From an uncultured Azospirillum sp. (GTDB lineage Bacteria; Pseudomonadota; Alphaproteobacteria; RF32; CAG-239): 64,000 bases of DNA. Where the stretch lies: the NCBI GenBank assembly GCA_900538765.1, contig UQAB01000008.1, positions 481 to 64,480 on the forward strand, given 5' to 3'. Shown here piece after piece: positions 1-64,000 of the stretch. Position numbers and translations under genes: made by a program. Each line of letters opens with the position of its first letter. Positions within the stretch are counted from its first letter, which is position 1. The notes beneath the pieces are model-generated. The model made no database searches. It had not been told where the DNA came from and saw only the letters and a program-made list of their open reading frames with translations.

Positions 1-228
1 AACGGAACAAAGGATTGTGAAGGAAATGACGCACCTTGCAAAGGAAAAACTAGGTGTGATAGTGGTACAGTCGCAGTTGATCCCTGCTCTTGTGGTAATC
101 AGACCTACGGAAGCTCATGCGTCATCAAATGTCCGTATGAACAAACCGCGGCAGACTGTAAAGCCGGGCAGACATTTACCCAGCGTTGTAAAGACAACAG
201 CGGAACCTGGTTCGGCGAATGTAAGTAA
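1..228 (+). CDS. C-terminal fragment of a cysteine-rich secreted protein (5' end outside the window)
   Basis: Frame 1 is open from base 1 to TAA at 226-228 and reads NGTKDCEGNDAPCKGKTRCDSG...CKAGQTFTQRCKDNSGTWFGECK. Its regular Cys spacing resembles the N-terminal half of the 38910..39860 product. It is preferred over the frame-2 ORF 17..232, which has no recognisable features. Confidence 0.45.
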   Translation, partial: NGTKDCEGNDAPCKGKTRCDSGTVAVDPCSCGNQTYGSSCVIKCPYEQTAADCKAGQTFTQRCKDNSGTWFGECK

Positions 229-230
229 CT

Positions 231-268
231 AAAAAAGGCAGTAAACATGATATGCTTACTGCCTCTAA
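231..268. terminator. Intrinsic terminator hairpin between convergent genes
   Basis: An 8-bp stem, GGCAGTAA (237-244) with TTACTGCC (256-263), is preceded by an A-run at 231-236. That A-run is a T-run for the minus-strand gene ending at 289. Confidence 0.6.
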
Positions 269-288
269 AACTTTCCAGAAAAGTTTTA

Positions 289-1137
289 TCAGGCATTGCC
301 GTCACGAACCAGTAAGCCCTTATAGGTAATAAAATCAGGTGTTTTACCGGCAAACGTATCAAATTTTTTGATTAATTCGGCAGCTTCTTTATCTTTTACC
401 GGCTCGGCAAAACGGGCGGTATTTTTAGAAGCGTTGCGAGATGCCTTTCTGCCGGACGTATCATTTTTGTTGTCAGCAAGCTGTGCAGCAGTTGCAACTT
501 GTTGCACTTCTTGCTCCTTCGCCTTGTCCACCTTAATTTCCTGCGGCGCTTTCAAAATCTTATCCAGGATTCCCTGTGTTTCTTTGGAGCGGCGGTTGGT
601 GTATACAATATTTTGTTTTTCCGCCGGAAGAATATCAAGAATCTTTTCCAAATTATCCAGCTGCTTTCTTTTTTTAATCAGGTTGATGTCATCAACAACT
701 AAGATATTGGTCTTAGACAGGTCTACTTTTTGCGTTTCCAGCAAATCAACCAGCAAATCCGGCGACCCGATAATAACATTGGCTTCTTTCTCGATGTTTT
801 CGTCTGCTTCCTTTTCCTCGGTTTCAGCTTCAGCATGATATTTGTTAAAAATTGCCAGCCAATCGGAAACGGCAACAGATTGTTGGGAATCCGGCGTAAT
901 AATCAAAATATTCGGAGTTGCTTCAACATTGCTTTCTTGTGCTCTGCTGATAATATCCAACAACGGAAAAACATAAGAACAGGTTTTGCCGCAGCCTTGC
1001 GGCGCAATGGTAAAAATGTCTTTTCCCTGAAGGATTGACGGAATGACATCAGTCTGAACCGTGGTTGGCTCAGTGATTCCTAACTCTTCCATTGCCTTGA
1101 TTGTAACATCGCTTAAACCCAAATCTAAAAAATTCAT
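289..1137 (-). CDS. DEAD-box helicase-like protein, RecA domain 1 only, with degenerate motifs
   Basis: A Q-motif-like region reads F..LGLSDVTIKAMEELGITEPTTVQ. Motif I reads APQGCGKT and motif II reads VVDD instead of DEAD. No domain 2 (motifs IV-VI) is present, and the C-terminus is a basic tail. Confidence 0.6.
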   Translation of the reverse strand: MNFLDLGLSDVTIKAMEELGITEPTTVQTDVIPSILQGKDIFTIAPQGCGKTCSYVFPLLDIISRAQESNVEATPNILIITPDSQQSVAVSDWLAIFNKYHAEAETEEKEADENIEKEANVIIGSPDLLVDLLETQKVDLSKTNILVVDDINLIKKRKQLDNLEKILDILPAEKQNIVYTNRRSKETQGILDKILKAPQEIKVDKAKEQEVQQVATAAQLADNKNDTSGRKASRNASKNTARFAEPVKDKEAAELIKKFDTFAGKTPDFITYKGLLVRDGNA

Positions 1138-1234
1138 GGTATCTCTTCTTTTGTAATTGTTTAAATTATTTTAATGAAGTATTATTTATTTTGCAAAGAT
1201 AGTCAACCGTATAGTTAATTTTTAGGATAAGAAC

Positions 1235-1783
1235 ATGTTAATGAACAAGGACAATTCCCTGCTTTTGATTATTGATGTACAGGAAAGGCTGGTTACGGCA
1301 ATGGACAGCCCCCGGGAAGTCATTAATTGCTGCGCAAAACTGGTTTCTGTTGCCAAACGCCTGAATATTCCGTTTCTTATCACCGAACAATATCCTAAGG
1401 GATTGGGACAGACGATTGTGGATGTCCGTCAGGCAGCCGGCCCGGATGCCGGATATTTTGAGAAACTTGAATTTTCGGTGATGCGTAATGAAAAAATTTC
1501 CGCCGCGGTGAAAAACAGCGGTAAAAAACAGGTTGTCATTGCCGGTGTCGAAACTCATATTTGTGTTTTGCAGACGGCGATGGAATTGGCGGAACAGGGC
1601 TATGCCGTTTTTGTCGTTTCCAACGCCTGTTCTTCCCGGGAGAACCTCCAGCATGCCTTTGCGCTTCAGAGAATGGCAAGGAACGGAATAGACGTTGTTT
1701 CTTCGGAAATGGTTATTTTTGAATGGCTGGAAAAAGCCGGAACCGAAGAGTTTAAGGAAATCAGCCGCAAGTATGTGATTTAA
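1235..1783 (+). CDS. Isochorismatase-family cysteine hydrolase
   Basis: The N-terminus LLLIIDVQERLV, the ETHICVLQTA block with the catalytic-type Cys, and the 182-aa length are typical of the family. AGGA lies 7 nt upstream of the ATG. Confidence 0.75.
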   Translation: MLMNKDNSLLLIIDVQERLVTAMDSPREVINCCAKLVSVAKRLNIPFLITEQYPKGLGQTIVDVRQAAGPDAGYFEKLEFSVMRNEKISAAVKNSGKKQVVIAGVETHICVLQTAMELAEQGYAVFVVSNACSSRENLQHAFALQRMARNGIDVVSSEMVIFEWLEKAGTEEFKEISRKYVI

Positions 1784-1786
1784 TAT

Positions 1787-1816
1787 TTGACAAAAATGTC
1801 AAAGTCATACTATATT
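1787..1816 (+). promoter_or_regulatory. Sigma70-type promoter candidate
   Basis: TTGACA (1787-1792), an 18-nt spacer and TATATT (1811-1816). The -35 element lies inside the inverted repeat TTGACAaaaaTGTCAA. Confidence 0.45.
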
Positions 1817-1899
1817 GAAAGGGTAATTTTATTACTTTTCTTATCATTATGCACTAAGGACGTGTCCTTGCCGCATAGCAGTATTAACCGTTAAAATTT

Positions 1900-2193
1900 T
1901 TGCTTATGAAAACAAAAAAAATTATTTTGGGAATACTGGGAATCTGCGGGATATTTATCCTGTTGGTTATAACTTCGACAGCGCCGCTTCCGCCGGTTTA
2001 TGCCATAACAGATATGCAGTATGACGAGCGGGGATATGTTCGCGAAATAACGCTTTCCAGCGGAAATACGTATTATGTATGTCAAAAAATGCCGGGTTTG
2101 GCCGTAAATGACAGCGTTTATTTGAGCCGGCCTTTTCTGTCGACTTCTGTTTGGGACGGCAGTCCGCATATCCGGCTGCGTAAAGTCCGTTAA
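1900..2193 (+). CDS. Small hypothetical protein with an N-terminal TM or signal segment
   Basis: The ORF begins with a hydrophobic stretch, KKIILGILGICGIFILLVITS. A promoter-like element lies upstream and a terminator downstream. Confidence 0.4.
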   Translation: MLMKTKKIILGILGICGIFILLVITSTAPLPPVYAITDMQYDERGYVREITLSSGNTYYVCQKMPGLAVNDSVYLSRPFLSTSVWDGSPHIRLRKVR

Positions 2194-2194
2194 A

Positions 2195-2236
2195 TTAAAA
2201 AAATCCCCTTTGTCTTGGCAAAAGGGATTTTTTGTT
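2195..2236. terminator. Bidirectional intrinsic terminator
   Basis: The hairpin ATCCCCTTTG...CAAAAGGGAT is flanked by an A-run and a T-run, between convergent genes. Confidence 0.6.
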
Positions 2237-2252
2237 TGTCTAATCTGAAAGA

Positions 2253-2615
2253 TTATTTTCTTCCGTATGAATCTTCATAACGGATAATGTCATTTTCATC
2301 AAGCGTTTCTCCGGTCTGAATTTCAATAAAAATCATGTCCCGGCCGCTGTCATTTTGGATTCTGTGTTTGGCCTTGACCGGAATATAAACGGCGTCATCG
2401 GCTTTGCAGACGATTTTTTTGTCGTCCAGCGTAACAACCGCTTCGCCTTCAACAATGATCCAGTGCTCTGCGCGGTGGTTGTGCGACTGCAAAGAAAGGA
2501 TATTGCCCGGTGTAACGGTGATTCTTTTAACGCAGAATGTGCTGCCTGCGTCCAGAACTTCCCAAGTTCCCCATGGACGGGTGTCATGGTCGCCTTTTTT
2601 GTAATTATTTGCCAT
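2253..2615 (-). CDS. Cupin-domain protein (mannose-6-phosphate isomerase type II C-terminal-like)
   Basis: RPWGTWEVL...SLQSHNHRAEHWIIVEGEA...IPVKAKHRIQN is a typical cupin metal-site pattern in a 120-aa protein. Confidence 0.6.
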   Translation of the reverse strand: MANNYKKGDHDTRPWGTWEVLDAGSTFCVKRITVTPGNILSLQSHNHRAEHWIIVEGEAVVTLDDKKIVCKADDAVYIPVKAKHRIQNDSGRDMIFIEIQTGETLDENDIIRYEDSYGRK

Positions 2616-2711
2616 TTTTTAATCTCCTTAACCAAATATTAGACTTGATGAAACAGAATATAGATAATATAACTTAAAGCGCAATAAAAATTTTTATCAG
2701 GGTAGAGATTA

Positions 2712-4976
2712 ATGAAGTCCCCCGCTACAAATCAGGCTTTTGCAACATTGAAGCTTCTCCGCGAAATTAACGAGGAGCAGATTGCCGTTGAAGACAAGCT
2801 CAACCGCATAACAAAAGTGATTGCGGAGCAAATGGAAGCAGATGGCGCTTCCTGCTTCATCAGTATTGATGACAATTATCTGGAGTTGTTTGCCGCCTAT
2901 GGATTTAATCCCAATGCCGCCCACCGCGTTTCATTCCGCGTCGGTGAAGGGTTAATCGGCAATATCGCCAAATACTGCCGCCCTCTGGCTGTCAGCGACG
3001 CCCCCTCTCATCCGAAATATGTGTATAATAAAGAATTTGGCGAAGATGATTACAAGTCTTTTTTAGGTGTGCCGTTAATCCGCCGCAATCGTTCGGTCGG
3101 CGTCCTGCTTATTGAGAACCGGGAGCAGCGGGAATATTCCGCCGCGGATCAGGAAGCGCTGGAAACAATTGCCATGTTTGTTGCCGATATCGTAACATCT
3201 GATGATATGGCCGAGTTTAAAAACAGCCTGATAAAGCAGCGTGGTTTGATTACGAGGGAACGTGTCAAAGGTTTAAGCCTGAGTAAAGGCTATGGGCTGG
3301 GAGCCGCGGTTTTGCACCGACGCCGCCACGCTGTCACCAAGATTATTGCCGAAGACAAGGATAAGGAACTGGATCGCCTGACCGCCGCCCATAAAAAAAT
3401 GAATGAAGATTTGGACGCCAAATTTAATTCGACCAAATTGGGAATAGGCGAACACATGGATATTTTGGACGCTTATCTGATGTTTGCCAAAGACAAAGGC
3501 TGGTTTAAAAAAATTGCCGACAACGTGATGAGCGGGCTGACTGCCGAGGCGGCAATTGAGCGGGCTTATGAAGATATGTGGAACCGCCTTTCCGCCACCA
3601 AGGACAATTATCTGAAAGAACGCCTGCATGATTTGCGGGATGTCGCCGACCGTCTGCATGCCTATTTGAGCGGCGATTATGAAAATACGGCCGCAGCTGA
3701 TGGCGACGATATTATCGTTATTGCCCAAACCATGGGACCGGCGGAGCTAATGGACTATGATTATCGCAAAATCAGAGGCTTGTTGATTGAAGATGGAACG
3801 CCGACGATGCACGTCGCTATCGTCGCCAAGGCTTTGAATATCCCGGTTATTGCCAAAATAAAAGGCTTGTTTGAAGAGGTCAACCGCGGCGATATGATTG
3901 CCGTCGACGGTAATGAGGGCTATGTTTACCTCAATCCGTCAGCGGAAATAAAACAAAAATTTAAGGCCAAAATTGAAGAGAAATTAAAACTTCAGGAAAA
4001 GTTGGCCGAATTGCGCGATTTGCCGTCGCAAACATTGGATGGTATTAGAATTGGCCATGCGATTAATGTCGGTCTGGCCTTTGACTTGGATTATCTGGAA
4101 ACGACAAATTGCGACGGCGTCGGGCTGTATCGAACGGAAATTCCTTTCATGGCCTCGACGGTTATGCCGGATGTCGAGCAGCAGATAGCCTATTATAAAG
4201 AACTGATGGATAAGGCCGGAGATAAAAAAGTCATATTCCGAAGTCTGGACGTCGGTTCGGATAAGCTTCTGCCGTATTGGGCCGGGCTGAGCGAAGAAAA
4301 TCCGGCCATCGGCTGGCGTTCGATTCGCATTACGCTTGACCGGCGCGCCATTTTGCGCAAGCAGATTCGCGCGTTTTTAACGGCGGCAGAAGGCAAGGAA
4401 TTAAATGTTATGTTTCCGATGATTTCGGATTTGTCGGAATTTGAAGAAGCCCGGGAAACGCTGCTGATTGAGCTGGAAAAGGAACGAAAGTTCAACCGTC
4501 CCGTTCCTGCTAAAGTTAATGTCGGGCTGATGATTGAAGTGCCTTCGGTCGTCTTTCAGCTGGATGACATTCTAGAAAAGGCAGATTTTATTTCTGTCGG
4601 AACAAATGACCTGGCACAGTTCGTTTTTGCCTGTGACCGGGGAAATCCGCGCCTGACCGAGCGTTATGATGTTTTGTCCGCGCCGTTTTTGCGGTTGATG
4701 CATGAGATTGTCGCCAAGGCGGACAAACACGGCGTTTATTGCTCCGTTTGCGGCGAAATGGCGTCTAATCCGATTGAGGCGATGGCTTTGATTGGGCTGG
4801 GGTATCGCAATATTTCGTCTTCGGGATCAGCCTACGGCAAAGTAAAAAGCATGATTCGTACCATGAATGTCCGTGAAGTGTCCGATTATGTGCAAAGCCT
4901 GCTGAAATCAACAAAGAAAACGCTGCGTCCGCAGTTATTTGCATATGCTTATGATCACGGTATTGAAATATATTAA
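2712..4976 (+). CDS. ptsP: Phosphoenolpyruvate-protein phosphotransferase with an N-terminal GAF domain (EI-Ntr)
   Basis: A 754-aa protein. It has a GAF-like N-terminus, a phosphohistidine region GTPTMHVAIVAKALNIPV, a PEP-utilizer C-terminus with the NDLAQF motif, and CGEMA. Confidence 0.85.
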   Translation: MKSPATNQAFATLKLLREINEEQIAVEDKLNRITKVIAEQMEADGASCFISIDDNYLELFAAYGFNPNAAHRVSFRVGEGLIGNIAKYCRPLAVSDAPSHPKYVYNKEFGEDDYKSFLGVPLIRRNRSVGVLLIENREQREYSAADQEALETIAMFVADIVTSDDMAEFKNSLIKQRGLITRERVKGLSLSKGYGLGAAVLHRRRHAVTKIIAEDKDKELDRLTAAHKKMNEDLDAKFNSTKLGIGEHMDILDAYLMFAKDKGWFKKIADNVMSGLTAEAAIERAYEDMWNRLSATKDNYLKERLHDLRDVADRLHAYLSGDYENTAAADGDDIIVIAQTMGPAELMDYDYRKIRGLLIEDGTPTMHVAIVAKALNIPVIAKIKGLFEEVNRGDMIAVDGNEGYVYLNPSAEIKQKFKAKIEEKLKLQEKLAELRDLPSQTLDGIRIGHAINVGLAFDLDYLETTNCDGVGLYRTEIPFMASTVMPDVEQQIAYYKELMDKAGDKKVIFRSLDVGSDKLLPYWAGLSEENPAIGWRSIRITLDRRAILRKQIRAFLTAAEGKELNVMFPMISDLSEFEEARETLLIELEKERKFNRPVPAKVNVGLMIEVPSVVFQLDDILEKADFISVGTNDLAQFVFACDRGNPRLTERYDVLSAPFLRLMHEIVAKADKHGVYCSVCGEMASNPIEAMALIGLGYRNISSSGSAYGKVKSMIRTMNVREVSDYVQSLLKSTKKTLRPQLFAYAYDHGIEIY

Positions 4977-5024
4977 AAAATATGTTTTTATACTAAAAAA
5001 ATCATTATTTAGGGAATTAATGTC

Positions 5025-6116
5025 GTGAAAAAAGAAGTTAAGGAAACCAAAAAAGAAAAGAAAACCGCCAAAGCTTCCGCAGCTCCCGTAGTTGAAAAGG
5101 AAACAGAGGTTGTTACGGATGACAAAACATTGGATAACGACGGCCGTGTCGGCACGATGTTAAAAGATACCCGTTTGAAAAAAGGCGAAGAACTGGAAGA
5201 TATTGCCAAAACGCTGCGTATCCGCACCACGTTTTTGGAAGCGATTGAAAACAGCAGCTACGACGAACTTCCGCCGGCGCCGTACGGCCAGGGGTTTGTC
5301 CGGGCGTATGCTGATTATCTGGGGCTTAATCCGGTTCGCATTGCTCAGCTGTATCGTGAAGAAACCGACGCCAATAATCAGAAAAAAGACCTTTATGTTT
5401 TGGAACCGCAGTCGGAAGCGACCGTTCCGAACCGTAAGTATATTATGTTCAGTCTGTTGGCAATTGTTCTGGTCTATGTCTGCTGGGTTTATTATTCCCG
5501 CCCGGCAACGGATTTGACGGTTGCTTCCGCGCCTGTCGTTGACGGAACAACGCCGTCGGGAGATTTCCCGCTGCAGGTTGAAGAGTTTGAAGTTGCCGAA
5601 CCCGCTGTGGCAGAAAAGACATCAAAGCAGGAAGCCGAAGAAATAAAAAAAGAAGTTGAAGAAGAAAAGAAGGCTGAAGAGGAAAAACTCAAAGAAGAGC
5701 TTCCCGTAATAGAAGTAACTTCTGCTGCCGAGAAAAATACGCCGCAGGTTGTTGTCAGCAATGAAAGCTTTGTTGAGGAAAAGTCTGAAACGAAAAAAGA
5801 AGAACCTAAAACCGAAAATGTAAAACCTCAGACCGAAAAAGCAACGCCGGCGGAAATTAAGACCGATACCAAAGTTGTCATCAAAGTCAATAAAGAGGCG
5901 TGGATTGAGGCCAAAAGCCCGACCAAACTGTATCTGAGCAAGGTTGTTCAGGGCGGCTTTACCTATAATGTTCCGGAAGAAGAGGGGATGATTATTTCCA
6001 TCGGCCGTTACGACGCCGCGGATGTTTACGTTAACGGCAAGCTGACTCCGGTCTTTACAGCCAATAAAAAAACTGGTATCAGTGTAGATGACTTGCTAAA
6101 AGCAGCTAACCATTAG
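5025..6116 (+). CDS. rodZ: RodZ-like HTH membrane protein
   Basis: GTG start. The HTH region LEDIAKTLRIRTTFLEAIE is followed by PPAPYGQGFVRAYADYLGL, one TM segment, a Glu/Lys-rich linker and a DUF4115-like C-terminus. It lies directly upstream of ispG-hisS, as rodZ does in E. coli. Confidence 0.7.
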   Translation: MKKEVKETKKEKKTAKASAAPVVEKETEVVTDDKTLDNDGRVGTMLKDTRLKKGEELEDIAKTLRIRTTFLEAIENSSYDELPPAPYGQGFVRAYADYLGLNPVRIAQLYREETDANNQKKDLYVLEPQSEATVPNRKYIMFSLLAIVLVYVCWVYYSRPATDLTVASAPVVDGTTPSGDFPLQVEEFEVAEPAVAEKTSKQEAEEIKKEVEEEKKAEEEKLKEELPVIEVTSAAEKNTPQVVVSNESFVEEKSETKKEEPKTENVKPQTEKATPAEIKTDTKVVIKVNKEAWIEAKSPTKLYLSKVVQGGFTYNVPEEEGMIISIGRYDAADVYVNGKLTPVFTANKKTGISVDDLLKAANH

Positions 6117-6132
6117 TGTAATTTAAATCAGG

Positions 6133-6170
6133 GAAAATAGCAGGCGCAAACTTGCTATTTTCTTTTGTTT
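6133..6170 (+). terminator. Intrinsic terminator after the rodZ-like gene
   Basis: A 12-bp stem (6133-6144 with 6151-6162) is followed by TTTTGTTT. Confidence 0.75.
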
Positions 6171-6186
6171 TTATAACGAGGAAAAA

Positions 6187-7251
6187 ATGGAAAACATAAA
6201 AAGGCGCCAAAGCCGTAAAATCATGGTCGGAAAAGTTGCCGTCGGCGGAGATGCGCCGATAACGGTACAGTCAATGACCAATACGCCGACATCTGATGTC
6301 CGGGCGACGGTCGAGCAGATTAAGCGTCAGGAAGCCGTAGGCTGCGATATTACCCGCTGTTCCTGTCCGGATCGTGAATCCGCGCTGGCGTTGAAGGAAA
6401 TTACGCGCCAGGTCACAATTCCTGTTGTGGCGGATATCCATTTTGATTATCGTTTGGGTATTTTAGCAGCGGAAAACGGCGCGGCCTGCCTGCGCATTAA
6501 TCCGGGAAACATCGGCAGCGTCGAGCGGGTAAAAGCAGTTGTTCAGGCCGCCAAAGACTACGGCTGTTCGATTCGCATCGGAGTCAACGGCGGTTCCCTC
6601 GATAAAAGATTATTGGAAAAATATGGCGAGCCCTGTGCCGACGCTATGGTTGAAAGTGCGCTGGAACAGGCAAAAATGCTTGAAGATAATGATTTTCGCG
6701 AATTTAAAATCAGTGTAAAATCGTCAAATACAATGATGACGATTGAAGCCTATCGTAAATTGGCCGCGTCTTGCGACTATCCTTTGCATCTCGGCGTTAC
6801 CGAAGCTGGAGGCCTGCGCGCCGGTACGGTTAAATCGGCGTTGGGGATAGGCTCTCTGCTGATGCAGGGAATAGGCGATACGCTGCGCGTTTCCTTGACT
6901 GCGGATGTTGAGGAAGAAGTAAAAGCCGGTTATGAAATCTTAAAAGCACTGGATTTGCGTCATCGCGGCGTCAGAATAATCTCTTGCCCGACTTGCGCCC
7001 GCCGCGGTTATGACGTGCAGAAAACCGTGGAAACATTGGAACAGCGTCTGGCCCATATCGGCAAACCGCTGACCCTGGCGGTTATGGGCTGTGTGGTTAA
7101 CGGGCCGGGCGAAGCGGCTCACGCCGATTTCGGCGTTTGTGGAGGAAATGAAGATAATATGCTTTATATCGGCGGCAAGGCTGCCTATAAAGTGAAAAAT
7201 GAAGATATTGTAGATGAATTGGTTCGGCTTGTGGAAGAAAAAGCCGGTTAA
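6187..7251 (+). CDS. ispG: 4-hydroxy-3-methylbut-2-en-1-yl diphosphate synthase
   Basis: Full-length GcpE-type sequence ([34 protein letters not shown]). Confidence 0.92.
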
Positions 7252-7267
7252 GAGTTAGGAAAAGAAA

Positions 7268-8503
7268 ATGAGTAAAGTACAAAGTGTTCGCGGTACCTAT
7301 GATTTGTATGGGGAAGCCAAGCGAAAAGCCAAAAAAGTGATTGCTGCCGGCAGTAATGTCGTTGAAAAATATGGTTTTGAAGAAATTGAAACGCCGATTT
7401 TTGAGTTTACCGAAGTATTTGCCCGCAATCTGGGAGATACGTCGGATATTGTTACCAAAGAAATGTATTGTTTTGAAGACCGCGGCGGCGAAAGCCTGAC
7501 GCTTCGCCCGGAAGGAACGGCCGGTGTCGTCCGCGCGTTTATTTCCGAGGGAATGCAGCAGAATTTGCCGGTTAAGATGTATTATGCCGGGCCGATGTTT
7601 CGTTATGAGCGTCCGCAAAAAGGGCGTCAGCGCCAGTTTACCCAGTTCGGCGTGGAACTTCTGGGCGTTGAAACCCCGCAGGCGGACGTTGAGGTTATCG
7701 CCATGGCTTACGAGTTTATCGAAAGCCTTGGCCTGGCCGGCACTGTAACTGTTGAGATAAATTCTCTTGGCGATAAGGAAAGCCGCGATGCCTACCGTGA
7801 AAAACTGGTGGCTTACCTGAAGGAAAATTATGAAAAGCTCTCCGAAGATTCTAAAGCGCGTTTGGAAAAAAATCCTTTGCGTGTCCTCGATTCCAAAGAA
7901 GAATGTGACAAAGAGGTTGTTGCCGGAGCGCCGCTTTATCAGGACAGCCTGAACGAAGCGTCCAAGAGCTTTTTCAACGCAGTGTTAAAAGGGCTGGATA
8001 TGCTGGGTATCAAATACCGGGTGAATAACCGTTTGGTCCGCGGTTTGGATTACTATTCGCACACAGTGTTTGAATTGGTTACGGATAAACTCGGCGCGCA
8101 AGGAACCGTTCTGGCCGGCGGCCGCTATGATGGCCTGGTTGAGCAGATGGGCGGCGGCAAAGTTCCCGGAATAGGCTGGGCCTGCGGTGTTGAACGTCTG
8201 TCAATGCTTTTGGATGCGGATGTTTCCCTGCCGCGCCCCGTTGCCGTTATTCCTGTCGGCGAAGACGCTGATGCCAAGGCTCTTGAGATTTCCTATATGC
8301 TGCGCAAAGCCGGATTCCGTGTTGAACAGGCGTATAGCGGAAATCTGAAAAAACGCATGATCAAAGCCAACAAAGCCAACGCTTCCAAAGCCGTTATCAT
8401 CGGTTCTGACGAACTGGCTGACGGCAATGTGACTGTTAAAGATTTGGACAGCGGCGAGCAGCAGACTGTTGCGCTGAATAAGTTAATTGAAGGATTAAAA
8501 TAA
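7268..8503 (+). CDS. hisS: Histidine--tRNA ligase
   Basis: Class II aaRS motifs are present ([35 protein letters not shown]) with a C-terminal anticodon-binding domain. Confidence 0.92.
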
Positions 8504-9576
8504 TGGATTTAGCTGAAAAACTATCCAATGTCGTCAACCGCTATGATGAAATCAATGCTCTGATTTCATCGCCGGACTGTTCTCCCGAAGACATGGTGCG
8601 GATGAATAAAGAGCTTTCCGAACTTACCCCGGTGGTTGAAGCGATTAAAAATTATACGCGCGTTGAGCAAAACTTTAAAGACGCCAAAGCCATGATGGAC
8701 GATGCCTCCTTGGATAAGGAAATGCGCGACATGGCGGAAGCCGAATATTATGATCTGAAAGACAAGCTTCCGGCCATGGAGCGTGAAATAAAAATTCTTC
8801 TTCTGCCGAAAAATGAAGAGGATGAAAAAAACGCGATTCTCGAAGTCCGTGCCGGTACCGGCGGTGACGAAGCGGCTTTGTTTGCTGCCGTGCTGTTTGA
8901 AATGTATCAGCGCTATTCGCAAAAACAGGGATGGAAATTTGAAGTTCTTGACGCTGATGAAAACGGTCTGGGCGGTTATAAGGAAGCGTCTGCCAAAATC
9001 ACCGGCAAAGATGTTTTTTCCAAGCTCAAATTCGAGTCCGGTGCTCATCGTGTCCAGCGCGTGCCTGTAACGGAATCTCAGGGCAGGGTGCATACTTCCG
9101 CCGCAACGGTTGCCGTGCTGCCGGAAATTGAAGAAGTTGATATGTACATTAATCCGGCGGATTTGAAAATTGACGTCTATCGTGCGTCCGGTGCCGGCGG
9201 ACAACACGTTAACCGTACGGAATCCGCCGTCCGTATCACCCATATTCCGACCGGTATTGTCGTCCAGTGCCAGGATGACCGTTCGCAGTTTAAAAATAAA
9301 GAAAAGGCGATGAACCACCTGCGCGCTAAATTGTACGATTCGCAAAAATCGGCGATTGACGCGGAATATTCCGAGCGCCGCAAGCTGCAGGTTGGTTCCG
9401 GTGACCGCAGCGAACGGATTCGCACTTATAATTACCCGCAGGGACGCGTCACTGACCACCGTATTAATCTGACCCTCTATAAACTGGATGAGGTTGTGTC
9501 AGGCGATGCGCTGGATGAGATTATTGATGCGCTCGTTACGGAAGATCAGGCGCAACGCCTCGCCGAATTGGATTAA
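8503..9576 (+). CDS. prfA: Peptide chain release factor 1
   Basis: It has a GGQHVN motif and a PVT tripeptide (RF1-type) within [17 protein letters not shown]. The start overlaps the hisS stop. Confidence 0.92.
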
Positions 9577-9610
9577 AAAAACGGAGAGTTTTTGCTCTCC
9601 GTTTTCTTTT
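9574..9610. terminator. Bidirectional intrinsic terminator
   Basis: An 8-bp stem ACGGAGAG/CTCTCCGT lies between an A-run and TTTCTTTT, between convergent genes. Confidence 0.8.
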
Positions 9611-10047
9611 TACTTTGTTTGTATTTTTTCGAGCCTGCCGCTGGCCGTCACTTCATACCCCTGTTCCCGCAGGGCTTCTTTGCCGCCCTCGTCAAAGGTG
9701 TAGTAATAAATCAGCTCGCGCTCGTTGATTCTGCCTGCGTCAACTGCTGCCTGCGGAATGCCCCAGACAACGGAAATCGGCCAGGTCAGAAGGTTGAGAA
9801 AACCATATAACATCTGCCCGTTGTCCGCGCCATTGCCTGACGCCAGATAAAAGTTTCCACCGCCCGGCAGCAGGTTCAAAAGGCCGGCGCCGGCTGCGCT
9901 GGCAGGTTTTTCCCAGTTTCCGGCGGGTTTTTCCGTGGTAATGCCCTGCGCGCGCAGGCTGCGCAATGTGTTGTTTTCCTGATGCGTTAAGGAAACACAG
10001 CCGGAGAGGAGAAGCCCCAGCATTGTGTATGCAATTAAGTTTTTCAT
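9610..10047 (-). CDS. Hypothetical lipoprotein
   Basis: The lipobox LLLSGC follows MKNLIAYTMLG. I prefer the internal ATG at 10047 over 10071 because 10071 lies only 10 nt from the upstream terminator hairpin. The gene lies directly downstream of structured RNA copy 1. Confidence 0.55.
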   Translation of the reverse strand: MKNLIAYTMLGLLLSGCVSLTHQENNTLRSLRAQGITTEKPAGNWEKPASAAGAGLLNLLPGGGNFYLASGNGADNGQMLYGFLNLLTWPISVVWGIPQAAVDAGRINERELIYYYTFDEGGKEALREQGYEVTASGRLEKIQTK

Positions 10048-10080
10048 ATCTTCAAACATCCTGTTTTTCATTCTGTTAAC

Positions 10081-10290
10081 AAAACAAAACCCGCGCTAAT
10101 AAAGGCGGGCGGATGTTCGAAAACCGAGTATCGTTTCGGCTCAGCGCTTTCGTGCTATGCCTTATTACGCCGACATCCGTCCGATGACAGAGGTCGGCAT
10201 ATTTAATTTAAGTCGCTATGCGAAACGACTACGATACGAGGGTTTTCGAAGCCCTGAGCATTGTTCTTTTCTACGGAACAACGCCTGAAC
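10081..10290 (-). ncRNA. Candidate structured leader RNA or sRNA, copy 1 (unassigned family)
   Basis: It is the reverse-complement homolog of 38660..38881, with conserved blocks, compensatory stem changes and its own terminator (CCCGC/GCGGG stem at 10090-10109 plus a T-run). Details are in the findings. Confidence 0.55.
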
Positions 10291-10396
10291 TTAAGTTAAC
10301 GGATTTTGAGTAATAAATCAAGTTAAAAACATTGTGTCGCACCTCACTGAACTTGATTAAGAAAACAAAGGGTTTAGGCTTTCCGTTTATTTAATG

Positions 10397-10822
10397 TTAT
10401 CTCCTGCTTTGCGCCGCGGCTTTTGAGGCAACCCGTAAGGCGAAATCAATGTCAATTTTTCCGTTTTTATCCAAAAATTGATTGGTTTGTAATTTGTTTA
10501 AGTCGTTAGGAATCTGTTTTTCTTTTGAAGATTTTTTATCTTGCTCAGATTGCGGCTGGGTGTTTTTTTCACTTTCTTTGCGTTCTGCTTCATATAAATT
10601 GAAAAAGGCTTTTTTAGCTTCCGGTAAAATATTTTTTGTATCTTTGACTTTGTCTTTCAGCCATTTTTCAAATTCATCAGGGAATTCATTATTATTTTCA
10701 GGTAAAGTCCCGTTTTCCTTTTCTTTAAGATATAGCTGCATAAATGCGATTTTAGCTTCAGGTAAAATATGTTTGGCGTCTGTCACTTTTGTTTCGAGCC
10801 ATTCATTAAAACTTATAGTCAT
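10397..10822 (-). CDS. Hypothetical protein with an internal duplication
   Basis: Two copies of a WL..KV.D.K.ILPEAK.AF..LY module are followed by a Lys/Ser/Gln-rich tail. The gene is visibly AT-rich. Confidence 0.5.
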   Translation of the reverse strand: MTISFNEWLETKVTDAKHILPEAKIAFMQLYLKEKENGTLPENNNEFPDEFEKWLKDKVKDTKNILPEAKKAFFNLYEAERKESEKNTQPQSEQDKKSSKEKQIPNDLNKLQTNQFLDKNGKIDIDFALRVASKAAAQSRR

Positions 10823-10824
10823 AA

Positions 10825-11247
10825 TTATCGTCCTCCTAAATGTTTTTTTAGCGATGCAAGTTTTACTGACAAGTCGGGATTGTCTTGCTTTTCTTTTGAT
10901 GCATGATTAACTTTGTCACGTTCGTTTAAACAACGGCTCATTCCAATACCGGCAATATAACTTTTTCTGTCAACTTCCCCTTTGTATACGGGAGCATATT
11001 GCTGCATGATTTTTTGTTTGAAGTTTGCGTCGTTTGACATTTTGTGAGCGCAAATGTAGATTTCGTCTGTGTGCATTTCTTCATCAAAAGATATGTGGGC
11101 ATTAGTATTAGAAAGATTTTCAAAAATACTTTTTTGCATCACAATATCTGCTTCTAATTGTGCGGCCCTTTTTTCGCCTTCATTTAAAGAGAGGTAATCA
11201 TTTTCAAAAAAATCCTTGGCCTCTCCCGGAAACATCATATATCCCAT
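10825..11247 (-). CDS. Hypothetical protein
   Basis: I chose the ATG at 11247 because GGAGG lies 9 nt upstream. The longer ORF from 11307 has no RBS. Confidence 0.5.
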   Translation of the reverse strand: MGYMMFPGEAKDFFENDYLSLNEGEKRAAQLEADIVMQKSIFENLSNTNAHISFDEEMHTDEIYICAHKMSNDANFKQKIMQQYAPVYKGEVDRKSYIAGIGMSRCLNERDKVNHASKEKQDNPDLSVKLASLKKHLGGR

Positions 11248-11435
11248 AGGGTTATTCCTCCATATTATTGTTTTACAATTGTAATTATACAATAAAATAC
11301 AATGCAAATCAATAAATATTTTAACAGGATAGACAAAAAACAGCCGTATGTATATATCTGATTTTTATATTGAGTCTGTTGGACAATATGTATATTATCA
11401 ACGCAGTAAAACGTTTTATTGAGATTTTATAAAAA

Positions 11436-14400
11436 ATGGCGGCACCAAAATTTGTACATTTGCGGGTTCATACCGCGTATTCTCTGTCTGAGGGCGCAAT
11501 TCAGGTTCCCAAGCTGATTCATAAGCTTCATGACTTGGGGATAGGCGCCGTTGCCTTGACGGATACGGCCAATATGTTTGGCGGCAAAGCCATTTCCAAA
11601 TATGCCAAAGACGAAGGGATTAAGCCGATTCTCGGCTGCCAGTTCTATTTTCGCAATCCTGATGCCGATGATGTGCTGAAAAGCAAGGGACGGACTGTCG
11701 AGCCTGATAAAATCGTGCTTTTGGTTATGAACGCCAAAGGCTATGAAAATATTATGCACCTGATGAAGCGTTCATATTTGGACAATCCGCAGCCGACGGA
11801 AAAGCCTCAGCTTAAGTTGTCGGATTTGGAAGAACTGAATGAAGGTCTTATCTGCCTGACCGGCGGTGTCGAAGGGCAGATTGGTCGCCTGCTGCTTGAA
11901 AACCGTAAACCGGAAGCGGATGCCCTGACTGTCCGGTTAAAAGAAATTTTCGGCAACCGGCTGTATATGGAGATAATGCGTATCGGCTTGGAAACCGAAG
12001 CCAAAACCGAAGATGATTTTGTGGATTTGGCCTATAAATATGACATCCCGCTGGTTGCGACAAATGAAGCCTTTTTCTTTGATACGGATATGTACGAGGC
12101 GCATGATGCCCTGATTTGTATTGCGGCCGGAGAATATGTCGCCAATGAAAACCGCAAGAAATTTTCGCCGAATAACCGCCTGAAATCAGCCGAAGAAATG
12201 GCTGAGCTGTTCAGCGATATGCCGGAAGCCATCGAAAATACGGTGAAAATCGCCATGCGCTGTAATTTTCTTTCTGCCAAGGTTGATCCGCTGCTGCCTA
12301 TCTTTATCTGCCCGGACGACATGAGCCAGGATGAGTATATTGATTATGCTGCCCGCAAAGGTCTTGACGAACATATGCATGACTTTGTATATCGCGATGA
12401 TATGACGCCGGAAGAGCGTTTGGAAATAGACAAGCGTTATTATGAACGTTTGGAGTATGAACTCAGCGTTATCAAAAAAATGGGCTTTCCCGGCTATTTC
12501 CTGATCGTATCGGACTTCATTCAATGGTCTAAAAATAACGGTGTTCCCGTCGGCCCGGGGCGTGGTTCTGGTGCGGGGTCTATTGTCGCCTGGGCATTGA
12601 AGGTTACGGAACTGGACCCGATGAAGTTGGACTTGCTGTTTGAACGCTTCCTGAACCCCGAACGCGTTAACATGCCTGACTTTGACGTCGACTTCTGCCA
12701 GGAAAACCGTTACAAGACGATTGAATATGTGCAGAATAAATATGGCTTTGACCATGTGGCGCAGATTATCACCTATGGCAAGCTGCAAGCCAAAAACGTT
12801 ATCCGCGACGTGGCGCGCGTTTTGCAGATGCCCTATGCGCAGGCCGATAAAATTTCAAAAATGATTCCCCCCGGCGTTCAGGGTAAAAACCCTACCTTGC
12901 AGGAGTCTTTGGACCAGGTGCCGGAATTGGAAGAAATGCGCGTCAACGACCCGCAGATTAACAAGCTGTTTGACATCGGCATGAAGCTTGAAGGCCTGTA
13001 CCGCCAGTCCGGCATGCACGCCGCCGGCGTTGTTATCGGTGACCGCCCGCTTGACCAGCTTGTGCCGCTGTATAAAGATCCTAAGTCCGATATGCCGGTG
13101 ACGCAGTATGACATGAAATATGTTGAAGAAACCGGCCTGATTAAGTTTGACTTTTTGGGGTTGAAGACCCTGACCGTCATCAAGCGCGCCGTTGACTGGA
13201 TTAAGAAAACCCGCGGCGAAGATTTGATTATTGAAAAGGTTCCTTTGGATGATAAGGAAACCTATGAGATGTTGCAACGCGGCGATACCGTTGCCGTCTT
13301 CCAGTTCGAATCTGACGGTATGAAAGACGTTCACCGCCAGATTAAGCCTGACCGCTTTGAAGATTTGGTCGCTATCGTGTCCCTGTATCGTCCGGGGCCG
13401 ATGGACAATATTCCGACTTACATCAAACGCAAGCACGGCGAAGAGCAGATTACCTATCTCCACCCGTCTTTGGCGCCGATTCTCGATGAAACCTACGGAA
13501 TTATGGTTTATCAGGAACAGGTTATGAAAATCGCCCAGGTTTTGGGCGGCTATACCATGGGCGGCGCGGATAAGCTGCGTAAGGTTATGGGTAAAAAAAT
13601 GCGCGACGAAATTCCAAAGCAGCGCAAAATGTTTACCGAGGGCGCCGTCAAAAACGGCATTGAAGAAGGAACCGCAGCAGCTATCTTTGACCAGATGGAG
13701 AAATTTGCGTCATACGGCTTTAACAAATCGCACGCGGCGGCTTATTCCCTGATTTCTTATCGTACCGCTTATCTCAAGGCACATTATCCGATTGAGTTCA
13801 TGTGCGCGGTTATGTCTCTGGATATTACCAATACCGACAAGCTCCAGTTCTTCAAGGAAGAAGTGAAAAAAATGGGGCGCAAGGTGTTGAAGCCGGACAT
13901 TAACAAATCCGGTTCCGATTTCGTGGTTGAAGACAATCATGTCCGTTACGCGCTGGGCGCCATTAAAGGTGTTGGAGAGGCCAATATGCGGTCGATTGTT
14001 GCCGAGCGGGAAGCGCATGGGCCGTATAAAGATATGTCAGATTTCATTCACCGGACGGATGCCAAGCAAATCAACCGTCGCCAGATGGAACAGCTGATTA
14101 AGGCCGGCGCCTTTGACTGTCTGGAGAAGAACCGCGGCAAGCTGTTTGCCAATGTTGAGCTGATTATGCGCCATATTTATTCATCAACCGAAATGAAAAA
14201 CAGCGAGCAGACTTCCCTGTTCGGAACTGAGGAGCTGACGTCCAAGGTCAAGCTGGCCGACAAACCGGATTGGCCGGAGTTGGAAAAGCTGCGTTTGGAA
14301 GCAGAGGCCATCGGTTTTTATTTGTCCGCACATCCTTTGGACAGCTACGGCAAGGGGATGGAAAAATTGGGAATTAAAAGCAGCGTCGAAGTCTTCCGCA

Positions 14401-14909
14401 ATATCAAGGCCGGAGATACGATTCGCGCCAAATTGGCCGGCTGTGTTACCAGTTTCCAGAAACGCATCAGTAAATCCGGCAACAAATATGCCTTTTTGGG
14501 GCTTTCCGATACCAGCGGCAGTTTTGAGGGGCTGTTGTTTTCGGAGGCGATGGTCCGCTATGAAGATGTCATCAATTCCGGGTTGCCGCTGTATGTCAGC
14601 GTAACGATTGACAAGCAAAGCGAAGATGCCAATCCCCGGGCAATGATTAATGTCGTCGAAACTCTGGACAAGGCTGTTTCCGAAGTGTCAAACGGTCTGA
14701 TAATCAACGTCAACAACGCCGAAGCCGTCAGCGGGCTGAAAGATATTTTGGGACATGATAGAAATGGCAAAAATAAGATTTATATTGTGCCTGATAACGA
14801 TGAATGGGATATCCGCATTGAATTGCCGGGCGGTTTTGCTTTTGCCGACAGTGATTTTCTGAGCCGTATCCGCAGTATTCCCGGCGTAACCTCGATTAAG
14901 GAGATATAA
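11436..14909 (+). CDS. dnaE: DNA polymerase III alpha subunit
   Basis: A 1157-aa protein with a PHP domain (HLRVHTAYSLSEGA), a polymerase core (GRGSGAGSIVAW, DFDVDF), HhH and an OB-fold C-terminus. Confidence 0.95.
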   Translation: MAAPKFVHLRVHTAYSLSEGAIQVPKLIHKLHDLGIGAVALTDTANMFGGKAISKYAKDEGIKPILGCQFYFRNPDADDVLKSKGRTVEPDKIVLLVMNAKGYENIMHLMKRSYLDNPQPTEKPQLKLSDLEELNEGLICLTGGVEGQIGRLLLENRKPEADALTVRLKEIFGNRLYMEIMRIGLETEAKTEDDFVDLAYKYDIPLVATNEAFFFDTDMYEAHDALICIAAGEYVANENRKKFSPNNRLKSAEEMAELFSDMPEAIENTVKIAMRCNFLSAKVDPLLPIFICPDDMSQDEYIDYAARKGLDEHMHDFVYRDDMTPEERLEIDKRYYERLEYELSVIKKMGFPGYFLIVSDFIQWSKNNGVPVGPGRGSGAGSIVAWALKVTELDPMKLDLLFERFLNPERVNMPDFDVDFCQENRYKTIEYVQNKYGFDHVAQIITYGKLQAKNVIRDVARVLQMPYAQADKISKMIPPGVQGKNPTLQESLDQVPELEEMRVNDPQINKLFDIGMKLEGLYRQSGMHAAGVVIGDRPLDQLVPLYKDPKSDMPVTQYDMKYVEETGLIKFDFLGLKTLTVIKRAVDWIKKTRGEDLIIEKVPLDDKETYEMLQRGDTVAVFQFESDGMKDVHRQIKPDRFEDLVAIVSLYRPGPMDNIPTYIKRKHGEEQITYLHPSLAPILDETYGIMVYQEQVMKIAQVLGGYTMGGADKLRKVMGKKMRDEIPKQRKMFTEGAVKNGIEEGTAAAIFDQMEKFASYGFNKSHAAAYSLISYRTAYLKAHYPIEFMCAVMSLDITNTDKLQFFKEEVKKMGRKVLKPDINKSGSDFVVEDNHVRYALGAIKGVGEANMRSIVAEREAHGPYKDMSDFIHRTDAKQINRRQMEQLIKAGAFDCLEKNRGKLFANVELIMRHIYSSTEMKNSEQTSLFGTEELTSKVKLADKPDWPELEKLRLEAEAIGFYLSAHPLDSYGKGMEKLGIKSSVEVFRNIKAGDTIRAKLAGCVTSFQKRISKSGNKYAFLGLSDTSGSFEGLLFSEAMVRYEDVINSGLPLYVSVTIDKQSEDANPRAMINVVETLDKAVSEVSNGLIINVNNAEAVSGLKDILGHDRNGKNKIYIVPDNDEWDIRIELPGGFAFADSDFLSRIRSIPGVTSIKEI

Positions 14910-14913
14910 GCTT

Positions 14914-15804
14914 ATGTCTTTGCGCGAAAAACTTGATGATTTTTATACCAAATATATTTTAGGTGTGGGCGAAAAAAAGGAAGATGAGGCTCTTGTCAGT
15001 ATTCCGCTGGGGATAATCATTTTTTCTCCCTGGGGAATTATGATAGAAAAATTGCGCCCATTCATGCGTTTTGCCGTAATTTTTGCCGTGCTTTTGTCTT
15101 TGGTGTCTATGGCCGGCGGCGGCGCTTATGTCTGCCGTTTTAACAACGAGAACCTGAGTGTCGGTTTTTATTGCCGGAGCGGTCTGTTTGCCTATTTTGC
15201 CGATATTTTGCTGTATTGGGGCGGCTTGTCTTTTTTTGCGGTTGCCTGGCGGCAGGTCTTGGTCGGCAATCCCTTCTCCTTGAAGCAGGTGTTTTCTTCC
15301 GTTCGCGCCGGCGCAAAGTTCTTTTTCCTGAGCCTGGCGTTTCTTTTGGCCGGGATAATCCCCTTGCTTTCCCTGTTTATTTTATATATCAGGGTGCCCA
15401 ATCCCGATTGGCGGATAGAAGTGGCGTTTTTTGCCGTTGTTTCTCTGGGCTTTTTTGTGCCGTTTATCGTCGTACGTTTTCTGTCACTTGTGCCTTTTGC
15501 CTTAAATAATGAAAAAATGCCCCGCTTATGGCAGGTATGGCAGCGCAGCCGCGGCAATATGCTGCGCATCTTAAGCTCCCTCTTTTTGCTCCTTGTCGGA
15601 ATTATCTTCTTTTCAAGCGGCTTCTGGCAGAACTTTCAAGGCATTGCCGGAAACATAAATCTTTATGCCGCTTCGGTTATCGAATTCCTGTATAATTTTT
15701 TCAGCCTGTTTTTTATGGCCGTCTTTCTCAACCACTGCTTTATTCAAAAGAAGTTTCTTTTTGACGAGCAGCCGGGCGGTGATGAACAGGCGGCTAACGG
15801 TTAA
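14914..15804 (+). CDS. Polytopic membrane protein, unknown function
   Basis: There are 6 or more hydrophobic segments. The start is 4 nt after the dnaE stop. Confidence 0.55.
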   Translation: MSLREKLDDFYTKYILGVGEKKEDEALVSIPLGIIIFSPWGIMIEKLRPFMRFAVIFAVLLSLVSMAGGGAYVCRFNNENLSVGFYCRSGLFAYFADILLYWGGLSFFAVAWRQVLVGNPFSLKQVFSSVRAGAKFFFLSLAFLLAGIIPLLSLFILYIRVPNPDWRIEVAFFAVVSLGFFVPFIVVRFLSLVPFALNNEKMPRLWQVWQRSRGNMLRILSSLFLLLVGIIFFSSGFWQNFQGIAGNINLYAASVIEFLYNFFSLFFMAVFLNHCFIQKKFLFDEQPGGDEQAANG

Positions 15805-16573
15805 AATAGTCTGTCGTTGTCTTTTTGACCGTTTCCAGATAATGCTTGGATGATTTCGGCGAGCCGTGATAAGCCAGAGAAAAACTGGTAACCAGAAAGC
15901 CGAACGGGTTGGCAATGGCATCTTCGCGGCTTTTGAACGGAATTGTTGTAAAACCGATTCTCAACGTTGCCCGCCAGAAATTGACAATCGGGAAATTATA
16001 CTCCGGCAGATAATCCAACGTTTTGAATTGAACCAGCCACAAACCGCGCGACAACGGACGTGTCCACTCTATTTCCACATCGCGACGCAACCCTTTTTCC
16101 CGGAACTGCATCACATTATAGGCGATGTCGTTCTTGGCAAAATCCTCATAAACCGGAGAGCTTGAATACCAGTAAATCGTTGAACCGCGTCCCCAGCGGC
16201 TGATGAGTTCGTCATAATCTGAAGAAATCAAAAAACGCAGCATGATATATTCGTTGATGTGCTGTTCTGCGACCAAATCGCCAACCGGCATTCTGACTTC
16301 GGCCGGTTGAACCTGCTCCAGCTGGCTAAAGTATTTGTTAATCTGAAAAAGCTGGGGAGCAACACTGCGCTGCGGTAACAGAACATAAATCGTACTGGCC
16401 AGCATCATATTAATGCAAATGCTTAAACAGGCGCAGATAACCAATACGCGTGACGTCCACAGGTAACGCCTCTCCGGCATGGCGTTGATATGGACGCGTT
16501 CGGGATAATAGCCGAGCCGGTCGGGGCTTTCTTTTTCACGATATTTAAAAATGGTATGAAAAATATCCAGCAT
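15794..16573 (-). CDS. VirB8-like (NTF2-fold T4SS inner-membrane component-like) protein
   Basis: The layout is bitopic: a cytoplasmic N-terminus, one TM segment (VLVICACLSICINMMLASTIYVLL), then PQRSVAPQLFQIN, which resembles PLK..PY.VRVN of VirB8. The C-terminus has NPFGFLVTSFSL, matching the VirB8 NPLGF.VTSY signature. Confidence 0.55.
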   Translation of the reverse strand: MLDIFHTIFKYREKESPDRLGYYPERVHINAMPERRYLWTSRVLVICACLSICINMMLASTIYVLLPQRSVAPQLFQINKYFSQLEQVQPAEVRMPVGDLVAEQHINEYIMLRFLISSDYDELISRWGRGSTIYWYSSSPVYEDFAKNDIAYNVMQFREKGLRRDVEIEWTRPLSRGLWLVQFKTLDYLPEYNFPIVNFWRATLRIGFTTIPFKSREDAIANPFGFLVTSFSLAYHGSPKSSKHYLETVKKTTTDYFNR

Positions 16574-16713
16574 TGTCGCTATTTCCTCATATAAATATGC
16601 TTTTTCATTAATATTTTTACATGAAAGTTGAATAAAAGCAAATAAATACTACCCATGTTGAATTTATTGATATAAATATATAACATACAAAAAGTGTATA
16701 AAGGGTTTAGATT

Positions 16714-18699
16714 ATGAACAAAAAGCTTTTATCAGTTCTGGCCGCATTCGGTATCTTAATATCTTGTTCCTACCAACAGGAGGCGTATACGCCCCATCCT
16801 GAGGCCGAAGCCGTGAAAGAGCAGTTAAAAGACCGGCGTCTGGGGCAGGAAACCGAAAAGCAGCCGGGAATAAAAAAAGCCCGCAAACCGGCACCGGGAC
16901 CCGTGTCGGCTTATTATTCCGACTGGGATGCAGCAGTGCGTGTCGATGTCGACTTGCAAAATATGTATCAGGCGACGCCGAGCAAAATCGAAAAGCCGAT
17001 AGATATGTATATGGCAATGGCCTTGGCCTTAAAATATAACTATACCCGCCGTTTGGCCTCTTATCAGCAAAGCCTGCTGGAAGCCGGAACGGTTCCTTAT
17101 GGCAAGTTTCCCGAAATCCTGACGCAGGCCGGTTATTTGAATGCGCCGAACTCTGAGCATTTGAACTCTGATTTGAAAGTCGCCTGGAATGTCTTGGATA
17201 TGTCTTCGATTTACTATCAGGTTAATGATAAAAAATATCAGGCAAATGTTTCTTTTGAAGAAAGCCGCAAAGTTATTCACAATATTTTGCAGGAAACCCG
17301 CAATTTGTACTGGAAAACGCTGGCCGCGCAAAGGCTTATCCCGATACTGGATGAAATGATTGAAAATTTAACCCTGCAGGTTGATGAGATTAATTCTCAG
17401 GCCAAACAATATGCCGCAGAAGGCAAAAGCCTGTCAACCGAGGAGCTGGTCAGCAAACGTAAATATATGGATGCCATAAAGAAGGCTTCTGAACTGAAAC
17501 GCGAAATGGAAGATTCTGAAACCAAACTGGCTTCTTTCATGGGCTTCCACCCGTCAACGCAATATCATCTGGTCGGTTCCGAATATGGCAATTTTGCGAT
17601 TCCCGATATCAAAGGCAATCTGTCTGACTTGGAATGGCTGGCGCTGACCAACCGTCCGGAATTAAAAGTCTATGATATCGGCATTAATATTAATAATCTC
17701 AAAATTCAGGTGAAAGACTTGGCTGATCCGGGGATTAATAAATATAAAAAAGATCCGAATTACTATAACAAATTGTGGTCTAAAAAAGCGCGTGAAGTCA
17801 GTATGAGCGTTTTTGAAGACAACACCAAACAGGTTAATCAGACTGACTTCATTGCTTTGCGCCGTCAACGGATAACAGCGATTGTTCTCAGCCAGGTATA
17901 TGTCGCCTGGGCGCAGTATATGTCTGCGGTTGAAGATTATGAAATCAATATGGAAATCGCCAACACGTCAGAAAACATCGCGGAAGACGTTACGATACAA
18001 AACGGCAGCTTTGCCGAAAAAAGCAAGCTTGAAGCCGCCCGCGCCATTGACGACGAAACCAAGGCTTTCTTGGCTTATGCCGATGTTCAGGACGCTTTGG
18101 GCAATCTTTATGCTTCTTTGGGGCTGGATGCACTGCCTTATTATATGTTGAGTGAAAAACCGTCAAGCATAGCGCTGTATTTGCGCGATGTTATGGAAAA
18201 ATGGCGTGACGGCGAGTTTCTGCCGGATAACCGTCCGTATCTGTTGGCGGTTCCGACCAAACGCCCGCCGGTTAATATGACGTCGCCGGATTTGGTGCCG
18301 GATATCGAAGTGCAGGCCGGCGAACGCTTTAATGTCACTTTGCCGCATGCCGTCTTTGACCGTTTGAATCTGAAAGGGCGTATTACGACGAAAGCCGGCT
18401 TGGTTGATGACAGCGCGTTGCCGAAATGGATTACTTATGACGAAGATTCTTATACTGTAAGCGGTGTGGGAATGCCTTCGGATGTCGGCGAGTATAATGT
18501 TAAGATTTATGTTGCCGATGAAACCGGAAATGTGGGCTACATAACATTCAAAATTAAAGTTAATGAATATTATGTTCCGTCAATGAATGTTCGCGGTGCC
18601 GGAAAAGGCAGCAAGGCGGAAGTGCTGAAACGCTGTACCGGGCCGGATTGCTCTGATGCTTATATGTATGAAAGCAAAACAGAACTGGAACCTTTTTAA
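16714..18699 (+). CDS. Lipoprotein with a TolC/OMF-like helical-repeat region fused to a C-terminal Ig/cadherin-like domain
   Basis: The lipobox is GILISC. OMF-like repeats include LEWLALTNRPELKV and AQRLIPILDEMIENL. The C-terminus ALPKWITYDEDSYTVSGVGMPSDVGEYNVKIYVADETGNVGYITFKIKV looks like a bacterial Ig-like domain. Confidence 0.5.
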   Translation: MNKKLLSVLAAFGILISCSYQQEAYTPHPEAEAVKEQLKDRRLGQETEKQPGIKKARKPAPGPVSAYYSDWDAAVRVDVDLQNMYQATPSKIEKPIDMYMAMALALKYNYTRRLASYQQSLLEAGTVPYGKFPEILTQAGYLNAPNSEHLNSDLKVAWNVLDMSSIYYQVNDKKYQANVSFEESRKVIHNILQETRNLYWKTLAAQRLIPILDEMIENLTLQVDEINSQAKQYAAEGKSLSTEELVSKRKYMDAIKKASELKREMEDSETKLASFMGFHPSTQYHLVGSEYGNFAIPDIKGNLSDLEWLALTNRPELKVYDIGININNLKIQVKDLADPGINKYKKDPNYYNKLWSKKAREVSMSVFEDNTKQVNQTDFIALRRQRITAIVLSQVYVAWAQYMSAVEDYEINMEIANTSENIAEDVTIQNGSFAEKSKLEAARAIDDETKAFLAYADVQDALGNLYASLGLDALPYYMLSEKPSSIALYLRDVMEKWRDGEFLPDNRPYLLAVPTKRPPVNMTSPDLVPDIEVQAGERFNVTLPHAVFDRLNLKGRITTKAGLVDDSALPKWITYDEDSYTVSGVGMPSDVGEYNVKIYVADETGNVGYITFKIKVNEYYVPSMNVRGAGKGSKAEVLKRCTGPDCSDAYMYESKTELEPF

Positions 18700-18706
18700 T
18701 AGTAAC

Positions 18707-18735
18707 AAAAGCCGGGATATTTTCCCGGTTTTTAT
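18707..18735 (+). terminator. Intrinsic terminator
   Basis: The stem CCGGGA/TCCCGG is followed by TTTTT. Confidence 0.8.
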
Positions 18736-18886
18736 TTGAAGCCAAAATTAATTAAGGATAGACTCAATTCTACAAGTAAAATTTGATATTCATTATCAAG
18801 TTCCTTTGTTGGCAATCATCTTCTTAAAGTGCAAAAGGTAAAAAAAATAAAGAGCTTTCTGATGAACAGGTATAATGTGAAAGCTT

Positions 18887-18997
18887 TGTGGATTCTGTGG
18901 AAAACATGTGGATAGCAGAAATATTAGAAAATAACGTAAGTAGCTGAAATTTAATAAAAAAATAAAATATTTTTTTTCGTTAACAAACTTATCCACC
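18887..18997. promoter_or_regulatory. Cluster of DnaA-box-like 9-mers in an AT-rich spacer
   Basis: TGTGGATTC (18887-18895), TGTGGAAAA (18896-18904) and TGTGGATAG (18907-18915) are direct repeats. TTATCCACC (18989-18997) is in the inverted orientation. The consensus is TTATCCACA. Confidence 0.35.
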
Positions 18998-19144
18998 TAT
19001 GTAAAAATAAAATATCCAAGTTTTAGAGTAAGATAGCCGAGTCAAGAGGAAAAATACAACTTTTATCTCTTGTTCTGAAATTATATTCAGGCAATATATA
19101 AGCCATAAAAACAACTCCGGTTAATCAATTAAAAAAATTGTGCA

Positions 19145-19191
19145 ATACTATATATAGGGCGTTTACATTTATTTAACACTATATATAGTAT
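19145..19191. promoter_or_regulatory. Tandem NrdR boxes upstream of nrdD
   Basis: ATACTATATATAGGGC (19145-19160) and ACACTATATATAGTAT (19176-19191) both resemble the palindromic NrdR box acaCwAtATaTwGtgt. Their starts are 31 bp apart, about three helical turns. Confidence 0.6.
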
Positions 19192-19262
19192 GCTTATAAC
19201 AAATTTTGATAAAATGTTTAACTTACTGAAACTAAAAGAAAAATAAGGAAAGCTTGTTCGAA

Positions 19263-21320
19263 ATGTCTGAAAACACCTATTCAATGCCCCCGATTGCCAA
19301 CAAGGAGATAAAAGTCGAGAGCGTAACTAAAAGAGACGGCACATTGGCTCCGTTTGACAGCTCAAAAATTTATAACGCGATTCTCAAAGCCGGAACATCT
19401 ACCGCTGAGTTTAGCGAACAGGAAGCCTGGTTGTTGACGGCGCAGGTTTTGAAAGTTGTGGAGCATAAATTTTCAGAGTCTTTGCCGACAATTGAACAGA
19501 TTCAGGATATTGTTGAACAGGTTTTGATTTCCGCCAACTATTTTGCAACGGCCAAGGCCTATATTTTATATCGCGACCAGCGTCAGCGGACACGCAATGA
19601 CCGGAAAGTTATGGTTGATGTTGAAAGCTCTATCAATGAATATCTGGAAAAACTGGACTGGCGCGTTAACGCCAATGCCAACCAGGGTTATTCAAACGGC
19701 GGTTTGATTTTGAATGTTTCCGGTAAAGTAACGGCAAACTATTGGCTGAGCCATGTTTACCCGGCAAATGTCGGCGAAGCGCACCGCAACGGTGATATCC
19801 ATATTCACGATTTGGACATGCTGGCCGCATATTGCGCCGGTTGGTCTTTGAAAAACCTGTTGCATGAAGGCTTTAACGGCGTTCCCGGAAAAACTGAAGC
19901 CGGCGCGCCGAAGCACTTGTCTTCCGCTGTCGGCCAGATGGTCAACTTTATGGGAACTTTGCAGAATGAATGGGCCGGCGCTCAGGCTTTCTCTTCTGTG
20001 GATACATATCTTGCGCCGTATATCCGCAAGGACAATATGAAATATGAAGATGTTGAACAGTGCATTCAGGAATTGATTTACAATCTGAACATTCCTTCCC
20101 GCTGGGGTTCTCAGACGCCGTTCACCAACTTTACTTTTGACTGGGTTTGCCCTGAAGATATGCGTGACAAACATCCGCTTATCGCCGGTGAGGAACAGCC
20201 CTTCACTTATGGTGAATTAAAAGAAGAAATGCACATGATTAACAAGGCCTATATGACCGTCATGATGAGAGGTGATATTAAAGGCCGTCCGTTTACTTTC
20301 CCGATTCCGACTTATAACATGACGCCGGATTTCCCCTGGGAAGATGACAACACGGAACTCTTGTTTGAAATGACTGCCAAATACGGTTTGCCTTATTTCC
20401 AAAACTTTATCAATTCCGTTTTGAAACCGGGACAGATTCGTTCAATGTGCTGCCGTCTGCAGCTTGACCTGCGCGAACTTTTGGCTCGCGGCAACGGCTT
20501 GTTCGGTTCTGCCGAACAGACAGGCTCCATCGGTGTTGTTACATTCAACTGCGCCCGTCTGGGATATGTTTACAAAGGGGATGAAAATGCTTTGTTTGCC
20601 CGTGTTGACGAACTGATGGACATTGCCCGCACTTCTCTTGAAATCAAACGCAAGGTCATTCAGAGATTGATTGACGGTGGCCTGTTCCCGTTCACCAAAC
20701 GTTATCTTGGCACACTGCGCAACCACTTCTCGACAATCGGCGTTAATGGTATCAACGAAATGATTCGCAACTTTACCAACGACGAACACAATATTGCCGA
20801 CCAGTGGGGACAGGACTTTGCTGTTAAGTTCTTGGATTACATCCGCGCCAAAATGGTCAAAATTCAGGAAGAAACCGGCCATATGTATAATCTTGAAGCA
20901 ACACCGGCAGAAAGCGCGACAACCCGTTTTGCCCGTGAAGATAAAAAACGCTACAAGGATATTATCCAGGCCGGAACAAAAGAAAATCCGTATTATACGA
21001 ACTCTTCTCAGCTCCCGGCCGGTTATACCGATGATCCGTTTGAAGCTCTTGATTTACAGTCAACGCTCCAGACCAAATATACCGGCGGTACCGTTCTTCA
21101 CCTCTATATGGGACAGCGTATCTCCTCGGCAAAAGTCTGCCGCGATTTGGTCAGAAGAGTTTTGACGAACTATCGTCTTCCCTACATCACCATTACCCCG
21201 ACATTCTCAATTTGTCCGAAGCATGGTTATATTTCCGGGGAACACAAATACTGCCCGATTTGTGATGAGGAAAAAAAGGCAGAAAAAAGATTAGCAGCTT
21301 CTAAAAAAGACGTTGCCTAA
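19263..21320 (+). CDS. nrdD: Anaerobic ribonucleoside-triphosphate reductase large chain, lacking the glycyl-radical C-terminus
   Basis: It has an ATP-cone N-terminus (VTKRDGTLAPFDSSKIYNAI), a class III RNR core, and a C-terminal CPKH...CPIC zinc-ribbon-like end. I prefer the ATG at 19263; the ORF-track TTG at 19254 is only 3 nt from the AAGGA. Confidence 0.85.
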   Translation: MSENTYSMPPIANKEIKVESVTKRDGTLAPFDSSKIYNAILKAGTSTAEFSEQEAWLLTAQVLKVVEHKFSESLPTIEQIQDIVEQVLISANYFATAKAYILYRDQRQRTRNDRKVMVDVESSINEYLEKLDWRVNANANQGYSNGGLILNVSGKVTANYWLSHVYPANVGEAHRNGDIHIHDLDMLAAYCAGWSLKNLLHEGFNGVPGKTEAGAPKHLSSAVGQMVNFMGTLQNEWAGAQAFSSVDTYLAPYIRKDNMKYEDVEQCIQELIYNLNIPSRWGSQTPFTNFTFDWVCPEDMRDKHPLIAGEEQPFTYGELKEEMHMINKAYMTVMMRGDIKGRPFTFPIPTYNMTPDFPWEDDNTELLFEMTAKYGLPYFQNFINSVLKPGQIRSMCCRLQLDLRELLARGNGLFGSAEQTGSIGVVTFNCARLGYVYKGDENALFARVDELMDIARTSLEIKRKVIQRLIDGGLFPFTKRYLGTLRNHFSTIGVNGINEMIRNFTNDEHNIADQWGQDFAVKFLDYIRAKMVKIQEETGHMYNLEATPAESATTRFAREDKKRYKDIIQAGTKENPYYTNSSQLPAGYTDDPFEALDLQSTLQTKYTGGTVLHLYMGQRISSAKVCRDLVRRVLTNYRLPYITITPTFSICPKHGYISGEHKYCPICDEEKKAEKRLAASKKDVA

Positions 21321-21357
21321 GGTCAATTATTTAATTTATTTTACTTGGAGAATTAAA

Positions 21358-21561
21358 ATGAACAACACAATTAATTTTGAAGAAATCAGATTAAGTGACG
21401 AAGAAAGACAGCCTTGTGAAGTATGGACCAGAGTAATGGGTTACTTCCGTCCGGTTTCTGAATTCAACGTTGGTAAGAAGTCTGAATTCTATTCTCGCAA
21501 ATGCTTCTGCGAAAGCAAAGCTGTGATTGACCTTGAAAAATACGAAATTGCTGCTGAATAA
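21358..21561 (+). CDS. Stand-alone glycyl-radical domain protein of class III RNR (NrdD C-terminal homolog)
   Basis: EVWTRVMGYFRPVSEFNVGKKSEFYSRK aligns with the NrdD glycyl-radical signature RRVCGYLG...FNAGKQEE..R. It has its own GGAGAA RBS 7 nt upstream of the ATG, and its frame differs from nrdD. Confidence 0.65.
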   Translation: MNNTINFEEIRLSDEERQPCEVWTRVMGYFRPVSEFNVGKKSEFYSRKCFCESKAVIDLEKYEIAAE

Positions 21562-21581
21562 GCTTATGCAGGCTTAAGAAA

Positions 21582-21623
21582 AACGCCGGGTTGCAGGGCT
21601 TGTAATCCGGCGTTGTTTTATTT
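21582..21623 (+). terminator. Hairpin with a U-rich tail between the small nrd ORF and nrdG (terminator or attenuator)
   Basis: The 8-bp stem AACGCCGG/CCGGCGTT has a 17-nt loop and is followed by GTTTTATTT. Confidence 0.45.
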
Positions 21624-21648
21624 GAATGGAATTTTAGGAGTAGGGGGA

Positions 21649-22350
21649 ATGTCAAAAAAATTATTGGTCGGCGGCGTCGAAACGTTCAGTATGGTTGACT
21701 ATCCGGGACAGATGGCCGCAGTTGTCTTTTTGCAGGGATGCCCATGGCGTTGTCCTTTTTGTCATAACGTCGATTTACAGAAAATCGGAAAAGAAACCGG
21801 ATTCGTTTGGGAGAAGTTTGTTGATTTTCTAAGGGAACGTCGCGGAAAGCTGGATGCCGTTGTCTTTAGCGGCGGCGAGCCGCTGGTGCAGGATGCGCTG
21901 GCTGACGCCATTGCCGAGGTAAAAGAATTAGGCTATAAAATCGGTATCCATACCGGCGGTTTTCGCCCTGAATTATTTAAAAGAATCCTGCCTGAAGTAG
22001 ATTGGGTAGGTTTTGACATTAAAACGCCGCTGAAGTCCGAAAGATATGATGCCGCTGTCGGACAGAAACATTTTGACAAAGTTATGGAAAGTCTTAAAGC
22101 TTTGGTTGCTTCGGGAAAAAGTTATGAATGTCGCACAACCTGCGATCCGCGGTTATTGTCAGTAGCGGATATTTATACGATTGCCGATGAGCTTAAAGCA
22201 CTGGATGTCAAAGAATATTATCTTCAGCAGTATCGCCCGATTCCAAGTGATAAAACATCGACGGAAGCGGATTGTGAAAAGTTTTTTGATGATAAAGATT
22301 TGCAGCTTTACCTTAAGAAAACATTTAAAATTTATGATGCCAGAAAATAG
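21649..22350 (+). CDS. nrdG: Anaerobic ribonucleotide reductase activating protein (radical SAM)
   Basis: The CPWRCPFCHN cluster motif, the roughly 233-aa size and the position after nrdD all fit. I chose the ATG at 21649, which has GGAG/GGGGG upstream. Confidence 0.85.
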   Translation: MSKKLLVGGVETFSMVDYPGQMAAVVFLQGCPWRCPFCHNVDLQKIGKETGFVWEKFVDFLRERRGKLDAVVFSGGEPLVQDALADAIAEVKELGYKIGIHTGGFRPELFKRILPEVDWVGFDIKTPLKSERYDAAVGQKHFDKVMESLKALVASGKSYECRTTCDPRLLSVADIYTIADELKALDVKEYYLQQYRPIPSDKTSTEADCEKFFDDKDLQLYLKKTFKIYDARK

Positions 22351-22425
22351 TCCCTTATTTTCTTGACTTTTTCTGAAAAAAATGTCTAATAGACATGAAG
22401 TCTTATTATTAAAAAATAAATAATT

Positions 22426-22827
22426 ATGAAAACATTTGTAGAATTTGCCTCAATTGAGGAGTTGGCTCAGCACATTGCAGACAGCCATCAAAACGAAAGT
22501 TATACCGAGCACGAAGGCGTTGTTTATCCGAATATCGCATCCGCTTATCTCATCGCTTCGCGTGTCAGGGATTTTAACCAGCGTCATCGTTTGGCCAATA
22601 TTCCTTATTCTGAACTAAAAATCAGAATAGAAAAGGAATATACCCAGAAACGTCAAAGTGCGCCGCAAATCCTGGAAAAGATTTTGATTGATAAAATCTG
22701 TGGCTGCCGAGAATTGTGTCAGGAGTTTCTTGCTCATCCGGCCGAAGCTTATCAAACGGAATTCGGTCTGACGCTTCAAAAAATCTACAAAAAGGTTAAG
22801 GATCGTTCTGACGTCCGTTACCACTAA
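22426..22827 (+). CDS. Hypothetical protein
   Basis: A clean 133-aa ORF followed by a strong terminator. No recognisable motif. Confidence 0.45.
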   Translation: MKTFVEFASIEELAQHIADSHQNESYTEHEGVVYPNIASAYLIASRVRDFNQRHRLANIPYSELKIRIEKEYTQKRQSAPQILEKILIDKICGCRELCQEFLAHPAEAYQTEFGLTLQKIYKKVKDRSDVRYH

Positions 22828-22864
22828 AGAAAAAGGCTCAGTTTTTTACTGAGCCTTTAGTTTT
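22828..22864. terminator. Bidirectional intrinsic terminator
   Basis: A 10-bp stem AAAGGCTCAG/CTGAGCCTTT (22832-22841 with 22849-22858) lies between convergent genes. Confidence 0.8.
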
Positions 22865-23696
22865 ATCTTGCCGGACGTTTGGTAAAACCGGCAGGCTTGT
22901 ATTTAGAACGCCCGGTACTGTTATTATCAAAATCACGGGCTTTTTTAAACTTGCTTTTTCCGTCAAACTTGCTACCGTCTTTCGGTGGACGGCGGTCACT
23001 GCGAGAATTGTGCTTTTGAGCAAATTTAGACGGTCGGCTGTATGGTCTGGCTTCCTTTTCCGCGCGTTTTTCAATCAGAACTTTCGGTTCCTTGACTTTA
23101 ACTTCAACGTTTTCCATCTTTTTCATCATTGCCAGGCGGTTCTTGTTGACGGAAAAGCCAAAGCTGCCGAGATTACGGCCCAGTGTAAAGTAATGTCCGT
23201 GGGCAAAGGCCAGCAGGCCGGTTTTTTCAATCCAGAACTTGCCTTCGCTGTCGATATATTTATCATCAACATTAACGGCGACAATTTCCGCCAGAAACAT
23301 ATCGTGTGAACCGAAGCTGCGTATTTCTTTGACCTTACATTCAATGGAAACGGGGCTTTCCGCAATCTGTGGCGCCTTAACCTGTGAAGAGGGAAGCGGC
23401 GTCAGTTCCATTTCTTTAAATTTATCCGTATCCCGCCCGGACTTGACGCCGCAGAAATCGGCAGCCGTTACCATTGACAGTGTTGGCAGATTAATGACAA
23501 ATTCGCCGCTCTCTTTAATAATACCGTGAGAATAGCGGGATGGCCGGATTGAAACATAAGTCATCGGCGGTTCGCTGTTAATAATACCGGTCCATGCTGC
23601 GGTCATGACATTGGGATGCTCTGTTGTGCCGCAGGAAATCATTGCCGGCGGAACGGGATAAAGCATTGTTCCGGGTTTCCATGTAATCTTTGTCAT
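22863..23696 (-). CDS. Flavin reductase-like (FMN-binding split-barrel) protein with a long basic C-terminal tail
   Basis: LYPVPPAMISCG...NVMTAAWTGIINSEPPMTYVSIRPSRYSHGIIKESGEFVINLP matches the family. The ATG at 23696 has AGGA upstream. The last roughly 95 aa are Lys/Arg-rich. Confidence 0.7.
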   Translation of the reverse strand: MTKITWKPGTMLYPVPPAMISCGTTEHPNVMTAAWTGIINSEPPMTYVSIRPSRYSHGIIKESGEFVINLPTLSMVTAADFCGVKSGRDTDKFKEMELTPLPSSQVKAPQIAESPVSIECKVKEIRSFGSHDMFLAEIVAVNVDDKYIDSEGKFWIEKTGLLAFAHGHYFTLGRNLGSFGFSVNKNRLAMMKKMENVEVKVKEPKVLIEKRAEKEARPYSRPSKFAQKHNSRSDRRPPKDGSKFDGKSKFKKARDFDNNSTGRSKYKPAGFTKRPAR

Positions 23697-23856
23697 TTTT
23701 TCCTCTTTTCTCAAATTATAAATTAAACCTAAACTACCCCAAGAATGTCAGCCATGCAATAATTTATTTTTTTAATTTTTCGAAAAACAAAAAGTTGTTT
23801 TCTTTGCCTTCCTGTGTTATACAGGGCTAAATTTGACTTGAATAAGAGATTTGTTT

Positions 23857-24519
23857 ATGGATATTGCAGATTTGATGCCGAGCATTAAAAAGCTCATTGC
23901 CTATGATTACAAAGATATAAAAAGTCCGCTTTATGAAAATATCATAACGGAAATTTTAGTTGGTGTCCATCCGACGCCCAAACCGCAGCTGATACAGGTT
24001 GGCGGAATTCCCGGTGCGGGAAAGAGCACTTTTTGTCGGCAAATGCAGTTTCCCGGAGCTATATATCTGAGTTTTGACGAAGTAATGGAAAGCATTCCCG
24101 ATTACCGGCGGGACATTTATGTACTGGGTGGAGCCGAAGCTTTCATGAAATGGGAAATGCCTGCGCGAGTTGTGGGCTATGAAGTTCTGCGTCGTGCCGT
24201 AATTCGCAAGTTGAATATCTTTTTTGAACACAGCGGCGTCAATGATGCGCATATTGAACTTTTTAAAAACGTAAAGCTGTTGGGATATAAGACCGAAGTC
24301 GATTATATTTTATGCAATACACAGGTAGCATATAAAAGAACCCTGATCAGGGAGAAAGCAACCAGACGCCACACGCCTAAAGAATTGATAGAGCAGAGGG
24401 CCGCTTTGATAGACAAGTATATTGGCCAGTACAAAAAAATTGCTGACAAAACTTTTATTTATGACAGCACAACCAGTGAATTGATTTTGAAAGAGCGAGA
24501 TTTTACGGCTTATTATTAA
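23857..24519 (+). CDS. P-loop kinase-like protein (zeta-toxin/AAA-type fold)
   Basis: The Walker A motif GGIPGAGKSTF lies near residue 50 in a roughly 220-aa protein, similar in layout to zeta-toxin-family kinases. No partner antitoxin is evident. Confidence 0.4.
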   Translation: MDIADLMPSIKKLIAYDYKDIKSPLYENIITEILVGVHPTPKPQLIQVGGIPGAGKSTFCRQMQFPGAIYLSFDEVMESIPDYRRDIYVLGGAEAFMKWEMPARVVGYEVLRRAVIRKLNIFFEHSGVNDAHIELFKNVKLLGYKTEVDYILCNTQVAYKRTLIREKATRRHTPKELIEQRAALIDKYIGQYKKIADKTFIYDSTTSELILKERDFTAYY

Positions 24520-25552
24520 AGCCGAAAGAAAAATGCCCGCCATATCCCGTTCCGATTCTCCTGCCGATTGCAAGCAAAAGTTTTTCCAGCTCGTGGCGTT
24601 GTTCAGCCAGTGAAAGAGAGGGTGTCGGTTTTCCCGGATAAAGCTCATAAAGCTTACAGTAATTTAAATCCGTAACATTGGGCATAATGACATTGGCGCC
24701 GCTTTGCAGGGCAATAAGCCTGCCGTTGGGACGCAGGGCTTCCATGGCTGTCGTTGCCGGGATGTTAATGTCCGGCAGAAGAAGGCGGGTAATCGCCATT
24801 GTTTTGAGGGACAAGGTAAAGGCGCGTCCTTTGGCATTTTTCAGCGGTGTATCCGGGTGCGGAATAAAAGGCCCGATACCGGCCATATCAACATTTATCT
24901 TTTTAAAAAACAAAATGTCGTCGGCAATCGAGGATAAACTCTGCTCTGGCAGACCGACCATAGAGCCGGAACCGACTTCATAACCGGAAGCTCTCAGGTC
25001 ATCCAAACAGCGTTTGCGGTTTTCCCAGCTCATTCCCGGATCCAGCCGGTGGTATAAATCTTTGTTAGTTGTTTCAATGCGCAAAAGATAGCGGTCGGCG
25101 CCGGCAGCTTTGTATGCGGCGTATTCTTCAAAGCTTTTTTCTCCGATACTGAGCGTAACGGCAATGTCTGATTTTTTTATTTCGCTGATAATATATTGCA
25201 GCCGCCCCACGGTGTAGTAAACATCTTCACCGGATTGCAAGACAACCGTTTTATAACCGGCTTCGGCAGCATTCTGCGCCAAACGGATAATGGCATCCGG
25301 AGCAATGCGATAACGTTGCACGGCATGATTATCGCGACGGATGCCGCAATATAGACAGTTGTTGCGGCAGTAGTTTGAAAACTCGATAAGTCCGCGCAGT
25401 TGAACGTCGTCACCGACAAATTTTTTTCTTGTCCGGTCGGCGGCTGCAAATAAATCTGCTCCGTCATATTCCGGCTGAAGCAAAGTCACAATTTCATCTT
25501 TTGATAAAAGATGTGTTTCTTCGGCTTTTTTTATAATATCTGTGTAAGTCAT
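24503..25552 (-). CDS. hydE: [FeFe]-hydrogenase maturase HydE (radical SAM)
   Basis: Near-colinear similarity to Thermotoga HydE as I recall it: IEFSNYCRNNCLYCGIRRDN, VLQSGED, GADRYLLRIET, GSGSMVGLP, GIGPFIPHPDTPL, NIPATTAM, GANVIMPN, YELYPGK. Confidence 0.85.
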   Translation of the reverse strand: MTYTDIIKKAEETHLLSKDEIVTLLQPEYDGADLFAAADRTRKKFVGDDVQLRGLIEFSNYCRNNCLYCGIRRDNHAVQRYRIAPDAIIRLAQNAAEAGYKTVVLQSGEDVYYTVGRLQYIISEIKKSDIAVTLSIGEKSFEEYAAYKAAGADRYLLRIETTNKDLYHRLDPGMSWENRKRCLDDLRASGYEVGSGSMVGLPEQSLSSIADDILFFKKINVDMAGIGPFIPHPDTPLKNAKGRAFTLSLKTMAITRLLLPDINIPATTAMEALRPNGRLIALQSGANVIMPNVTDLNYCKLYELYPGKPTPSLSLAEQRHELEKLLLAIGRRIGTGYGGHFSFGFNNKP

Positions 25553-25634
25553 TTTATTCCGGTAACTCTAAAGCCGTATCCTGATTTATTTTTACCGTTG
25601 ATATCCTATTCAAAAAAGGTCAGGTTGTACATAA

Positions 25635-25657
25635 CAAAAAAGCACCTCAAAGGTGCA
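25635..25657 (-). terminator. Intrinsic terminator after tRNA-Leu
   Basis: The stem GCACC/GGTGC is followed by a T-run on the minus strand. Confidence 0.65.
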
Positions 25658-25668
25658 TTAAAAATATC

Positions 25669-25755
25669 TGGTGCGCTAGGCCGGAATCGAACCGGCACGT
25701 CCTTGCGGACAACAGATTTTAAGTCTGCAGCGTCTACCTGTTCCGCCACAAGCGC
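25669..25755 (-). tRNA. tRNA-Leu (anticodon TAA), CCA encoded
   Basis: The reverse complement reads GCGCTTGTGGCGGAACAGGTAGACGC...CTTAAAA anticodon loop...long variable arm...GGTTCGATTCCGGCCTAGCGCACCA. Confidence 0.9.
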
Positions 25756-25783
25756 CTCTGTTTTTACATTTCTTAACACCGAA

Positions 25784-25812
25784 TTTATACATACAAAAAT
25801 TCATAAATGCAA
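25784..25812 (-). promoter_or_regulatory. Sigma70-type promoter for tRNA-Leu
   Basis: On the minus strand: TTGCAT, a 17-nt spacer and TATAAA, about 25 nt upstream of the mature 5' end. Confidence 0.5.
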
Positions 25813-25952
25813 CATAAAACTTGTTTTTTTTACAAAATAGATTAATCTGAAAACGGTAAATAATAGTTTTTCTTAAACGTTCAGGCTGTTGCGGCAGTTG
25901 ACAGCGTCACGGCATCGGTACCCGTTTAAGGTTTTTATAAAGGATTAAAATA

Positions 25953-26660
25953 ATGAAAACTTTCGATATTTCTTGGCGTAGATACCTCTTGCCGAATATC
26001 CATAATGAAGGCTGGAAATTTGTCGGTGTCTTTGCTGCGGTTTCTGCCGTTTTGGCGATGATTTGGTCGCCTTTGGGCTGGCTCGGTCTTATACTGACCG
26101 TATGGTGTTTCTATTTCTTTCGTGATCCTGAACGCATTATTCCTGAAATTGAGAACGCGGTTGTTTCTCCGGCTGACGGTATTGTGCAGATGATTGCCGA
26201 TGTTAACGGTCCTGAAGAGCTGGGGCTGGAAAAGCAGAAATTTACCCGTGTCAGCATTTTTATGAGTGTTTTTAATGTCCATGTCAACCGTGCGCCGACT
26301 GAAGGAAAAATTACCAAAGCAGTTTATGTTCCCGGAAAATTTTTAAATGCGACACTGGATAAGGCCAGCAAAGACAATGAACGTCAGCTTCTGGCAATGA
26401 AAACCAAAAACGGGCAGGACATTGCTTTTGTTCAAATTGCCGGATTGGTTGCCCGCCGTATTGTTTGCGATGCCGCTGCCGGACAGGAGTATAAAACCGG
26501 AGAACGTTTTGGCATGATTCGTTTCGGCTCACGCTTGGATGTTTATCTGCCTTTGGGAACAAACCCGCAGGTCGCATTGGGACAGACCATGGTTGCCGGT
26601 GAAACGATTATTGCAAACTTGGGCAGCGAAGCTCCTGAAGTTAAGGGAGTTGTCAGATAA
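25953..26660 (+). CDS. psd: Phosphatidylserine decarboxylase proenzyme (short type)
   Basis: 235 aa, with the self-cleavage region FGSRLDVYLP. It is adjacent to, and overlaps, pssA. Confidence 0.85.
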   Translation: MKTFDISWRRYLLPNIHNEGWKFVGVFAAVSAVLAMIWSPLGWLGLILTVWCFYFFRDPERIIPEIENAVVSPADGIVQMIADVNGPEELGLEKQKFTRVSIFMSVFNVHVNRAPTEGKITKAVYVPGKFLNATLDKASKDNERQLLAMKTKNGQDIAFVQIAGLVARRIVCDAAAGQEYKTGERFGMIRFGSRLDVYLPLGTNPQVALGQTMVAGETIIANLGSEAPEVKGVVR

Positions 26661-27448
26661 TGGATAAAAATAATATAAAGCAGCAGCCAGCCGGCCATCG
26701 TCTGAGCGGGTTGCCTTTTCGTAAGATTGCGCCGAATATCGTGACAATGCTTGCCCTTTGTTCCGGTGTAACATCTATCCGTTATTCCGTTCAGGAAGAC
26801 TGGGTTAAAGCTGTCGTCTGCATCTTTCTGGCGGCCTTGTTTGACGGTCTTGACGGACGCGTGGCCAGAATGCTGAAAGGATCGACAAAGTTTGGCGCTG
26901 AACTTGATTCTCTGTCTGATTTTGTAAGTTTTGGCGTTGCGCCGGCAATCCTGATGTATCAGTGGACATTGTTTGACTTTCCCCGTTTCGGCTGGTTCTT
27001 TTGTCTGCTGTTTTCAATTGGTATGGCTATGCGTCTGGCGCGTTTTAATACCATGTTGGATGATGAGCCACAGCCGGATTACTGGCATAACTTCTTTGTC
27101 GGAGTCCCTGCACCGGCAGCCGCGGCATTGGGAATTACGCCGATTATGATTTCTTTTGACTATCCTGAGTTGGCTTGGTTGCATGATAACTATTTTTGTG
27201 CTGGCGTAATGTGCGTCGTCGCCTTGCTGATGGTTAGCCGCATTCCGACAATTTCTACCAAAAAGTGGCGGGTTCCGACATTTATGTTTGTTCCCCTGAT
27301 GCTGATTGTTGCTTTATTTGCAACGTTTATTATCAGCAATCCTTGGCTGACACTGGGAACCATGGTTGCCGCTTATGCCGTTTCGATTCCTTTTGGTGTT
27401 TTGTTCTTTTTAAGCGCCAAACGTGCCTATGAGCAGAACCATAGATAA
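26660..27448 (+). CDS. pssA: CDP-diacylglycerol--serine O-phosphatidyltransferase
   Basis: It carries the CDP-alcohol phosphatidyltransferase motif DGLDGRVAR...GAELDSLSD and is polytopic. Confidence 0.85.
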   Translation: MDKNNIKQQPAGHRLSGLPFRKIAPNIVTMLALCSGVTSIRYSVQEDWVKAVVCIFLAALFDGLDGRVARMLKGSTKFGAELDSLSDFVSFGVAPAILMYQWTLFDFPRFGWFFCLLFSIGMAMRLARFNTMLDDEPQPDYWHNFFVGVPAPAAAALGITPIMISFDYPELAWLHDNYFCAGVMCVVALLMVSRIPTISTKKWRVPTFMFVPLMLIVALFATFIISNPWLTLGTMVAAYAVSIPFGVLFFLSAKRAYEQNHR

Positions 27449-27451
27449 AAC

Positions 27452-27486
27452 AAAAAAGGTGTTAGAAAAATCTAACACCTTTTTTC
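27452..27486. terminator. Bidirectional intrinsic terminator
   Basis: A 10-bp stem AGGTGTTAGA/TCTAACACCT with an AAAA loop is flanked by an A-run and a T-run. Confidence 0.85.
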
Positions 27487-28149
27487 TTATTTTTTTGAAA
27501 CCCATATTTTGGCTCCGCGTTTTCCCTTGATGTAAACATAGTTGCCATCAATCTTTTCTCCGGACGCAAAAATTTTCAAAATATCCTCAGCCGTAATAAT
27601 TTTTTGAGTTTCGGAACGGATGTTAAGACCTTTGTAAACATCCCCGTCTTTTCTGGCCCAGTAAATCATTTTTTTTGAAAAATTCTTCTGTGCCTTGCTT
27701 TGCAGAAGAATAGTCTTTTTACCCTTTGTTTCCGGATAAACGCTGTCAAGAATTTCTCTGGCGGCATCTTCAAACGGAACGCGGATTGTTTTAACAATGC
27801 GCAGCGTGCCGTTTTCTTCAATAAGCTTTAAGTACGCTCCCAAATAATTGTTGCGGCGCTTTTGACAGACAATGTCTATATCGTTAAAGCTGATGTGGAC
27901 GGCATTGGCAAATTTTTTGCAGCCTTTCTTTTTCATGCCGGATTTAATTAAAACACCGGCATAGGTTGACTTAGACGTTTTTACAGCCCAAACCGTAAGC
28001 GTTTTGTTGTTTGGCTGTGTTTTGGATAATAAGTCATAAATGACATAAACCCGAGCCTTGTTGTCAGGAATGGCTTGCGCAGCTTTGTTGCCTTTCAGTA
28101 AAAGTTCGGTTGCTCTTGCCTGAGATTCGATTAAAATATTAGTTTCCAT
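27487..28149 (-). CDS. Hypothetical protein
   Basis: A 220-aa Lys-rich ORF that is AT-rich. No motif recognised. Confidence 0.45.
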   Translation of the reverse strand: METNILIESQARATELLLKGNKAAQAIPDNKARVYVIYDLLSKTQPNNKTLTVWAVKTSKSTYAGVLIKSGMKKKGCKKFANAVHISFNDIDIVCQKRRNNYLGAYLKLIEENGTLRIVKTIRVPFEDAAREILDSVYPETKGKKTILLQSKAQKNFSKKMIYWARKDGDVYKGLNIRSETQKIITAEDILKIFASGEKIDGNYVYIKGKRGAKIWVSKK

Positions 28150-28232
28150 AAATATAATGATTTTAATAATAAAAAAATAATATAACGATAAATAGCAGGC
28201 TATAAGATATCTACTTCAAAGTCAATCTGCGA

Positions 28233-28267
28233 AACAAAAAAATCTCCCGGAAATATAACCGGGAGAT
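28233..28267 (-). terminator. Intrinsic terminator after der
   Basis: A 9-bp stem ATCTCCCGG/CCGGGAGAT is followed by a T-run on the minus strand. Confidence 0.8.
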
Positions 28268-28276
28268 AAAAGAATA

Positions 28277-29710
28277 TCATTTTTTTTCTTGTTTTTTAGG
28301 CCTTCCTTTGGGTGCATATGGATTGCCGGTTTTCCTGACCGTAATTCGCAACGGAATCCCGCGCATATCAAACACTTCCCTCATATTGTTTGTCAGATAC
28401 CGTAAATAAGCTTCGGGAAGCCCTTCAGGATTGCTTGAAAAGATATAAAACGAAGGAGGCCTGGTCTTGGCCTGAGTAATATACCGCAGTTTTATACGCC
28501 TTTTGTTTTTACCGAGCGGCGGCGGATAATTATCAATCATATCCTGAAACCATTTATTGAGCGGCGCAGTCGGAATACGCAAATTCCAACGGTTATAAAC
28601 TTTCAAAACCGCACTCATTAGCTTGTCCAGCCCTTCTTTTTTCAAGGCTGAAATGGTAACGGTCGGAATGCCTTCGGCCTGTGTCAGTGAAGTCTGCAAT
28701 TTATAATTCAGCTTATCCAGAGCTTCCTGCCGGTTGGCAATATCCCATTTGTTTACGGCAATAACTAAAGCACGCCCTTCATCAAGAACCTTGCGGGCAA
28801 TGGTTAAATCCTGCTTGTCCAAAACGGCGTCGGCATCCAAAACCAAAACGACGACCTGAGCCATAAAGGCAGCATGCTTCGTGCTTGCCGCCGACATCTT
28901 TTCCAGAGAATCTGAAACCTTAGACTGTCGTCTTAACCCGGCCGTGTCGACCAGATTAATTTTGTGCCCCCGCCAAGCCCATTGAGATGTGATGGCGTCT
29001 CTGGTCACGCCGGCTTCCGGCCCGGTGAGCATACGCTCATCATTAAGCAGGGCATTGACTAACGTTGATTTTCCAACATTAGGCCTGCCGACAATGGCTA
29101 ATTGAATGGGACGTTTTTTGTATTCTTCATCAATTTTGGCGTCAATTTCTTCTTGCGTCAGATTAGAATTTTCTTCCTGAATTTTCTGGTCTTCTTCCTC
29201 AAATGACAAATCTTCCTCTTTATCATACTCTTTCAGGCCGATATACAAATCTTCCAACCCCAGACCATGTTCGGCTGAAAAGGGGATAGGCTGCCCCAGT
29301 CCCAGCTTATAGGCTTCATGAATACTGTCTTCCTGAGTTTTCCCTTCGCACTTATTGGCCAGCAGAATAACCGGCTTGTGGCTGGCGCGTACCAATCCGG
29401 CCAAATGCTCGTCATAAGGATGAAGCCCTTCTCTGGCATCAAATAAAAACAGGCAGACGTCAGCATCTTCAATGGCTTTCTGCGTTTGCTGCCACATTCT
29501 TTGTTCCAGATTGTCTTCCGTAGAAAACTCATAGCCGGCAGTGTCTATAATCTTCAATTTTATATCATGAAGCTTGGCATCGGTTTCTTTTCTGTCCCGG
29601 GTAACGCCGGGCATATCATGAACAATGGCAATTTTTCGTCCTGCCAGACGGTTAAATAAGGTCGACTTGCCGACATTAGGGCGGCCGATAATCGCTGCTT
29701 TAATCGTCAT
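28277..29710 (-). CDS. der: Ribosome-associated GTPase Der/EngA
   Basis: It has two tandem G domains (GRPNVGKSTLFN and GRPNVGKSTLVN; DTAG twice; NKCE and NKWD) and a KH-like C-terminus. Confidence 0.92.
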   Translation of the reverse strand: MTIKAAIIGRPNVGKSTLFNRLAGRKIAIVHDMPGVTRDRKETDAKLHDIKLKIIDTAGYEFSTEDNLEQRMWQQTQKAIEDADVCLFLFDAREGLHPYDEHLAGLVRASHKPVILLANKCEGKTQEDSIHEAYKLGLGQPIPFSAEHGLGLEDLYIGLKEYDKEEDLSFEEEDQKIQEENSNLTQEEIDAKIDEEYKKRPIQLAIVGRPNVGKSTLVNALLNDERMLTGPEAGVTRDAITSQWAWRGHKINLVDTAGLRRQSKVSDSLEKMSAASTKHAAFMAQVVVLVLDADAVLDKQDLTIARKVLDEGRALVIAVNKWDIANRQEALDKLNYKLQTSLTQAEGIPTVTISALKKEGLDKLMSAVLKVYNRWNLRIPTAPLNKWFQDMIDNYPPPLGKNKRRIKLRYITQAKTRPPSFYIFSSNPEGLPEAYLRYLTNNMREVFDMRGIPLRITVRKTGNPYAPKGRPKKQEKK

Positions 29711-31055
29711 TGCCGTCTTCCATCTGTTTGTAAGCGGTCAGTTCCGCGTCATTTGTTGCAAACAGAACCGTATCATAAGCAACAACCGGCGGAACAACGA
29801 CGCCCTCGTCAAGTTCTATGTATCCCAGAATTTTACCGCTGTATGGCGAGATGGCATAAGCCTGTCCGTTGGAAGAAGCGACAATCAGACGGTAGCCGGT
29901 CAATACCGGGCCTGACAGGAAAACGCCGCTTTTTGCCGAAACATCTTCGCCAAGCGGAATTCTTGTTGTCCAAATGATCTTTCCGCTGGATCTTTCTATA
30001 GCTGCCAAATCTGCATCGTTAGAAAGGATATACAGATATTTGCCGACAACCCAAGGCTGGTTGACACTGCTGACTTCCCTTTCCCAAACCGGAATGCCTG
30101 TCCGCAAGTCAATCGCCATTAAAACATTATTGTTTCCTGCCGCGTAGACGACATTGTCTTTGATAACCGGATTGGCTTTTACCGAGTTGATTGCCGAGAG
30201 AGAATTAATTCTCTTGCGGGAAACCATCAAAACTGACCATAACGGCGTTCCTGTGCTGGCCTTAATCGCCCGCAGTTCACCGCTGGAAAATGCGGCGACG
30301 ACAACATCATTGGTCGCATCGTAAGCCGGGCTGGCACCGCCGACCAGTGTTGTTGCTTCTTTAGTTGATTTATATTTCCACAGTTCTTTGCCGTTTTCAG
30401 CATTTAAGGCGATAAGAATATTATCAATTGTTTGTACAAAAACATAATTGTCGGAAACAGTCGGCGCAATTCTTATCGGAAGTTCGGCATTATAAACCCA
30501 CAGCTTTTTACCGGTCATCATATCTAAGGCCGCCACGGCGCCAAAACCTGTTGTTGCGTAAATCACCTTGTTGTTTGCCGCCAGCCCGGCGCCTTTCATG
30601 GCCGCACTGCGGTCGCTTTTGTTAAACGGCTTCAGTTTGCTTTCCCAGATATTTTCGCCGTTATCCATGCGAAAGGCACGGACAGTTGCATCTGCGTCAA
30701 TGGTAAAGGCAACCTTGTGTTTGACAATCGGTGCGGCAATGATAAAGTCGCGCTTGGAACCGCCTTCGCCGAAATTAGCTGACCAAGCCTGTGTAATCAT
30801 GTCGCCGCTGTTAGGGTGTTCCATGTCATGCATAGCGTTTCCGCCGCTTTGTTCCCAGGAAATATTGGTTGCCGCTTCCAGTAGTTCTATCTTTACCTGA
30901 TTAGGCAGAAAATCCGCCTGTAAAATGGTTTCTCCGTCCAAAACGGAAATCCTGTCGCCGTCCAGAATGATTTTATCTTCTGAAAACATTCCGCACCCGG
31001 CGAGGGACAGACAGACCAAACTTAATGTAATTTTCTTTACAGTTTTTATCGACAT
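29700..31055 (-). CDS. bamB: BamB-like PQQ-repeat beta-propeller lipoprotein
   Basis: It has the lipobox LSLAGC and repeated beta-propeller blades. Its position between the yfgM-like gene and der matches E. coli. Confidence 0.7.
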   Translation of the reverse strand: MSIKTVKKITLSLVCLSLAGCGMFSEDKIILDGDRISVLDGETILQADFLPNQVKIELLEAATNISWEQSGGNAMHDMEHPNSGDMITQAWSANFGEGGSKRDFIIAAPIVKHKVAFTIDADATVRAFRMDNGENIWESKLKPFNKSDRSAAMKGAGLAANNKVIYATTGFGAVAALDMMTGKKLWVYNAELPIRIAPTVSDNYVFVQTIDNILIALNAENGKELWKYKSTKEATTLVGGASPAYDATNDVVVAAFSSGELRAIKASTGTPLWSVLMVSRKRINSLSAINSVKANPVIKDNVVYAAGNNNVLMAIDLRTGIPVWEREVSSVNQPWVVGKYLYILSNDADLAAIERSSGKIIWTTRIPLGEDVSAKSGVFLSGPVLTGYRLIVASSNGQAYAISPYSGKILGYIELDEGVVVPPVVAYDTVLFATNDAELTAYKQMEDGNDD

Positions 31056-31074
31056 CAGATTCTCCGCAATTTTT

Positions 31075-31767
31075 TTAACTGTTAGCTTGCGCTTCGGTCA
31101 GAACCGAAATCATGTCCTGAACACGGCTTTTCAGTGTATCGGACAATTCATTGTTGTTCAAAATGTCATTATATATTTCCAAAGCCTGGGACAAATTTCC
31201 TTCCCTTATTTCCAGCATGGCTTTCATTTCTTTGGCAACATTGACCCAGCTTCCGTTATCAATAATCAGCCGGTTAAGCAAAGCTTCGACTTCCTCGCGC
31301 GGCGCATTGTCCAGTTTATAAGAGGCTAATTTGAAAACCGCCATGTTTTGAATGCTGGCATTGGCGTCGGGATTGTTAACCAGTGCCGTCAGAACAGTTA
31401 ACGCTTCGTCATTTTTAGCCTGTTCCAAAAGAATATTGGCTATCTGCATCTGTGCAATATCCCGGTAGATGCCACCGTTTTGTTGCTCAATATCTTTAAA
31501 GACGGCTATACTTTCGTCATATTTGCCTTGAATCTGCAGGTTGTACGCATAAGCATAAGCGTCAGACCATGTTTGCGCTTTTTTATTCTGCCAGGCCTTA
31601 ATGCTTTCAAAGCTGACCGCAAAAGTTAAAGCGGCGATAACAACGACAGTTGCTAAAATACCGTATTTTTTCCAAAAGTTTCTCATTTTTTCCTGTTTCA
31701 GTTCTTCATTGATTTCCTGAAACAGAATGTCATCTGCCGCAGCCTCTTCTTTAACTTTTTTTATCAT
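31075..31767 (-). CDS. YfgM-like TPR membrane-anchored protein
   Basis: An N-terminal TM segment (ILATVVVIAALTFAV) is followed by TPR-like repeats. It lies upstream of bamB-der. Confidence 0.6.
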   Translation of the reverse strand: MIKKVKEEAAADDILFQEINEELKQEKMRNFWKKYGILATVVVIAALTFAVSFESIKAWQNKKAQTWSDAYAYAYNLQIQGKYDESIAVFKDIEQQNGGIYRDIAQMQIANILLEQAKNDEALTVLTALVNNPDANASIQNMAVFKLASYKLDNAPREEVEALLNRLIIDNGSWVNVAKEMKAMLEIREGNLSQALEIYNDILNNNELSDTLKSRVQDMISVLTEAQANS

Positions 31768-31855
31768 CTTGCAACCTCGTAATTTTGATAATTTAATTAC
31801 TTATATCTGAAATAGTTGATTTATCCAAGCAGTATTTGCTTTTGATTACCAGTTT

Positions 31856-33016
31856 TTATTGTCTGACAATGTTGTTTATCAAATATTTTCGTATCCAGTC
31901 CAAAGCCTCTGCTGGCATTTTTTTTCCGAAAATGACATTTTTGGTGTTAGAGGTGATGGACAGGAAATAGCGCCCCGTTGCCGGATTCTCAGTGACGACA
32001 ATCGCCTCGATGTCATTCTTGTTGATTTCGTCTTTTTTTAAGTTTCTCAGCGGAAATTTATGAACAATAACCAGCTTGTGTTTTTTTATGGCTATCTTAT
32101 CCCGGCGGAACAGCGATATGATGGCACATAACAAAACAAGCAGGCTGCCGATGACAAAAACTGTTGAGGAAAAACCGCCGTCATAGGCAAAAACAAAAGC
32201 CAGCAGAGCTGCCGCCGCCAAAATAATAATTCCCCAGGCAATGATATTATAGGCATCCCATAGAATTTTGGCCATTTTAATAACCGTCTTGTCTTTTTTT
32301 CTGACAAGAATGACCGATTCCGGCAGGCTGTCTGCTGCATTGTAATCATTTTTCAGTTTGCCTTCCCTGAACAGTTCTTTGACAGACTTGTCCAAATCTT
32401 CCACATCTCTTTTAACCAGTCCGTCATTCGTCAGAATAAGTGCCGGAAGATTGAGCTTTTTGGCATAATATTTCCATTTTGAACGAATGTTTTTGCCGCT
32501 GGTTGAAATGTACAATGGTGCGACTTTATGCAGATTCTTATGACGAAGCTCAATGATGTAACGGTTTTTATTCAAAAAACCAAACTGGAAAAACTCGATT
32601 CTCAACTGGACGCCTTCATAATTTTTCAGGGCTTCCTTGTATATGTTTTTTTTGCCGCCGATTTGCCGGTCGACAATTTGAATGTTTTTGCCGTCAAACA
32701 AAATTTTGCGGTAACGGATATAAGACATGAACAGGGCGGAAACAATCCAGGCGCCGATGATAAAAATCACACAGTCAAAAAAAGCCGGGCTGAAAAGCGG
32801 TTCGGCGTTTTCGCCGGAAACGCCGGCGAAAACGGCGTCAAAACCGCTGCCGGTCAAAAAAACGTTTCCGAACTCGTATAAAGCCAAAAGCATGAGGGCA
32901 AAACCGGCGAGCAGCCCGGGATAAAGGATTCTCAGGGCAATACGGTCCGAGGCCTTGCCGGGAATGTTGGTCAAATTCAATTCAAAACTGTGGCTGTAGT
33001 GATTGGCCGTTTTCAT
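31856..33016 (-). CDS. Membrane protein, unknown function
   Basis: Four TM segments lie in two pairs separated by soluble regions. I chose the ATG at 33016 (GAGGG 8 nt upstream) over the GTG at 33046. Confidence 0.5.
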   Translation of the reverse strand: MKTANHYSHSFELNLTNIPGKASDRIALRILYPGLLAGFALMLLALYEFGNVFLTGSGFDAVFAGVSGENAEPLFSPAFFDCVIFIIGAWIVSALFMSYIRYRKILFDGKNIQIVDRQIGGKKNIYKEALKNYEGVQLRIEFFQFGFLNKNRYIIELRHKNLHKVAPLYISTSGKNIRSKWKYYAKKLNLPALILTNDGLVKRDVEDLDKSVKELFREGKLKNDYNAADSLPESVILVRKKDKTVIKMAKILWDAYNIIAWGIIILAAAALLAFVFAYDGGFSSTVFVIGSLLVLLCAIISLFRRDKIAIKKHKLVIVHKFPLRNLKKDEINKNDIEAIVVTENPATGRYFLSITSNTKNVIFGKKMPAEALDWIRKYLINNIVRQ

Positions 33017-33180
33017 CTTTAATACCCTCGTCTTCTGTGGATGCACGTTATGACACCGTCATGCTATAATATTTTTTATTTAAAATCACTATATTATTTT
33101 ACAAAAAATACGTCTTTATGTTATTTTAATAAAATAAGGTTATAGTATAACAGAATTATGTGTAATTTAAGGAAGTCAAA

Positions 33181-34941
33181 ATGGGAAGCATTGAAATTTT
33201 TGCAAATATGACCAACTTGTCAGTGACGTTAATTTCAATATTGATACTGGGTATTGCAATTTATATGATTACCCGCAATAAAATTGTCATAAAAAAAGGA
33301 TTATGGCTGCTTTATTCCGGTTTACTGCTGGAACTTTTGACGACAGGGCTGATTTATAAAATCAACGAATTTTACAATCAGGGGATGGGCGAGTCAATCA
33401 ATACGCTGATCTTTTTGGAGTTGTTCCTGCTGTTGATTGCCATGCTCCTGATGGCGATTGCCGCTTCCCGGATATTGGTTAACAATGTGCCGGAATCTCC
33501 GATTATAACTTCTTTGGGCGGTATCGGACTTATTTCTATTGTCTATTTTGTTTTTATCTCTCCGGATAATGATATGGTTGCCAATATGCAGCAGATTTTT
33601 ATCATTGCCGGTTTCATCTGTATGGCGGTCAGTTTTTGGTCGCAATCCCACCGCCGCCATAAATCTGGTTACACGATGGCCAGTATTGTGACGTCATTGG
33701 TAACGGTCGTTTTGCTTATCCGTCTGACCGGGCACAGCAGCAGCCTTCTGAACAGCTGGTATTTGTCGCCGCTGTTTTACAATGCGCTGGCCGTCGCATT
33801 GGTTATGGTTTATGCCGATTATATTTCCCGCAAACTGGATACGACCAATGCTGAACTGGATAAGTACAACAAACGCATTGAAGAAATTATCAAGTCGTCG
33901 CCGTTCCCGATTATTATCTCACGTTTGAGTGATGATAAAATTATTCTGGCGAATAACAATGCCGTAAAACTCTTCGGAATTGAACCGACGGAATTGGATC
34001 GCTATCGCCTGAAAGATTTTTTTGCCGATGCCGAGAACCGTATTTTGCTGAATGAGCGCCTGGAACAGGAAAAAGAAGTTCAGGATTTTGAAATTCTGGT
34101 AAAAAGCTATTCCGGTGATACGCCGTTCTGGCTGCTGACCTCGGCCACAACAATTGACTACAATTACGATGTTGTGCTCTATGCGGCCTTTCAGGATATT
34201 ACTTCCCGCAAAAACAGAGAAGTTTTGCTTAAAAATCAGGCCACCCGCGACCCGCTTACCTCATTGTATAACCGCCGTTATTTTGAAGACGAGGTTAACA
34301 AACGCATCGCCAATGCTCGCTTAAATAACGGAACCTACTGCGTTTTGATGACCGACGTTGACTTGTTTAAACGCGTTAATGATACCTATGGCCACAAAAC
34401 CGGTGATAAGGTCTTGATTGAGCTGGCCGGCGCCTGTGAGCGTGCGTTGCGCGACAATGATATTGTTGCCCGTTACGGCGGTGAAGAGTTTGTTATCTAT
34501 CTTGATGATGTAACGATAGAAAAAGCTCAAACGGTTGCCGAGCGTTTGCGTGAAACGATTGCCGGTTTACAGGTTCCCTCAGATGACGGGAGGACGGTAA
34601 CTTTTACCATAAGCATCGGTATTTCGTCGTCTAAAGTTTCCGACAATATTGACACTTTGATTAAAACGGCGGATGAAGCCTTATATAAGGCAAAACAAAA
34701 CGGTCGTAACCGCGTGGAAGTTTTCCATCCGTCGGATTTGAAGAATTTTAATCCGGAAAACAATGCGATGCATAAAGATGAAACTGCCAACCGCCACCCT
34801 ATCTTTGATAAGGAGCCGGCAGCGGAAATCTCCTTGCTTGACGGAATTGAAAGCAATCATATTGTCGATGACAAAAACAAGATAGAGCCGAATAAAGCGC
34901 CGGGATTTTCCGTTCCGGGCGTGGATGTTGAGGATTTGTAA
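33181..34941 (+). CDS. Membrane-bound diguanylate cyclase (multi-TM, PAS, GGDEF)
   Basis: The N-terminus has about 6 TM segments, followed by a PAS-like region and a GGDEF domain. The active site reads RYGGEEF, with an RDND I-site 5 residues upstream. Confidence 0.85.
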   Translation: MGSIEIFANMTNLSVTLISILILGIAIYMITRNKIVIKKGLWLLYSGLLLELLTTGLIYKINEFYNQGMGESINTLIFLELFLLLIAMLLMAIAASRILVNNVPESPIITSLGGIGLISIVYFVFISPDNDMVANMQQIFIIAGFICMAVSFWSQSHRRHKSGYTMASIVTSLVTVVLLIRLTGHSSSLLNSWYLSPLFYNALAVALVMVYADYISRKLDTTNAELDKYNKRIEEIIKSSPFPIIISRLSDDKIILANNNAVKLFGIEPTELDRYRLKDFFADAENRILLNERLEQEKEVQDFEILVKSYSGDTPFWLLTSATTIDYNYDVVLYAAFQDITSRKNREVLLKNQATRDPLTSLYNRRYFEDEVNKRIANARLNNGTYCVLMTDVDLFKRVNDTYGHKTGDKVLIELAGACERALRDNDIVARYGGEEFVIYLDDVTIEKAQTVAERLRETIAGLQVPSDDGRTVTFTISIGISSSKVSDNIDTLIKTADEALYKAKQNGRNRVEVFHPSDLKNFNPENNAMHKDETANRHPIFDKEPAAEISLLDGIESNHIVDDKNKIEPNKAPGFSVPGVDVEDL

Positions 34942-34942
34942 T

Positions 34943-36082
34943 ATGGAGGCCTGTTCTTACGCGGAAATATGCGGCGGCTGTCTTTATCGCGGGGAGTCGC
35001 CGGAAAATTACCAAAAGCGTAAGGAAGAAGCCTTTCGCCGGGTTATGGCCAGTTTGAAAAAACAGCCGGAACAATACGGAAATCCGGTCTTTATTCCGGA
35101 TGGAACCAGACGCCGGGCGTCTTTGGCTTTCCGTCGGCATAAAGGAAAATTAGTCCTCGGTTTTAATATGCGTAAAAGCGCTGAAATCGTTGATATTCAA
35201 AAATGCTGTTTGTTGGCGCCGCAGTTGAATGCCGTTCTGCCGGAAGTGCGTGATTTGCTGGCAGAACTTTGTTCTTTACCTTTTTCTGAGAAAAAAGGCC
35301 GGAAGATACAACAAACTTTTCTGACCGCGGGAGATGTCTGGCTGTGCCAGGCTGACAACGGTATTGATTTGGTACTTGAATTTGACGGCGAACTGGATCT
35401 TTCACGCCGCATGGTTATTTTTGAAAAAGCGCAAAACAGCGAAAAGATAATTCGTATTTCCCATCGCCGCCGCAACAATGAAACGCCGGAACCTGTTGTT
35501 GAAAAATTTCCGCCGTTGGTTGACATTGCCGGAGTAAATGTCTACATCCCCGCTGGCTGTTTTATGCAGGCATCAGGAGAAGCGGAGCGGGTGCTGATTG
35601 GCTTGGTGCTGAAATATCTTGGCAATACGGAGGGAAACATTGCCGATCTGTTCTGTGGCATGGGAACTTTTTCTTATCCTCTGTCCCGCAACATCCGCAA
35701 TAAAATTACGGCAGTCGATTCGTCAGCAGAATTGCTCAATGCTTTTGCCAAATCAATTCACAAAAACATGATCCCCAATATTGAAATAAAAAATAAAAAT
35801 CTGTTTAAATATCCGCTGGATGAAAATGAACTGAAAAATTTTACCGCGATAGTCTTTGACCCGCCGCGTGCCGGCGCATCGGCGCAGGTGGCGAAAATGG
35901 CGGCGCTTTCGCCGGACAGCCGGACGCAAAAAATCATAGCCGTTTCCTGTAACCCCGAAAGTTTCGTAAATGATGCCAATGTCCTGCTTGAGGGCGGTTA
36001 TTGCCTGAAAGAGATAACCATGGTTGACCAGTTTATCTGCTCGAATCATATGGAATTGGTTGCGCTGTTTTCCAAACAATGA
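34943..36082 (+). CDS. RumA/TrmA-family class I SAM-dependent RNA (uracil-5) methyltransferase
   Basis: It has an N-terminal Cys cluster CSYAEICGGC, FMQAS, FDPPRAGA and a C-terminal catalytic-type VSCNP. Confidence 0.75.
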   Translation: MEACSYAEICGGCLYRGESPENYQKRKEEAFRRVMASLKKQPEQYGNPVFIPDGTRRRASLAFRRHKGKLVLGFNMRKSAEIVDIQKCCLLAPQLNAVLPEVRDLLAELCSLPFSEKKGRKIQQTFLTAGDVWLCQADNGIDLVLEFDGELDLSRRMVIFEKAQNSEKIIRISHRRRNNETPEPVVEKFPPLVDIAGVNVYIPAGCFMQASGEAERVLIGLVLKYLGNTEGNIADLFCGMGTFSYPLSRNIRNKITAVDSSAELLNAFAKSIHKNMIPNIEIKNKNLFKYPLDENELKNFTAIVFDPPRAGASAQVAKMAALSPDSRTQKIIAVSCNPESFVNDANVLLEGGYCLKEITMVDQFICSNHMELVALFSKQ

Positions 36083-36096
36083 GGATGTAAACAAAT

Positions 36097-36597
36097 ATGC
36101 TGAAAAAACTTTTTGTCATCTCTTGTGCCGCATTAAGCATCTCCTGTGCTTCTAAGCCTGAAGAAAAGCCTAAAACCTGCCCGCTGGTTTTTACGGCGGA
36201 AAGTTCATATACTCAGATTGTCCAGCATATGGACGCCTATCAGGTTATACTGACTGGCTACCATGGAAACTGTGTGGATTATTCCGTTACCAAAAGCAGT
36301 ACGGCGGTTATTCAGCCGACATTCCTGATACGCCGTTTGGAAGCGGTCGGCCAGGTAAATGTGCCGTTTGACTATTACGTCAAAACCACATACGGCAGCC
36401 AGAAACACCATGTTATTGCAACGATTCCCGAATTTGAAAAAGAAGTGCGCTATCTGGCCCGTCCGGTTAATGTCACCCTCCCGTATAAGCAGCGTTTTGA
36501 AACGCCGATATCCATAGGATTGGTTATTGAACCGGAAGAACAGATTTACAATAACCGTTATTTTGATGAAAAATTTGATTATTCTGAGGAGAAATAA
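36097..36597 (+). CDS. Hypothetical lipoprotein
   Basis: Lipobox ALSISC. 166 aa. Confidence 0.5.
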   Translation: MLKKLFVISCAALSISCASKPEEKPKTCPLVFTAESSYTQIVQHMDAYQVILTGYHGNCVDYSVTKSSTAVIQPTFLIRRLEAVGQVNVPFDYYVKTTYGSQKHHVIATIPEFEKEVRYLARPVNVTLPYKQRFETPISIGLVIEPEEQIYNNRYFDEKFDYSEEK

Positions 36598-36600
36598 AAT

Positions 36601-38580
36601 ATGGTTGAAAAAGATATAATAAGCAGAGATATGGCCAATGCAATTCGCTTTTTGTCGGTGGATGCCATTGAAAAATCAAAATCTGGGCATCCCGGAATGC
36701 CCTTGGGAATGGCGGATGTGGCAACAGTTCTCTTTACTAAAATCATAAAATATAATCCTCAGGACGGCCGCTGGTTTGATCGGGATCGTTTTGTTCTGTC
36801 TGCCGGACATGGTTCCATGCTGCTCTATTCTCTTTTATATTTGTTGGGTAGTCCGGATATCAGCATCGATGATATCAAAAATTTTCGACAGCTTGGCTCC
36901 AAGACTGCCGGGCATCCGGAATACGGACACCTGACGGGAATTGACATGACGACCGGGCCTTTAGGGCAGGGGATTAGTTCCGCAGTTGGTATGGCTTTGG
37001 CAGAAAGGCGGCTGAATGCCAAATTCGGAAATGACTTATGTTGCCATTATACTTATGTTATGTGCGGTGACGGCTGCCTGATGGAAGGCATTTCCGAGGA
37101 AGCGATAGCGCTGGCGGGACATCTGCGCCTGAATAAACTGATTGTTCTCTGGGATAATAACAACATAACGATTGACGGCGAGGTTTCTGCGTCAAGCTCA
37201 ACCGACCAGATAAAACGCTTTGAGGCCTGTGGCTGGGAAACACAGGAAATTGACGGGCATAATCCCGCGGAAATTGAACAGGCGCTCCGTAAGGCGCAAA
37301 AGGCTGACCGTCCGACCCTGATTGCCTGCAAAACTAAAATCGGTTTTGGCGCGCCGTCCAAATGCGGTACATCCAAATGTCATGGTTCCCCGCTCGGTGC
37401 CGAAGAAGTAGCGGCCATGCGCAAAAATCTGAACTGGAATGCCGAAGCGTTTGAAATTCCGGAGGATGTTCTTGATATGTGGCGTCAGGCCGGAAAGCGC
37501 AGTGAAAAAGAATATTATGATTGGAAAAACAGAGCCAAAGCTGCCGGCCGCGAATTTAACGACACAATCCAAAATAAATTGCCTGAGGGTTGGGACAAGG
37601 AACTCTTGGCTTTGAAAGAACAGTGCATTAAGGAGAAGACCAAAGTCGCCACGCGTAAAGCCTCGGAGATGTGCCTTGAAAAAATCGTGCCGAATGTTCC
37701 TGAAATTATCGGTGGTTCGGCAGATTTGGCCGCTTCTAACCTGACCTTTGTCAAAGGGATGAAAACTATTACCCGGGACGATTATGATGGTAATAATATC
37801 ATGTACGGAATTCGTGAACATGCTATGGCTGCAATAATGAATGGTATGGCTTTGCATGGCGGTGTTATTCCCTACGGCGGCACATTCTTTGTCTTTTCTG
37901 ATTATATGCGTCCGTCAATGCGTCTGGCTGCGCTAATGGGGCTTCATGTCGTCTATGTTCTGACGCACGATTCGATTGGCGTGGGAGAAGACGGCCCGAC
38001 TCATCAGCCCGTGGAGCATTTGGCTTCATTCCGAGCCATGCCGAATATCCTGACCATTCGTCCCTGCGATGTGGCTGAAACGGCGGAAGCCTGGCAGATT
38101 GCCATGGAAACGCGGGATAAACCGAGTATTCTGGTGCTGAGCCGTCAGGGCTTGCCCATGCTGAGAACAGAAAACAGCCTTGAAAACAAAACGGCTTTCG
38201 GAGCCTATGTTGTTGACGGAAACGAAAGAAAAGAACGTCAGGCAACGATTCTCGCCACCGGTTCCGAGGTTTCTTTAGCTATGGAAGCACAGAAGATTCT
38301 GTCAGAAAAAGGAATAAATGCGGTGGTTGTTTCCATGCCGTGTTGGGAGCTGTTTGACCGGCAGGAAGATAATTACAAAAAAGACGTCTTGGGAACGGCG
38401 CCCCGCGTAGCCGTTGAGGCCGCTTCCGGATTCGGCTGGGAAAAATATGTCGGCGAAAACGGGCGAATTATCGCCATGAACGGATTCGGCGCTTCCGGTC
38501 CTGCCGACCGGCTGTATGAGCATTTTGGCATAACGGTTGAAAATATTGTCAAAGCAGTTGAAAACCTGGTGCAAAAATAG
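36601..38580 (+). CDS. tkt: Transketolase
   Basis: A 659-aa protein with GHPG, the ThDP-binding GDGCLMEG and the transketolase signature THDSIGVGEDGPTHQP. Confidence 0.95.
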   Translation: MVEKDIISRDMANAIRFLSVDAIEKSKSGHPGMPLGMADVATVLFTKIIKYNPQDGRWFDRDRFVLSAGHGSMLLYSLLYLLGSPDISIDDIKNFRQLGSKTAGHPEYGHLTGIDMTTGPLGQGISSAVGMALAERRLNAKFGNDLCCHYTYVMCGDGCLMEGISEEAIALAGHLRLNKLIVLWDNNNITIDGEVSASSSTDQIKRFEACGWETQEIDGHNPAEIEQALRKAQKADRPTLIACKTKIGFGAPSKCGTSKCHGSPLGAEEVAAMRKNLNWNAEAFEIPEDVLDMWRQAGKRSEKEYYDWKNRAKAAGREFNDTIQNKLPEGWDKELLALKEQCIKEKTKVATRKASEMCLEKIVPNVPEIIGGSADLAASNLTFVKGMKTITRDDYDGNNIMYGIREHAMAAIMNGMALHGGVIPYGGTFFVFSDYMRPSMRLAALMGLHVVYVLTHDSIGVGEDGPTHQPVEHLASFRAMPNILTIRPCDVAETAEAWQIAMETRDKPSILVLSRQGLPMLRTENSLENKTAFGAYVVDGNERKERQATILATGSEVSLAMEAQKILSEKGINAVVVSMPCWELFDRQEDNYKKDVLGTAPRVAVEAASGFGWEKYVGENGRIIAMNGFGASGPADRLYEHFGITVENIVKAVENLVQK

Positions 38581-38591
38581 AAATGAAAAAT

Positions 38592-38624
38592 TAAGGCCTG
38601 ATTTATATCAGGCCTTACTTATTT
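38592..38624 (+). terminator. Intrinsic terminator after tkt
   Basis: An 11-bp stem TAAGGCCTGAT/ATCAGGCCTTA with a 4-nt loop. Confidence 0.7.
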
Positions 38625-38659
38625 AGTAAAACAAAGCGTTGCATTCGTATAATTGCTAT

Positions 38660-38881
38660 GTTACAATAACACCAAGTGGCAGAGTTTGCCGCTGAGGGCG
38701 TCGAAACCCTTTTGTGTATTAGTCGTCAAGCATAATTACGACTTAAAATAAATATATGCTGATATCTGTCTGCTGTGCTAGGGGCGGGTGTCAGCGTTAT
38801 AAGGCTTTGCACGAAAGCGCTGAGCCGTTTTAATACACTACGGTTTCGAACATCCGTCCTCCTTTAAGGAGGATTTTTTTG
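38660..38881 (+). ncRNA. Candidate structured leader RNA or sRNA, copy 2 (unassigned family)
   Basis: TATAAT lies at 38648-38653. The conserved blocks are GCTGAGGGCGTCGAAACCC and GCACGAAAGCGCTGAGCCG...CGGTTTCGAACATCCG. It ends in the terminator TCCTCC-TTTAA-GGAGGA-T8 (38857-38881), 29 nt before the next start codon. Confidence 0.55.
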
Positions 38882-38909
38882 TTTTAACCTTAAAACAAGG
38901 ATGTTCAAC

Positions 38910-39860
38910 ATGAGTATGAACTTTAAATTTTTACTGATAGGGACAAGTTTGTCCTTAATCCCAACTTTAACAAATGCCCAATGTGTTGCGACAACTGATT
39001 GCGCCACTTTGGGATATACCGAAACCTCCTGTCCTGACAGCAAAGGCCTAAAATGCCCATTCGGCAATACCTTTGCCTGTCCGGCAACAGATAAAAGTGT
39101 CTGCGAAAAATATGGCTTCAAATATACCTGTTCCGGTGAAGGTTATGCCGGAGGCGCAGGGCAATCTTGTAATAAACAATATGAAACTTGTTCTTGTGCT
39201 GTCGGTTATGAATGGAAAAACAATAAATGTGAAAAAGAGCCCGGCGCAACTCTTGGACAGTGTACCGGCTATGCCAAAAACTGTAAAATCGGCGATATCT
39301 TAAACAGCGATGGAACCTGTTCTTCTGATAAAGTCAACGGCAAAGCTCCCATTGGTGTCGTGGTTTATATCAGTCAGGATGGTCGTTGCGGACAGGCAAT
39401 GACAGCAAAACCAATTACCAGTACAATATGGAAACCTGAAGAAGTGCAAGCGCCGATGGATGATACAAATGAAAGTGAAGCATTGCAAGATTATGATAGC
39501 TGCGGCAATACAAACATTATCACAAACAGTGGAACGCCTGAAATGTTTCCTGCCGCGTGGGCTGCTAAAACTTATGCCCCTGTTGCCGCGCCGGAAACAA
39601 AAGGAAAATGGTGCTTACCTGCGGCGGGGGTTTTATCTTCAGTTTACTACAAACGCTCAGTCGTTAACAAATCATTCTCAAAAGCAGGAGGTTTGGCAAT
39701 CGTAAATGCTAAAGAAGATCTTTTATCTTCCACTCGTTTTAGTTATGCCGCTATATGGGTATATTGTTCTCTGGATGAGTTTGCCTGCGCTTATGATAAT
39801 GGTCTTAACCCTATGGTTATGAGAGTTGACGGTGCGGTTCGTCCTGTTATTGAATTTTAG
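38910..39860 (+). CDS. Secreted cysteine-rich protein, possibly with a DUF1566-like C-terminal half
   Basis: The signal peptide is FKFLLIGTSLSLIPTLTNAQC. The N-terminal half has about 20 Cys. The C-terminal half contains KGKWCLPAAGVL, reminiscent of the W.LP motif of DUF1566/Lcl-C domains. I chose the ATG at 38910 for its RBS spacing. Confidence 0.5.
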   Translation: MSMNFKFLLIGTSLSLIPTLTNAQCVATTDCATLGYTETSCPDSKGLKCPFGNTFACPATDKSVCEKYGFKYTCSGEGYAGGAGQSCNKQYETCSCAVGYEWKNNKCEKEPGATLGQCTGYAKNCKIGDILNSDGTCSSDKVNGKAPIGVVVYISQDGRCGQAMTAKPITSTIWKPEEVQAPMDDTNESEALQDYDSCGNTNIITNSGTPEMFPAAWAAKTYAPVAAPETKGKWCLPAAGVLSSVYYKRSVVNKSFSKAGGLAIVNAKEDLLSSTRFSYAAIWVYCSLDEFACAYDNGLNPMVMRVDGAVRPVIEF

Positions 39861-39869
39861 GGATTATAA

Positions 39870-39893
39870 AAGGCTCGTAATAACGAGCCTTTA
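39870..39893. terminator. Bidirectional intrinsic terminator
   Basis: A 9-bp stem AAAGGCTCG/CGAGCCTTT with a TAATAA loop lies between convergent genes. Confidence 0.8.
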
Positions 39894-39909
39894 CTAAAAT
39901 CTTTTTATT

Positions 39910-40335
39910 TTAATTAAAAATTCTGGGTGTTTTTTCCGAAAGAGTACCAAGAATAAAAGTTGGTATTTTTATGTCTTCGCTGACGCCGGCGCTTTCTTTG
40001 ACAACTTTGCAGCTGCCGTAAAAAACGGCATTTGGCGTTGTAAGCGGTGCAATGCTCGTAAATTCAAAATACTCGCCCGGTTCCAATGTCGGAATTTCTC
40101 CTTTAAAACCTTGCGTATCGTCACAAAAATTATTGCCTTTAGCATCGGTGATATTCCAATGTTTACCGACCAGGCTGATTTTTTCCGATGAATTGTTTTC
40201 TATGCACAAATAATAGCCGTAAACATATTTTCCGGCGTTGAAAACATCCTTTTCATTTTCATCAAGTTCTACGGTACAAGCTGAAATAACAATATCGTCA
40301 GTCGCTGCTGAAACAAAATTTTCCTCGTTAATCAT
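39910..40335 (-). CDS. apaG: ApaG-like (DUF525) protein
   Basis: YGYYLCIENNSSEKISLVGKHWNITDAKGN...GFKGEIPTLEPGEYFEFTS...FYGSCKV follows the ApaG pattern. Confidence 0.7.
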   Translation of the reverse strand: MINEENFVSAATDDIVISACTVELDENEKDVFNAGKYVYGYYLCIENNSSEKISLVGKHWNITDAKGNNFCDDTQGFKGEIPTLEPGEYFEFTSIAPLTTPNAVFYGSCKVVKESAGVSEDIKIPTFILGTLSEKTPRIFN

Positions 40336-40533
40336 CTCATTTACCTTTTATTAACATTTGCCATACTTAAGATTTAGAAAAGGTGACACTGATTCGCAAC
40401 CAGGCATAAAACTTGTTAACAGTATTATCCCCATCTATTTGTAAATTAAAAAAAACTGTTGATTTTGTTCAAAAAAATGAGTCGAAATTTATTCTCGAGT
40501 CTATAAGAACCCGTTAAAATTCGGGCTCTTAAT

Positions 40534-41466
40534 CTATTGCAATGGCGGAATATTAAGCTGGGCTATTTCACCCGGGCTTATTTTGACATTGGAATAACGC
40601 ATATTTCCGGTTTCAATGACAAATCTTTGCCGTCCGGTAAGCTGGGAGGCTAAATCATAAAAATCCCTTGCATTCAGGTCTTGCCGCTGCGGATTCATAA
40701 TGTAAAGAACACAGCCCTGTGTCTTTTCGGCAATGCCGCACCGCGCGCGTCCTCTAGGCACTTCCGGATTCGCCACAACGCCTTGCAAGCCGTTATTGAC
40801 AATTTCTTGAGTGGAGAAAAATAGTTTAGCCAATGTAAAGCCGATGACAAAGGCCGCAGCAACGGCAATCTGCAAAATCTTTTTTGAAAACATACCGTCT
40901 TGAATCAAAAGACGGGATTCTTCCGCATCGTCATCTAAATCGCTGTCACTGACAAAAGCCGGAGGTTCCTTGTTGACATTTTGTTTAGAGGAAAGCCGGT
41001 CCGGCAAATTCTTCACTTCCGGTTCGTTGTTTTGAACCGGCTCCGGATGTGCTGCCATGTCCGCAATTATATTTTTAATGTCATCCATATCGTCAAAATT
41101 GATGTCTATATCATTTTGAACGGGTTTTGATGACGGCTTTTCTATAGGATTCTGCTGCTTTGTCTGTTGAGATACGGAACGCTGTAGCGCCGGTTGTTGC
41201 GACCGCGGCTGTTGCTGTTGTGGCCGGGAAGCGTTATTGGATGTTGTGTGCGGCATTACCGGCGGCCGCTGAGGTTGCTGAACCTGGCGCGGCGCCTGCT
41301 GAACCGGACGTTGTGAAACCTGAGGCTCTGCCGGATTTTTAGGCATAACCGGGGATAACGGACGCTTAACCAACTTTTTTACCGGCCGTTTGACCTTTTT
41401 AAGTAATGGTTTGCCATTCGGTCCGATTGGCCTCTGCGGAATATTGTTTGAAGTATTGTCAGCCAT
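40534..41466 (-). CDS. Pro/Gln-rich bitopic membrane protein (last gene of the lower operon)
   Basis: The N-terminal roughly 190 aa are Pro/Gln/Lys-rich and lack a signal peptide. One TM segment (ILQIAVAAAFVIGFTLAKLFF) is followed by a roughly 95-aa C-terminal domain. Confidence 0.55.
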   Translation of the reverse strand: MADNTSNNIPQRPIGPNGKPLLKKVKRPVKKLVKRPLSPVMPKNPAEPQVSQRPVQQAPRQVQQPQRPPVMPHTTSNNASRPQQQQPRSQQPALQRSVSQQTKQQNPIEKPSSKPVQNDIDINFDDMDDIKNIIADMAAHPEPVQNNEPEVKNLPDRLSSKQNVNKEPPAFVSDSDLDDDAEESRLLIQDGMFSKKILQIAVAAAFVIGFTLAKLFFSTQEIVNNGLQGVVANPEVPRGRARCGIAEKTQGCVLYIMNPQRQDLNARDFYDLASQLTGRQRFVIETGNMRYSNVKISPGEIAQLNIPPLQ

Positions 41467-41477
41467 TTTTCTGTCCT

Positions 41478-42770
41478 CTATAACTGATTCTGAATATGCT
41501 GAGTTGTTTTAGCTGTACGGATAATTCTTGGAACAACAAACACGATTGTTTCTGATTTAGGTTGTTTGCTGCCGAAAATTTCATTCGGCAAACCGATTAT
41601 CATAAAGTTTTCCCCCAGCTTGCTGCGAACGTCAAATTGTGAAATTTCGCCGTTTGTCGTATCCAAAGAAAAATGGGAAAAAATCCAGTTGTTTTTTTCC
41701 AAAGAAGCTTTGGCGGTAATTGACAGGTCTGCTTCTATAGCTTGCTTACTGCCGCATTTGCCGACGTCAAAACGCGAGAACCACAGGTTGGGTACAACAA
41801 AACGGCCTTCCGAAACCGGAACAATCGTTGCCTGGCTGCCGAGAAAACGCCGCAGGCTTCCGATATTCAAATCGTTTGACGACGTTAATACGCGGCCGAT
41901 AACGCCGGCCTGAGCCGTATTAACCGTGCTGAAATCAAACTCGTCCAGAATAGACTGCCAGTTAATATCCTGATTGATGTTTGTCGGATATATCCGGAAA
42001 ACACTAACGTCATAGGCGATTAATGTCGGATTATCTTTGAAATAATCAATCAAATCCACAATTTTGTTTTTTGTTTCATAATCCGACGTAAAAGTAATGG
42101 AATAATCCCCCCAGTCAGCGCTGATATCCGTAATGCCTGACCCTCTGATAACATCAAGCAGGCCAAGCATAATCGGCCGTGAATGCGGAACATATAATGT
42201 AAAATTCGCCCGGCGGGAAATCCGCATGACTTTTCTGTCGGCGTCATAAGAATAAAAAATCTCAGCCGCATCTGTAATCATTTTGACAACTTCGGAAAAT
42301 TCCCCACGCAGATTTTCGCCTGAAATGCTGGCATATGGCGCATCTCTTGCAATCAGATGAATACCTGCTTCTTTATCAAGCTTCAGCAAGGCTTTTTCCG
42401 CAGGCATGGACTTAAATGAAAAACCGTTCACTTCATAACGCGGTAATATGTCGTTAACGCCGTTGCGGACAAGATTAAAAGCCGTCATATTGTACGGAAC
42501 GGCGGCAATTAATTCCTGCTTGTTCCAGCTGACCCTGCAACGTAACGGCGTTTCCAAATCAAGTTCTCTGGCACCTTTGGTTGTTTTTATGATGTCAGGG
42601 TCATGTTGCATGATAAAATCAATGTCTTCGCTGCCAAAATTTTCGGCTGCCGAAACCCCGGCCTGGTTCGGCAAGGAATCAATCGTGCCGAAATCCGATC
42701 CGCCGCAACTGCCGAGAACAAGCAGAAAACCTGCCGTCAAAAGAGGTGTTAAACGCATAAAAATCTTCAT
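41478..42770 (-). CDS. Secretin-like outer-membrane lipoprotein (degenerate)
   Basis: The lipobox is LVLGSCGG. A beta-rich C-terminal half ends in SETIVFVVPRIIR, like the ...LLIFITPRI.. end of secretins. DVSVFRIYP resembles the start of a secretin core. Confidence 0.4.
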   Translation of the reverse strand: MKIFMRLTPLLTAGFLLVLGSCGGSDFGTIDSLPNQAGVSAAENFGSEDIDFIMQHDPDIIKTTKGARELDLETPLRCRVSWNKQELIAAVPYNMTAFNLVRNGVNDILPRYEVNGFSFKSMPAEKALLKLDKEAGIHLIARDAPYASISGENLRGEFSEVVKMITDAAEIFYSYDADRKVMRISRRANFTLYVPHSRPIMLGLLDVIRGSGITDISADWGDYSITFTSDYETKNKIVDLIDYFKDNPTLIAYDVSVFRIYPTNINQDINWQSILDEFDFSTVNTAQAGVIGRVLTSSNDLNIGSLRRFLGSQATIVPVSEGRFVVPNLWFSRFDVGKCGSKQAIEADLSITAKASLEKNNWIFSHFSLDTTNGEISQFDVRSKLGENFMIIGLPNEIFGSKQPKSETIVFVVPRIIRTAKTTQHIQNQL

Positions 42771-43288
42771 TACGCCTGTTTATCCTTATCTATAAATACC
42801 GGAGCGTCTTGAGATGCGCTCTGCCCGCCGTCAGCCAAAAGTTTATCCATAAGCTGGTCGATGTTCATACCGGCGCCGACTGTCGGGTCATCGGCTTTTG
42901 TCGGAACGGCGCCTAAAGCTTCTTTCATCTTTTGAATTTCGGAAGCATCTTCTTTAATCATATCGGGAGAAGAATTGTTTTGCAACTCTTGCTGATATTC
43001 TTTCAGGCTTTTGTGAAAAGCCGCCATGCCGCCTTTAATTTTTTGCTCGACATAAGGATAAAGCTCGCGGTGCTTCATTATATATTCGCCGACATCGCTG
43101 ATTTCTTCAAGAACGTCTAAAATATAACCATAATACGGATATTCTTCCATGGCAATATTTCCCATACGGACGCAGCGTGCGGCAATACGGGAGATTGTGC
43201 GGTCATAGTAGTCCTTCAAAAGAATAAAATTATTCAGATACCACAGGGATTCTTTGCTGACCGGCGGCAGATTATGATTAGTTTCCAT
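42770..43288 (-). CDS. Hypothetical soluble protein
   Basis: 172 aa with no TM segment. Its stop overlaps the next start by 1 nt. The SD sequence lies in a hairpin (see findings). Confidence 0.5.
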   Translation of the reverse strand: METNHNLPPVSKESLWYLNNFILLKDYYDRTISRIAARCVRMGNIAMEEYPYYGYILDVLEEISDVGEYIMKHRELYPYVEQKIKGGMAAFHKSLKEYQQELQNNSSPDMIKEDASEIQKMKEALGAVPTKADDPTVGAGMNIDQLMDKLLADGGQSASQDAPVFIDKDKQA

Positions 43289-43402
43289 AAAACGGCTCCT
43301 TTACATCTTATCTTAATGTAAAGGAGGCATAAGCGTTTGTAAATTCTTTTGTTTATGCTTTTACACAGTATTTGTAGCGGAGAAAAGCGGAGGCCCGTAT
43401 AT

Positions 43403-45826
43403 TTATGACGGCATGGCAAAGGGATCATCGTCAGCGGCGGTGGATAATCCCGAAATTTTAAATTCAGGCATATCTTCTTTTTGAAGTTTGTTAATACCGC
43501 CGATTTCCGCAAACGGCGCCGCAACATTCTGAGAAGTCGGAGATGCTTCTCTGGCCTTTGCAATGTTGAATTCTTCGTTATTGTTGTCCGCCGGAATTTT
43601 CTGAATCTGTAACGGCTCCGCCCGGACTGAATCCGCTGTTGAAATATCATCATTGCTTTCTGCTTCGCCAGTTGTTGTTTGAGCCGCTTCTTCAGTATTG
43701 GAAACAACCGCGGAAGGGGGAAGTTCCTCTCCGGCCGCGATATCTTCTGCCGGAATATTTTCCTCATAAAAAGTTTCGGAAAAGTCCTGAGATGTTTCAG
43801 GGGCAAAATCCTGGATGGTATCTTCTGCATAAGTGTCAAAAGTGCTTTCTTCAGCATAGCCGCTGTTATCGGCCTGCTGGCTGTCATCTTCGACATATTC
43901 CCATTCCCACTCCTGGCCGTCTTCGGAACTGCCGTCGTCTTCGACATATTCCCACGTCCATTCTTGACCATCGGCAGAAGCCGTTTCATTATAATACTCT
44001 ACTTCATTGGTACTTTCCTGCATATATGTATCAACCGGAATATCCTGCTCCTGAGGGGGATAAGAAGCGAAAGCTGTATTATCGACAGGCATAGGCTGAA
44101 CCGTTTGTGAAGCCGATGCCGGAGTGAAGCCCCAACCGAAATCATCATCCTGTTGATCCTGAATATCATCCGGGATACTCATAATCGGGGATGAAAACAA
44201 AGGATTGGAGGCTTTGGACTGGAACGGTGTTGTGGCCGCCCTCTGAAATCCGCTTGGCATTGGCTGAGACACTGGCTGCATCTGAGAAAAAACAGGATTG
44301 ACCGCGGGCTGTTGCACTTGCTGTTGAGATAAAGATGAAAAAGGTATATCCTGAGGTTGTGATACCTGTTCTGCACTTGGCTGGAGAACGCCGGAATCCT
44401 GTTGCGGTGCTGTTGGCTGGGGCGTTTCCTGCCGGAAAGCATTGTCTTCGCTTTTATTTTTATTTTTCTTCTTTTTTTTCTTTTTCTTTTTGATGGTTTC
44501 TTCTTTTTCTGCCGCAGCTTTCTTTTCATCCCCGTCAATATCGGCAAATAAATCATCGGCAGTCAAAACGCCGTCGTCTTCCGGTTCATTTTCTTCATCG
44601 GTTGGAGCATCTTCTTTGATTTCTTCCAAATCTGCCGGCGCTGCCGCTTGCGGTTGTTCCTCCAAAGGCGCCTCCTCTGATTGAGGCTGTGAAGCCGGTA
44701 TCGGAGCATCCTGCCCCGGCAGCAGAACCGGAGCCGGAACCCCGTTTTCTAAATCGGAGTCAAGGCTTTCGAGGTTAAGGTCGTCATTAATCGTCTTGCA
44801 CCCGGACATCTGGATGCTTTTGGAAACGTCAAGCAACGCTTTTTGCAATTCGGTCTGCATTTCCAGAATTTTCATATTTTCCTGCTGGAAAGTTTGCAGA
44901 ACGTCAATAATCATCTGCGTTGAATTCATATTGCTTTCTTTGAGAACTGTCGCTAAGACATTTTCCAGTTTGTCTGACTGGAAAGAAGACATCTCTTTCA
45001 GCATTTCGGTAGACGGCATAACAGAACCTTTGCCTTCGCTGTCAACAGAAGCCACCGCAGCCATTGACATTTCGACAACTTTTGAATTTGAAGCACTGAG
45101 CATTTCAGCGACTTTTTTCTGAGATTCGCCGATAATCTCCGCCAGTTCCCGATTCCCGGCGTGCTGGGCTTCGGCATTCGTTTTAAGTGCCTGAGTGATA
45201 ATTTGAACCAGATCTTCTTTTAAGGATTCGTCTGCAACGATTTTCAACGGGCCGGATAAAGCAGCGTTGCCTGATCCTATTTTTCGTTCAATTGACTGCT
45301 GGATTTTATTCAGTGTTTCAGCCGGAAGTTTTGATAGGTCAATCCCCTGAGCATCTTTAATTTCTTCAACGTCCCGTTTCAGGTTATTCATTTCCCGACG
45401 CAGTTGAGAGGCGACATTGTCTATTTCCTGCATGTTTGCCGCAGGAGCTGCCTGCGGGCGGATTTGCGACTGTGCTTCCGCTAAGGCACTGGCTAAAATC
45501 TTGGCTTTTGAAATTTCATCGCTGATTTCCGGAGTGTTTGCGACAACAGTGGCCTGTGTCTTTTCCATTCCGGCATTTTGCTCCAGATTGTTGACATATT
45601 CCTGAAGAACGGAACCGCCCGGAAGAGAAGCAAACATCCCTTTGACCGAAGCCGGCTGTTTCAAAAGCAACTCATCAAATTCTTTACGTTTTGCCGCGGT
45701 GAAAATATGCAGCTGCCTGAAAATATTTAAAAAACGCTGTGCCGCAATCACAGGGTCTTCTTCACCGCCGTGTTTGTTAAATATTTGCGTAAATTCCGCG
45801 CCTTTTTCTAAGTCACTTTCAGCCAA
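43403..45826 (-). CDS. Large acidic repeat-containing protein (807 aa), TTG start
   Basis: It has no signal peptide or TM segment. It has coiled-coil-like Ala/Glu/Gln regions, a Lys9 run, and a Gln/Pro-rich and Asp/Glu-rich C-terminal half with the duplicated DGQEW.WEYVEDD. Confidence 0.55.
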   Translation of the reverse strand: MAESDLEKGAEFTQIFNKHGGEEDPVIAAQRFLNIFRQLHIFTAAKRKEFDELLLKQPASVKGMFASLPGGSVLQEYVNNLEQNAGMEKTQATVVANTPEISDEISKAKILASALAEAQSQIRPQAAPAANMQEIDNVASQLRREMNNLKRDVEEIKDAQGIDLSKLPAETLNKIQQSIERKIGSGNAALSGPLKIVADESLKEDLVQIITQALKTNAEAQHAGNRELAEIIGESQKKVAEMLSASNSKVVEMSMAAVASVDSEGKGSVMPSTEMLKEMSSFQSDKLENVLATVLKESNMNSTQMIIDVLQTFQQENMKILEMQTELQKALLDVSKSIQMSGCKTINDDLNLESLDSDLENGVPAPVLLPGQDAPIPASQPQSEEAPLEEQPQAAAPADLEEIKEDAPTDEENEPEDDGVLTADDLFADIDGDEKKAAAEKEETIKKKKKKKKKNKNKSEDNAFRQETPQPTAPQQDSGVLQPSAEQVSQPQDIPFSSLSQQQVQQPAVNPVFSQMQPVSQPMPSGFQRAATTPFQSKASNPLFSSPIMSIPDDIQDQQDDDFGWGFTPASASQTVQPMPVDNTAFASYPPQEQDIPVDTYMQESTNEVEYYNETASADGQEWTWEYVEDDGSSEDGQEWEWEYVEDDSQQADNSGYAEESTFDTYAEDTIQDFAPETSQDFSETFYEENIPAEDIAAGEELPPSAVVSNTEEAAQTTTGEAESNDDISTADSVRAEPLQIQKIPADNNNEEFNIAKAREASPTSQNVAAPFAEIGGINKLQKEDMPEFKISGLSTAADDDPFAMPS

Positions 45827-45940
45827 CTTTTTGCCTGTCTTTTTTACTAATTCCGTGTAACTTTACACCCACATTCACTTCAAGATAGTCTATATTATAA
45901 TTAATGTCGTAAATTTCAGGTTAACAAAATGGCGTATAAT

Positions 45941-45972
45941 AAAAAAAACTCCGTTAGAAACGGAGTTTTTTT
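45941..45972. terminator. Intrinsic terminator after the regulator gene
   Basis: A 7-bp stem ACTCCGT/ACGGAGT is flanked by A7 and T6. Confidence 0.8.
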
Positions 45973-45982
45973 ATTTAAGAAT

Positions 45983-46954
45983 TTACAGATTAATGGCAAC
46001 AATCTTATGAATTTTATTCAAATCGTCATTACCGATTTCTATCCTTTCGTCAGGATTCCATCTTAAGCCGTACAATTTCCCGTCTTCGTCTTCACGAATG
46101 CTGAGTATTTTAGCCTCATTGGGGGCGGAATAATAAACGGCAATGTCGCCGACGCTGACAACATCGCTGGGGTCGGCAAACAAAATAGAACGTGTCGGCA
46201 ACAGGCTGCCCAGTCTTCTGGTGCACAAATTAATGGCGTAAACATCTTTTTTGCTGATGAGCTGCGGCGGGCAATCAACTTTTTTCAATTCGTTTTCCAT
46301 ATCAATGATAATGTCTCCGTCTTTTCCGGCAGTTCCGTATACAGAAACTTTCGGACATTCCTGAGCGGAAACGGTAAAGGAGGAGATAGCGCCGCGCGGC
46401 GTAGAAAGAAGCTTATATTTGGCATCGTTTCTCTGAATGATTTCTTCAAGCATACCTTTATCGTCAAGGCTTTTGATTTCTTCTTTCAAGTCTTCCGGTG
46501 TCATATCCAAGGCTTTGGAGATATTTTTAAATTCCTTGTCGGAAACTTCTCTCTGTCCCATTTCGATACGGTGGTAAACGGACAATGTCATGTCAGAACT
46601 TTCGGCAACTTCAATCAACGTCAGATTCTTTTCGTTGCGGATTTGTCTTAAACCGGCGCCAAGCGTCTTCAAACCGCTTTTTTCGTTGATTTTGTTTCTT
46701 CTTTCCTGTTCTCTGCGCCAGGATTGAACGACCTCGACCTGAGAATTCTGTTCGTTAACAAACAAATCCTGCAACGGACAGTCTAAGAATTCTGCAACAC
46801 GGACCAGCTGTTCCTGATCAACTCTCCGATAACCTTTTTCAATTTTTGAAATTGCGGAAAGGCTGACAGCCAGATGATCTGCCAACTCCTGCATTGAACG
46901 GCCGCGAAGTCTTCTGTACATTCTGATTTGGTTGGGGAAAATAATTTCTTCCAT
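45983..46954 (-). CDS. Transcriptional regulator with two XRE-type HTH domains and an S24 (LexA/CI)-like C-terminal domain
   Basis: HTH 1 reads IRMYRRLRGRSMQELADHLAVSLSAISKIEKG. HTH 2 reads LRQIRNEKNLTLIEVAESSDMTLSVYHRIEMG. The C-terminus LGSLLP...VGDIAVYY...AKILSI follows the G-S-x-x-P ... K layout of S24 peptidases. Confidence 0.65.
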   Translation of the reverse strand: MEEIIFPNQIRMYRRLRGRSMQELADHLAVSLSAISKIEKGYRRVDQEQLVRVAEFLDCPLQDLFVNEQNSQVEVVQSWRREQERRNKINEKSGLKTLGAGLRQIRNEKNLTLIEVAESSDMTLSVYHRIEMGQREVSDKEFKNISKALDMTPEDLKEEIKSLDDKGMLEEIIQRNDAKYKLLSTPRGAISSFTVSAQECPKVSVYGTAGKDGDIIIDMENELKKVDCPPQLISKKDVYAINLCTRRLGSLLPTRSILFADPSDVVSVGDIAVYYSAPNEAKILSIREDEDGKLYGLRWNPDERIEIGNDDLNKIHKIVAINL

Positions 46955-47089
46955 GATGTTTACCTCATTTTATTAAACATAATAGCCTTACTAGAACAGT
47001 AACCAAGCATTATAATAGTCAGCAAACAGCATAAATCAAGAAAATATAGTCTAAAAAAAGACAATTTGTGTACAAATCGGATTCTTTTT

Positions 47090-50000
47090 TTATTTAAATC
47101 CCTCTAACGGCGTTTGCGTCCCCGTGTTGGCAATCTGTTCTTGAAATTCGCCGAGTTCTTCTGCGGAGAACATAACCTGGTCGGAAGGGATTCCGTTGGC
47201 AAATTGTCCCAGGCTGTTCATGCCGTTTCCGTACAAATTATGATAATAATTTGTGAAAGAATACGCATTTTCTACAGATTTCGGGTCAATTTCTCCATTT
47301 TTGTAATGGTAACGCGACCGTCTGTTTATAATACCGTCGGAAGAATATTTGGTAGCATTGTTGCGGAAAGCCGAGATTGTTTCCAGCTCAGTCAGAATAC
47401 GCCCGTTTTCACCGAAGGTTATGCTCATGTTCGTCGTTGTTCCGTCAGTATTTTGCTGTGCCAGTGAAAACGTACTGCGTCCTTGAGCATCCACTCCGGA
47501 AGCAAGCGTCCGGGAACGGAAACTGCGTGACATATCGGGAACCTGCAAGCCGGCGAAACGTTCTTTAATCATCTGTTCCATAACGGCGAGTTTAACTGTT
47601 TCGGCATCCTGTCCGGAGTTTTGCATAATATTGTTTAGGGCAATCTGATTGACGGAGCCGTCTTTGTTAATCAAATGTTTTCCGGCTGCGGCCATCATTT
47701 CAGTTTTCTGTTGCGTAATTTTTCCGCTTTTGTCTTTGACGACAGTCGATTTGATATAACCGTCGTTTGAAACGGTTGTCGATTCTCCGTTTTTCTTTGT
47801 CGTTGTTATGTTGATGACTTTTTTACCGTTTTCGTTTGTTGAGGTCGTTTTGGTAATAGTCTGTCCGCGGAGATTTTTATAAGAGTATCCGCTGCCGTCT
47901 TTGTTAACCGTAAACTTGCGGCCCCAGCGGTTTCGATAAGACATTGTTCCGTCCCCGTTGTCAACGCCTTTTTCTGCGGCCTGTTCCATACGGTTGCGCA
48001 TTTTTCTGTTTTGGTTGGCCATTTTGAGGTCATTGTATTTTTCGGAAACAGTTTCTTTAACCATACTGCCGCCTTTTTGGGCAGCGCTCAAAGCAACGCC
48101 GCCGGCTTTGTTTGCCACACCTCTGGCGCCGCTGGCGGCGAGGGTGCCGACTTGCGAACCGATTCCGCCGGTGCTGATTCCGTTAGAGAACCTGCCGGCA
48201 AATTTATTGGCTTCACCGAGAACTGCCCAGCCCAAAAGCATGATAAAAACAAGTTTTAAGAGGTTAATTGTCCACCAGGCAATAGATTTAGCACCGGTGA
48301 TGATAGCCTCGTAAGCAGATCCGGAGTCGCCCGTTGAAACTAATGAACGGTCAAAGGCGTCAGCCGTTACATCGTCCAGCGCTTTTATTAAAATCGCAAT
48401 GACGATAGACAGGAACATAAAGCTGAACATGGCATTAAGGAATGTTCCCCAAACTTTACCGACAAACATCTGTCGTGTTGTCTTAAATGCATACCCGCCA
48501 ATGGCAACAGGTAACAAAACAACGGCGACACAGATTTGCAAAAGAGCGTCAACCAGCAGCCACGGATAGATTATCAAGAGAAGCAGAGCGCCAATCCACA
48601 ACAAGAGACCGGTAATCAGATAGCCAAAATGCGGGAAGATAACAATATGGTGCCAGGACTTGATATAAAAGGCAATACAAATAGAGGATGAGCCGACAGC
48701 CATAATATCAAGAATTTTTCCCTGAATCGCGTCAATCAGGCAAAGGATGTTAACACCCATGCTTGGCGGCAGCCCCCCGCCGTCGGAAGCGGATAAAATA
48801 CCGCCGGTGCTGTCAGGATTGCAGGTAACGCCGCCGTCACCGGAAATCGCCAGCTTTCCGAGTTCCATGCCGGTATTGAAAATCGGCTCAAGAATCAGAC
48901 TCATAAAATCATTGCTTCCGGCGCTGAGAATGATAATGACCACAATGACGATAAAGCCTTGGTTAAGCAGTATTTTTGCCAGATTGCGGGGATCTTTCGT
49001 TTCAAAGGAGGAAATATAGGACAGAATAGTCATCGCTATCCATAAAGCCGTTCCGACAATAACCAGATTGATAACGCCGCTGACCAGCGTGTCATAAGCC
49101 GCTTTAGCCATTATGCTGGCGGTGTTGAACAATATTCTGAAAATATCGCAGAAAATACAGCTTTTGAAGGAATTTCTGTAATTGCTGACGCTGCAATCCC
49201 TGCTGCCGCCGCCTTCCTGAGCAATTTGGTTGGCCGCTGCTGTTGCTGAAGAATTGACCACGGAACCGCTGCTGCTGCCGTCATAGTTAGGTGTTTTGCC
49301 CATTTCATCTTCTGTACACAGACGCATTCCCGTCATGTCAATGGCTATTTCATCGGGGGACATGCCGTAGTATTTCGACCCGGCTATTTTTGATTGTTCA
49401 ATTGCATCGCGTAATTGCGCTGAGAGTAGTGTTCTTTCAATGTCTTCTTTTGCACGTCCCTGTACGGCCAGATAAGTTTGTTCACCTCCGCTTTCCAAAT
49501 AGTTTTTATAAGAACCAGCACGGATATTGTTGGCATCAATAATAAGATTTCTATCTGATGTATCTAAGTTTTTGCCATATTTTTCCTGCAGTTGCGATAA
49601 CATTTTCTTAAACATTGCCGGTCCGGCAACATCAGCGGCAACAAAAGTCATTTGTACCTCAGGAGAGAGGGCATCCCAATTAAGCCCTGCATTCTTAACC
49701 AGCCTCTTGGTATCGCCGACATAAGTGTCATAGTTGACGGTATATTGAAAGTCAAAAAATTCTCTGTCAGAGCCCAAAGCTTCCCATGCGGCGCGGAAAG
49801 CGGCGTTTTGCTCCGGATATGCTTGATCATTGCAAGCGTATTTGATGGTTGTATTTAAGTCATTGCCTTGAGACAGTTTGGCGAACAACTCCGGTTTCTC
49901 TTTCTCAAGTCTGGTCATAAAGTTTCTGAAGTTACCGAAACTTCCGTCAGATACTTTGCCGCCAGCGGTAGAACCACAGGCCATTTGGTTAGCGCCATAA

Positions 50001-51085
50001 GAACATCCGCCTTTATCTTTTCCTTCCGTTCCGGGTGCATTGCCGTAACAGCCGTTGTATTTTTTATACCAGTTGGTTTTTCCCGCATCACGTCCGGATT
50101 CTCCGGTTGCACTGAGCATCAGCATATCGTCTTCCGGGAACATTTCAACACAGTCGCTGGACGCCATGGCTTTATCAACTTTTTTCTGTTCTTCGCTTTT
50201 TTCCTCTTCCGGTTCTTCTTCAGTTTTTTCACAGGCTTGCGGATTCTTTGAACAATCCCGGCACTGCATGGCATCATAATCTATTTGGCCTTGATTGGCA
50301 TAAAACGGATTAGTGCTTTTTTCTTCGCATAAGGTTTGGATACTGTTGCACAAAGGATCCAAAACCGGAAGCGCATTTGTATTTCGGGCATTGCCGTCAC
50401 GCATTTCAAAATGCAGGTGTGAACCGTAATAATTTTCAATAATGTTGCCGTTTCCGTCACAGTTAGAACCACCGGCAAGGCCTATTTGCTGTCCTTTTGT
50501 TACACGAGCGCCGTCAGAAACATTAATTTGGGATAAGTGCATATAAACTGTTGTATATTCGTTCTTTGAATTCTCGGAATATGCCGCCTGAGAGGCTGAG
50601 AGAGATTTCGTATGAACAATTTTAACAACGCGTCCGCCGCCGTGGTTACAGCCGTTGACATAAGCAATGCCGTCAGCTGCCGCGGTAACCGGTGTCCCGC
50701 TCGGGACAGCATAGTCAACGCCGTTATGGTTTCTTTTATTGCTCCATCCTGTGCCGCGATAACAAACGTCTTCAGGAATTCTGGCAACACTCCCCTTAAC
50801 AGGCATTGTGTTGACACAACTGTTTTTATTCTGATTTCTGACGCATTGCGGATTAATATCATTTCTTTTCTCATTTCCGGGAGGACATTCTGTCGTCCAT
50901 TTGCCGTTGCTGCTGCTTGGCTGGCATTGATTATAGCTGCTGCCACCTGAATTTTCAGGTGTTGAATAGTTCGGGGAATAAAGCTGCCCGGCGGCTTCCT
51001 GCGTCAGGCAAAAAGCGGCAATGACACACAAAAGTAATTTGGTGATTCGTAATTTATATATATTTTGCATAATCTTACTCATCAT
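47090..51085 (-). CDS. Giant fusion protein (1331 aa): signal peptide, M23 peptidase, unassigned periplasmic region, TrbL/VirB6-like polytopic core and a long C-terminal domain
   Basis: M23 motifs are HNGVD and HLHFEM. There are 6 or more TM segments, including VVLLPVAIGGYAFKTTRQMF (the P...F..T signature of TrbL/VirB6). It is paralogous to the three upstream genes, and ATGA overlaps the upstream gene. Confidence 0.6.
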   Translation of the reverse strand: MMSKIMQNIYKLRITKLLLCVIAAFCLTQEAAGQLYSPNYSTPENSGGSSYNQCQPSSSNGKWTTECPPGNEKRNDINPQCVRNQNKNSCVNTMPVKGSVARIPEDVCYRGTGWSNKRNHNGVDYAVPSGTPVTAAADGIAYVNGCNHGGGRVVKIVHTKSLSASQAAYSENSKNEYTTVYMHLSQINVSDGARVTKGQQIGLAGGSNCDGNGNIIENYYGSHLHFEMRDGNARNTNALPVLDPLCNSIQTLCEEKSTNPFYANQGQIDYDAMQCRDCSKNPQACEKTEEEPEEEKSEEQKKVDKAMASSDCVEMFPEDDMLMLSATGESGRDAGKTNWYKKYNGCYGNAPGTEGKDKGGCSYGANQMACGSTAGGKVSDGSFGNFRNFMTRLEKEKPELFAKLSQGNDLNTTIKYACNDQAYPEQNAAFRAAWEALGSDREFFDFQYTVNYDTYVGDTKRLVKNAGLNWDALSPEVQMTFVAADVAGPAMFKKMLSQLQEKYGKNLDTSDRNLIIDANNIRAGSYKNYLESGGEQTYLAVQGRAKEDIERTLLSAQLRDAIEQSKIAGSKYYGMSPDEIAIDMTGMRLCTEDEMGKTPNYDGSSSGSVVNSSATAAANQIAQEGGGSRDCSVSNYRNSFKSCIFCDIFRILFNTASIMAKAAYDTLVSGVINLVIVGTALWIAMTILSYISSFETKDPRNLAKILLNQGFIVIVVIIILSAGSNDFMSLILEPIFNTGMELGKLAISGDGGVTCNPDSTGGILSASDGGGLPPSMGVNILCLIDAIQGKILDIMAVGSSSICIAFYIKSWHHIVIFPHFGYLITGLLLWIGALLLLIIYPWLLVDALLQICVAVVLLPVAIGGYAFKTTRQMFVGKVWGTFLNAMFSFMFLSIVIAILIKALDDVTADAFDRSLVSTGDSGSAYEAIITGAKSIAWWTINLLKLVFIMLLGWAVLGEANKFAGRFSNGISTGGIGSQVGTLAASGARGVANKAGGVALSAAQKGGSMVKETVSEKYNDLKMANQNRKMRNRMEQAAEKGVDNGDGTMSYRNRWGRKFTVNKDGSGYSYKNLRGQTITKTTSTNENGKKVINITTTKKNGESTTVSNDGYIKSTVVKDKSGKITQQKTEMMAAAGKHLINKDGSVNQIALNNIMQNSGQDAETVKLAVMEQMIKERFAGLQVPDMSRSFRSRTLASGVDAQGRSTFSLAQQNTDGTTTNMSITFGENGRILTELETISAFRNNATKYSSDGIINRRSRYHYKNGEIDPKSVENAYSFTNYYHNLYGNGMNSLGQFANGIPSDQVMFSAEELGEFQEQIANTGTQTPLEGFK

Positions 51086-53427
51086 TCTGCCTGTCCGCTG
51101 TTTTCCTGATTATCCTGAGGCTTGTCCTGTTTATCGGCGTCTTTGCCGAATTTCAGCTTTCTGCCGAATTTTTCCATACTGCGACCTGCTTTCTCAATCA
51201 TTTCGCCGCTTTTCTTCATAACTTTTCCAGAAGCTTTAACGGCCTTTCCTGCGGCAACAGTCGCTTTACCGCCGGCCTGTACCGCCGCGCCGCCGGCATA
51301 AACCGCTGCGCCGGCAATCATCATCGGGACACCGATAATGGCGCCAAAACCGGTTGCGCTTAATCCTTTTCCTGCTGTCATGATGCCCTTGCCGCCATGG
51401 GCTATGCCCTGACCGGCCTTGTCAACGCCTTTTCCGGCTTGTTCTACAGCCTTACCGCTCTGTTCAACGGCTTTACCGCTTTGCTTGATGGCTTTACCGC
51501 TTTGTTTAACCGCGGTTCCGGCATTGGGTGATTTATTGTTTTTGCCTTGTTCTTTGTCACTCTTGGTAAATTTGTCTTTAACAAATTTGGCCGCCTTTCC
51601 GACAGTTGCCCCTGCAACCGCGCCAAGAACTTTTCCTGCACCGCCGGTTGCCGCACCGACAGCGGCTTTTCCTGCGCCGACCGTAGCTTTTTTCGCGATA
51701 TCCGTCATTCTGGTCATTTCGCTGTGCATCGGGGAGGCATTAGCCATAAGGCCGCCGCCGAAAAATTTGTTAACATAGTCATCAACGGTCGAGCGCACCA
51801 GTTTGATTGAATATAAATAAGCAAACAGAATAAGGATGAAATAAGGCCCGGTAATGTCAAAAGTATCGGAAATCCACTTGGAGTCTCCTTTCTCAACCCG
51901 TTCAAACAACTCGGGAACATCCCGCAGCGTAACACTGATCATCGCCATGGCATAAGACGTGGTGATTGCTAAAAAGGCAAAAATCGCCGCCGAACTTAAC
52001 ATGGTTTTAATACAGGTTTTTACTTTTCCCGCTGTAATGGAAAAAGGCCACAATGCCATAAGCAGCGGAAAAATCATGATAGCGATGCCGATTTTGAATG
52101 AAATGTCCAGCAGATAATAAGAAACAGCCAACACCAGCATAAATCCGGCAAACCAGATTGCCGCGCCGCAAAGCCATATCCAGACATTAGGAACGATAAT
52201 CTGAAAATCCATAATTGAGTGGTTCACCCAGGCGCCGGCATTGACGGAATGACAGGTGAGAGCATGGCCGATAACCAGATTGGTGGAAACGACCCTGTCC
52301 AGACTTTCATTGAAGCCCATGATTTTATTCAGCATGTCGGCCGAGAGAAGCTCAACCCCGCTGTATGTGTAGTCTGGCGAGGGCGTCATGCTCAGGTGAC
52401 TTTGCGAGTTTGCCAGAATTGCCGTGCCAAAATCAGCGCCGGCGACCAAAATAGGGCTGACAACGTAAATCATAAAAACTTCGATTCCCGATTCGATAAC
52501 CACATAGGCAAACAGTATCTTAAATCCTTGAATCAATAGGGTGTTAACAATGCTGGACGGTTCAAGGCTGGCGACGGAAGAAATTGTCTTGAGCGCCCAG
52601 AATGCAACCCATAAAAGCGTGGCGACCAACAAAACCTGAACGGCTGCGCGTCGGCACAAATCGCTAACTTTCGTGCAGGCGTTAATAAATTTCTCAAGCA
52701 GCGTTTTGACAACAATACAGGAATAACAGGAAGATTGATATTTCTTCTCCATTTCGGCAACTTTGCAGACACTGTTATCGCCCGTTCTTATTGCGACGCC
52801 AACTAAACGGTTGTCTTTTGCATTTTGAAGATTTTTCAGTTGTTCCGCGGCTTCTTTTTCCGTGATAAGGCCATTTTTAAGATCCCTGTTGATTTGATTT
52901 TCAACAGCCGCATATCTGGGGTCTTTAATCTCTATCTCTCCTTTGTCATATTTATCCTTGTCATCTTGTGTTGCCATATTGACTCTTGACGCTAAGATTT
53001 CAAGTTCGGCAGCTTTATTGAAAGAATTGCTCATCTTATTTACAGCATTTTTATATTGCTGTTCATTGAGAAGTCCTTTTTTCTTTCTTGATTTCAATTC
53101 TTTTTCAACCAAAGGTCTGTATTCATACATTGATGTTGCCAAAGTTGAATAAGTCATAATCATTTGAGCAATTTCTTCCGGACTTCCGTCACCTTGCATT
53201 AAGTCAGCCAGATATTGTTTATCATTCTGCACATATTTGTGATAATTTTTTACAGTATATGTACCGTTATCTAATTTCTTAAGATCGTCTGCGGCATAAT
53301 AATCCGGCGGATTGACGGCGGCCTGAACATTTAAAGAAAATAAGCATAACAAGATACTGACAAAGAATGAGAAAATAGTCTTTGTCCTTATTTTGTTTTT
53401 AGCTATGTCCCAAATGTGTTTCATCAT
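51082..53427 (-). CDS. TrbL/VirB6-like polytopic membrane protein (781 aa) with a Gly/Ala/Lys-repeat tail
   Basis: It has a signal peptide, a roughly 230-aa periplasmic coiled region, a TM core with YYLLDISFKIGIAIMIFPLLMALWPFSIT, and a C-terminus with the (KQSGKAV)n heptad repeat. Confidence 0.55.
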   Translation of the reverse strand: MMKHIWDIAKNKIRTKTIFSFFVSILLCLFSLNVQAAVNPPDYYAADDLKKLDNGTYTVKNYHKYVQNDKQYLADLMQGDGSPEEIAQMIMTYSTLATSMYEYRPLVEKELKSRKKKGLLNEQQYKNAVNKMSNSFNKAAELEILASRVNMATQDDKDKYDKGEIEIKDPRYAAVENQINRDLKNGLITEKEAAEQLKNLQNAKDNRLVGVAIRTGDNSVCKVAEMEKKYQSSCYSCIVVKTLLEKFINACTKVSDLCRRAAVQVLLVATLLWVAFWALKTISSVASLEPSSIVNTLLIQGFKILFAYVVIESGIEVFMIYVVSPILVAGADFGTAILANSQSHLSMTPSPDYTYSGVELLSADMLNKIMGFNESLDRVVSTNLVIGHALTCHSVNAGAWVNHSIMDFQIIVPNVWIWLCGAAIWFAGFMLVLAVSYYLLDISFKIGIAIMIFPLLMALWPFSITAGKVKTCIKTMLSSAAIFAFLAITTSYAMAMISVTLRDVPELFERVEKGDSKWISDTFDITGPYFILILFAYLYSIKLVRSTVDDYVNKFFGGGLMANASPMHSEMTRMTDIAKKATVGAGKAAVGAATGGAGKVLGAVAGATVGKAAKFVKDKFTKSDKEQGKNNKSPNAGTAVKQSGKAIKQSGKAVEQSGKAVEQAGKGVDKAGQGIAHGGKGIMTAGKGLSATGFGAIIGVPMMIAGAAVYAGGAAVQAGGKATVAAGKAVKASGKVMKKSGEMIEKAGRSMEKFGRKLKFGKDADKQDKPQDNQENSGQAE
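51427..51510. repeat. Four tandem 21-bp repeats in the coding sequence
   Basis: Units resembling GGCTTTACCGCTTTGCTTGAT occur four times and encode the GKAV(E/K)QS heptads of the 781-aa protein. Confidence 0.8.
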
Positions 53428-54806
53428 TATTTACCGCCGCCCTTAAATTTTTTAGCAACAGTCTGCATAGCTGATTTAGCCTTGCCCTTGCTCCATTTTA
53501 AAAGTTCTTTGGATCCTCCTTTGGCAGCCCCCCAAGCTTTTCCAGCACCGTTCTTAGCCTTATTAAGAACAAAACCGCCGATTCCCAAAGTGAAGAATTT
53601 GAGAACCATAGCGCCGGCCTTGGCGCCTTTGTCTTTGAATGAACCTGAGGAATCGCCGCCGACCAGCGTATTGGTCAAATCCTGGGCAATCTTCATGGTC
53701 GATTGGATTAAAAACGCTAACAGTAACAGGCAAAGCACCGGAATACTGAATTCCTTAAAGTTTTGCCGGAAATCTTCTATATTATCGCCGCTTAATCCCA
53801 AAGCGGGAGAAATCATAATTTCATGCATGGCCAGAAGAGCAACGGCAATCATAATTGCCACAAACATCATATATGCGGCGGAATTTATCATTGTCATAAA
53901 TCCAAAAGTTGCCCAGGAACGGGTTTGTTTGAAAGCATAAGCCAAAATCAGTGCCGGTAAAATTGTCACCACGATAGTGAAACGGAAGAGGGTATCGACC
54001 AGATAAAAAATAAATGCCAGCTTGATAAATGTAAACATGAGAAAAATAATGCAACCGATAACCAGAGCCATAAATCCCGTGTCATGCAATGTTTCAAAAG
54101 CCAGATAAAAGCCGATTCCCAAACGTTCGTTAATTGCGCAGGCGATACACGACATCATATTAATCGGCGCGGCCGGAAATGATGTCAAATTCTCATCTGT
54201 CACCAGGTTTTCCGGAACACAGGCAATCTTTTGTCCGTATTCTATTTTTTCTCCAAGAAATGTAAGCGACAAATCTTCTTGTCCCGTAGCTGCGCTGGCG
54301 GCATTGAGCATTTCGCCGGCAAATTCAAGAAACGTGTAATAGAGCGGAAAAATAATTGTGTTCAACACAAAAGCCAACCCGGCTGTGGAACTGGCCAACA
54401 GGCCGCAGACAAAACAGATAAAGAGCTGCTTGAACACTTCTTTCCACACTTCGGCAATATTTTCTTCCTGTAGAGAACTGACATGGCGCATCAGCCGGAA
54501 AGAAAACCATACGGCAAAAGCAACCATAATAAAAGCCAGAGCGCCGTCAGTCATTTGCTTATAAAGCCCGAGGGAAATAGAACCCATCTGTCGGTACATC
54601 AGTTCCAGAATGCTGCTTTGCCAGCAGTCACGTTGGTCCTTAGCTAGTTGGCTTGAACTTCTGTCCGCGCCGCTCATCGCCGTTTGTTGATTAGAGTTGT
54701 TTGTTCCTTTAACATCAGTACCGCTGCAGGCCGTCAACAGGAAACATACTGAAATGACTAAAATCAGTATTTTGAGAATTCCGACTATGTTTCCCTTTTT
54801 CAACAT
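53427..54806 (-). CDS. TrbL/VirB6-like polytopic lipoprotein (459 aa)
   Basis: It has the lipobox LLTACSG, a TM core with FYLVDTLFRFTIVVTILPALILAYAFKQTRSW, and a Gly/Ala/Lys-rich tail. Confidence 0.55.
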   Translation of the reverse strand: MLKKGNIVGILKILILVISVCFLLTACSGTDVKGTNNSNQQTAMSGADRSSSQLAKDQRDCWQSSILELMYRQMGSISLGLYKQMTDGALAFIMVAFAVWFSFRLMRHVSSLQEENIAEVWKEVFKQLFICFVCGLLASSTAGLAFVLNTIIFPLYYTFLEFAGEMLNAASAATGQEDLSLTFLGEKIEYGQKIACVPENLVTDENLTSFPAAPINMMSCIACAINERLGIGFYLAFETLHDTGFMALVIGCIIFLMFTFIKLAFIFYLVDTLFRFTIVVTILPALILAYAFKQTRSWATFGFMTMINSAAYMMFVAIMIAVALLAMHEIMISPALGLSGDNIEDFRQNFKEFSIPVLCLLLLAFLIQSTMKIAQDLTNTLVGGDSSGSFKDKGAKAGAMVLKFFTLGIGGFVLNKAKNGAGKAWGAAKGGSKELLKWSKGKAKSAMQTVAKKFKGGGK

Positions 54807-54815
54807 CGGTTTTTC

Positions 54816-57584
54816 CTAATTATATCTAGGGTCAACGCTTAACAAAACATTTAGTTTGTCTTTAATTTCGCCGACTCTTGTCGTTGCTGCATTTCTGGTT
54901 GCTTCTTCATTAAAGATTTTTCCGTTTCGGGCAGAAATAGCGCGGCGTTGGTTAACATAAGTGTTGACAGCATCATTATTAACGGTCTGCTGTAATTGTT
55001 GCTCATTTTGTTGCGCCTGCACATAAGCTTTATTGACGGCCTGAACTTTAGCCTCTGCCGCCTGAGCCATTTGTTCAAATCTGGCGGCCTGTGGCGTTCC
55101 CCGGGCGGCAGTCGCCTGTTGACGGGCTGCAGCTGCTTCTGCTTGGGCTTGCTTGGCAGCTTGTTCTGCTTTCAGCGTTTTTTCTTTTGCTTTTTGCAGT
55201 TCCTGAGAATGAGCCGCAAAATCATGAAGATTCCGTTCTGCTTCCCTCATAGCCGCCGTAACCTCCGGCGCTTCGTTCGGATTTATCCGCGGACCGGCAC
55301 TGCCCGGAGAAGCCTGCTGTCCGTTATTTCCGGTTTGCCGATTTTGTCCCTGACCTTGCCCCTGACCTTGATTCTGCCCCTGTCCTTGGCCGTTATTTGA
55401 TTGCTGTTGCTGGTTCTGTGGGTTATCTCCAATCTGTTGATTCTGTTGTTGCTGGTTCTGCCGATTATTGCCGAACTGCTGATTTTGCTGTTGGTTAGCA
55501 CCAGACTGTTGGTTTTGTTGTTGAGCCTGAGAATTTGATTTGGCTGCTTTGCCGCCAAATTTTCCTAATCCCAAAGCTCGGCCGATTCCGCCGGTTACCT
55601 TGTCTTTTCCTTTGTTTAATGCCGCAGTAATGCCGGTACGGCGTCCGACAGCCCCCATAGCTTTGCCGGCAAGGCCGACCACCCCGCCGACTTCGCCTTT
55701 TTTCGTCCCGACAGCCAGACCAGCCGCACCACTGTAAGCCAGAGTACCGAGAGAAGAACCGATTTTGGCATCTCCGCCGCCGCCGGCAAAAGTTGAAGCC
55801 AGAGCCGCCGCCTGCGCGGTTAGCTTGAAACCAAACAAACAGCAGGCCAGCAAAACCAAAAATCCGGAAAAACCAATATCCAGAAGGGCCTGTAAAACAC
55901 GAATGTCATTACCGTCAATAGCTTTTTGCAATGCGCTTCCGCCACCTTTTCCGCCGGTCAAAGACATCAGGATAAGCTGAATATTAACGCTGACAACCAA
56001 GCCCATCATGGCATAAGTAAAGAAAGTGTTCAAAAACATGGTCCAGCCTTGTTTGGTATAGCCACTGGTCATTTTGAACGGCCAACAGGCAATCAAAAAC
56101 GGCATAAGCGCACCGAGTATGCCGACACGGACGGTAGCGTCAATCAAATAGAAAGCAAAGGCTAAAGCAATTAAGAGAGAAAAGCCCCAGATAATCAAAC
56201 CTTGGAAAAACATGCTGAAATCCCAGATAGCATTTTCAATTTTTGTAACCACGAGATTGATAGAGGAAGCACCGGCATTGCGCGCCACGCACATCAAGGT
56301 AGAGCCGATACTCTGGGCTGTAGCAATTTCGGCCTGAACAGAACGGATAAAACAATCGAGTTTGACGTACAGGTAAGGCGGCAGGACTCCATCGTTAATA
56401 TTCATTTTTCCCGCCTGTGTGTTCAGATTAAGCTCATTGGAGCACCATTCGACATAACCGCTGCCGTTTTCAAACAAAACTGCTGAACCAAATTCCATGC
56501 CGGCAGATAAAATCGGACCGACAGCCAGGTTATAAATATATGATGCGTTGCTTAACAGAATATAGGCAAACATAACCTTAAAAGCCTGAATAAAAATTTC
56601 ATTGGTAAATTTGGGCGCATCTTGTTTGGTGAATGCGCTGACATATTTCAAAACCAAAAAGGCGATGTAAATGGCAAAACCAAGTATCATAACATAAGAA
56701 ATAGAGGTTGCCAAAACGGCATACGAATTGGTTGCCATTGTTTGTGCTGCGTTGAAAATAGTCAAAAACATCGGACAAAAGATGCAGCTTTGATTCTCGG
56801 CAAGCTTCGCCGGTAGGGGAATACATCCTTTGGTATTGCCCACAACGGTCTGATATTCGTCGTTTGAACCGAGTCCGACAGCCCCCATTCCTTTTGATAA
56901 ATAAGACTGGTCTTTCTTAATAAAGTAAATCGTTTCGCCTTGCTCTGTTACATATTTATAGACTTTTTGATTTGGAGATATTTCATCATAGGAATTCATC
57001 ATAACCTGTGCGTTGCGCGTATCATCACCGATTGCAATCATTTCTTCTGCAATTTTTGCCAACTGCGTATTTTTTGGATATTTTTCATAAACCATATCAA
57101 GCAGTTTTCTGGCTGTTTCACCTTTTTCTTCTGTAAATGCAGGTTTTATAATGGTATTCCATGAGTCACCTAAATGACTGGTAAAACGATCCCATGTTAT
57201 TTTTACACTGTTAAGAGCAGCATCCCCGGCAGCCGAAAATTCACCGGTAAAAAGATTTTTTAGCGCAGAGGCATTTGAAGAAATCAAATTCTTAGTTGCC
57301 TGAAAGTCATCTCCCAATTCTTGCATGCCTAACGCAGCTACAAATTCTGCTTTTTTTGCCCAGTATTTTTTATCATTCTCTTCATATTTTTTTTGCCACT
57401 TTTCTCTTTCTTTCATTAACTCATCTGCAGAGGCTTCTTCTTGAGCAATAAATCCTTTAATTTCATAAGGGTTGATTGGACCTTTGTTGTTGGTTGTCTG
57501 AGCAGAGGAAAAGCTTGTAAGAAAACAGCCCGCGAGAACCAGAAGCGGGAATAAAATATAATGTATTTTGCTCTTTTTCATCAT
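54816..57584 (-). CDS. TrbL/VirB6-like polytopic protein (922 aa) with a Gln/Asn-rich and coiled-coil C-terminus
   Basis: It has a signal or lipobox sequence LLVLAGC and a roughly 260-aa periplasmic N-domain. The TM core contains CIFCPMFLTIFNAAQ and FYLIDATVRVGILGALMPFLIACWPFKMTSG. The tail is G/A/K-rich, then Q/N-rich, then Ala/Gln coiled coil. Confidence 0.55.
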   Translation of the reverse strand: MMKKSKIHYILFPLLVLAGCFLTSFSSAQTTNNKGPINPYEIKGFIAQEEASADELMKEREKWQKKYEENDKKYWAKKAEFVAALGMQELGDDFQATKNLISSNASALKNLFTGEFSAAGDAALNSVKITWDRFTSHLGDSWNTIIKPAFTEEKGETARKLLDMVYEKYPKNTQLAKIAEEMIAIGDDTRNAQVMMNSYDEISPNQKVYKYVTEQGETIYFIKKDQSYLSKGMGAVGLGSNDEYQTVVGNTKGCIPLPAKLAENQSCIFCPMFLTIFNAAQTMATNSYAVLATSISYVMILGFAIYIAFLVLKYVSAFTKQDAPKFTNEIFIQAFKVMFAYILLSNASYIYNLAVGPILSAGMEFGSAVLFENGSGYVEWCSNELNLNTQAGKMNINDGVLPPYLYVKLDCFIRSVQAEIATAQSIGSTLMCVARNAGASSINLVVTKIENAIWDFSMFFQGLIIWGFSLLIALAFAFYLIDATVRVGILGALMPFLIACWPFKMTSGYTKQGWTMFLNTFFTYAMMGLVVSVNIQLILMSLTGGKGGGSALQKAIDGNDIRVLQALLDIGFSGFLVLLACCLFGFKLTAQAAALASTFAGGGGDAKIGSSLGTLAYSGAAGLAVGTKKGEVGGVVGLAGKAMGAVGRRTGITAALNKGKDKVTGGIGRALGLGKFGGKAAKSNSQAQQQNQQSGANQQQNQQFGNNRQNQQQQNQQIGDNPQNQQQQSNNGQGQGQNQGQGQGQGQNRQTGNNGQQASPGSAGPRINPNEAPEVTAAMREAERNLHDFAAHSQELQKAKEKTLKAEQAAKQAQAEAAAARQQATAARGTPQAARFEQMAQAAEAKVQAVNKAYVQAQQNEQQLQQTVNNDAVNTYVNQRRAISARNGKIFNEEATRNAATTRVGEIKDKLNVLLSVDPRYN
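55316..55540. repeat. Low-complexity CAG/CAA-type (Gln/Asn) and GQ-dipeptide microsatellite-like coding tract
   Basis: It encodes QQQNQQSGANQQQNQQFGNNRQNQQQQNQQ...GQGQGQNQGQGQGQGQ in the 922-aa protein. Confidence 0.75.
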
Positions 57585-57586
57585 GG

Positions 57587-57760
57587 CTATTTTCCTGTCC
57601 AGGGATTCCCTAAAATCTTAAAAGCGATGGCAAAAAGGATAACAATAGTTCCGATAGCCGTCCACAAAACCGTTTTTCCGGAAAAAAGCTCCAAAATGCC
57701 CGATGCGTATATGGCAATTACGATAAAAATAATTGCAAAATTTATAAGGACCGATTTCAT
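57587..57760 (-). CDS. Small two-TM membrane protein (57 aa), first gene of the VirB6-like array
   Basis: I chose the ATG at 57760 (GGAGAA 6 nt upstream). The sequence is MKSVLINFAIIFIVIAIYASGILELFSGKTVLWTAIGTIVILFAIAFKILGNPWTGK, and its stop is 2 nt before the next ATG. It may be a VirB2/VirB3-type analogue, but no motif supports that. Confidence 0.45.
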   Translation of the reverse strand: MKSVLINFAIIFIVIAIYASGILELFSGKTVLWTAIGTIVILFAIAFKILGNPWTGK

Positions 57761-57842
57761 CAAGCTTTCTCCGCACAGTTTTTTACTCTTATATAATACC
57801 ATAAAAAATCTCAAACTTATGTTACAGTTTTTTGATTTTTTA

Positions 57843-58697
57843 TTATTTGAATTTGCCCCTTTTTATAAAATTTAAGCTGGCATTAATGATTCTCTTGTTT
57901 TTAAAGGGACTAAAGCCGTTGTTCTTGATAACAATGGATTCTTTTGCTTTGTTCCAAGCTGCATCTTCAGGCGTGTTAAACCAGGATTTAATACATTTAG
58001 GCAGAAAACCTAAGATTCCCCATTCCCCTTCGCCATGCGTTGAAATAATGCCGATGTCGATTTTGGGATAAATATAAGGCGTGTCGTTGGTTATGACTGG
58101 ATTCGCTTCGCGCAGCATCGGGCCGAAAATCCAGCGGAATAAACGATATTTGCCGAATTTGCGGGCAAAACCATTGCCTTTGAGTGGCGGTGAAATTAAA
58201 ACGGCTTTGTTAATTTTCAAGTTCTTTTTCCAAGGTTCGGAAACATCTTGTTCCAGAAGTTTTTTCAAAAGAAGCCCGCCCATCCCGTTGGTGATAAAAG
58301 AAATTTCCTGCACGTCTTCAAGATGATTAAGAAAAAAGTTTAGCTGTTTCACGTGGGATTCCAAGCTTTTTCTGGTAGACGGATAATTAATGGCCGCAGC
58401 CAGATAGCCTCTTTTCAAGGCTTCCCGCCATAATGGTTTAAAAATGTTTTTTGTTTCGCCAAGGCCATGCAGCATAACAATCATATGCCCCTTTTGCCGA
58501 GCCAGCTGATACATGCTGATATAAGTAACAAAAGCCTGGCGGCATTCTCCGAAACTACCCTCGTAACGCCGGATGTCCCAAGGGTCAAGCAAACGAAATT
58601 CCTGGGTTTTGTAATGTCTTTGGATTCGCCATTTCTGGTAAAAGAAAACATCCTCCCAAAATTGTCCGCCGCCGCATGTAAAAAAATTAAATTTCAT
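57843..58697 (-). CDS. Alpha/beta-hydrolase-fold protein with a degenerate nucleophile elbow
   Basis: MLHGLGETKNIF (an HG oxyanion-type region) is followed by FITNGMGGLL where G-H-S-M-G-G is expected. The nucleophile codon is GGG (Gly) at 58284-58286. Confidence 0.5.
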   Translation of the reverse strand: MKFNFFTCGGGQFWEDVFFYQKWRIQRHYKTQEFRLLDPWDIRRYEGSFGECRQAFVTYISMYQLARQKGHMIVMLHGLGETKNIFKPLWREALKRGYLAAAINYPSTRKSLESHVKQLNFFLNHLEDVQEISFITNGMGGLLLKKLLEQDVSEPWKKNLKINKAVLISPPLKGNGFARKFGKYRLFRWIFGPMLREANPVITNDTPYIYPKIDIGIISTHGEGEWGILGFLPKCIKSWFNTPEDAAWNKAKESIVIKNNGFSPFKNKRIINASLNFIKRGKFK

Positions 58698-58700
58698 GAC

Positions 58701-59135
58701 TTATTTACTCTTTCCTGTAACGTTCATATTGGGAATCGCCGTTAATGTAACGAGTGAAGAATCCGAAGAATCCATTTCAATCAGAATCTGAACGGCACGT
58801 TGTCCGCGAATGTAAGTCATATGGCTGACTCTGGCGCGCACTGTCGCAACTTCAATCCAATTCAGTTTAGGCATTTCAGACATATAGAAGTCAAAAACCT
58901 CGCTGGACGTATACGGTGCTGTAAATACCAGGCTGCCAATCCAATTTTCGCCGCTGCCGAGAGCTTTGGTATCGCTTAAGTCAATATATGCCTGATTCGG
59001 AAAAGGGATATCCGGAAAATTTGCAAATGCAGGCGGTATCGCTGAACCGTCAATTCCTGTTATGGGAGTCTTTTCAGAAGAACAGGCCGCAAGTCCGCAT
59101 AGCAAAAGCATTGTAATTAAACATTTTTTTAACAT
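58701..59135 (-). CDS. Hypothetical lipoprotein (144 aa)
   Basis: It has the lipobox GLAACS and lies 3 nt upstream of the hydrolase-fold gene. Confidence 0.5.
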   Translation of the reverse strand: MLKKCLITMLLLCGLAACSSEKTPITGIDGSAIPPAFANFPDIPFPNQAYIDLSDTKALGSGENWIGSLVFTAPYTSSEVFDFYMSEMPKLNWIEVATVRARVSHMTYIRGQRAVQILIEMDSSDSSLVTLTAIPNMNVTGKSK

Positions 59136-59313
59136 TATATATCCTTAATCTTAAATTTTGAAACTAAATATTTATGAAAGTATACTTTATTATGGTTAAA
59201 AAATTGAAAATATTTTCAGATAGACAAAGGTAAAAAAATCAAATTTTTTTCCATTATAATTCAGGCAGTTATAAAATAATTAAAAAAAAATTCAAAATTT
59301 TTTATTTTTTATG

Positions 59314-59342
59314 TTGACATTCCCTGATTACTGTTCTATAAA
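59314..59342 (+). promoter_or_regulatory. rRNA operon promoter candidate with an A/T-rich UP-like element
   Basis: TTGACA (59314-59319), a 17-nt spacer and TATAAA (59337-59342). It is preceded by about 40 nt of A/T tracts and lies about 190 nt upstream of the 16S 5' end. Confidence 0.6.
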
Positions 59343-59529
59343 CCAGCTCACCGGCCGATGAGATAACAACATCAAAAAAGCTGGTGGTTATAACTACAGG
59401 GATTGAATATGAAGAAGAGGGGATACGCAGACGGTGTACTGTAAAGTATAATAAAGTCTGTGATATTTCTAAAGGAACCAAGAAAATTCTTTTGAAGAAA
59501 GTAAGACAGACAGGATTGAGAAATCATTT

Positions 59530-61036
<1,507 letters not shown>

Positions 61037-61121
61037 AAAGACAAAAAAGTATGGTATACCGTCTACGTATCCTCTTCGACAAGAAAAGAAAAACTGGTGA
61101 GAGACCTTTAAGTTGAATTAA

Positions 61122-61198
<77 letters not shown>

Positions 61199-61205
61199 CT
61201 TAATT

Positions 61206-61281
61206 GGGGGTATAGCTCAGCTGGGAGAGCACCTGCTTTGCAAGCAGGGGGTCAGGAGTTCGATCCTCCTTACCTCCACCA
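61206..61281 (+). tRNA. tRNA-Ala (anticodon TGC)
   Basis: GGGGGTATAGCTCAGCTGGGAGAGCACCTGCTTTGCAAGCAGGGGGTCAGGAGTTCGATCCTCCTTACCTCCACCA. Confidence 0.95.
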
Positions 61282-61459
61282 AGAATTTCTTTTCAGGATA
61301 GTTATAAAGAAACAGTGAATAAGAAAAAGAAACGAATTAGAGTAAAATCTAAGGAGAATAAAAAAGTAAAAGTATAATTACACCTTTTATGATATATGAA
61401 AATATGAAATAAAACGGGTAAATTTTACTGAGAAGTATAGATAAGCAAATTATTTATAC

Positions 61460-64000
<2,541 letters not shown>

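Follow-up and report, generated by a model that had tools for sequence, protein, structure and literature searches.

Among regulatory RNAs encoded in 5′ UTRs, those that act by terminating transcription, i.e., terminating riboswitches and attenuator leaders with control at both terminator and Shine-Dalgarno site, have their own promoter, a conserved multi-helix domain with covarying stems and invariant junctions, a terminator whose 5′ arm overlaps a segment with alternative partners, and genes for secreted or surface proteins downstream. Examples with genes of this type downstream are the c-di-GMP-I and c-di-GMP-II riboswitches, found ahead of genes for adhesins and surface proteins. The element described here is alike in those general respects. 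However, no Rfam riboswitch model matches it even at E up to 10, its two closing helices (P1 and P2) have a combined span of 17–20 bp, which is far too stable for a switching helix, and its alternative fold requires the opening of an internal hairpin, P4. A different comparison is with leader-gene families that have duplicated together, for example the conserved 5′ UTRs of paralogous surface-protein genes. These share with the present case one conserved block and recombining leader variants, but the present element is a compensating RNA structure with a built-in terminator, and it is also found before an unrelated lipoprotein gene.

Is it then a relative of something already catalogued? At the gathering threshold of Rfam 15 the whole window, by which is meant the 64,000 nt of contig UQAB01000008.1 (assembly GCA_900538765.1, an uncultured Azospirillum sp.) that were analysed, gave rRNA and tRNA matches only. 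With permissive thresholds, both of its copies and 12 other loci gave nothing recurring except sRNA-Xcc1 (RF02221), an 88-nt sRNA of Xanthomonas campestris from an integron cassette upstream of symE (PMC2996969; bioRxiv 10.1101/2025.06.18.660453). Membership was rejected at 23–31 bits against a gathering score of 53 (copy 1, 30.4 bits; copy 2, 25.9; five other copies, 23.3–31.3). In all copies scanned the covariance model does align with the 3′ half, the outer helix of the model falling on the pairing termed (a):(b) below and its two inner hairpins on H1/P5 and H2, and sRNA-Xcc1 is also directly upstream of a gene. Nevertheless, the lengths (88 versus ~210 nt), phylum, genomic context and downstream gene all differ, and there is no counterpart of P0–P4; the resemblance is architectural and is not evidence of homology. 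A literature search found no paper joining DUF1566, relevant to the downstream genes, with ‘RNA motif’, and the signature sequence of the element is absent from the 200 supplementary files searched, out of 408, of Fremin & Bhatt 2021, a search that was not exhaustive. The element is a real, strongly structured RNA absent from Rfam, and is most likely an on/off leader for its downstream genes.

Two copies of one structured RNA

Copy 1, a structured element of ~205–210 nt, is at 10081-10290 on the minus strand, and copy 2, to which it has ~70% identity, is at ~38675-38885 on the plus strand (blastn E 2e-20, 70.6% identity over 221 aligned positions). Both have the same order: promoter, structured RNA, intrinsic terminator, 26–39 nt, and then the start codon of a gene for an exported protein. 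Compared with shuffled sequence, their folding gave z = -6.3 and -5.3, respectively, and 0 of 200 shuffles folded as well. The first-pass annotation had taken copy 1 for a second copy of one structured RNA, a proposal that the blastn match and the covariation of P0, P1, P2 and the terminator uphold, and the sequence features that it quoted are all on the minus strand where it had placed them. Copy 1 does reach slightly past that interval, with a promoter-like block upstream and a conserved ribosome-binding region downstream. Its features are as follows.

10293..10321, minus strand: promoter-like block, -35 TTGATT (10321-10316), 17-nt spacer, -10 TAACTT (10298-10293)
~10286, minus strand: predicted transcription start
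10260..10282, minus strand: P0, 5′-terminal hairpin GUUGUUC-loop-GAACAAU, from fold and covariation
10251..10255, minus strand: AGGGC, which has no partner in the main fold and could pair with GCCC of the terminator 5′ arm to form helix P1a
10116..10250, minus strand: structured core (z -6.3) closed by P1 and P2 and enclosing P3, P4 and P5
10250-10241 with 10125-10116, minus strand: P1, UUCGAAAACC with GGUUUUCGAA
10237-10231 with 10134-10128, minus strand: P2, GUAUCGU with ACGAUAC
10230-10211, minus strand: P3 hairpin, AGUCG-loop-CGACU
10199-10168, minus strand: P4 hairpin, containing GCCGAC-loop-GUCGGC
10173..10182, minus strand: segment (a), GGACGGAUGU, the P4 3′ strand, a Shine-Dalgarno (SD) look-alike and candidate antiterminator or anti-anti-SD strand
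10161-10138, minus strand: P5 hairpin with GAAA loop, GCACGAAAGCGCUGAGCC within it
10121-10110, minus strand: segment UUCGAACAUCCG
10107..10116, minus strand: segment (b), ACAUCCGCCC, the hub segment, which forms the terminator 5′ arm
10081..10112, minus strand: intrinsic terminator, CCGCCCGCC-loop-GCGCGGG then UUUUGUUUU (CCCGC 10109-10105, GCGGG 10095-10091, UUUUGUUUU 10089-10081)
10045..10062, minus strand: ribosome-binding region AGGAUGUU (10062-10055) and start codon AUG (10047-10045)
9610..10047, minus strand: lipoprotein gene, 145 aa, signal peptide MKNLIAYTMLGLLLSGC, lipobox LSGC, no Pfam family

The corresponding features of copy 2 are these.

38639..38667, plus strand: promoter-like block, TTGCAT (38639-38644), 17 nt, TACAAT (38662-38667)
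38675-38693, plus strand: P0
38695-38699, plus strand: AGGGC
38700-38708 with 38842-38850, plus strand: P1
38714-38720 with 38832-38838, plus strand: P2
38721-38743, plus strand: P3
38757-38796, plus strand: P4, with segment (a) at 38782-38791
38803-38826, plus strand: P5
38850-38859, plus strand: segment (b)
38856-38885, plus strand: terminator, its hairpin called by a terminator scanner
38897-38905, plus strand: SD region AAGGAUGUU
38910-39860, plus strand: gene for a Cys-rich secreted protein of 316 aa, ending VRPVIEF, of a large paralogous family

Distribution and downstream genes

The 77 matches recovered, among them 53 unique full-length copies, are all from human-gut metagenomes or metagenome-assembled genomes (MAGs) of gut Alphaproteobacteria, and one MAG has at least 15. 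Where the downstream gene is readable it is on the same strand as the element without exception (65/65), and the AUG lies 26–39 nt beyond the first base of the U-tract. The 5′ leader position initially proposed is thus borne out, the element having its own promoter as well as its own terminator. Among viral contigs a 17-mer gave two matches, neither of which was a real copy by nhmmer, and there was no phage association.

Of the 65 downstream genes, ~58 encode the Cys-rich secreted family, five the lipoprotein and two a variant; lipoprotein orthologues with the same leader are at loci L120, L129, L147 and L151. When the two proteins of the window were used in tblastn against it each matched only itself, in agreement with the original remark that the two genes share no visible similarity. 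The argument then built on it, that the same leader before two unrelated genes implies cis-regulation, is weaker than it appeared, with ~58 of 65 copies preceding one paralogous family, though the lipoprotein is a genuine second gene family. Much of the spread is accordingly due to co-duplication of leader and gene, and so is part of the conservation. At least 15 divergent paralogues per genome share a single conserved block of promoter, leader and signal-peptide region. Variants of the leader recombine between the paralogues, and four copies are chimeric, with mismatched halves.

The Cys-rich family appears to be distantly Lcl_C/DUF1566-like (Pfam PF07603). The protein at L057 reaches 40.4 bits (cut-off 34.9), no match was obtained with the window protein, and 4 of 17 family members match at E up to 1; the L057 and window proteins align with each other in the C-terminal W-x-LP...VRPVxxF region. 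A PDB profile search with the family gave nothing significant. A more distant protein homologue, L160, has no leader and L161–L163 have only a leader remnant, and no deeper covariation was gained from them.

A promoter-like layout is upstream of all 51 aligned copies (A-rich tract, TTGCxA or TTGATT, 17 nt, (TG)nTAxxxT, ~7 nt, then the 5′ hairpin), with the block itself ~10 nt before P0; that of copy 1 was not called by a strict consensus promoter scanner. Between terminator and start codon there is no space for a gene's own promoter. Copies disrupted by a MITE-like insertion, or cut to a 5′ remnant, have instead an ordinary promoter and SD directly before the gene, and this replacement fits a leader that otherwise gates expression. 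Could the leader act through a peptide? The first-pass annotation had argued against it, rightly: indels in the P4 loop have lengths not divisible by three, and so no ORF in the leader is conserved. The sole AUG-initiated frame (AUGCUGAUA...) lacks an SD region and varies in frame and length between copies.

The main fold and its covariation

A structure-registered alignment of 49 unique copies was made, and its statistics were computed in Python with shuffle and slid-partner controls. The main fold, Fold A, has hairpins P3, P4 and P5 enclosed by a stack of two closing helices (P1 and P2), and its junctions and loops are nearly invariant. From 15 copies RNAalifold recovers P0, P1, P3, P4, P5, the terminator and the anti-SD:SD pairing dealt with below. 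P0, P1, P2 and the terminator have many double compensatory changes, with 0 of 500 shuffles reaching the observed pairing. P0 is 100% paired in the 49 copies and all eight of its pairs have changed on both sides (0/500 shuffles). Apart from the chimeric copies, complementarity of both P1 and P2 is kept throughout, despite there being at least nine P1 variants and ~25 of P2; the middle pairs of P1 are found as CG/AU/GC, GC/AU and AU/CG/UA, and P2 is 100% paired as opposed to 29–44% with a slid partner. The terminator stem covaries too (CG/UA, GC/UA; 0/500 shuffles). P4 is 97% paired, with three pairs changed on both sides, and P5 is essentially invariant, with one substitution in the 49 aligned copies. 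AGGGC is identical in 52 of the 53 unique full-length copies (GGGGC in L138).

A conserved domain supported by covariation, in a same-strand 5′ UTR position directly upstream of genes, is what is found in riboswitch classes. A role of P1 and P2 as gene-specific address codes was considered and rejected; L080 and L084, different paralogues of one MAG, share identical P1 and P2, and P2 identity across paralogues is that of unconstrained loops.

Alternative pairings and a putative switch

Segment (b), ACAUCCGCCC, can pair with the terminator 3′ arm, with the SD region GGAUGUU, with the internal GGCGGAUGU or with the AGGGC 5′ of P1. The antiterminator first suggested was GGACGGAUGU (10182-10173), complementary with one mismatch to ACAUCCGCCC (10116-10107). 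It is conserved in all copies, but covariation does not support it (253 of 500 shuffles reach the observed pairing) and it is energetically disfavoured in the full leader, where folds containing (a):(b) are 16–28 kcal/mol less stable than Fold A. The core of segment (a), CGGAUGU, is nearly invariant. In its P4 pairing it has conserved G·U wobbles, and with (b) its pairs are all Watson-Crick; a C-to-U change in (a) is compensated within P4 and not in (b). When the 3′ half was folded alone, (a):(b) closed it in 6 of 6 copies tested (z -2.1 to -3.5).

Support for (a):(b) is indirect, via neighbouring helices of the same alternative fold, Fold B, a coherent three-way architecture with zero-length junction linkers. 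One of these, H2 (AGCCR/YGGUU), has an R-Y pair for which 32 copies have G-C and the other 17 A-U, without a single exception (0/500 shuffles), and L164 adds one further A-U; being a single pair, it could also be a lone tertiary pair inside Fold A. The other, H1 (CAGCG/CGCUG), is 100% paired and has one both-side change, C-G to U-A in L131, which damages Fold A and is compensatory in Fold B. The independent covariance model of sRNA-Xcc1 (RF02221) also picks out the Fold B architecture in all copies scanned, though below its threshold. A second antiterminator is equally compatible with the sequences. AGGGC:GCCC (P1a) extends P1, and a GGGC:GCCC helix is present in the minimum free energy (MFE) structure of transcripts truncated upstream of the terminator 3′ arm; this pairing shows no covariation.

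There may be a further layer. Against the 16S anti-SD of the organism (CACCUCCUUU) the SD region GGAUGU shows a single mismatch; it matches the leader ACAUCC perfectly, and within 20 nt upstream of the start it was found at none of 38 long ORFs of the window. The pairing AACAUCC:GGAUGUU, predicted by RNAalifold, is present in 99% of alignment cells and is invariant, so that covariation cannot test it; it is not in the copy 2 MFE structure. The UUCGAA part of UUCGAACAUCC was also considered as an SD mask and was dropped, because it is in the P1 3′ strand, where the sequence is free to vary (among others UACUAA, UGUCAA and UGUGAA), whereas the SD is constant, and only AACAUCC stays a candidate.

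How would such a leader work? In the model that we favour, expression of the gene would be only through terminator read-through. By default it would be off in two ways: the terminator would form, and in any read-through RNA ACAUCC, imitating the ribosomal anti-SD, would pair with the unusual SD region GGAUGUU. Alternatively, the C-rich hub ACAUCCGCCC would be captured by SD-like GGCGGAUGU, the P4 3′ strand, giving Fold B, i.e., a three-way junction of (a):(b) with H1 and H2, which would remove the terminator and free the SD region simultaneously, so turning the gene on. Given the energy difference above, and as P4 forms before (b) is transcribed, Fold B needs an active trigger; candidates are a small ligand or second messenger, a protein or an RNA, acting at the conserved junction or the P4 5′ strand. 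We consider it somewhat probable that the element forms the 5′ leader of the mRNA of the following gene and represents a new family of cis-acting regulatory RNAs, off by default and flipped by a signal. A narrower proposal is decidedly tentative, and we would not expect all of it to hold: a new sensor of the riboswitch type, confined to one clade of uncultured Alphaproteobacteria from the human gut, may recognise a small molecule or second messenger at the multi-helix junction, and its SD-mimic strand may lift both terminator and SD mask, so gating at least 15 paralogous Lcl_C-like secreted (probably adhesive) proteins and the lipoprotein per genome.

Other readings of the element

The first-pass annotation had itself raised the alternative of paralogous trans-acting sRNAs, and the ~210-nt terminated transcript might be functional in that way, or as leader and sRNA both, with ACAUCC as seed for the GGAUGU sites of the family. 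A promoter-like block, 5′ hairpin and strong terminator of its own would be expected to yield a discrete stable RNA that accumulates; ACAUCC, located between P1 and the terminator, is single-stranded in Fold A and matches the SD region of every family member, and the sole recurring Rfam resemblance is to an sRNA family. However, an independent unit, with targets having their own promoters, is not what is seen. Each of the 65 copies with a readable downstream gene is tied to that gene by a fixed distance too short to hold a second promoter, and no free-standing copy was seen. Moreover a ~165-nt core with invariant junctions is far too elaborate for a seed carrier, and at least 15 near-identical seeds per genome would be redundant. 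We regard this as unlikely. Of lower standing, and rather improbable, is a leader that does not switch, in which Fold A is constitutive and serves as a platform for a protein (an antiterminator or CsrA-like), as an mRNA stabiliser or as a localisation signal, Fold B being a by-product of GC-rich, SD-like segments. Fold A is indeed overwhelmingly the most stable and the antiterminator is without covariation; also, the conserved ribosome-binding region ACAAGGAUGU resembles the CsrA SELEX consensus, RUACARGGAUGU, and can form an AACA/UGUU mini-hairpin. Neither csrA nor Hfq was found in the ~1 Mb of DNA searched, too little to be informative. Yet it is Fold B, not Fold A, that is fitted by the R-Y covariation and the both-side change in L131, and its three-way architecture is coherent, with zero-length linkers.

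What if there is no function at the RNA level, the element being either repetitive or mobile DNA of the MITE/REP type, or no more than a 5′ flank that was duplicated and has been homogenised by gene conversion? Its multiplicity, with at least 15 copies in one MAG, is in keeping with that, as are the shuffled variants and the four copies with mismatched halves. It was originally thought that numerous copies placed at random would bring down the regulatory interpretation; numerous they are, but never random, with orientation and spacing to genes fixed in 65 of 65. Terminal inverted repeats are absent, and a genuine MITE-like insertion inside some copies, with 32-nt inverted repeats, looks quite different. 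Helices that keep pairing through dozens of both-side changes while loops drift to ~35% identity are beyond gene conversion alone. Contradicted by both fixed placement and covariation, a reading of this kind is extremely improbable.

Implications

For annotation, the element accounts for the ‘empty’ intergenic stretches of ~250 nt that precede dozens of genes in each genome, and the alignment from this analysis could add it to Rfam. As an experimental system it offers more than 50 natural variants with compensated helices and nearly invariant junctions, and two layers, terminator and putative SD mask, with two testable antiterminator candidates. If the switching leader is correct, it would represent a regulatory RNA family not described before, of unusual size and well supported, in bacteria that are known solely from human-gut metagenomes. 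It would control what is apparently their main expanded family of secreted, adhesin-like proteins, and so would provide a handle on the regulation of the surface, and on the signal sensed, in uncultured gut organisms.

Two copies of one structured RNA

The element, a structured RNA and probable leader, stands twice in the window, as the first-pass annotation had claimed: every motif quoted there for copy 1 was found on the minus strand at the coordinates given, and the second copy was recovered by blastn (E 2e-20, about 70% identity to copy 1). The two share one fold architecture (z = -6.3 and -5.3 against dinucleotide shuffles), and within the window there is neither a third copy or remnant, by nhmmer at maximum sensitivity, nor a paralogue of either downstream protein.

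Layout of the two copies (window coordinates; the parts of copy 1 in 5' to 3' order)
10321-10045, minus: whole copy 1 unit, promoter-like block through AUG, read from the sequence
minus: promoter-like block, TTGATT, 17 nt, TAACTT
minus: P0, the 5' hairpin, next after the promoter-like block
minus: AGGGC segment, next after P0; the same in 52 of 53 unique full-length copies, GGGGC in locus L138
minus: large folded core, after AGGGC
minus: segment ACAUCCGCCC, between folded core and terminator
minus: intrinsic terminator, CCGCCCGCC-loop-GCGCGGG-UUUUGUUUU
minus: ribosome-binding region AGGAUGUU, 20 nt past the terminator
9610-10047, minus: lipoprotein gene, 145 aa, its AUG following the ribosome-binding region
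38675-38885, plus: copy 2 of the element
38910-39860, plus: gene for a Cys-rich secreted protein, 316 aa

Directly upstream of copy 1 stands a 141-aa ORF (10397-10822, minus) that has no credible Pfam family and repeats itself internally (...KHILPEAKIAF..., ...KNILPEAKKAFF...). Between the transketolase gene and the copy 2 promoter lies a perfect 11-bp palindromic hairpin (38592-38617) with T-runs on both strands, which looks like a bidirectional terminator insulating the leader's transcription unit. Also in the window are an ordinary rRNA operon (59530-64000), which served to read the 16S anti-SD, and one more tRNA (25672-25755, minus). The operon consists of 16S, two tRNAs that the anticodon loops identify as Ile and Ala, and a 23S truncated at the window end.

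Relatives and the genes behind them

A first scan, with the exact 17-mer common to both copies against one genome per species, gave matches that were in their majority chance, and full-length homologues in three MAGs: JAUNPO01 ('Pseudomonadota bacterium S36M_St_32', 15 loci), CAAFHC01 (human-gut 'Alphaproteobacteria bacterium', three) and CASEQD01 (one). A more specific composite pattern added 52 loci, from human-gut metagenomes without exception; two viral-contig matches were not true copies. The nhmmer total is 77 matches and 53 unique full-length copies, and protein-guided look-ups supplied one additional copy, L164 (L-numbers denote loci collected in these searches). The downstream protein has a remoter homologue in an organism of higher GC content (L160), and there the leader is absent; the RNA therefore appears restricted to a narrow clade. 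Leader-plus-gene units are clustered: L136 has two, 3 kb apart (1022-1276 and 4075-4327), and contigs of about 82-84 kb bear three or four (CEAB01046477 with L119, L145 and L150; OLIW01000174 with L115, L117 and L132).

Are such numerous copies simply a dispersed repeat? The MITE- or REP-like behaviour considered in the first-pass annotation is borne out as to number but not as to random placement, since wherever the downstream region is readable (65 of 65 copies) it holds a same-strand gene whose start lies 26-39 nt past the beginning of the U-tract. Counting the copies (15 loci in one MAG) and tabulating these 65 genes gave three classes: about 58 belong to one Cys-rich secreted family (N-terminal MNINFKFLLLGTSLSLIP...AQC, C-terminal ...VRPV(I/L)xF), five encode orthologues of the window lipoprotein, and two, in CAAFHC01, are an N-terminally extended variant. 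The Cys-rich family comprises 1441 protein clusters at E <= 1e-5 and seems only distantly Lcl_C/DUF1566-like: one member passes the Pfam threshold, four of 17 match at E <= 1, the window protein is alignable with the Pfam-positive member at both ends, and PDB sequences hold no relative. A promoter-like block (A-rich tract, TTGCxA, 17 nt, (TG)nTAxxxT, about 7 nt, P0), uncalled by a strict consensus promoter scanner, precedes all 51 copies examined; the gap from terminator to AUG is too short for a second promoter, so the genes are presumably transcribed only via the element. No leader ORF is conserved among copies, which upholds the earlier argument against a leader peptide.

The main fold

RNAalifold on 15 copies gives P0, P1, P3, P4, P5 and the terminator, and also pairs ACAUCC with GGAUGU of the SD region. 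MAFFT misaligns the hypervariable P2, and covariation was therefore scored on 49 non-chimeric unique copies anchored on invariant motifs, with P2 registered from the junction.

Helices of the main fold, Fold A (cells paired; changes; shuffles pairing at least as well as observed)
P0: 100%; 8 of 8 pairs changed on both sides; 0/500
P1: 90%; middle pairs CG/AU/GC, GC/AU, AU/CG/UA, outermost G.A, U-A or C-G; 0/500
P2: 100% (slid-partner control 29-44%); about 25 sequence variants and 24 extra pair types; 0/500
P3: 100%; 1 pair changed on both sides; 0/500
P4: 97%; 3 pairs changed on both sides; 0/500
P5, GAAA loop: 96-99%; no compensatory change, hence uninformative; 500/500
Terminator: 87%; 3 pairs changed on both sides; 0/500

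This covariation is unusually strong. P2 and its 3' linker keep a constant 10-11 nt, so that the geometry is fixed, and identity across paralogues is about 0.35 in the helices, equal to unconstrained loops, and at least 88-97% in the junctions; drift in the helices with junctions kept is how a functional RNA fold classically shows itself in sequence.

Among copy-1 orthologues the two P2 strands, some 95 nt apart, have each been replaced as a block: GUAUCGU/ACGAUAC in the window (10128-10237) is AUUCCAUU/AAUGGAAU in L129 and L151, fully compensated, where the leader core is 98% identical to copy 1, the P4 and terminator loops 100%, and the lipoprotein gene 94.5% (L151) or 95% over 119 nt (L129). 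In four copies (L155_1323, L134_301, L157_698, L120_2328) the 5' half comes from one leader variant and the 3' half from another, leaving P1 and/or P2 unable to pair. Assembly chimerism is the probable cause, though genuine recombination could also account for them; at least L134 and L120 lie on metagenome contigs of low coverage (about 1.6x and 3.7x). The conserved P3 loop GCAUA is complementary to UAUGC at the J3/4-P4 boundary (10213-10222 with 10196-10202 in copy 1; 38730-38734 with 38753-38759 in copy 2) and could form a pseudoknot.

Possible competition for a C-rich hub

After P1 stands a C-rich segment, ACAUCCGCCCGCC, with four mutually exclusive partners.

Partners of the hub
(i) the terminator 3' arm
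(ii) GGAUGUU of the SD region; 99% of cells paired, no variation
(iii) GGCGGAUGU, the 3' strand of P4; the antiterminator of the first-pass annotation, (a):(b)
(iv) AGGGC directly 5' of P1, which would lengthen P1

With the SD region, the ACAUCC:GGAUGU pairing is one we infer to mask ribosome binding. The organism's own 16S rRNA ends in ...GGAUCACCUCCUUUC, so the family's GGAUGU has one mismatch to the ribosome and a perfect match to the leader's ACAUCC. Among 38 long ORFs of the window there is none with GGAUGU in the 20 nt before its start. Both points speak for co-evolution of the SD region with the leader. Complementarity between the terminator U-tract UUUUGUUUUAA and an A-rich stretch UUAAAACAAA right before the SD region (10081-10090 with 10064-10072 in copy 1; 38875-38885 with 38888-38898 in copy 2) gives a third small hairpin in the MFE structures predicted for read-through transcripts. 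The CsrA SELEX consensus is RUACARGGAUGU, which the ribosome-binding region ACAAGGAUGU (38890-38906, with an equivalent in most copies) resembles; that region could form an AACA/UGUU mini-hairpin presenting GGA. No csrA was found in about 1 Mb of DNA searched, an extent too small to be informative.

The proposed antiterminator forms part of Fold B, a coherent three-way junction alternative to Fold A, in which (a):(b) would be flanked, without linkers, by H1 (CAGCG of the P4 end with CGCUG of the P5 3' strand) and H2 (AGCCR of the P5 base with YGGUU of the P1 3' strand). At the R-Y position of H2, 32 copies have G-C, 17 have A-U and none breaks the pairing (0/500 shuffles), L164 supplying one further A-U, and R and Y stand at opposite ends of a helix of at most 10 bp when P2 is formed. 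H1 is paired in every copy, and its change in L131 from C-G to U-A on both sides is compensatory in Fold B and a wobble plus a mismatch in Fold A. Folded by itself, the 3' half is closed by (a):(b) in six of six copies tested (z -2.1 to -3.5), and the RF02221 model picks up this architecture. Strand (a) pairs with its P4 partner by conserved G.U wobbles and with (b) by Watson-Crick pairs, as expected of a shared strand in a bistable element. However, (a):(b) lacks covariation of its own (253/500 shuffles pair as well), where (a) changes from C to U the compensation is inside P4 and not in (b), and in the full leader Fold A is favoured by 16-28 kcal/mol over any fold containing (a):(b). The lone R-Y pair could be a tertiary contact in Fold A.

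Known families

Over the whole window, Rfam 15 at gathering threshold gives only rRNA and tRNA matches. Permissive searches of both copies and 12 other loci give a sole recurring match, always over the element's 3' half: RF02221, sRNA-Xcc1, an 88-nt Xanthomonas sRNA, integron-cassette encoded, upstream of symE (PMC2996969; bioRxiv 10.1101/2025.06.18.660453). Membership was rejected, being unsupported by score (23-31 bits, gathering score 53) and by context. No description of the motif was found in the literature, and a non-exhaustive check of the largest survey of structured RNAs in the human microbiome, covering 200 of its 408 supplementary files, did not show the signature 18-mer. The element makes up a new family of a kind already known, the structured 5' leader or riboswitch candidate.

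Proposed mechanism and alternatives

In two loci (L033 ~1134-1408; L098 ~6118-6392) a MITE-like insert, about 275 nt long and ending on either side in inverted repeats of about 32 nt (GACCTAAAATATCCCCTTACAG..CATATTCAG), sits in the leader directly after GCUGAGCCGUUUUAG; L048, L070, L121, L124, L130 and L153 share the break point. Past it the terminator 3' arm is gone, and the gene is driven from a plain promoter (TTGATT-17-TATAAT) right in front of it, with AGGAG as SD. In L161-L163 (1320-1397) the leader's 5' third remains (promoter, P0, the P1 and P2 5' strands, P3), then come a plain promoter module (TTGAxx-17-TATAAT, AGGAG SD) and a family gene, which looks like leader decay or replacement. 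Such disrupted or decayed leaders fit a gating role.

The first-pass observation is confirmed, and its interpretation is in substance supported. Most likely the element acts in cis, as a leader whose default state is doubly off. Terminator and SD mask together would hold expression off; both blocks would be lifted together by a signal that unfolds P4 or the 5' domain, or in some other way helps the SD-like strand (a) to capture the hub. The ON state may be of different design, AGGGC:GCCC lengthening P1, and AGGGC-hub pairing is present in the MFE of transcripts ending before the terminator 3' arm. We consider it unlikely that the ribosome-binding sites of the family are targets in trans of the terminated, roughly 210-nt RNA, and a leader that binds a protein or stabilises the message without any switching is a rather improbable reading. 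A repeat or gene-conversion artefact is scarcely credible, as conversion of a duplicated flank cannot yield helices drifting to about 0.35 with junctions so well kept. The presumed regulon, an expanded set of adhesin-like secreted proteins of uncultured Alphaproteobacteria from the human gut, is of biological interest.

What the first reader, a model, noticed from the sequence alone, without database searches (positions are those of the whole stretch)
38660..38881. Unassigned structured RNA with terminator/antiterminator logic upstream of a secreted Cys-rich protein (copy 2)
A roughly 220-nt element lies between the tkt terminator and the next gene. It ends in a strong intrinsic terminator (TCCTCC-TTTAA-GGAGGA-T8) only 29 nt before the start codon at 38910.

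It has a diverged homolog at 10081-10290 on the other strand. By eye the two are roughly two thirds identical, with long conserved blocks: GCTSAGGGC-TCGAAA(A)CCC, and GCACGAAAGCGCTGAGCCG followed by a hairpin and CGGTTT(T)CGAACATCCG.

Structure is supported by coordinated changes between the copies:
- The long-range helix reads TCGAAACC/GGTTTCGA here and TCGAAAACC/GGTTTTCGA in copy 1, with one A and one T gained together.
- The central hairpin reads GCTGA...TCAGC here and GCCGA...TCGGC in copy 1 (a C-G to U-A swap).
- The 3' hairpin reads CCGT...ACGG here and CCGA...TCGG in copy 1 (an A-U flip).
- The terminator stems are unrelated in sequence but sit in the same place.

GGGCGGGTGT (38782-38791) can also pair with ACATCCGTCC (38851-38860), which overlaps the 5' arm of the terminator. 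That gives a candidate antiterminator alternative.

I could not match the element to any riboswitch class I know (TPP, cobalamin, c-di-GMP, guanidine, M-box, ZTP and others).
Basis: partly seen in the sequence, partly recalled or inferred. Interest (0 to 1): 0.7.

Follow-up and report, generated by a model that had tools for sequence, protein, structure and literature searches.

The report
Two-state leader RNA controlling surface proteins
This is a real, previously undescribed ~210-nt structured leader RNA, found in up to ~30 copies per genome in uncultured gut and rumen Alphaproteobacteria, that can adopt two mutually exclusive folds and appears to switch adhesin-like surface-protein genes on and off at both transcription and translation.

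Summary
Window 38676-38881 (+) and 10078-10285 (-) are two copies of a structured RNA family. No Rfam family reaches threshold. I collected about 140 copies from gut and rumen alphaproteobacterial MAGs.

Two mutually exclusive folds are both conserved. Fold A has long-range helices P1 and P2 closing a four-way junction (P3-P5) and leaves the terminator free. It has overwhelming covariation, including in 45 sequences from genomes not used to build the model. Fold B is a three-way junction. Its outer stem CGGAUG/CAUCCG takes 3-4 nt of the terminator's 5' arm. It has modest covariation with many independent events.

CAUCC can also pair with the ribosome-binding site GGAUG, and that helix co-varies too.

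Fold A is the energy minimum in every copy and at every transcript length, so the default is OFF. Without the 5' half, the antiterminator wins in 74 of 95 copies.

Downstream genes all concern the cell surface: Lcl-like lectins, BspA-type LRR proteins, Opa-like outer-membrane proteins, a lipoprotein and a glycosyltransferase.

The trigger is unknown. The nearest known family, sRNA-Xcc1, is only a sub-threshold resemblance.

The parts
38639..38667 (+). Copy 2 promoter-like box: -35 TTGCAT (38639-38644), 17-nt spacer, TG-extended -10 TGtTACAAT (38659-38667)
   Evidence: Read from the sequence. The motif TTGnnn-N17-TAnnnT is found in 56 of 74 copies, always with a 17-nt spacer, and 48 of these have the extended TG. 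The generic sigma-70 scan did not flag it because its -35 threshold is stricter.
38676..38692 (+). Copy 2 P0: 5'-terminal hairpin GUGGCA-GAGUU-UGCCGC
   Evidence: Present in the MFE fold. RNAalifold finds 6 pairs, and in 1-5 sequences per pair both sides have changed.
38694..38859 (+). Copy 2 core (core positions 1-166). Fold A: P1 38696-38708/38842-38855; P2 38714-38721/38831-38838; P3 38722-38742; P4 38758-38795; P5 38803-38826. Fold B: outer (antiterminator) stem 38782-38790/38851-38859; hairpin A 38792-38822; hairpin B 38824-38844
   Evidence: Covariance model R1 scores 184 bits. Pair counts for fold A. Pair counts for fold B.
38856..38881 (+). Copy 2 intrinsic terminator (GUCCUCC-UUUAA-GGAGGAU followed by a U run). 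Its first 4 nt are shared with the fold-B outer stem.
   Evidence: Terminator scan. A terminator hairpin plus U run follows the core in 76 of 76 and in 42 of 44 copies.
38897..38912 (+). Copy 2 ribosome-binding region AAGGAUGUUCAAC plus the start codon at 38910. GGAUGUUC (38899-38906) is complementary to GAACAUCC (38848-38855).
   Evidence: Read from the sequence. RNAalifold predicts the helix. Own-versus-swapped duplex tests support it.
38910..39860 (+). Regulated gene of copy 2: secreted Cys-rich protein with an Lcl-like (C-type-lectin-like) C-terminal domain
   Evidence: ORF list. 1441 homologs, none with a Pfam domain or a name. AlphaFold2 model with pLDDT 83.5. Foldseek matches 8q4e_A, the Lcl C-terminal domain, at E=9e-6.
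10293..10321 (-). Copy 1 promoter-like box: -35 TTGATT (10321-10316), 17-nt spacer, -10 TAACTT (10298-10293)
   Evidence: Read from the sequence. Family-wide motif statistics.
10257..10285 (-). Copy 1 P0 hairpin
   Evidence: MFE fold.
10107..10256 (-). Copy 1 core, with the same folds A and B as copy 2
   Evidence: R1 scores 130.6 bits. R2 scores 84.5 bits. MFE fold. Orthologs are L039 and L124.
10078..10110 (-). Copy 1 terminator (CCCGCC...GCGCGGG followed by a U run)
   Evidence: MFE fold and the sequence.
10045..10061 (-). Copy 1 ribosome-binding region GGAUGUUUGAAGAU plus the start codon (10047-10045). It pairs with UCGGUUUUCGAACAUCC in the MFE of the full leader.
   Evidence: Full-leader fold. 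Duplex energy for this class is -17.9 kcal/mol with its own partner versus -12.6 with swapped partners.
9610..10047 (-). Regulated gene of copy 1: small lipoprotein (lipobox LLLSGC), family unknown
   Evidence: ORF list. No significant Pfam or NCBIfam family.

Best explanation
The element is a cis-acting leader RNA that works as a three-tier attenuator on its own mRNA.

Transcription starts at a conserved promoter about 20 nt upstream of the core.

In fold A, the 5' strands pair with the 3' half: P1 and P2 close a four-way junction with P3, P4 and P5. This uses up both strands of the antiterminator, so the terminator hairpin forms and transcription stops about 30 nt before the start codon. In any read-through RNA, the segment (G)AACAUCC is also free to pair with the ribosome-binding site GGAUGUU, which blocks translation.

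In fold B, the 3' half refolds into a three-way junction. CGGAUG copies the ribosome-binding sequence and captures CAUCCG. That removes 3-4 nt from the terminator stem and at the same time frees the real ribosome-binding site, so transcription reads through and translation is allowed.

Fold A is both the thermodynamic and the sequential-folding default. I therefore infer that the genes are OFF unless an unidentified factor stabilises fold B or blocks the 5' strands. That factor could be a small ligand, a protein or another RNA. This would make the element an ON switch for a regulon of surface and adhesin-like proteins.

Shown: both folds, the terminator, the pairing with the ribosome-binding site, the energetics and the gene set.
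Inferred: the direction of switching and the existence of a trigger.
For: Fold A:
- Structure-blind MAFFT alignment of 33 copies: 94.5% of cells paired, 158 compensatory cells versus 50.7 +/- 6.2 in shuffles (0/500), and 31-44% paired when partners are slid.
- 78 distinct copies: 336 compensatory cells versus 107 +/- 10.
- 45 sequences from genomes not used to build the model: 94.0% paired, 243 versus 65 +/- 6.4, P2 99.3% paired, all P2 and P3 pairs covarying.

Fold B:
- 97.3%, 94.2%, 94.4% and 92.9% paired in four alignments. Compensatory cells 17 versus 7.6, 37 versus 18.8, 57 versus 21.3 and 6 versus 0.7, each 0/500 shuffles.
- Hairpin A pair 100-128: GC50/AU29/GU16, none broken.
- Hairpin B pair 134-148: GC73/AU21, with at least 14 changes on a tree.
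- L106 and L152 carry U102-A126, which keeps hairpin A but breaks a P5 pair.
- A structure-free scan ranks the hairpin B pair directly after the P1 and P2 pairs.

Exclusivity: hairpin B would have to cross P2 with a 1-nt linker spanning 8 bp (inference from geometry).

Terminator: present in 76/76 and 42/44 copies.

Ribosome-binding-site helix: predicted by RNAalifold. A copy's own duplex is more stable than swapped ones in 46/49 copies and 11/12 classes, and in 28/37 copies and 10/13 classes of the independent set. It forms in the MFE of the full copy-1 leader.

Energetics:
- Fold A is the MFE in 10/10 copies, by about 13-29 kcal/mol.
- Fold A is the MFE at every transcript length from 100 to 196 nt.
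- The antiterminator is in the MFE of 0/95 full leaders, but of 74/95 when the 5' half is removed.

Gene set: the element always lies on the same strand, about 35-55 nt upstream of the gene. The genes are unrelated to one another but all concern the cell surface.

Natural variants: some paralogs have lost the 3' half and terminator and gained a promoter of their own.
Against: - There are no transcript data. The start site, termination and read-through are all inferred from sequence.
- The trigger is unknown, and no binding pocket can be singled out, because the family is narrow and most unpaired positions are conserved.
- Fold B rests on few variable pairs. Only the inner 6 bp of its outer stem are consistently paired, and they are invariant, so they say nothing for or against pairing.
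- In copy 2 the helix with the ribosome-binding site is only 8 bp and is not in the MFE of the full leader.
- MFE calculations ignore kinetics, proteins and tertiary structure.
- The 'default OFF' conclusion could be wrong if the long-range helices P1 and P2 form slowly in vivo.
Confidence: 0.62

Rival explanations
1. It is a classical OFF riboswitch. A small ligand binds the four-way junction of fold A and stabilises P1/P2. Without the ligand the RNA falls into fold B and transcription reads through.
For: The architecture resembles riboswitch aptamers whose closing helix shares a strand with an antiterminator: P1 closes a four-way junction and many junction nucleotides are conserved. Both alternative folds are conserved.
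Against: Fold A needs no help. It is the MFE by about 13-29 kcal/mol, it is favoured at every transcript length, and P1 plus P2 give about 20 bp. The gene set gives no metabolic clue. No known riboswitch model matches, even at E<=10.
Confidence: 0.15
2. The roughly 205-nt terminated transcript is itself the product: a family of trans-acting small RNAs. Its CAUCC anti-SD motif would repress the GGAUG ribosome-binding sites of the whole paralogous gene set, and the position next to a gene would be secondary.
For: The element has its own promoter and a strong terminator. The motif AACAUCC is complementary to the ribosome-binding site shared by all target genes. The nearest Rfam family, sRNA-Xcc1, was described as a small RNA (PMC2996969).
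Against: There is no room for a separate promoter in the ~30 nt between terminator and start codon, so the gene must be transcribed through the element. The part of the ribosome-binding region beyond GGAUGUU co-varies with the P1 3' strand of its own copy, which argues for action in cis. A pure trans-acting RNA does not explain the conserved antiterminator. The two roles are not mutually exclusive.
Confidence: 0.1
3. It is a constitutive structural leader that serves mRNA stability, processing or localisation of mRNAs for exported proteins. Fold B's signal would then be incidental.
For: Fold A dominates the energetics. Fold B's covariation rests on three or four pairs.
Against: A strong terminator directly before the coding region in about 118 of 120 copies would make a constitutive leader self-defeating. 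Hairpin B covaries through at least 14 independent changes and is essentially never broken. When the 5' half is absent, the antiterminator is the preferred fold in 74/95 copies.
Confidence: 0.08
4. It is a leader-peptide (ribosome-mediated) attenuator. Translation from the near-invariant AUG at core positions 63-65 would unwind the 5' arm of P4 and release fold B.
For: ATG is present in 73 of 77 copies at the start of the P4 5' arm, and the region upstream is AU-rich and unpaired.
Against: There is no correctly spaced Shine-Dalgarno sequence. The ORF length ranges from 5 to more than 60 codons with no conserved frame or stop. Four copies have TTG, CTG or ATA instead. The three bases are in any case explained by pairing at the base of P4.
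Confidence: 0.03
5. It is a non-functional repeat: a 5' UTR carried along by gene duplication, or a mobile element.
For: Most copies in one genome precede paralogs of one gene family. A MITE-like element does live inside some copies.
Against: Hundreds of compensatory changes keep the helices intact. The element precedes at least six unrelated gene families. It has a fixed orientation and distance to the start codon and no terminal repeats of its own.
Confidence: 0.01

Closest known systems
sRNA-Xcc1 (Rfam RF02221)
   Same: The 3' half (fold B) aligns to the full 87-position model in every copy tested. Shared features are a G-rich outer stem enclosing two hairpins, an AUA..A internal loop and a GAAA loop in the first hairpin, a nearly identical second stem (GCCGU/ACGGU), a U-rich junction, and a C-rich 3' strand followed by U's. 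Genuine members also lie just upstream of a gene: KilA-N in Kingella potus, symE in Xanthomonas integron cassettes and an ORF6N gene in APSE phages.
   Different: Scores are 26-33 bits against a gathering score of 53. A model built from this family's fold-B domain does not detect the genuine Kingella member at E<=10 with filters off. The fold-A model does not detect it either. sRNA-Xcc1 is about 88 nt and lacks the 5' domain (P1, P2, P3 and the 5' arm of P4). Its hosts and neighbouring genes are different: mobile-element genes in beta- and gammaproteobacteria.
Riboswitches with a junction aptamer closed by P1 and a terminator/antiterminator platform (for example SAM-I; from established knowledge)
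   Same: A long-range P1 closes a multi-helix junction. The 3' strand of P1 and part of the aptamer are re-used in an antiterminator that overlaps an intrinsic terminator. A ribosome-binding site can also be masked, giving dual-level control.
   Different: No sequence or structure match to any Rfam riboswitch. No ligand is known. The closed fold is so stable on its own that it needs no ligand. The regulated genes are surface proteins, not metabolic genes or transporters.
Factor-dependent antitermination leaders: T-box, BglG/SacY RAT, and the PyrR anti-antiterminator (from established knowledge)
   Same: The terminator is the default, and a less stable antiterminator needs outside stabilisation. 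There is a three-tier arrangement of anti-antiterminator, antiterminator and terminator.
   Different: No T-box or other such family is detected by Rfam. No specifier or T-box sequence, no RAT-like motif and no ANTAR-like double hexaloop was seen by eye. The factor is unknown.
c-di-GMP-I (GEMM) riboswitches (from established knowledge)
   Same: Many copies per genome, typically in front of genes for secreted or surface proteins and adhesins of unknown function.
   Different: No covariance-model match, even at E<=10. The architecture is different. Any link to a second messenger is pure speculation.

Membership tests
sRNA-Xcc1 (RF02221) | Score at or above the Rfam gathering threshold (53 bits) | tested here: not met
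   25.9 and 30.4 bits for the window copies. 28-33 bits for 11 further copies. A genuine member scores 56.4 bits.
sRNA-Xcc1 (RF02221) | Three-way junction: an outer stem enclosing two hairpins | tested here: met
   Fold B has this architecture and is 93-97% paired across the alignments.
sRNA-Xcc1 (RF02221) | Reciprocal detection: a model built from this family finds a genuine member | tested here: not met
   R2 finds nothing at L069 1456-1538 at E<=10 with filters off.
sRNA-Xcc1 (RF02221) | Stand-alone transcript of about 88 nt in a mobile-element context (integron cassette, plasmid or phage) | tested here: not met
   Here the domain is embedded in a ~210-nt leader in front of chromosomal surface-protein genes. 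Transcript ends could not be tested.
Riboswitch (ligand-sensing leader) | Conserved structured domain supported by covariation | tested here: met
Riboswitch (ligand-sensing leader) | Mutually exclusive structures that include a terminator or a ribosome-binding-site-masking helix | tested here: met
Riboswitch (ligand-sensing leader) | Direct and selective binding of a small ligand | not testable with these tools
   Needs in-line probing, ITC or transcription assays.
Known riboswitch and leader classes in Rfam 15 (4227 families) | Covariance-model match | tested here: not met
   Nothing at gathering score. Apart from RF02221, only scattered chance-level hits at E<=10.
Leader-peptide attenuator | Conserved short ORF with a ribosome-binding site and a fixed stop position relative to the alternative helices | tested here: not met
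Factor-dependent antitermination leader (T-box or RAT type) | The terminator is the default and the antiterminator is less stable on its own | tested here: met
Factor-dependent antitermination leader (T-box or RAT type) | An identified binding partner (tRNA or protein) and its recognition motif | not testable with these tools
   No T-box match in Rfam. No antisense partner in the window. Finding a partner needs experiments or genome-wide co-occurrence analysis.

The most novel reading that the evidence does not exclude
This is a new class of sensing leader RNA: a riboswitch, or a T-box-like leader that binds an RNA or protein. Its three-way-junction fold B would be stabilised by a colonisation-related signal, for example a second messenger or a host- or diet-derived molecule. 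That would switch on, at both transcription and translation, the whole repertoire of adhesin-like surface proteins (Lcl-like lectins, BspA-type LRR proteins, Opa-like outer-membrane proteins) of uncultured gut Alphaproteobacteria. Its distant likeness to sRNA-Xcc1 would then suggest that sRNA-Xcc1 is also a cis-acting sensor and not a trans-acting small RNA.
Probability: 0.3. Interest if true: 0.8.

Novelty: new variant of a known kind. Interest (0 to 1): 0.66.

Why it matters
- **Test case for RNA switches.** Both alternative folds, and a third pairing with the ribosome-binding site, carry evolutionary support. For most riboswitch candidates only the sensing fold does. This makes the family a clean system for studying how switching RNAs are built.
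- **What it controls.** It governs about 20-30 genes per genome for adhesin-like surface proteins in a group of human-gut and rumen Alphaproteobacteria that have never been cultured. Finding the trigger would show what these organisms sense when they decide to display their surface repertoire.
- **sRNA-Xcc1.** The result also raises a testable question about sRNA-Xcc1, a widespread mobile-element RNA whose mechanism is not known.

Tried and rejected
- **Rfam scans.** I ran the gathering-threshold scan and permissive scans. The only repeated hit was sub-threshold RF02221.
- **Reciprocal test with sRNA-Xcc1.** The fold-B model R2 against the genuine Kingella member was negative, so I do not file the element under that family.
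- **Hits in Kiritimatiellae, Lentisphaerae and rumen RUG MAGs.** The second genome scan returned these, but they are one near-identical unrelated sequence shared between MAGs, not homologs.
- **Generic sigma-70 scan.** It found no promoter. The family-specific motif TTGnnn-N17-(TG)nTAnnnT was found by alignment instead.
- **Leader peptide from AUG 63.** Rejected.
- **Antisense partner for the P4 5' arm.** None in the window or in the fetched loci; the exact matches are the elements themselves.
- **Extra pseudoknots or tertiary pairs.** A structure-free covariation scan found nothing beyond co-substitutions specific to one clade.
- **Hairpin B coexisting with fold A as a pseudoknot.** Rejected on geometry: a 1-nt linker would have to span an 8-bp helix.
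- **Literature.** Searches for the conserved sequence blocks, for RNA motifs upstream of DUF1566/Lcl genes and for gut Alphaproteobacteria found no earlier description.
- **Pattern error.** The gap in my third genome pattern was one nucleotide too long for the known copies. By luck this returned mainly new, more divergent genomes.

Full report
**1. The observation**

The region is as described.
- The transketolase gene ends at 38580 (TIGR00232, E=1.9e-254). A two-way terminator hairpin follows at 38592-38617.
- An intrinsic terminator (stem 38856-38874 plus a U run) ends 29 nt before the ATG at 38910.
- The minus-strand copy at about 10078-10285 is homologous, with 77% identical columns. A 19-mer is shared exactly twice against 0.01 expected.
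- Both copies fold much better than shuffled controls (z = -6.3 and -6.7) and into the same architecture.
- A covariance model built later finds exactly these two copies in the window.

**2. Not a known family**

Rfam 15 at gathering thresholds finds only rRNA and tRNA in the window. Permissive scans of both copies and of 18 further loci give one repeated result. The 3' half matches sRNA-Xcc1 (RF02221) over the whole model at 26-33 bits, against a gathering score of 53.

**3. A large family**

I used three pattern scans of the species-representative genome collection, one scan of metagenome contigs, and two protein-guided look-ups. Hits were confirmed with blastn, nhmmer or the covariance model R1. 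This gave about 140 copies.

All are from uncultured Alphaproteobacteria of the human gut, rumen or deer gut. One MAG (JAUNPO01, close to the window's organism) has more than 20 copies. Another (JAFUTN01) has about 30. Hits in other phyla were chance matches or one unrelated sequence shared between MAGs.

**4. Fold A**

RNAalifold and explicit pair counting support these helices:
- P0, a 5' hairpin;
- P1, long-range (core 3-15 with 149-162);
- P2 (21-28 with 138-145);
- P3 (29-33 with 45-49);
- P4 (65-76 with 91-102);
- P5 (110-133).

| Alignment | Cells paired | Compensatory cells | Shuffled |
|---|---|---|---|
| 33 copies, structure-blind MAFFT | 94.5% | 158 | 50.7 +/- 6.2 (0/500) |
| 78 distinct copies | 95.8% | 336 | 107 +/- 10 |
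| 45 copies from genomes not used for the model | 94.0% | 243 | 65 +/- 6.4 |

With the 3' partners slid by 1-3 columns, only 31-44% of cells pair in the first alignment. In the independent set, 21 pairs covary, P2 is 99.3% paired and all P3 pairs covary. P2 has an almost unique sequence in every copy.

**5. Fold B**

Three segments co-vary: GCYGA (5' arm of P4), UCRGC (3' arm of P4) and CGCYGA (after the GNRA loop). The middle segment can therefore pair with either neighbour.

Fold B consists of an outer stem (89-97 with 158-166), hairpin A (99-103 with 125-129) and hairpin B (131-135 with 147-151).

| Alignment | Cells paired | Compensatory cells | Shuffled |
|---|---|---|---|
| A3 | 97.3% | 17 | 7.6 |
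| A4 | 94.2% | 37 | 18.8 |
| A8 | 94.4% | 57 | 21.3 |
| A7 (independent) | 92.9% | 6 | 0.7 |

In each case 0 of 500 shuffles reach the observed number. Alignments A4, A7 and A8 were fitted to fold A, so they do not favour fold B.

The informative pairs are 100-128 (GC50/AU29/GU16, none broken), 102-126 (CG60/UG33/UA2) and 134-148 (GC73/AU21). The last needs at least 14 changes on a tree, compared with 21-27 for P1 and P2 pairs. A scan that assumes no structure ranks it directly after the P1 and P2 pairs.

Only the inner six pairs of the outer stem (CGGAUG/CAUCCG) are consistently paired, and they are invariant.

Hairpin B cannot coexist with P2, because one nucleotide would have to span an 8-bp helix (inference). 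The two folds are therefore alternatives.

**6. Link to the terminator and the ribosome-binding site**

The terminator's 5' arm starts at core position 163 or 164, so the fold-B outer stem takes 3-4 of its 5-8 pairs. Fold A leaves it untouched. A terminator hairpin plus U run follows the core in 76/76 and 42/44 copies.

The segment AACAUCC is also complementary to the conserved ribosome-binding region GGAUGUU. Beyond these seven pairs, the ribosome-binding region co-varies with the P1 3' strand of its own copy. Examples are UCUGAACAUCC with GGAUUGUUCAGA, UUUCUAGCAUCC with GGAUGUUGGAAA, and CGUCC with GGACG. A copy's own duplex is more stable than swapped ones in 46/49 copies and 11/12 classes, and in 28/37 copies and 10/13 classes of the independent set. 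In the full copy-1 leader this helix replaces P1 in the MFE. In copy 2 it does not.

**7. Energetics**

- Fold A is the MFE in 10/10 copies, by about 13-29 kcal/mol.
- It is the MFE at every transcript length from 100 to 196 nt.
- The antiterminator is in the MFE of 0/95 full leaders. It is in the MFE of 74/95 when the 5' half is removed.

The 5' half therefore acts as an anti-antiterminator, and the default state is OFF. Fold B must need outside help (inference).

**8. Accessory signals**

A TTGnnn-N17-TAnnnT box precedes 56 of 74 copies, always with a 17-nt spacer, and 48 of these have an extended -10 TG. There is no room for another promoter between terminator and start codon.

**9. What is regulated**

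The element always lies on the same strand, about 35-55 nt before the start codon. The genes are:
- 60 distinct members of an unnamed Cys-rich secreted family. It has 1441 database homologs and no Pfam domain. Its C-terminal domain matches the Lcl adhesin C-terminal domain (AlphaFold2 pLDDT 83.5, Foldseek E=9e-6). One subgroup gives a Pfam Lcl_C hit at 3.9e-7, below the curated threshold.
- 35 BspA-type leucine-rich-repeat proteins (PF13306, E=2.7e-18).
- Opacity/OMP beta-barrel proteins.
- EGF-like Cys-rich repeat proteins.
- A small lipoprotein (window copy 1).
- A GT2 glycosyltransferase.

All concern the cell surface.

**10. Natural variants**

Some paralogs keep only the promoter, P0, the 5' strands and P3, followed by a new promoter-like box and a strong Shine-Dalgarno sequence. 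Others are interrupted at one fixed site by a 268-nt MITE-like element, and some of those have also lost the terminator.

**11. Relation to sRNA-Xcc1**

A genuine member (56.4 bits) lies about 35 nt upstream of a KilA-N gene on a Kingella potus plasmid. Published contexts are upstream of symE and of an ORF6N gene.

The consensus shares with fold B the junction architecture, an AUA..A internal loop, a GAAA loop and the second hairpin stem. However, the scores are far below threshold and the reciprocal search fails. I treat it as a resemblance, possibly distant kinship, and not as membership.

**12. Verdict**

This is a genuine, undescribed cis-regulatory RNA family with two evolutionarily maintained folds and control at two levels. 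The switching direction (default OFF, with fold B induced) is inferred from energetics. The trigger is unknown.

No earlier description was found in the searchable literature.

Noticed in passing
L032 6119-6390; also L015, L024, L097, L105, L095 and L130 (related loci): A ~268-nt element with perfect ~32-nt terminal inverted repeats (GACCTAAAATATCCCCTTACAG... / ...CTGTAAGGGGATATTTTAGGTC) sits in both orientations at one fixed position of the leader, in the loop of hairpin B / start of the P2 3' strand. It looks like a MITE that targets this RNA.
   Followed up: partly
L070 2790-3000; L032, L105 and L130 downstream of the core: Some family genes have lost P4 through the terminator. In its place they carry a shared AT-rich cassette with a TTGAxT...TGTTATAAT promoter-like box and a strong Shine-Dalgarno sequence. 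This amounts to a natural bypass of the attenuator.
   Followed up: partly
L069 1456-1538 (Kingella potus plasmid NZ_CP091517.1): A genuine sRNA-Xcc1 lies about 35 nt upstream of a KilA-N gene, and its 3' strand overlaps a further hairpin (GCCGC-CCUUUU-GCGGC). With the published symE and ORF6N contexts, this suggests sRNA-Xcc1 may act in cis on the downstream gene.
   Followed up: partly
L043, L044, L047, L051, L055, L057, L064 and L067: A stretch of more than 330 nt is nearly identical in MAGs assigned to Kiritimatiellae, Lentisphaerae, Verrucomicrobia and unclassified rumen bacteria. It is either a shared mobile element or cross-contamination of bins. It is unrelated to the leader RNA.
   Followed up: no
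L174 1-151 (contig assigned to Limosilactobacillus gorillae): A full copy of this alphaproteobacterial leader (99 bits) sits on a contig binned as a Limosilactobacillus genome. Mis-binning is the likely cause.
   Followed up: no
L046 6610-6747: This copy has a clean internal deletion that removes the 3' part of P5, hairpin B and the 3' strand of P2, yet keeps the terminator and ribosome-binding region in front of an intact family gene.
   Followed up: no
window 38592-38617: An 11-bp hairpin flanked by T runs on both strands could serve as a two-way terminator between tkt and the leader's promoter.
   Followed up: no
window 10397-10822 (-): The gene upstream of copy 1 encodes a 141-aa protein with an internal repeat (...KDKVKDTKNILPEAKKAF...) and no significant family match.
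   Followed up: no

Follow-up and report, generated by a model that had tools for sequence, protein, structure and literature searches.

The stretch of DNA analysed here (the window, 64,000 nucleotides) contains a block of twelve genes in which proteins resembling VirB6/TrbL are encoded beside a secretin-like lipoprotein. This raises the question whether the block belongs to a dispersed, highly derived type IV secretion system (T4SS) or to a distinct, undescribed apparatus, the two readings proposed from the sequence alone. The observations given below make it probable, at a level well short of certainty, that a secretion system is jointly encoded by this block and a second locus, located ~41 kb off, outside the window.

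Layout of the block

An ORF check recovered all twelve minus-strand ORFs exactly where the sequence-only reading had placed them:

g01, 58701..59135 (-), 144-aa lipoprotein with lipobox LAAC, first in the g01-g02-g03 trio
g02, 57843..58697 (-), 284-aa basic protein without signal peptide or TM segment
g03, 57587..57760 (-), 57-aa protein with two TM helices (two hydrophobic segments)
g04, 54816..57584 (-), VirB6/TrbL paralog 1, 922 aa
g05, 53427..54806 (-), VirB6/TrbL paralog 2, 459 aa, minimal form with lipobox LTAC
g06, 51082..53427 (-), VirB6/TrbL paralog 3, 781 aa, with signal peptide, TM core and Gly/Ala/Lys-rich C-terminus
g07, 47090..51085 (-), VirB6/TrbL paralog 4, 1331 aa, with two wall-hydrolase domains as fusions
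g07, ~50390-50731 (-), M23 peptidase domain (PF01551, 3e-19)
g07, ~49445-50020 (-), VgrG3-like C-terminal (muramidase-type) domain (PF21277, 3e-6)
g07, ~48050-49165 (-), VirB6 TM core (PF04610, 8e-8)
g08, 45983..46954 (-), 323-aa Xre-type regulator, HTH_3 domain present twice, C-terminal domain uncharacterised
g09, 43403..45826 (-), 807-aa acidic protein without TM segment (150 D+E vs 62 K+R)
g10, 42770..43288 (-), conserved 172-aa protein, predicted to lack both signal peptide and TM segments
g11, 41478..42770 (-), 430-aa lipoprotein secretin with lipobox LGSC
g12, 40534..41466 (-), 310-aa bitopic protein with one TM segment (~residues 192-214)

The junctions are as tight as had been described, with gaps of 3 nt (58698-58700) and 2 nt (57585-57586) and overlaps of 1 nt (53427), 4 nt (51082-51085) and 1 nt (42770), and a motif scan confirmed the absence of a Walker A motif from 12/12 block products. 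The claim that all non-regulatory products except the 807-aa and 172-aa proteins are targeted to the envelope was found to be inexact, because a signal peptide, a lipobox and TM segments are missing from the 284-aa g02 as well. The G+C content of the block is like that of the rest of the window, and the flanks are of housekeeping type (ApaG, transketolase, an rRNA operon, DnaE and others). For g01, g02, g09, g10 and g12, neither fold nor family could be recognised.

Among the members of the trio, g01 matches no Pfam or NCBIfam family. The earlier assignment of g02 to the alpha/beta-hydrolases survives as a motif reading and finds no match in Pfam, NCBIfam or PDB; on inspection of its motifs (MLHGLG..., then TNGMGG in the place of GxSxG), g02 may be a degenerate member of that fold. 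The start of g03 was set at an ATG with GGAG upstream, the mechanical ORF extending to a TTG at 57814. Its weak match to TrbC/VirB2 (E 0.012 to 0.097) is absent in the orthologs from loci L080 and L170, and a VirB2 or VirB3 identity is therefore unsupported. In L080, g01 (65% identity), g02 (56% identity) and a 58-aa two-TM protein are found together downstream of g12, encoded on the other strand; the three genes therefore move jointly, yet stay beside the system.

The tandem HTH predicted for g08 is evident from two HTH_3 stretches (1e-25), whereas the 'S24-like' label given to its C-terminus has no S24 evidence behind it. This regulator is the best-conserved protein of the block (77-100% identity, median 81%, in 54 species loci). 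Its gene always separates the secretin module from the VirB6 genes, on a strand that differs among arrangements.

VirB components inside and outside the window

The assignment of the four large proteins to the TrbL/VirB6 family is upheld by g07, which scores above the Pfam cut-off for PF04610, and by the mutual BLASTP homology (1e-35 to 1.5e-6) which links g04-g07 across their membrane core. In the g04 product, a lipoprotein-type signal (LAGC) and a periplasmic N-domain precede the TM core, which is followed by a Gln/Gly-rich and coiled-coil C-terminal extension; the protein matches PF04610 under the cut-off (2.5e-4), and g07 and g06 at 9e-35 and 1.5e-29, respectively. Likewise, g05 is sub-threshold for PF04610 (2.4e-3) and is related to g04 (1.3e-9) and g07 (8e-11), while g06, with no direct Pfam match, is homologous over its TM core to g07 (5e-16) as well as to g04.

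The M23 peptidase fusion of g07, also noticed from the sequence, is substantiated by the PF01551 match and by readable HxxxD (HNGVD) and HxH (HLH) motifs; a beta-rich C-terminal extension follows the TM core. In loci L172-L177 and L181 the M23-bearing protein is called apart from a 783-871-aa TrbL protein, the M23-bearing proteins there (1035-1076 aa) each being cut off at the locus end. Wall-cutting activity is usually supplied by VirB1, and neither VirB1 nor VirB5 was seen. The block would supply four expanded VirB6 inner-membrane channel paralogs, and VirB1-type wall cutting via the M23 and muramidase-like domains on the last of them, in addition to a 2-TM protein, a lipoprotein, a degenerate-hydrolase partner, an Xre-type regulator and the four-gene g09-g12 module. 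Membership of the block in a VirB-derived apparatus is highly probable.

The statement that nothing resembles VirB9, VirB10 or VirB11 holds inside the window, but not ~0.8 kb past its left edge. Conspecific contigs, 97-98% identical to window positions 203-10339, carry virB9 (CagX), a gene for a giant repeat protein (1139 aa), a giant virB10 (product of 1487 aa) and virB11, at ~0.8 kb to the left of window position 1 and thus some 41 kb away from the block. Over ~1400 aa, TrbI region included, the 1487-aa protein shares 50% identity with the VirB10 of a relative. In relatives, the corresponding genes are located beside the block: two VirB8 (1.5e-15 and 3e-24), whose genes precede virB9, CagX/VirB9 (6e-10) with SPOR, TrbI/VirB10 (3e-35) and an ATPase. 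The top PDB match of this ATPase is Brucella VirB11 (2.9e-19) and its best NCBIfam model is TIGR02788 VirB11 (4e-41, full length), the VirB11 models fitting much better than those of TadA/CpaF or PilT. In this second locus virB9 is fused to a SPOR wall-binding domain, the giant protein is a bitopic beta-flower repeat protein, and four more conserved genes are found upstream of virB8 in relatives. The VirB matches all lie far under the curated family cut-offs, and function may therefore have drifted.

VirB4 is generally considered the one universal T4SS component. Neither VirB4 nor VirD4 was found in the window or in ~180 related loci, where the conserved neighbourhood covered ~50 kb. This absence from the neighbourhood is weak evidence, because in Rickettsiales the virB4 copies are scattered away from other vir genes (PMC2653234). 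The absence would agree with a new envelope-spanning apparatus in which re-used VirB6/8/9/10/11 scaffolds are combined with a secretin and neither VirB4 nor VirD4 is needed, as would the sub-threshold VirB matches and the odd additions, namely the secretin, the giant beta-flower repeat proteins, the VirB9-SPOR fusion and the four genes upstream of virB8. Against it, we know of no VirB4-less system built on VirB6, VirB8, VirB9, VirB10 and VirB11, and the VirB4 search covered loci only, while Rickettsiales copies lie apart (PMC2653234). This explanation is considered quite improbable. The second of the two original readings thus retains the secretin addition and the failure to find VirB4 and VirD4, and is otherwise weakened; the first, a dispersed, highly derived T4SS with a layout like that of Rickettsiales rvh, is the one supported, virB9, virB10 and virB11 having been found outside the window.

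The secretin module and its linkage to the virB genes

The secretin-like lipoprotein g11 was identified as a true but shortened secretin by Foldseek, profile and hhalign comparisons, no direct Pfam match being obtained. It displays an invariant Cys22 and ring domains of N0/N1-like type, and its secretin barrel is shortened, with the C-terminal end ...SETIVFVVPRIIR. When its AF2 model (pLDDT 70) was searched against PDB with Foldseek, the best 40 matches were secretins (40/40), including PilQ (1e-10) and BfpB (3e-9) and also InvG, GspD and RcpA. The g11 profile retrieves canonical PF00263 secretins at 1e-15 to 1e-8, and hhalign with canonical lipoprotein secretins gave a probability of 99.9 (E 4e-36) over 382 columns, the deletions falling within the barrel. 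These canonical relatives are in turn nearest to BfpB, the type IVb pilus secretin (2e-35, vs 6.5e-18 for GspD). For this shortened secretin, self-lipidation and an origin among the type-IVb-pilus secretins are fairly likely.

The g10 gene is always directly upstream of the secretin gene; its product (58-100% identity in 80 species loci) has no family or PDB match. The g09 protein consists of an N-terminal domain of ~130 aa, to which conservation is limited, a coiled-coil region and a low-complexity region of variable length (856 vs 1126 aa in total on contigs with identical secretin, both gap-free), and has no Pfam or PDB match. In g12, a variable, Pro/Gln-rich N-terminal half and the TM segment are followed by a strongly conserved ~85-aa domain, presumed periplasmic, with two Cys; its AF2 model is of low confidence (pLDDT 60), and no fold, PDB or TcpQ match was obtained.

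The family is present, in housekeeping context, in uncultured gut Alphaproteobacteria (CAG:495, 'Azospirillum sp. 51_20', Ca. Scatocola), where 223 species-level genomes carry it. The gene order proved to be conserved in relatives: VirB6-HTH-g09-g10-g11-g12 is kept in 53 of the 54 species-level genomes with enough upstream sequence, and the arrangement is therefore not by chance. The virB11 cluster lies convergent right after g12 in 49 of 62 species loci. Lineages P0124 and P0135 show the co-directional series virB9-giant-virB10-virB11-g09-g10-secretin-g12, with gaps from virB11 to g12 of 88/70/9/18 nt and 105/74/3/11 nt, respectively, and the beginning of such a layout is visible in L116 and L158. 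Across at least three different rearrangements, the secretin module has therefore remained next to virB genes, and linkage is conserved among the genes for VirB6, M23, HTH, secretin, VirB8, VirB9, VirB10 and VirB11. Judged from this genomic context, we lean towards the secretin module being a working part of the apparatus.

It could instead be argued that VirB6 and virB8-11 form a derived T4SS, among whose genes g09-g12 stand only by inherited synteny, as the relic or working outer-membrane channel of a type IV, Tad or competence pilus or of a T2SS-like exporter with its other genes elsewhere. The BfpB-like origin of the g11 family, whose type-IVb relatives are partners of pilus machinery, and the name 'TadA' given to the VirB11-like ATPase in some sources agree with such a separation, as do the 41 kb to virB8-11 and the regulator gene parting the module from the VirB6 genes in the window's own species; as the relatives all belong to one clade, shared descent could also partly explain the order. 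However, g09-g12 are found beside virB genes in three arrangements, including the same-strand position downstream of virB11 at 88-105 nt, and synteny alone is not expected to outlast such shuffling. Moreover, no PilB/GspE-type ATPase was found in ~180 loci, nor any pilin, platform protein or prepilin peptidase among the neighbours scanned against Pfam, and the ATPase matches VirB11 models full-length, far above TadA/CpaF or PilT. A separate module is thus regarded as rather unlikely.

Some conjugative plasmids and ICEs (R64, PAPI-1) come with type IVb pilus secretins, and this, together with virB-type genes and a bifunctional wall hydrolase typical of conjugation systems, would suit an ordinary integrated conjugative element, intact or degraded. 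The sequence-only reading had named an adjacent canonical conjugation operon with a relaxase as the case that would favour such an element over its own hypothesis; the virB genes found are non-canonical and their surroundings are of housekeeping type. Relaxase and integrase domains were absent among the genes scanned in the window, flanks and related loci, as was a coupling protein in the window or flanks. The rRNA operon and housekeeping flanks, the unexceptional composition and the spread over 223 species-level genomes of one clade, in which the locus looks vertically inherited from its pattern of divergence, also count against an element of this kind, which has a very slight probability.

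Proposed apparatus and comparison with known systems

Taken together, the results make it reasonably likely that a chromosomal, highly diverged VirB-type (P-type, rvh-like) T4SS is encoded in two loci, the secretin module included. In such a system VirB6, VirB8, VirB10 and VirB11 would form the inner-membrane and periplasmic translocon, and the hydrolase domains would open the wall. At the outer membrane, a lipoprotein-secretin ring would be a physical part of the T4SS, joining or replacing the VirB9/VirB10 cap, and g12 may tether this ring to the inner membrane. The likely function would not be conjugation but contact-dependent delivery of proteins, the putative substrate, to neighbouring cells or those of a host, with a presumed energy source beyond VirB11.

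The system resembles Rickettsiales rvh in its multicopy expanded VirB6, its duplicated VirB8, the lack of any VirB5 or VirB1 seen and, in the window's species, its split loci (rvh hallmarks from PMC11077975 and PMC2653234). It differs from known VirB systems in having a secretin gene within the cluster, and no description of a T4SS gene cluster with a built-in outer-membrane secretin was found in the literature; the secretin module in a T4SS locus is an apparently undescribed addition. To our knowledge, secretins otherwise come from T2SS, T3SS, type IV pili, Tad pili and filamentous phage, and not from VirB systems. Secretin-type domains do occur in T4SS outer complexes, namely the N0 domain of X-T4SS VirB7 and DotD (PMC6536674). 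The role of the secretin proposed here would be an enlargement of that played by the N0 domain in Xanthomonas VirB7 and Legionella DotD.

Gene layout of the block

The twelve-gene block at 40534-59135 very probably belongs to a VirB-derived apparatus. All twelve minus-strand ORFs proposed by the sequence-only reading were found, and the junctions between them are as tight as it had described, with gaps of 3 nt (58698-58700) and 2 nt (57585-57586), 1-nt overlaps at 53427 and 42770, and a 4-nt ATGA overlap at 51082-51085. Wider gaps are limited to the surroundings of g08 (135 and 156 nt), the g09/g10 junction (114 nt) and the sequence upstream of g03 (82 nt).

Genes of the block (minus strand, in transcription order)
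g01: 144-aa lipoprotein
g02: 284-aa protein
g03: 57-aa protein with two TM segments
g04, g05, g06, g07: VirB6/TrbL paralogs of 922, 459, 781 and 1331 aa
g08, 45983-46954: 323-aa Xre-type regulator
g09, 43403-45826: 807-aa acidic protein
g10: 172-aa protein
g11: 430-aa lipoprotein, secretin
g12: 310-aa bitopic protein

A Walker A motif is present in none of the 12 products, in agreement with the earlier statement that no NTPase is visible in the block. Three details of that reading need correction. The g02 protein had been counted as envelope-targeted; a predicted signal peptide, a lipobox and a TM segment are all absent from it. Its description as a degenerate alpha/beta-hydrolase finds no match in Pfam, NCBIfam or PDB, and what is left of it is a motif reading (MLHGLG, and TNGMGG in place of GxSxG). 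The tandem-HTH character of g08 was borne out by two HTH_3 domains in Pfam; an S24/LexA-like C-terminal domain was rejected, as neither Pfam nor PDB backs the 'S24-like' label.

Scanning of the block for promoters and terminators yielded only slightly more candidates than shuffled sequence would and left operon limits undefined, and the tandem repeats within it are trivial ones only. A hairpin with a 12-bp stem at 43296-43326 (minus strand) lies in the g09-g10 gap, directly upstream of the g10 start codon; as a good T-tract is absent, the hairpin may serve regulation and not termination. The g01 lipoprotein, the g02 protein and the g03 2-TM protein make up a trio that precedes the VirB6 genes in the block; in one species (locus L080, 12798-14273) the trio is instead located downstream of g12, in opposite orientation.

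VirB6 paralogs and the secretin module

The g07 protein matches PF04610 (TrbL/VirB6) at 8e-8, with 32.7 bits against a cut-off of 25.9, and also carries an M23 peptidase domain (PF01551, 3e-19) and a VgrG3-like C-terminal muramidase-type domain (3e-6), so that the M23 fusion noticed earlier stands. In Pfam, g04 and g05 display sub-threshold TrbL matches and g06 displays none. However, g04-g07 are mutually homologous across their membrane cores (BLASTP 1e-35 to 1.5e-6), and the interpretation of the four as VirB6 paralogs therefore holds, as the sequence-only reading had it. The block thereby encodes the polytopic inner-membrane protein of VirB6/TrbL type that is sought in a P-type T4SS. Identity of the paralogs among species is 22-34%. 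In seven loci of abundant species (L172-L177 and L181, ~17400-20969), an M23-bearing protein is called separately from a TrbL protein of 783-871 aa; the M23-bearing proteins extend past the locus ends, and their lengths of 1035-1076 aa are partial.

Two identities considered for g03 were rejected as unsupported. As a VirB2 pilin, its weak TrbC match (E 0.012) fell to 0.097 in the 57-aa form and its orthologs give none; as a VirB3, it does not contain the motif '(GAT)L(ST)RP' by which that protein is described (PMC2653234).

The g11 protein yields no Pfam or NCBIfam match, that of PF00263 included, at E values up to 0.1. Its AF2 model (pLDDT 70) gave 40 Foldseek matches in PDB at E <= 0.001, all 40 of them secretins (PilQ 1e-10, BfpB as second-best match at 3e-9, InvG, GspD and RcpA). 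The protein is a lipoprotein with secretin N0/N1-like domains. An exhaustive profile search returned 232 clusters in total, the distant ones being canonical PF00263 secretins, some with a TcpQ domain, and the g11-family profile matched PF00263 proteins by hmmsearch at 1e-15 to 1e-8. Alignment of the g11 family with the canonical secretin family by hhalign (probability 99.9, E 4e-36, 382 columns) runs from the lipobox through the C-terminal PRxI motif, with internal deletions in the barrel region. Profile and fold homology to secretins is thus found over both the N-domains and the C-terminal barrel, and the earlier 'secretin-like lipoprotein' can be named more exactly. Judged by sequence profile and predicted fold, g11 is a real but shortened secretin; its descent from the type-IVb-pilus lipoprotein class is indicated by its canonical relatives, for which BfpB (2e-35) is a far closer match than GspD (6.5e-18).

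The partners of g11 displayed no detectable family or fold in the Pfam/NCBIfam, PDB and Foldseek searches made. PDB profile searches gave no meaningful match for g10 or for the N-terminus of g09, and no match at all for g12; the AF2 model of g12, built from a 36-sequence alignment, has a pLDDT of 60 and left Foldseek empty (best E 2.9). A TcpQ-like identity of g12 was rejected, hhalign against TcpQ domains taken from secretin-TcpQ fusions giving a probability of 0.2. Conservation of g09 is confined to its first ~130 residues, and its low-complexity region varies in length, with 856 and 1126 aa in two contigs encoding an identical secretin (L008 and L009, ~5800-9230). Many assemblies break immediately upstream of g10, which suggests that g09 is a hypervariable or repeat-rich gene. 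Neither g09 nor g10 is predicted to have a signal peptide or a TM segment, which makes it probable that both are accessory proteins of the cytoplasm or substrates.

Linkage to the virB genes and chromosomal setting

The virB genes themselves were found in relatives. In 49 of the 62 species loci with sufficient downstream sequence, three genes are convergent after g12, namely an ATPase, a VirB10-type protein and a giant repeat protein. A metagenome scan placed a VirB9/CagX-SPOR fusion, two VirB8 genes and four conserved genes upstream of these, so that the VirB8/9/10 core is represented in relatives by PF04335 (twice), PF03524 and PF03743, in genes outside the window. Matches of VirB8, VirB9 and VirB10 all lie under the NCBIfam equivalog cut-offs.

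Genes of the virB cluster in related loci
322-aa ATPase, convergent after g12 in relatives: clade identity 84-100%; best PDB match Brucella VirB11, 2.9e-19 (ortholog in L066)
VirB10, 1487-1827 aa: beta-flower repeats and a C-terminal TrbI/VirB10 domain, 3e-35
Giant bitopic beta-flower repeat protein, ~1100-1300 aa, its gene preceding that of VirB10: same repeats as VirB10 (examples of the two proteins at L066:13075-17787, L154:10408-13848 and L178:12906-20790)
VirB9/CagX (L154:8792-10411): C-terminal SPOR peptidoglycan-binding domain; last ~60 residues nearly invariant in the clade
Four conserved co-directional genes upstream of virB8 (L154:1-6948, L104:12-6973): ~430, 222, 482 and 1262-1485 aa

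The length of VirB10 is due to a long run of beta-flower/DUF3659/RHS-like repeats before the TrbI domain; the papers found contain no link between such repeats and secretion systems. The four genes before virB8 match nothing in Pfam or NCBIfam and may encode additional components or substrates. The largest, in its 1417-aa form, starts with a signal-like segment, contains long charged stretches that look helical, and is without a P-loop.

In the lineage of the window, g12 is followed by ApaG and not by virB11. On conspecific contigs (97-98% nucleotide identity to window 203-10339), the virB cluster starts ~0.8 kb beyond window position 1, in the order 176-aa gene, virB11, virB10 (1487 aa), giant (1139 aa) and CagX, transcribed toward the window. 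The earlier statement that nothing resembles VirB9, VirB10 or VirB11 is thus correct inside the window and fails just beyond its left edge, where the conspecific contigs encode all three. The conspecific VirB11 (322 aa) matches TIGR02788 over its full length at 4e-41, below the curated cut-off and well ahead of TrbB, TadA and PilT in NCBIfam, and carries a GATSTGKT P-loop. Public annotation of the VirB11-like ATPase reads 'Flp pilus assembly ATPase TadA' in several MAGs (proteins P0125, P0129, P0161 and others) and 'VirB11' in one.

Window 1-40400 together with the contigs L178/L179 places ~41 kb of housekeeping genes between virB11 and g12 (DEAD helicase, PtsP, RodZ, IspG, HisS, PrfA, DnaE, NrdD, Der, BamB, transketolase and ApaG, in this order). 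The system of this species is therefore encoded in two loci ~41 kb apart, and the adjacency of virB11 and g12 in most relatives indicates that a chromosomal rearrangement split the secretion locus. Window 1-228 (plus strand) is the 3'-terminal part of a Cys-rich ORF whose product looks secreted (...CKDNSGTWFGECK*); at this site L178/L179 carry a different Cys-rich sequence with the last few residues alone in common. The small Cys-rich gene located here, between the DEAD helicase and the virB11 cluster, varies among strains.

The unit g09-g10-g11-g12 is unbroken in all loci, and in 53 of 54 it adjoins the regulator and the genes for VirB6. Conservation of the twelve-gene order in relatives had been proposed as a check, and the order VirB6-regulator-g09..g12 is held across species. 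Relative to the virB genes, the module occurs in at least three arrangements.

Arrangements of the module relative to the virB genes
A (L170/L171, L180): virB8-virB9-giant-virB10-virB11-g09-g10-secretin-g12, co-directional with small gaps; g12 is followed by the regulator in opposite orientation, a 66-aa protein and the VirB6 genes
B (majority): VirB6 genes-regulator-g09..g12, convergent with virB11
C: the split layout of the window

The beginning of arrangement A is visible in two further loci (L116, L158), and L068 is a variant of B with the VirB6 genes inverted. Retention of the linkage through these rearrangements argues for functional coupling. Conservation in the region is highest for the g08 regulator (identity 77-100%, median 81%), ahead of the secretin (median 65%) and the VirB6 paralogs; its strand relative to its neighbours differs between arrangements, and its position is always at the junction. 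The top conservation and constant junction position of g08 further support functional coupling of the secretin module with the T4SS genes.

A type IVb pilus would account for a secretin of this class, provided that it were accompanied by a pilin, a PilB-type ATPase, a platform protein and a prepilin peptidase. This set was not found at the loci: a PilB/GspE-type ATPase is absent from the window and ~180 loci, and the other three from the neighbours scanned against Pfam or with precomputed Pfam calls; a copy may lie elsewhere in the genome. We therefore lean towards the secretin module being a working part of the T4SS apparatus, on the basis of a genomic context that is unusually good.

The VirB4 ATPase is regarded as a universal T4SS component. 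Scans for Walker-A motifs, run on every ORF of the window and of ~180 loci around the system with walks of at most 10 kb, detected neither VirB4 nor VirD4, and inspection revealed no VirB4 among the four genes before virB8. This leaves room for the second reading offered earlier, namely that the gene set may be a VirB-derived apparatus which, strictly speaking, has ceased to be a T4SS. However, virB4 copies are scattered in Rickettsiales (PMC2653234), and the absence of VirB4 from these loci is accordingly weak evidence for a VirB4-less machine.

The block is a vertically inherited chromosomal locus and not an island, as indicated by its housekeeping flanks (ApaG, transketolase, BamB, Der, DnaE, NrdD, with an rRNA operon directly upstream of g01) and a composition that is even along the window. 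An ICE would be marked by a relaxase, an integrase, attachment sites and a patchy distribution; no relaxase or integrase domain was found among the scanned genes and, as opposed to ICE-like patchiness, presence is clade-wide, with relatives in 223 genomes scanned at one genome per species. Among the genomes listed, all relatives are uncultured gut Alphaproteobacteria ('Proteobacteria bacterium CAG:495', 'Azospirillum sp. 51_20', Ca. Scatocola), including MAGs from humans, deer, chicken and mice. The exact 430-aa g11 occurs on many human-gut metagenome contigs with identical gene order, and the carriers are common, the VirB11 of one species being indexed in 4062 assembly blocks on contigs of up to 1.85 Mb. 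A g12 homolog (P0467) in a MAG labelled Lactobacillaceae probably reflects a binning or labelling error. Amid the housekeeping genes, 16714-18699 (plus strand) encodes a protein of 661 aa, unannotated apart from a He_PIG putative Ig domain, and further window ORFs without a family lie at 14914-15804, 31856-33046, 36097-36597 and 38901-39860.

The component identities and their genetic linkage are observed, and a mechanism can be proposed on them. The VirB6 paralogs, VirB8, the giant VirB10 and VirB11 would form the inner-membrane and periplasmic translocon, while the M23 and muramidase domains of the last VirB6, with the SPOR domain of VirB9, would handle the wall and jointly replace VirB1. 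The secretin would build a lipid-anchored outer-membrane ring joining or replacing the VirB9/VirB10 cap, with g12 as its putative inner-membrane tether, and would thereby extend what secretin-type N0 domains do in X-T4SS VirB7 and DotD (cf. PMC6536674). A more specific model, which we put forward tentatively and hold for somewhat less probable than its negation, is a T4SS/secretin hybrid, in which the shortened ring, tethered by g12, is a structural outer-membrane part of the VirB-type machine, giving or widening a conduit through which substrates, or the giant beta-flower proteins (VirB10 and the repeat protein), would cross the outer membrane; the machine might run without VirB4/VirD4 as neighbours. 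The chromosomal, clade-wide and relaxase-free context makes effector delivery or contact-dependent interaction the likely function, rather than conjugation.

To our knowledge, secretins and VirB-type T4SSs are classed as separate families, the sole known overlap being the N0 domain of Xanthomonas VirB7 and Legionella DotD. Literature searches found no description of a T4SS with a secretin or of a secretin inside a virB cluster, and no functional description of the clade or its secretion system. A whole secretin encoded among virB genes suggests an outer-membrane complex of hybrid type that would bridge the two machine families, and provides a concrete case for the 'unexplored evolutionary relationship' mentioned in the T4SS literature (PMC6536674); if the hybrid is true, it would be a new architectural class of T4SS. 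The carriers are uncultured as well as common. A clade-wide contact-dependent secretion system would provide a first strong indication of the way in which these bacteria, whose genomes are small, deal with their host or with adjacent cells.

Comparison with known secretion systems

The closest known system is the Rickettsiales rvh T4SS, likened here by gene content and layout and not by phylogeny. Its hallmarks are multicopy expanded VirB6, duplicated VirB8, VirB9 and VirB4, and no VirB5 (PMC11077975). Both systems have tandem expanded VirB6 proteins (four of 459-1331 aa here; VirB6a-e of 668-1154 aa in Rickettsia; PMC2653234, PMC11077975), a duplicated VirB8 (here two adjacent genes in relatives), a virB8-virB9-virB10-virB11 run, and a chromosomal, vertically inherited setting with components split between loci, here in the window's species. 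As in rvh, neither VirB1 nor VirB5 was seen, but four conserved genes of no known family precede virB8 here. In contrast to rvh, the VirB6 genes are without virB3-virB4 as neighbours and virB11 is not followed by virD4; a single, SPOR-fused VirB9 is seen; VirB10, which has 481 aa in Rickettsia, carries beta-flower repeats and reaches 1487-1827 aa (PMC2653234, PMC11077975); a further giant protein made of repeats is present, as are a VirB6 fused to M23 and muramidase domains and a secretin module inside the cluster; and the hosts are extracellular-looking gut bacteria outside Rickettsiales. The extension of rvh-like traits (tandem expanded VirB6, duplicated VirB8, split loci) beyond Rickettsiales bears on the origin of rvh and on whether it predates intracellular life.

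Like VirB1 and CwlT, the g07 protein provides a dedicated peptidoglycan hydrolase within a secretion gene cluster, and CwlT is a bifunctional wall hydrolase to which the peptidase plus muramidase-like domain of g07 is analogous. The domains differ, being M23 and VgrG3-C-like and not a lytic transglycosylase, and they are fused to the VirB6 membrane domain in the window's species, with a separate M23 gene in other species of the clade.

Self-lipidation is shared by g11 with the type IVb pilus secretins (BfpB, TcpC, PilN of R64), and its nearest canonical relatives, some with TcpQ, best match BfpB. The g11 barrel differs in its internal deletions, and the protein lies below Pfam detection; g09, g10 and g12 have no detectable counterpart in those systems, g12 being unlike TcpQ, and the other pilus genes are missing from the neighbourhood. 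With Xanthomonas X-T4SS VirB7 and Legionella DotD, lipoproteins whose secretin-type N0 builds a ring at the periphery of the outer-membrane core (PMC6536674), g11 shares a secretin-type N-terminal ring-building domain encoded with T4SS genes; theirs is a single N0 without a pore, whereas g11 aligns with secretins over its full length, the shortened C-terminal barrel included.
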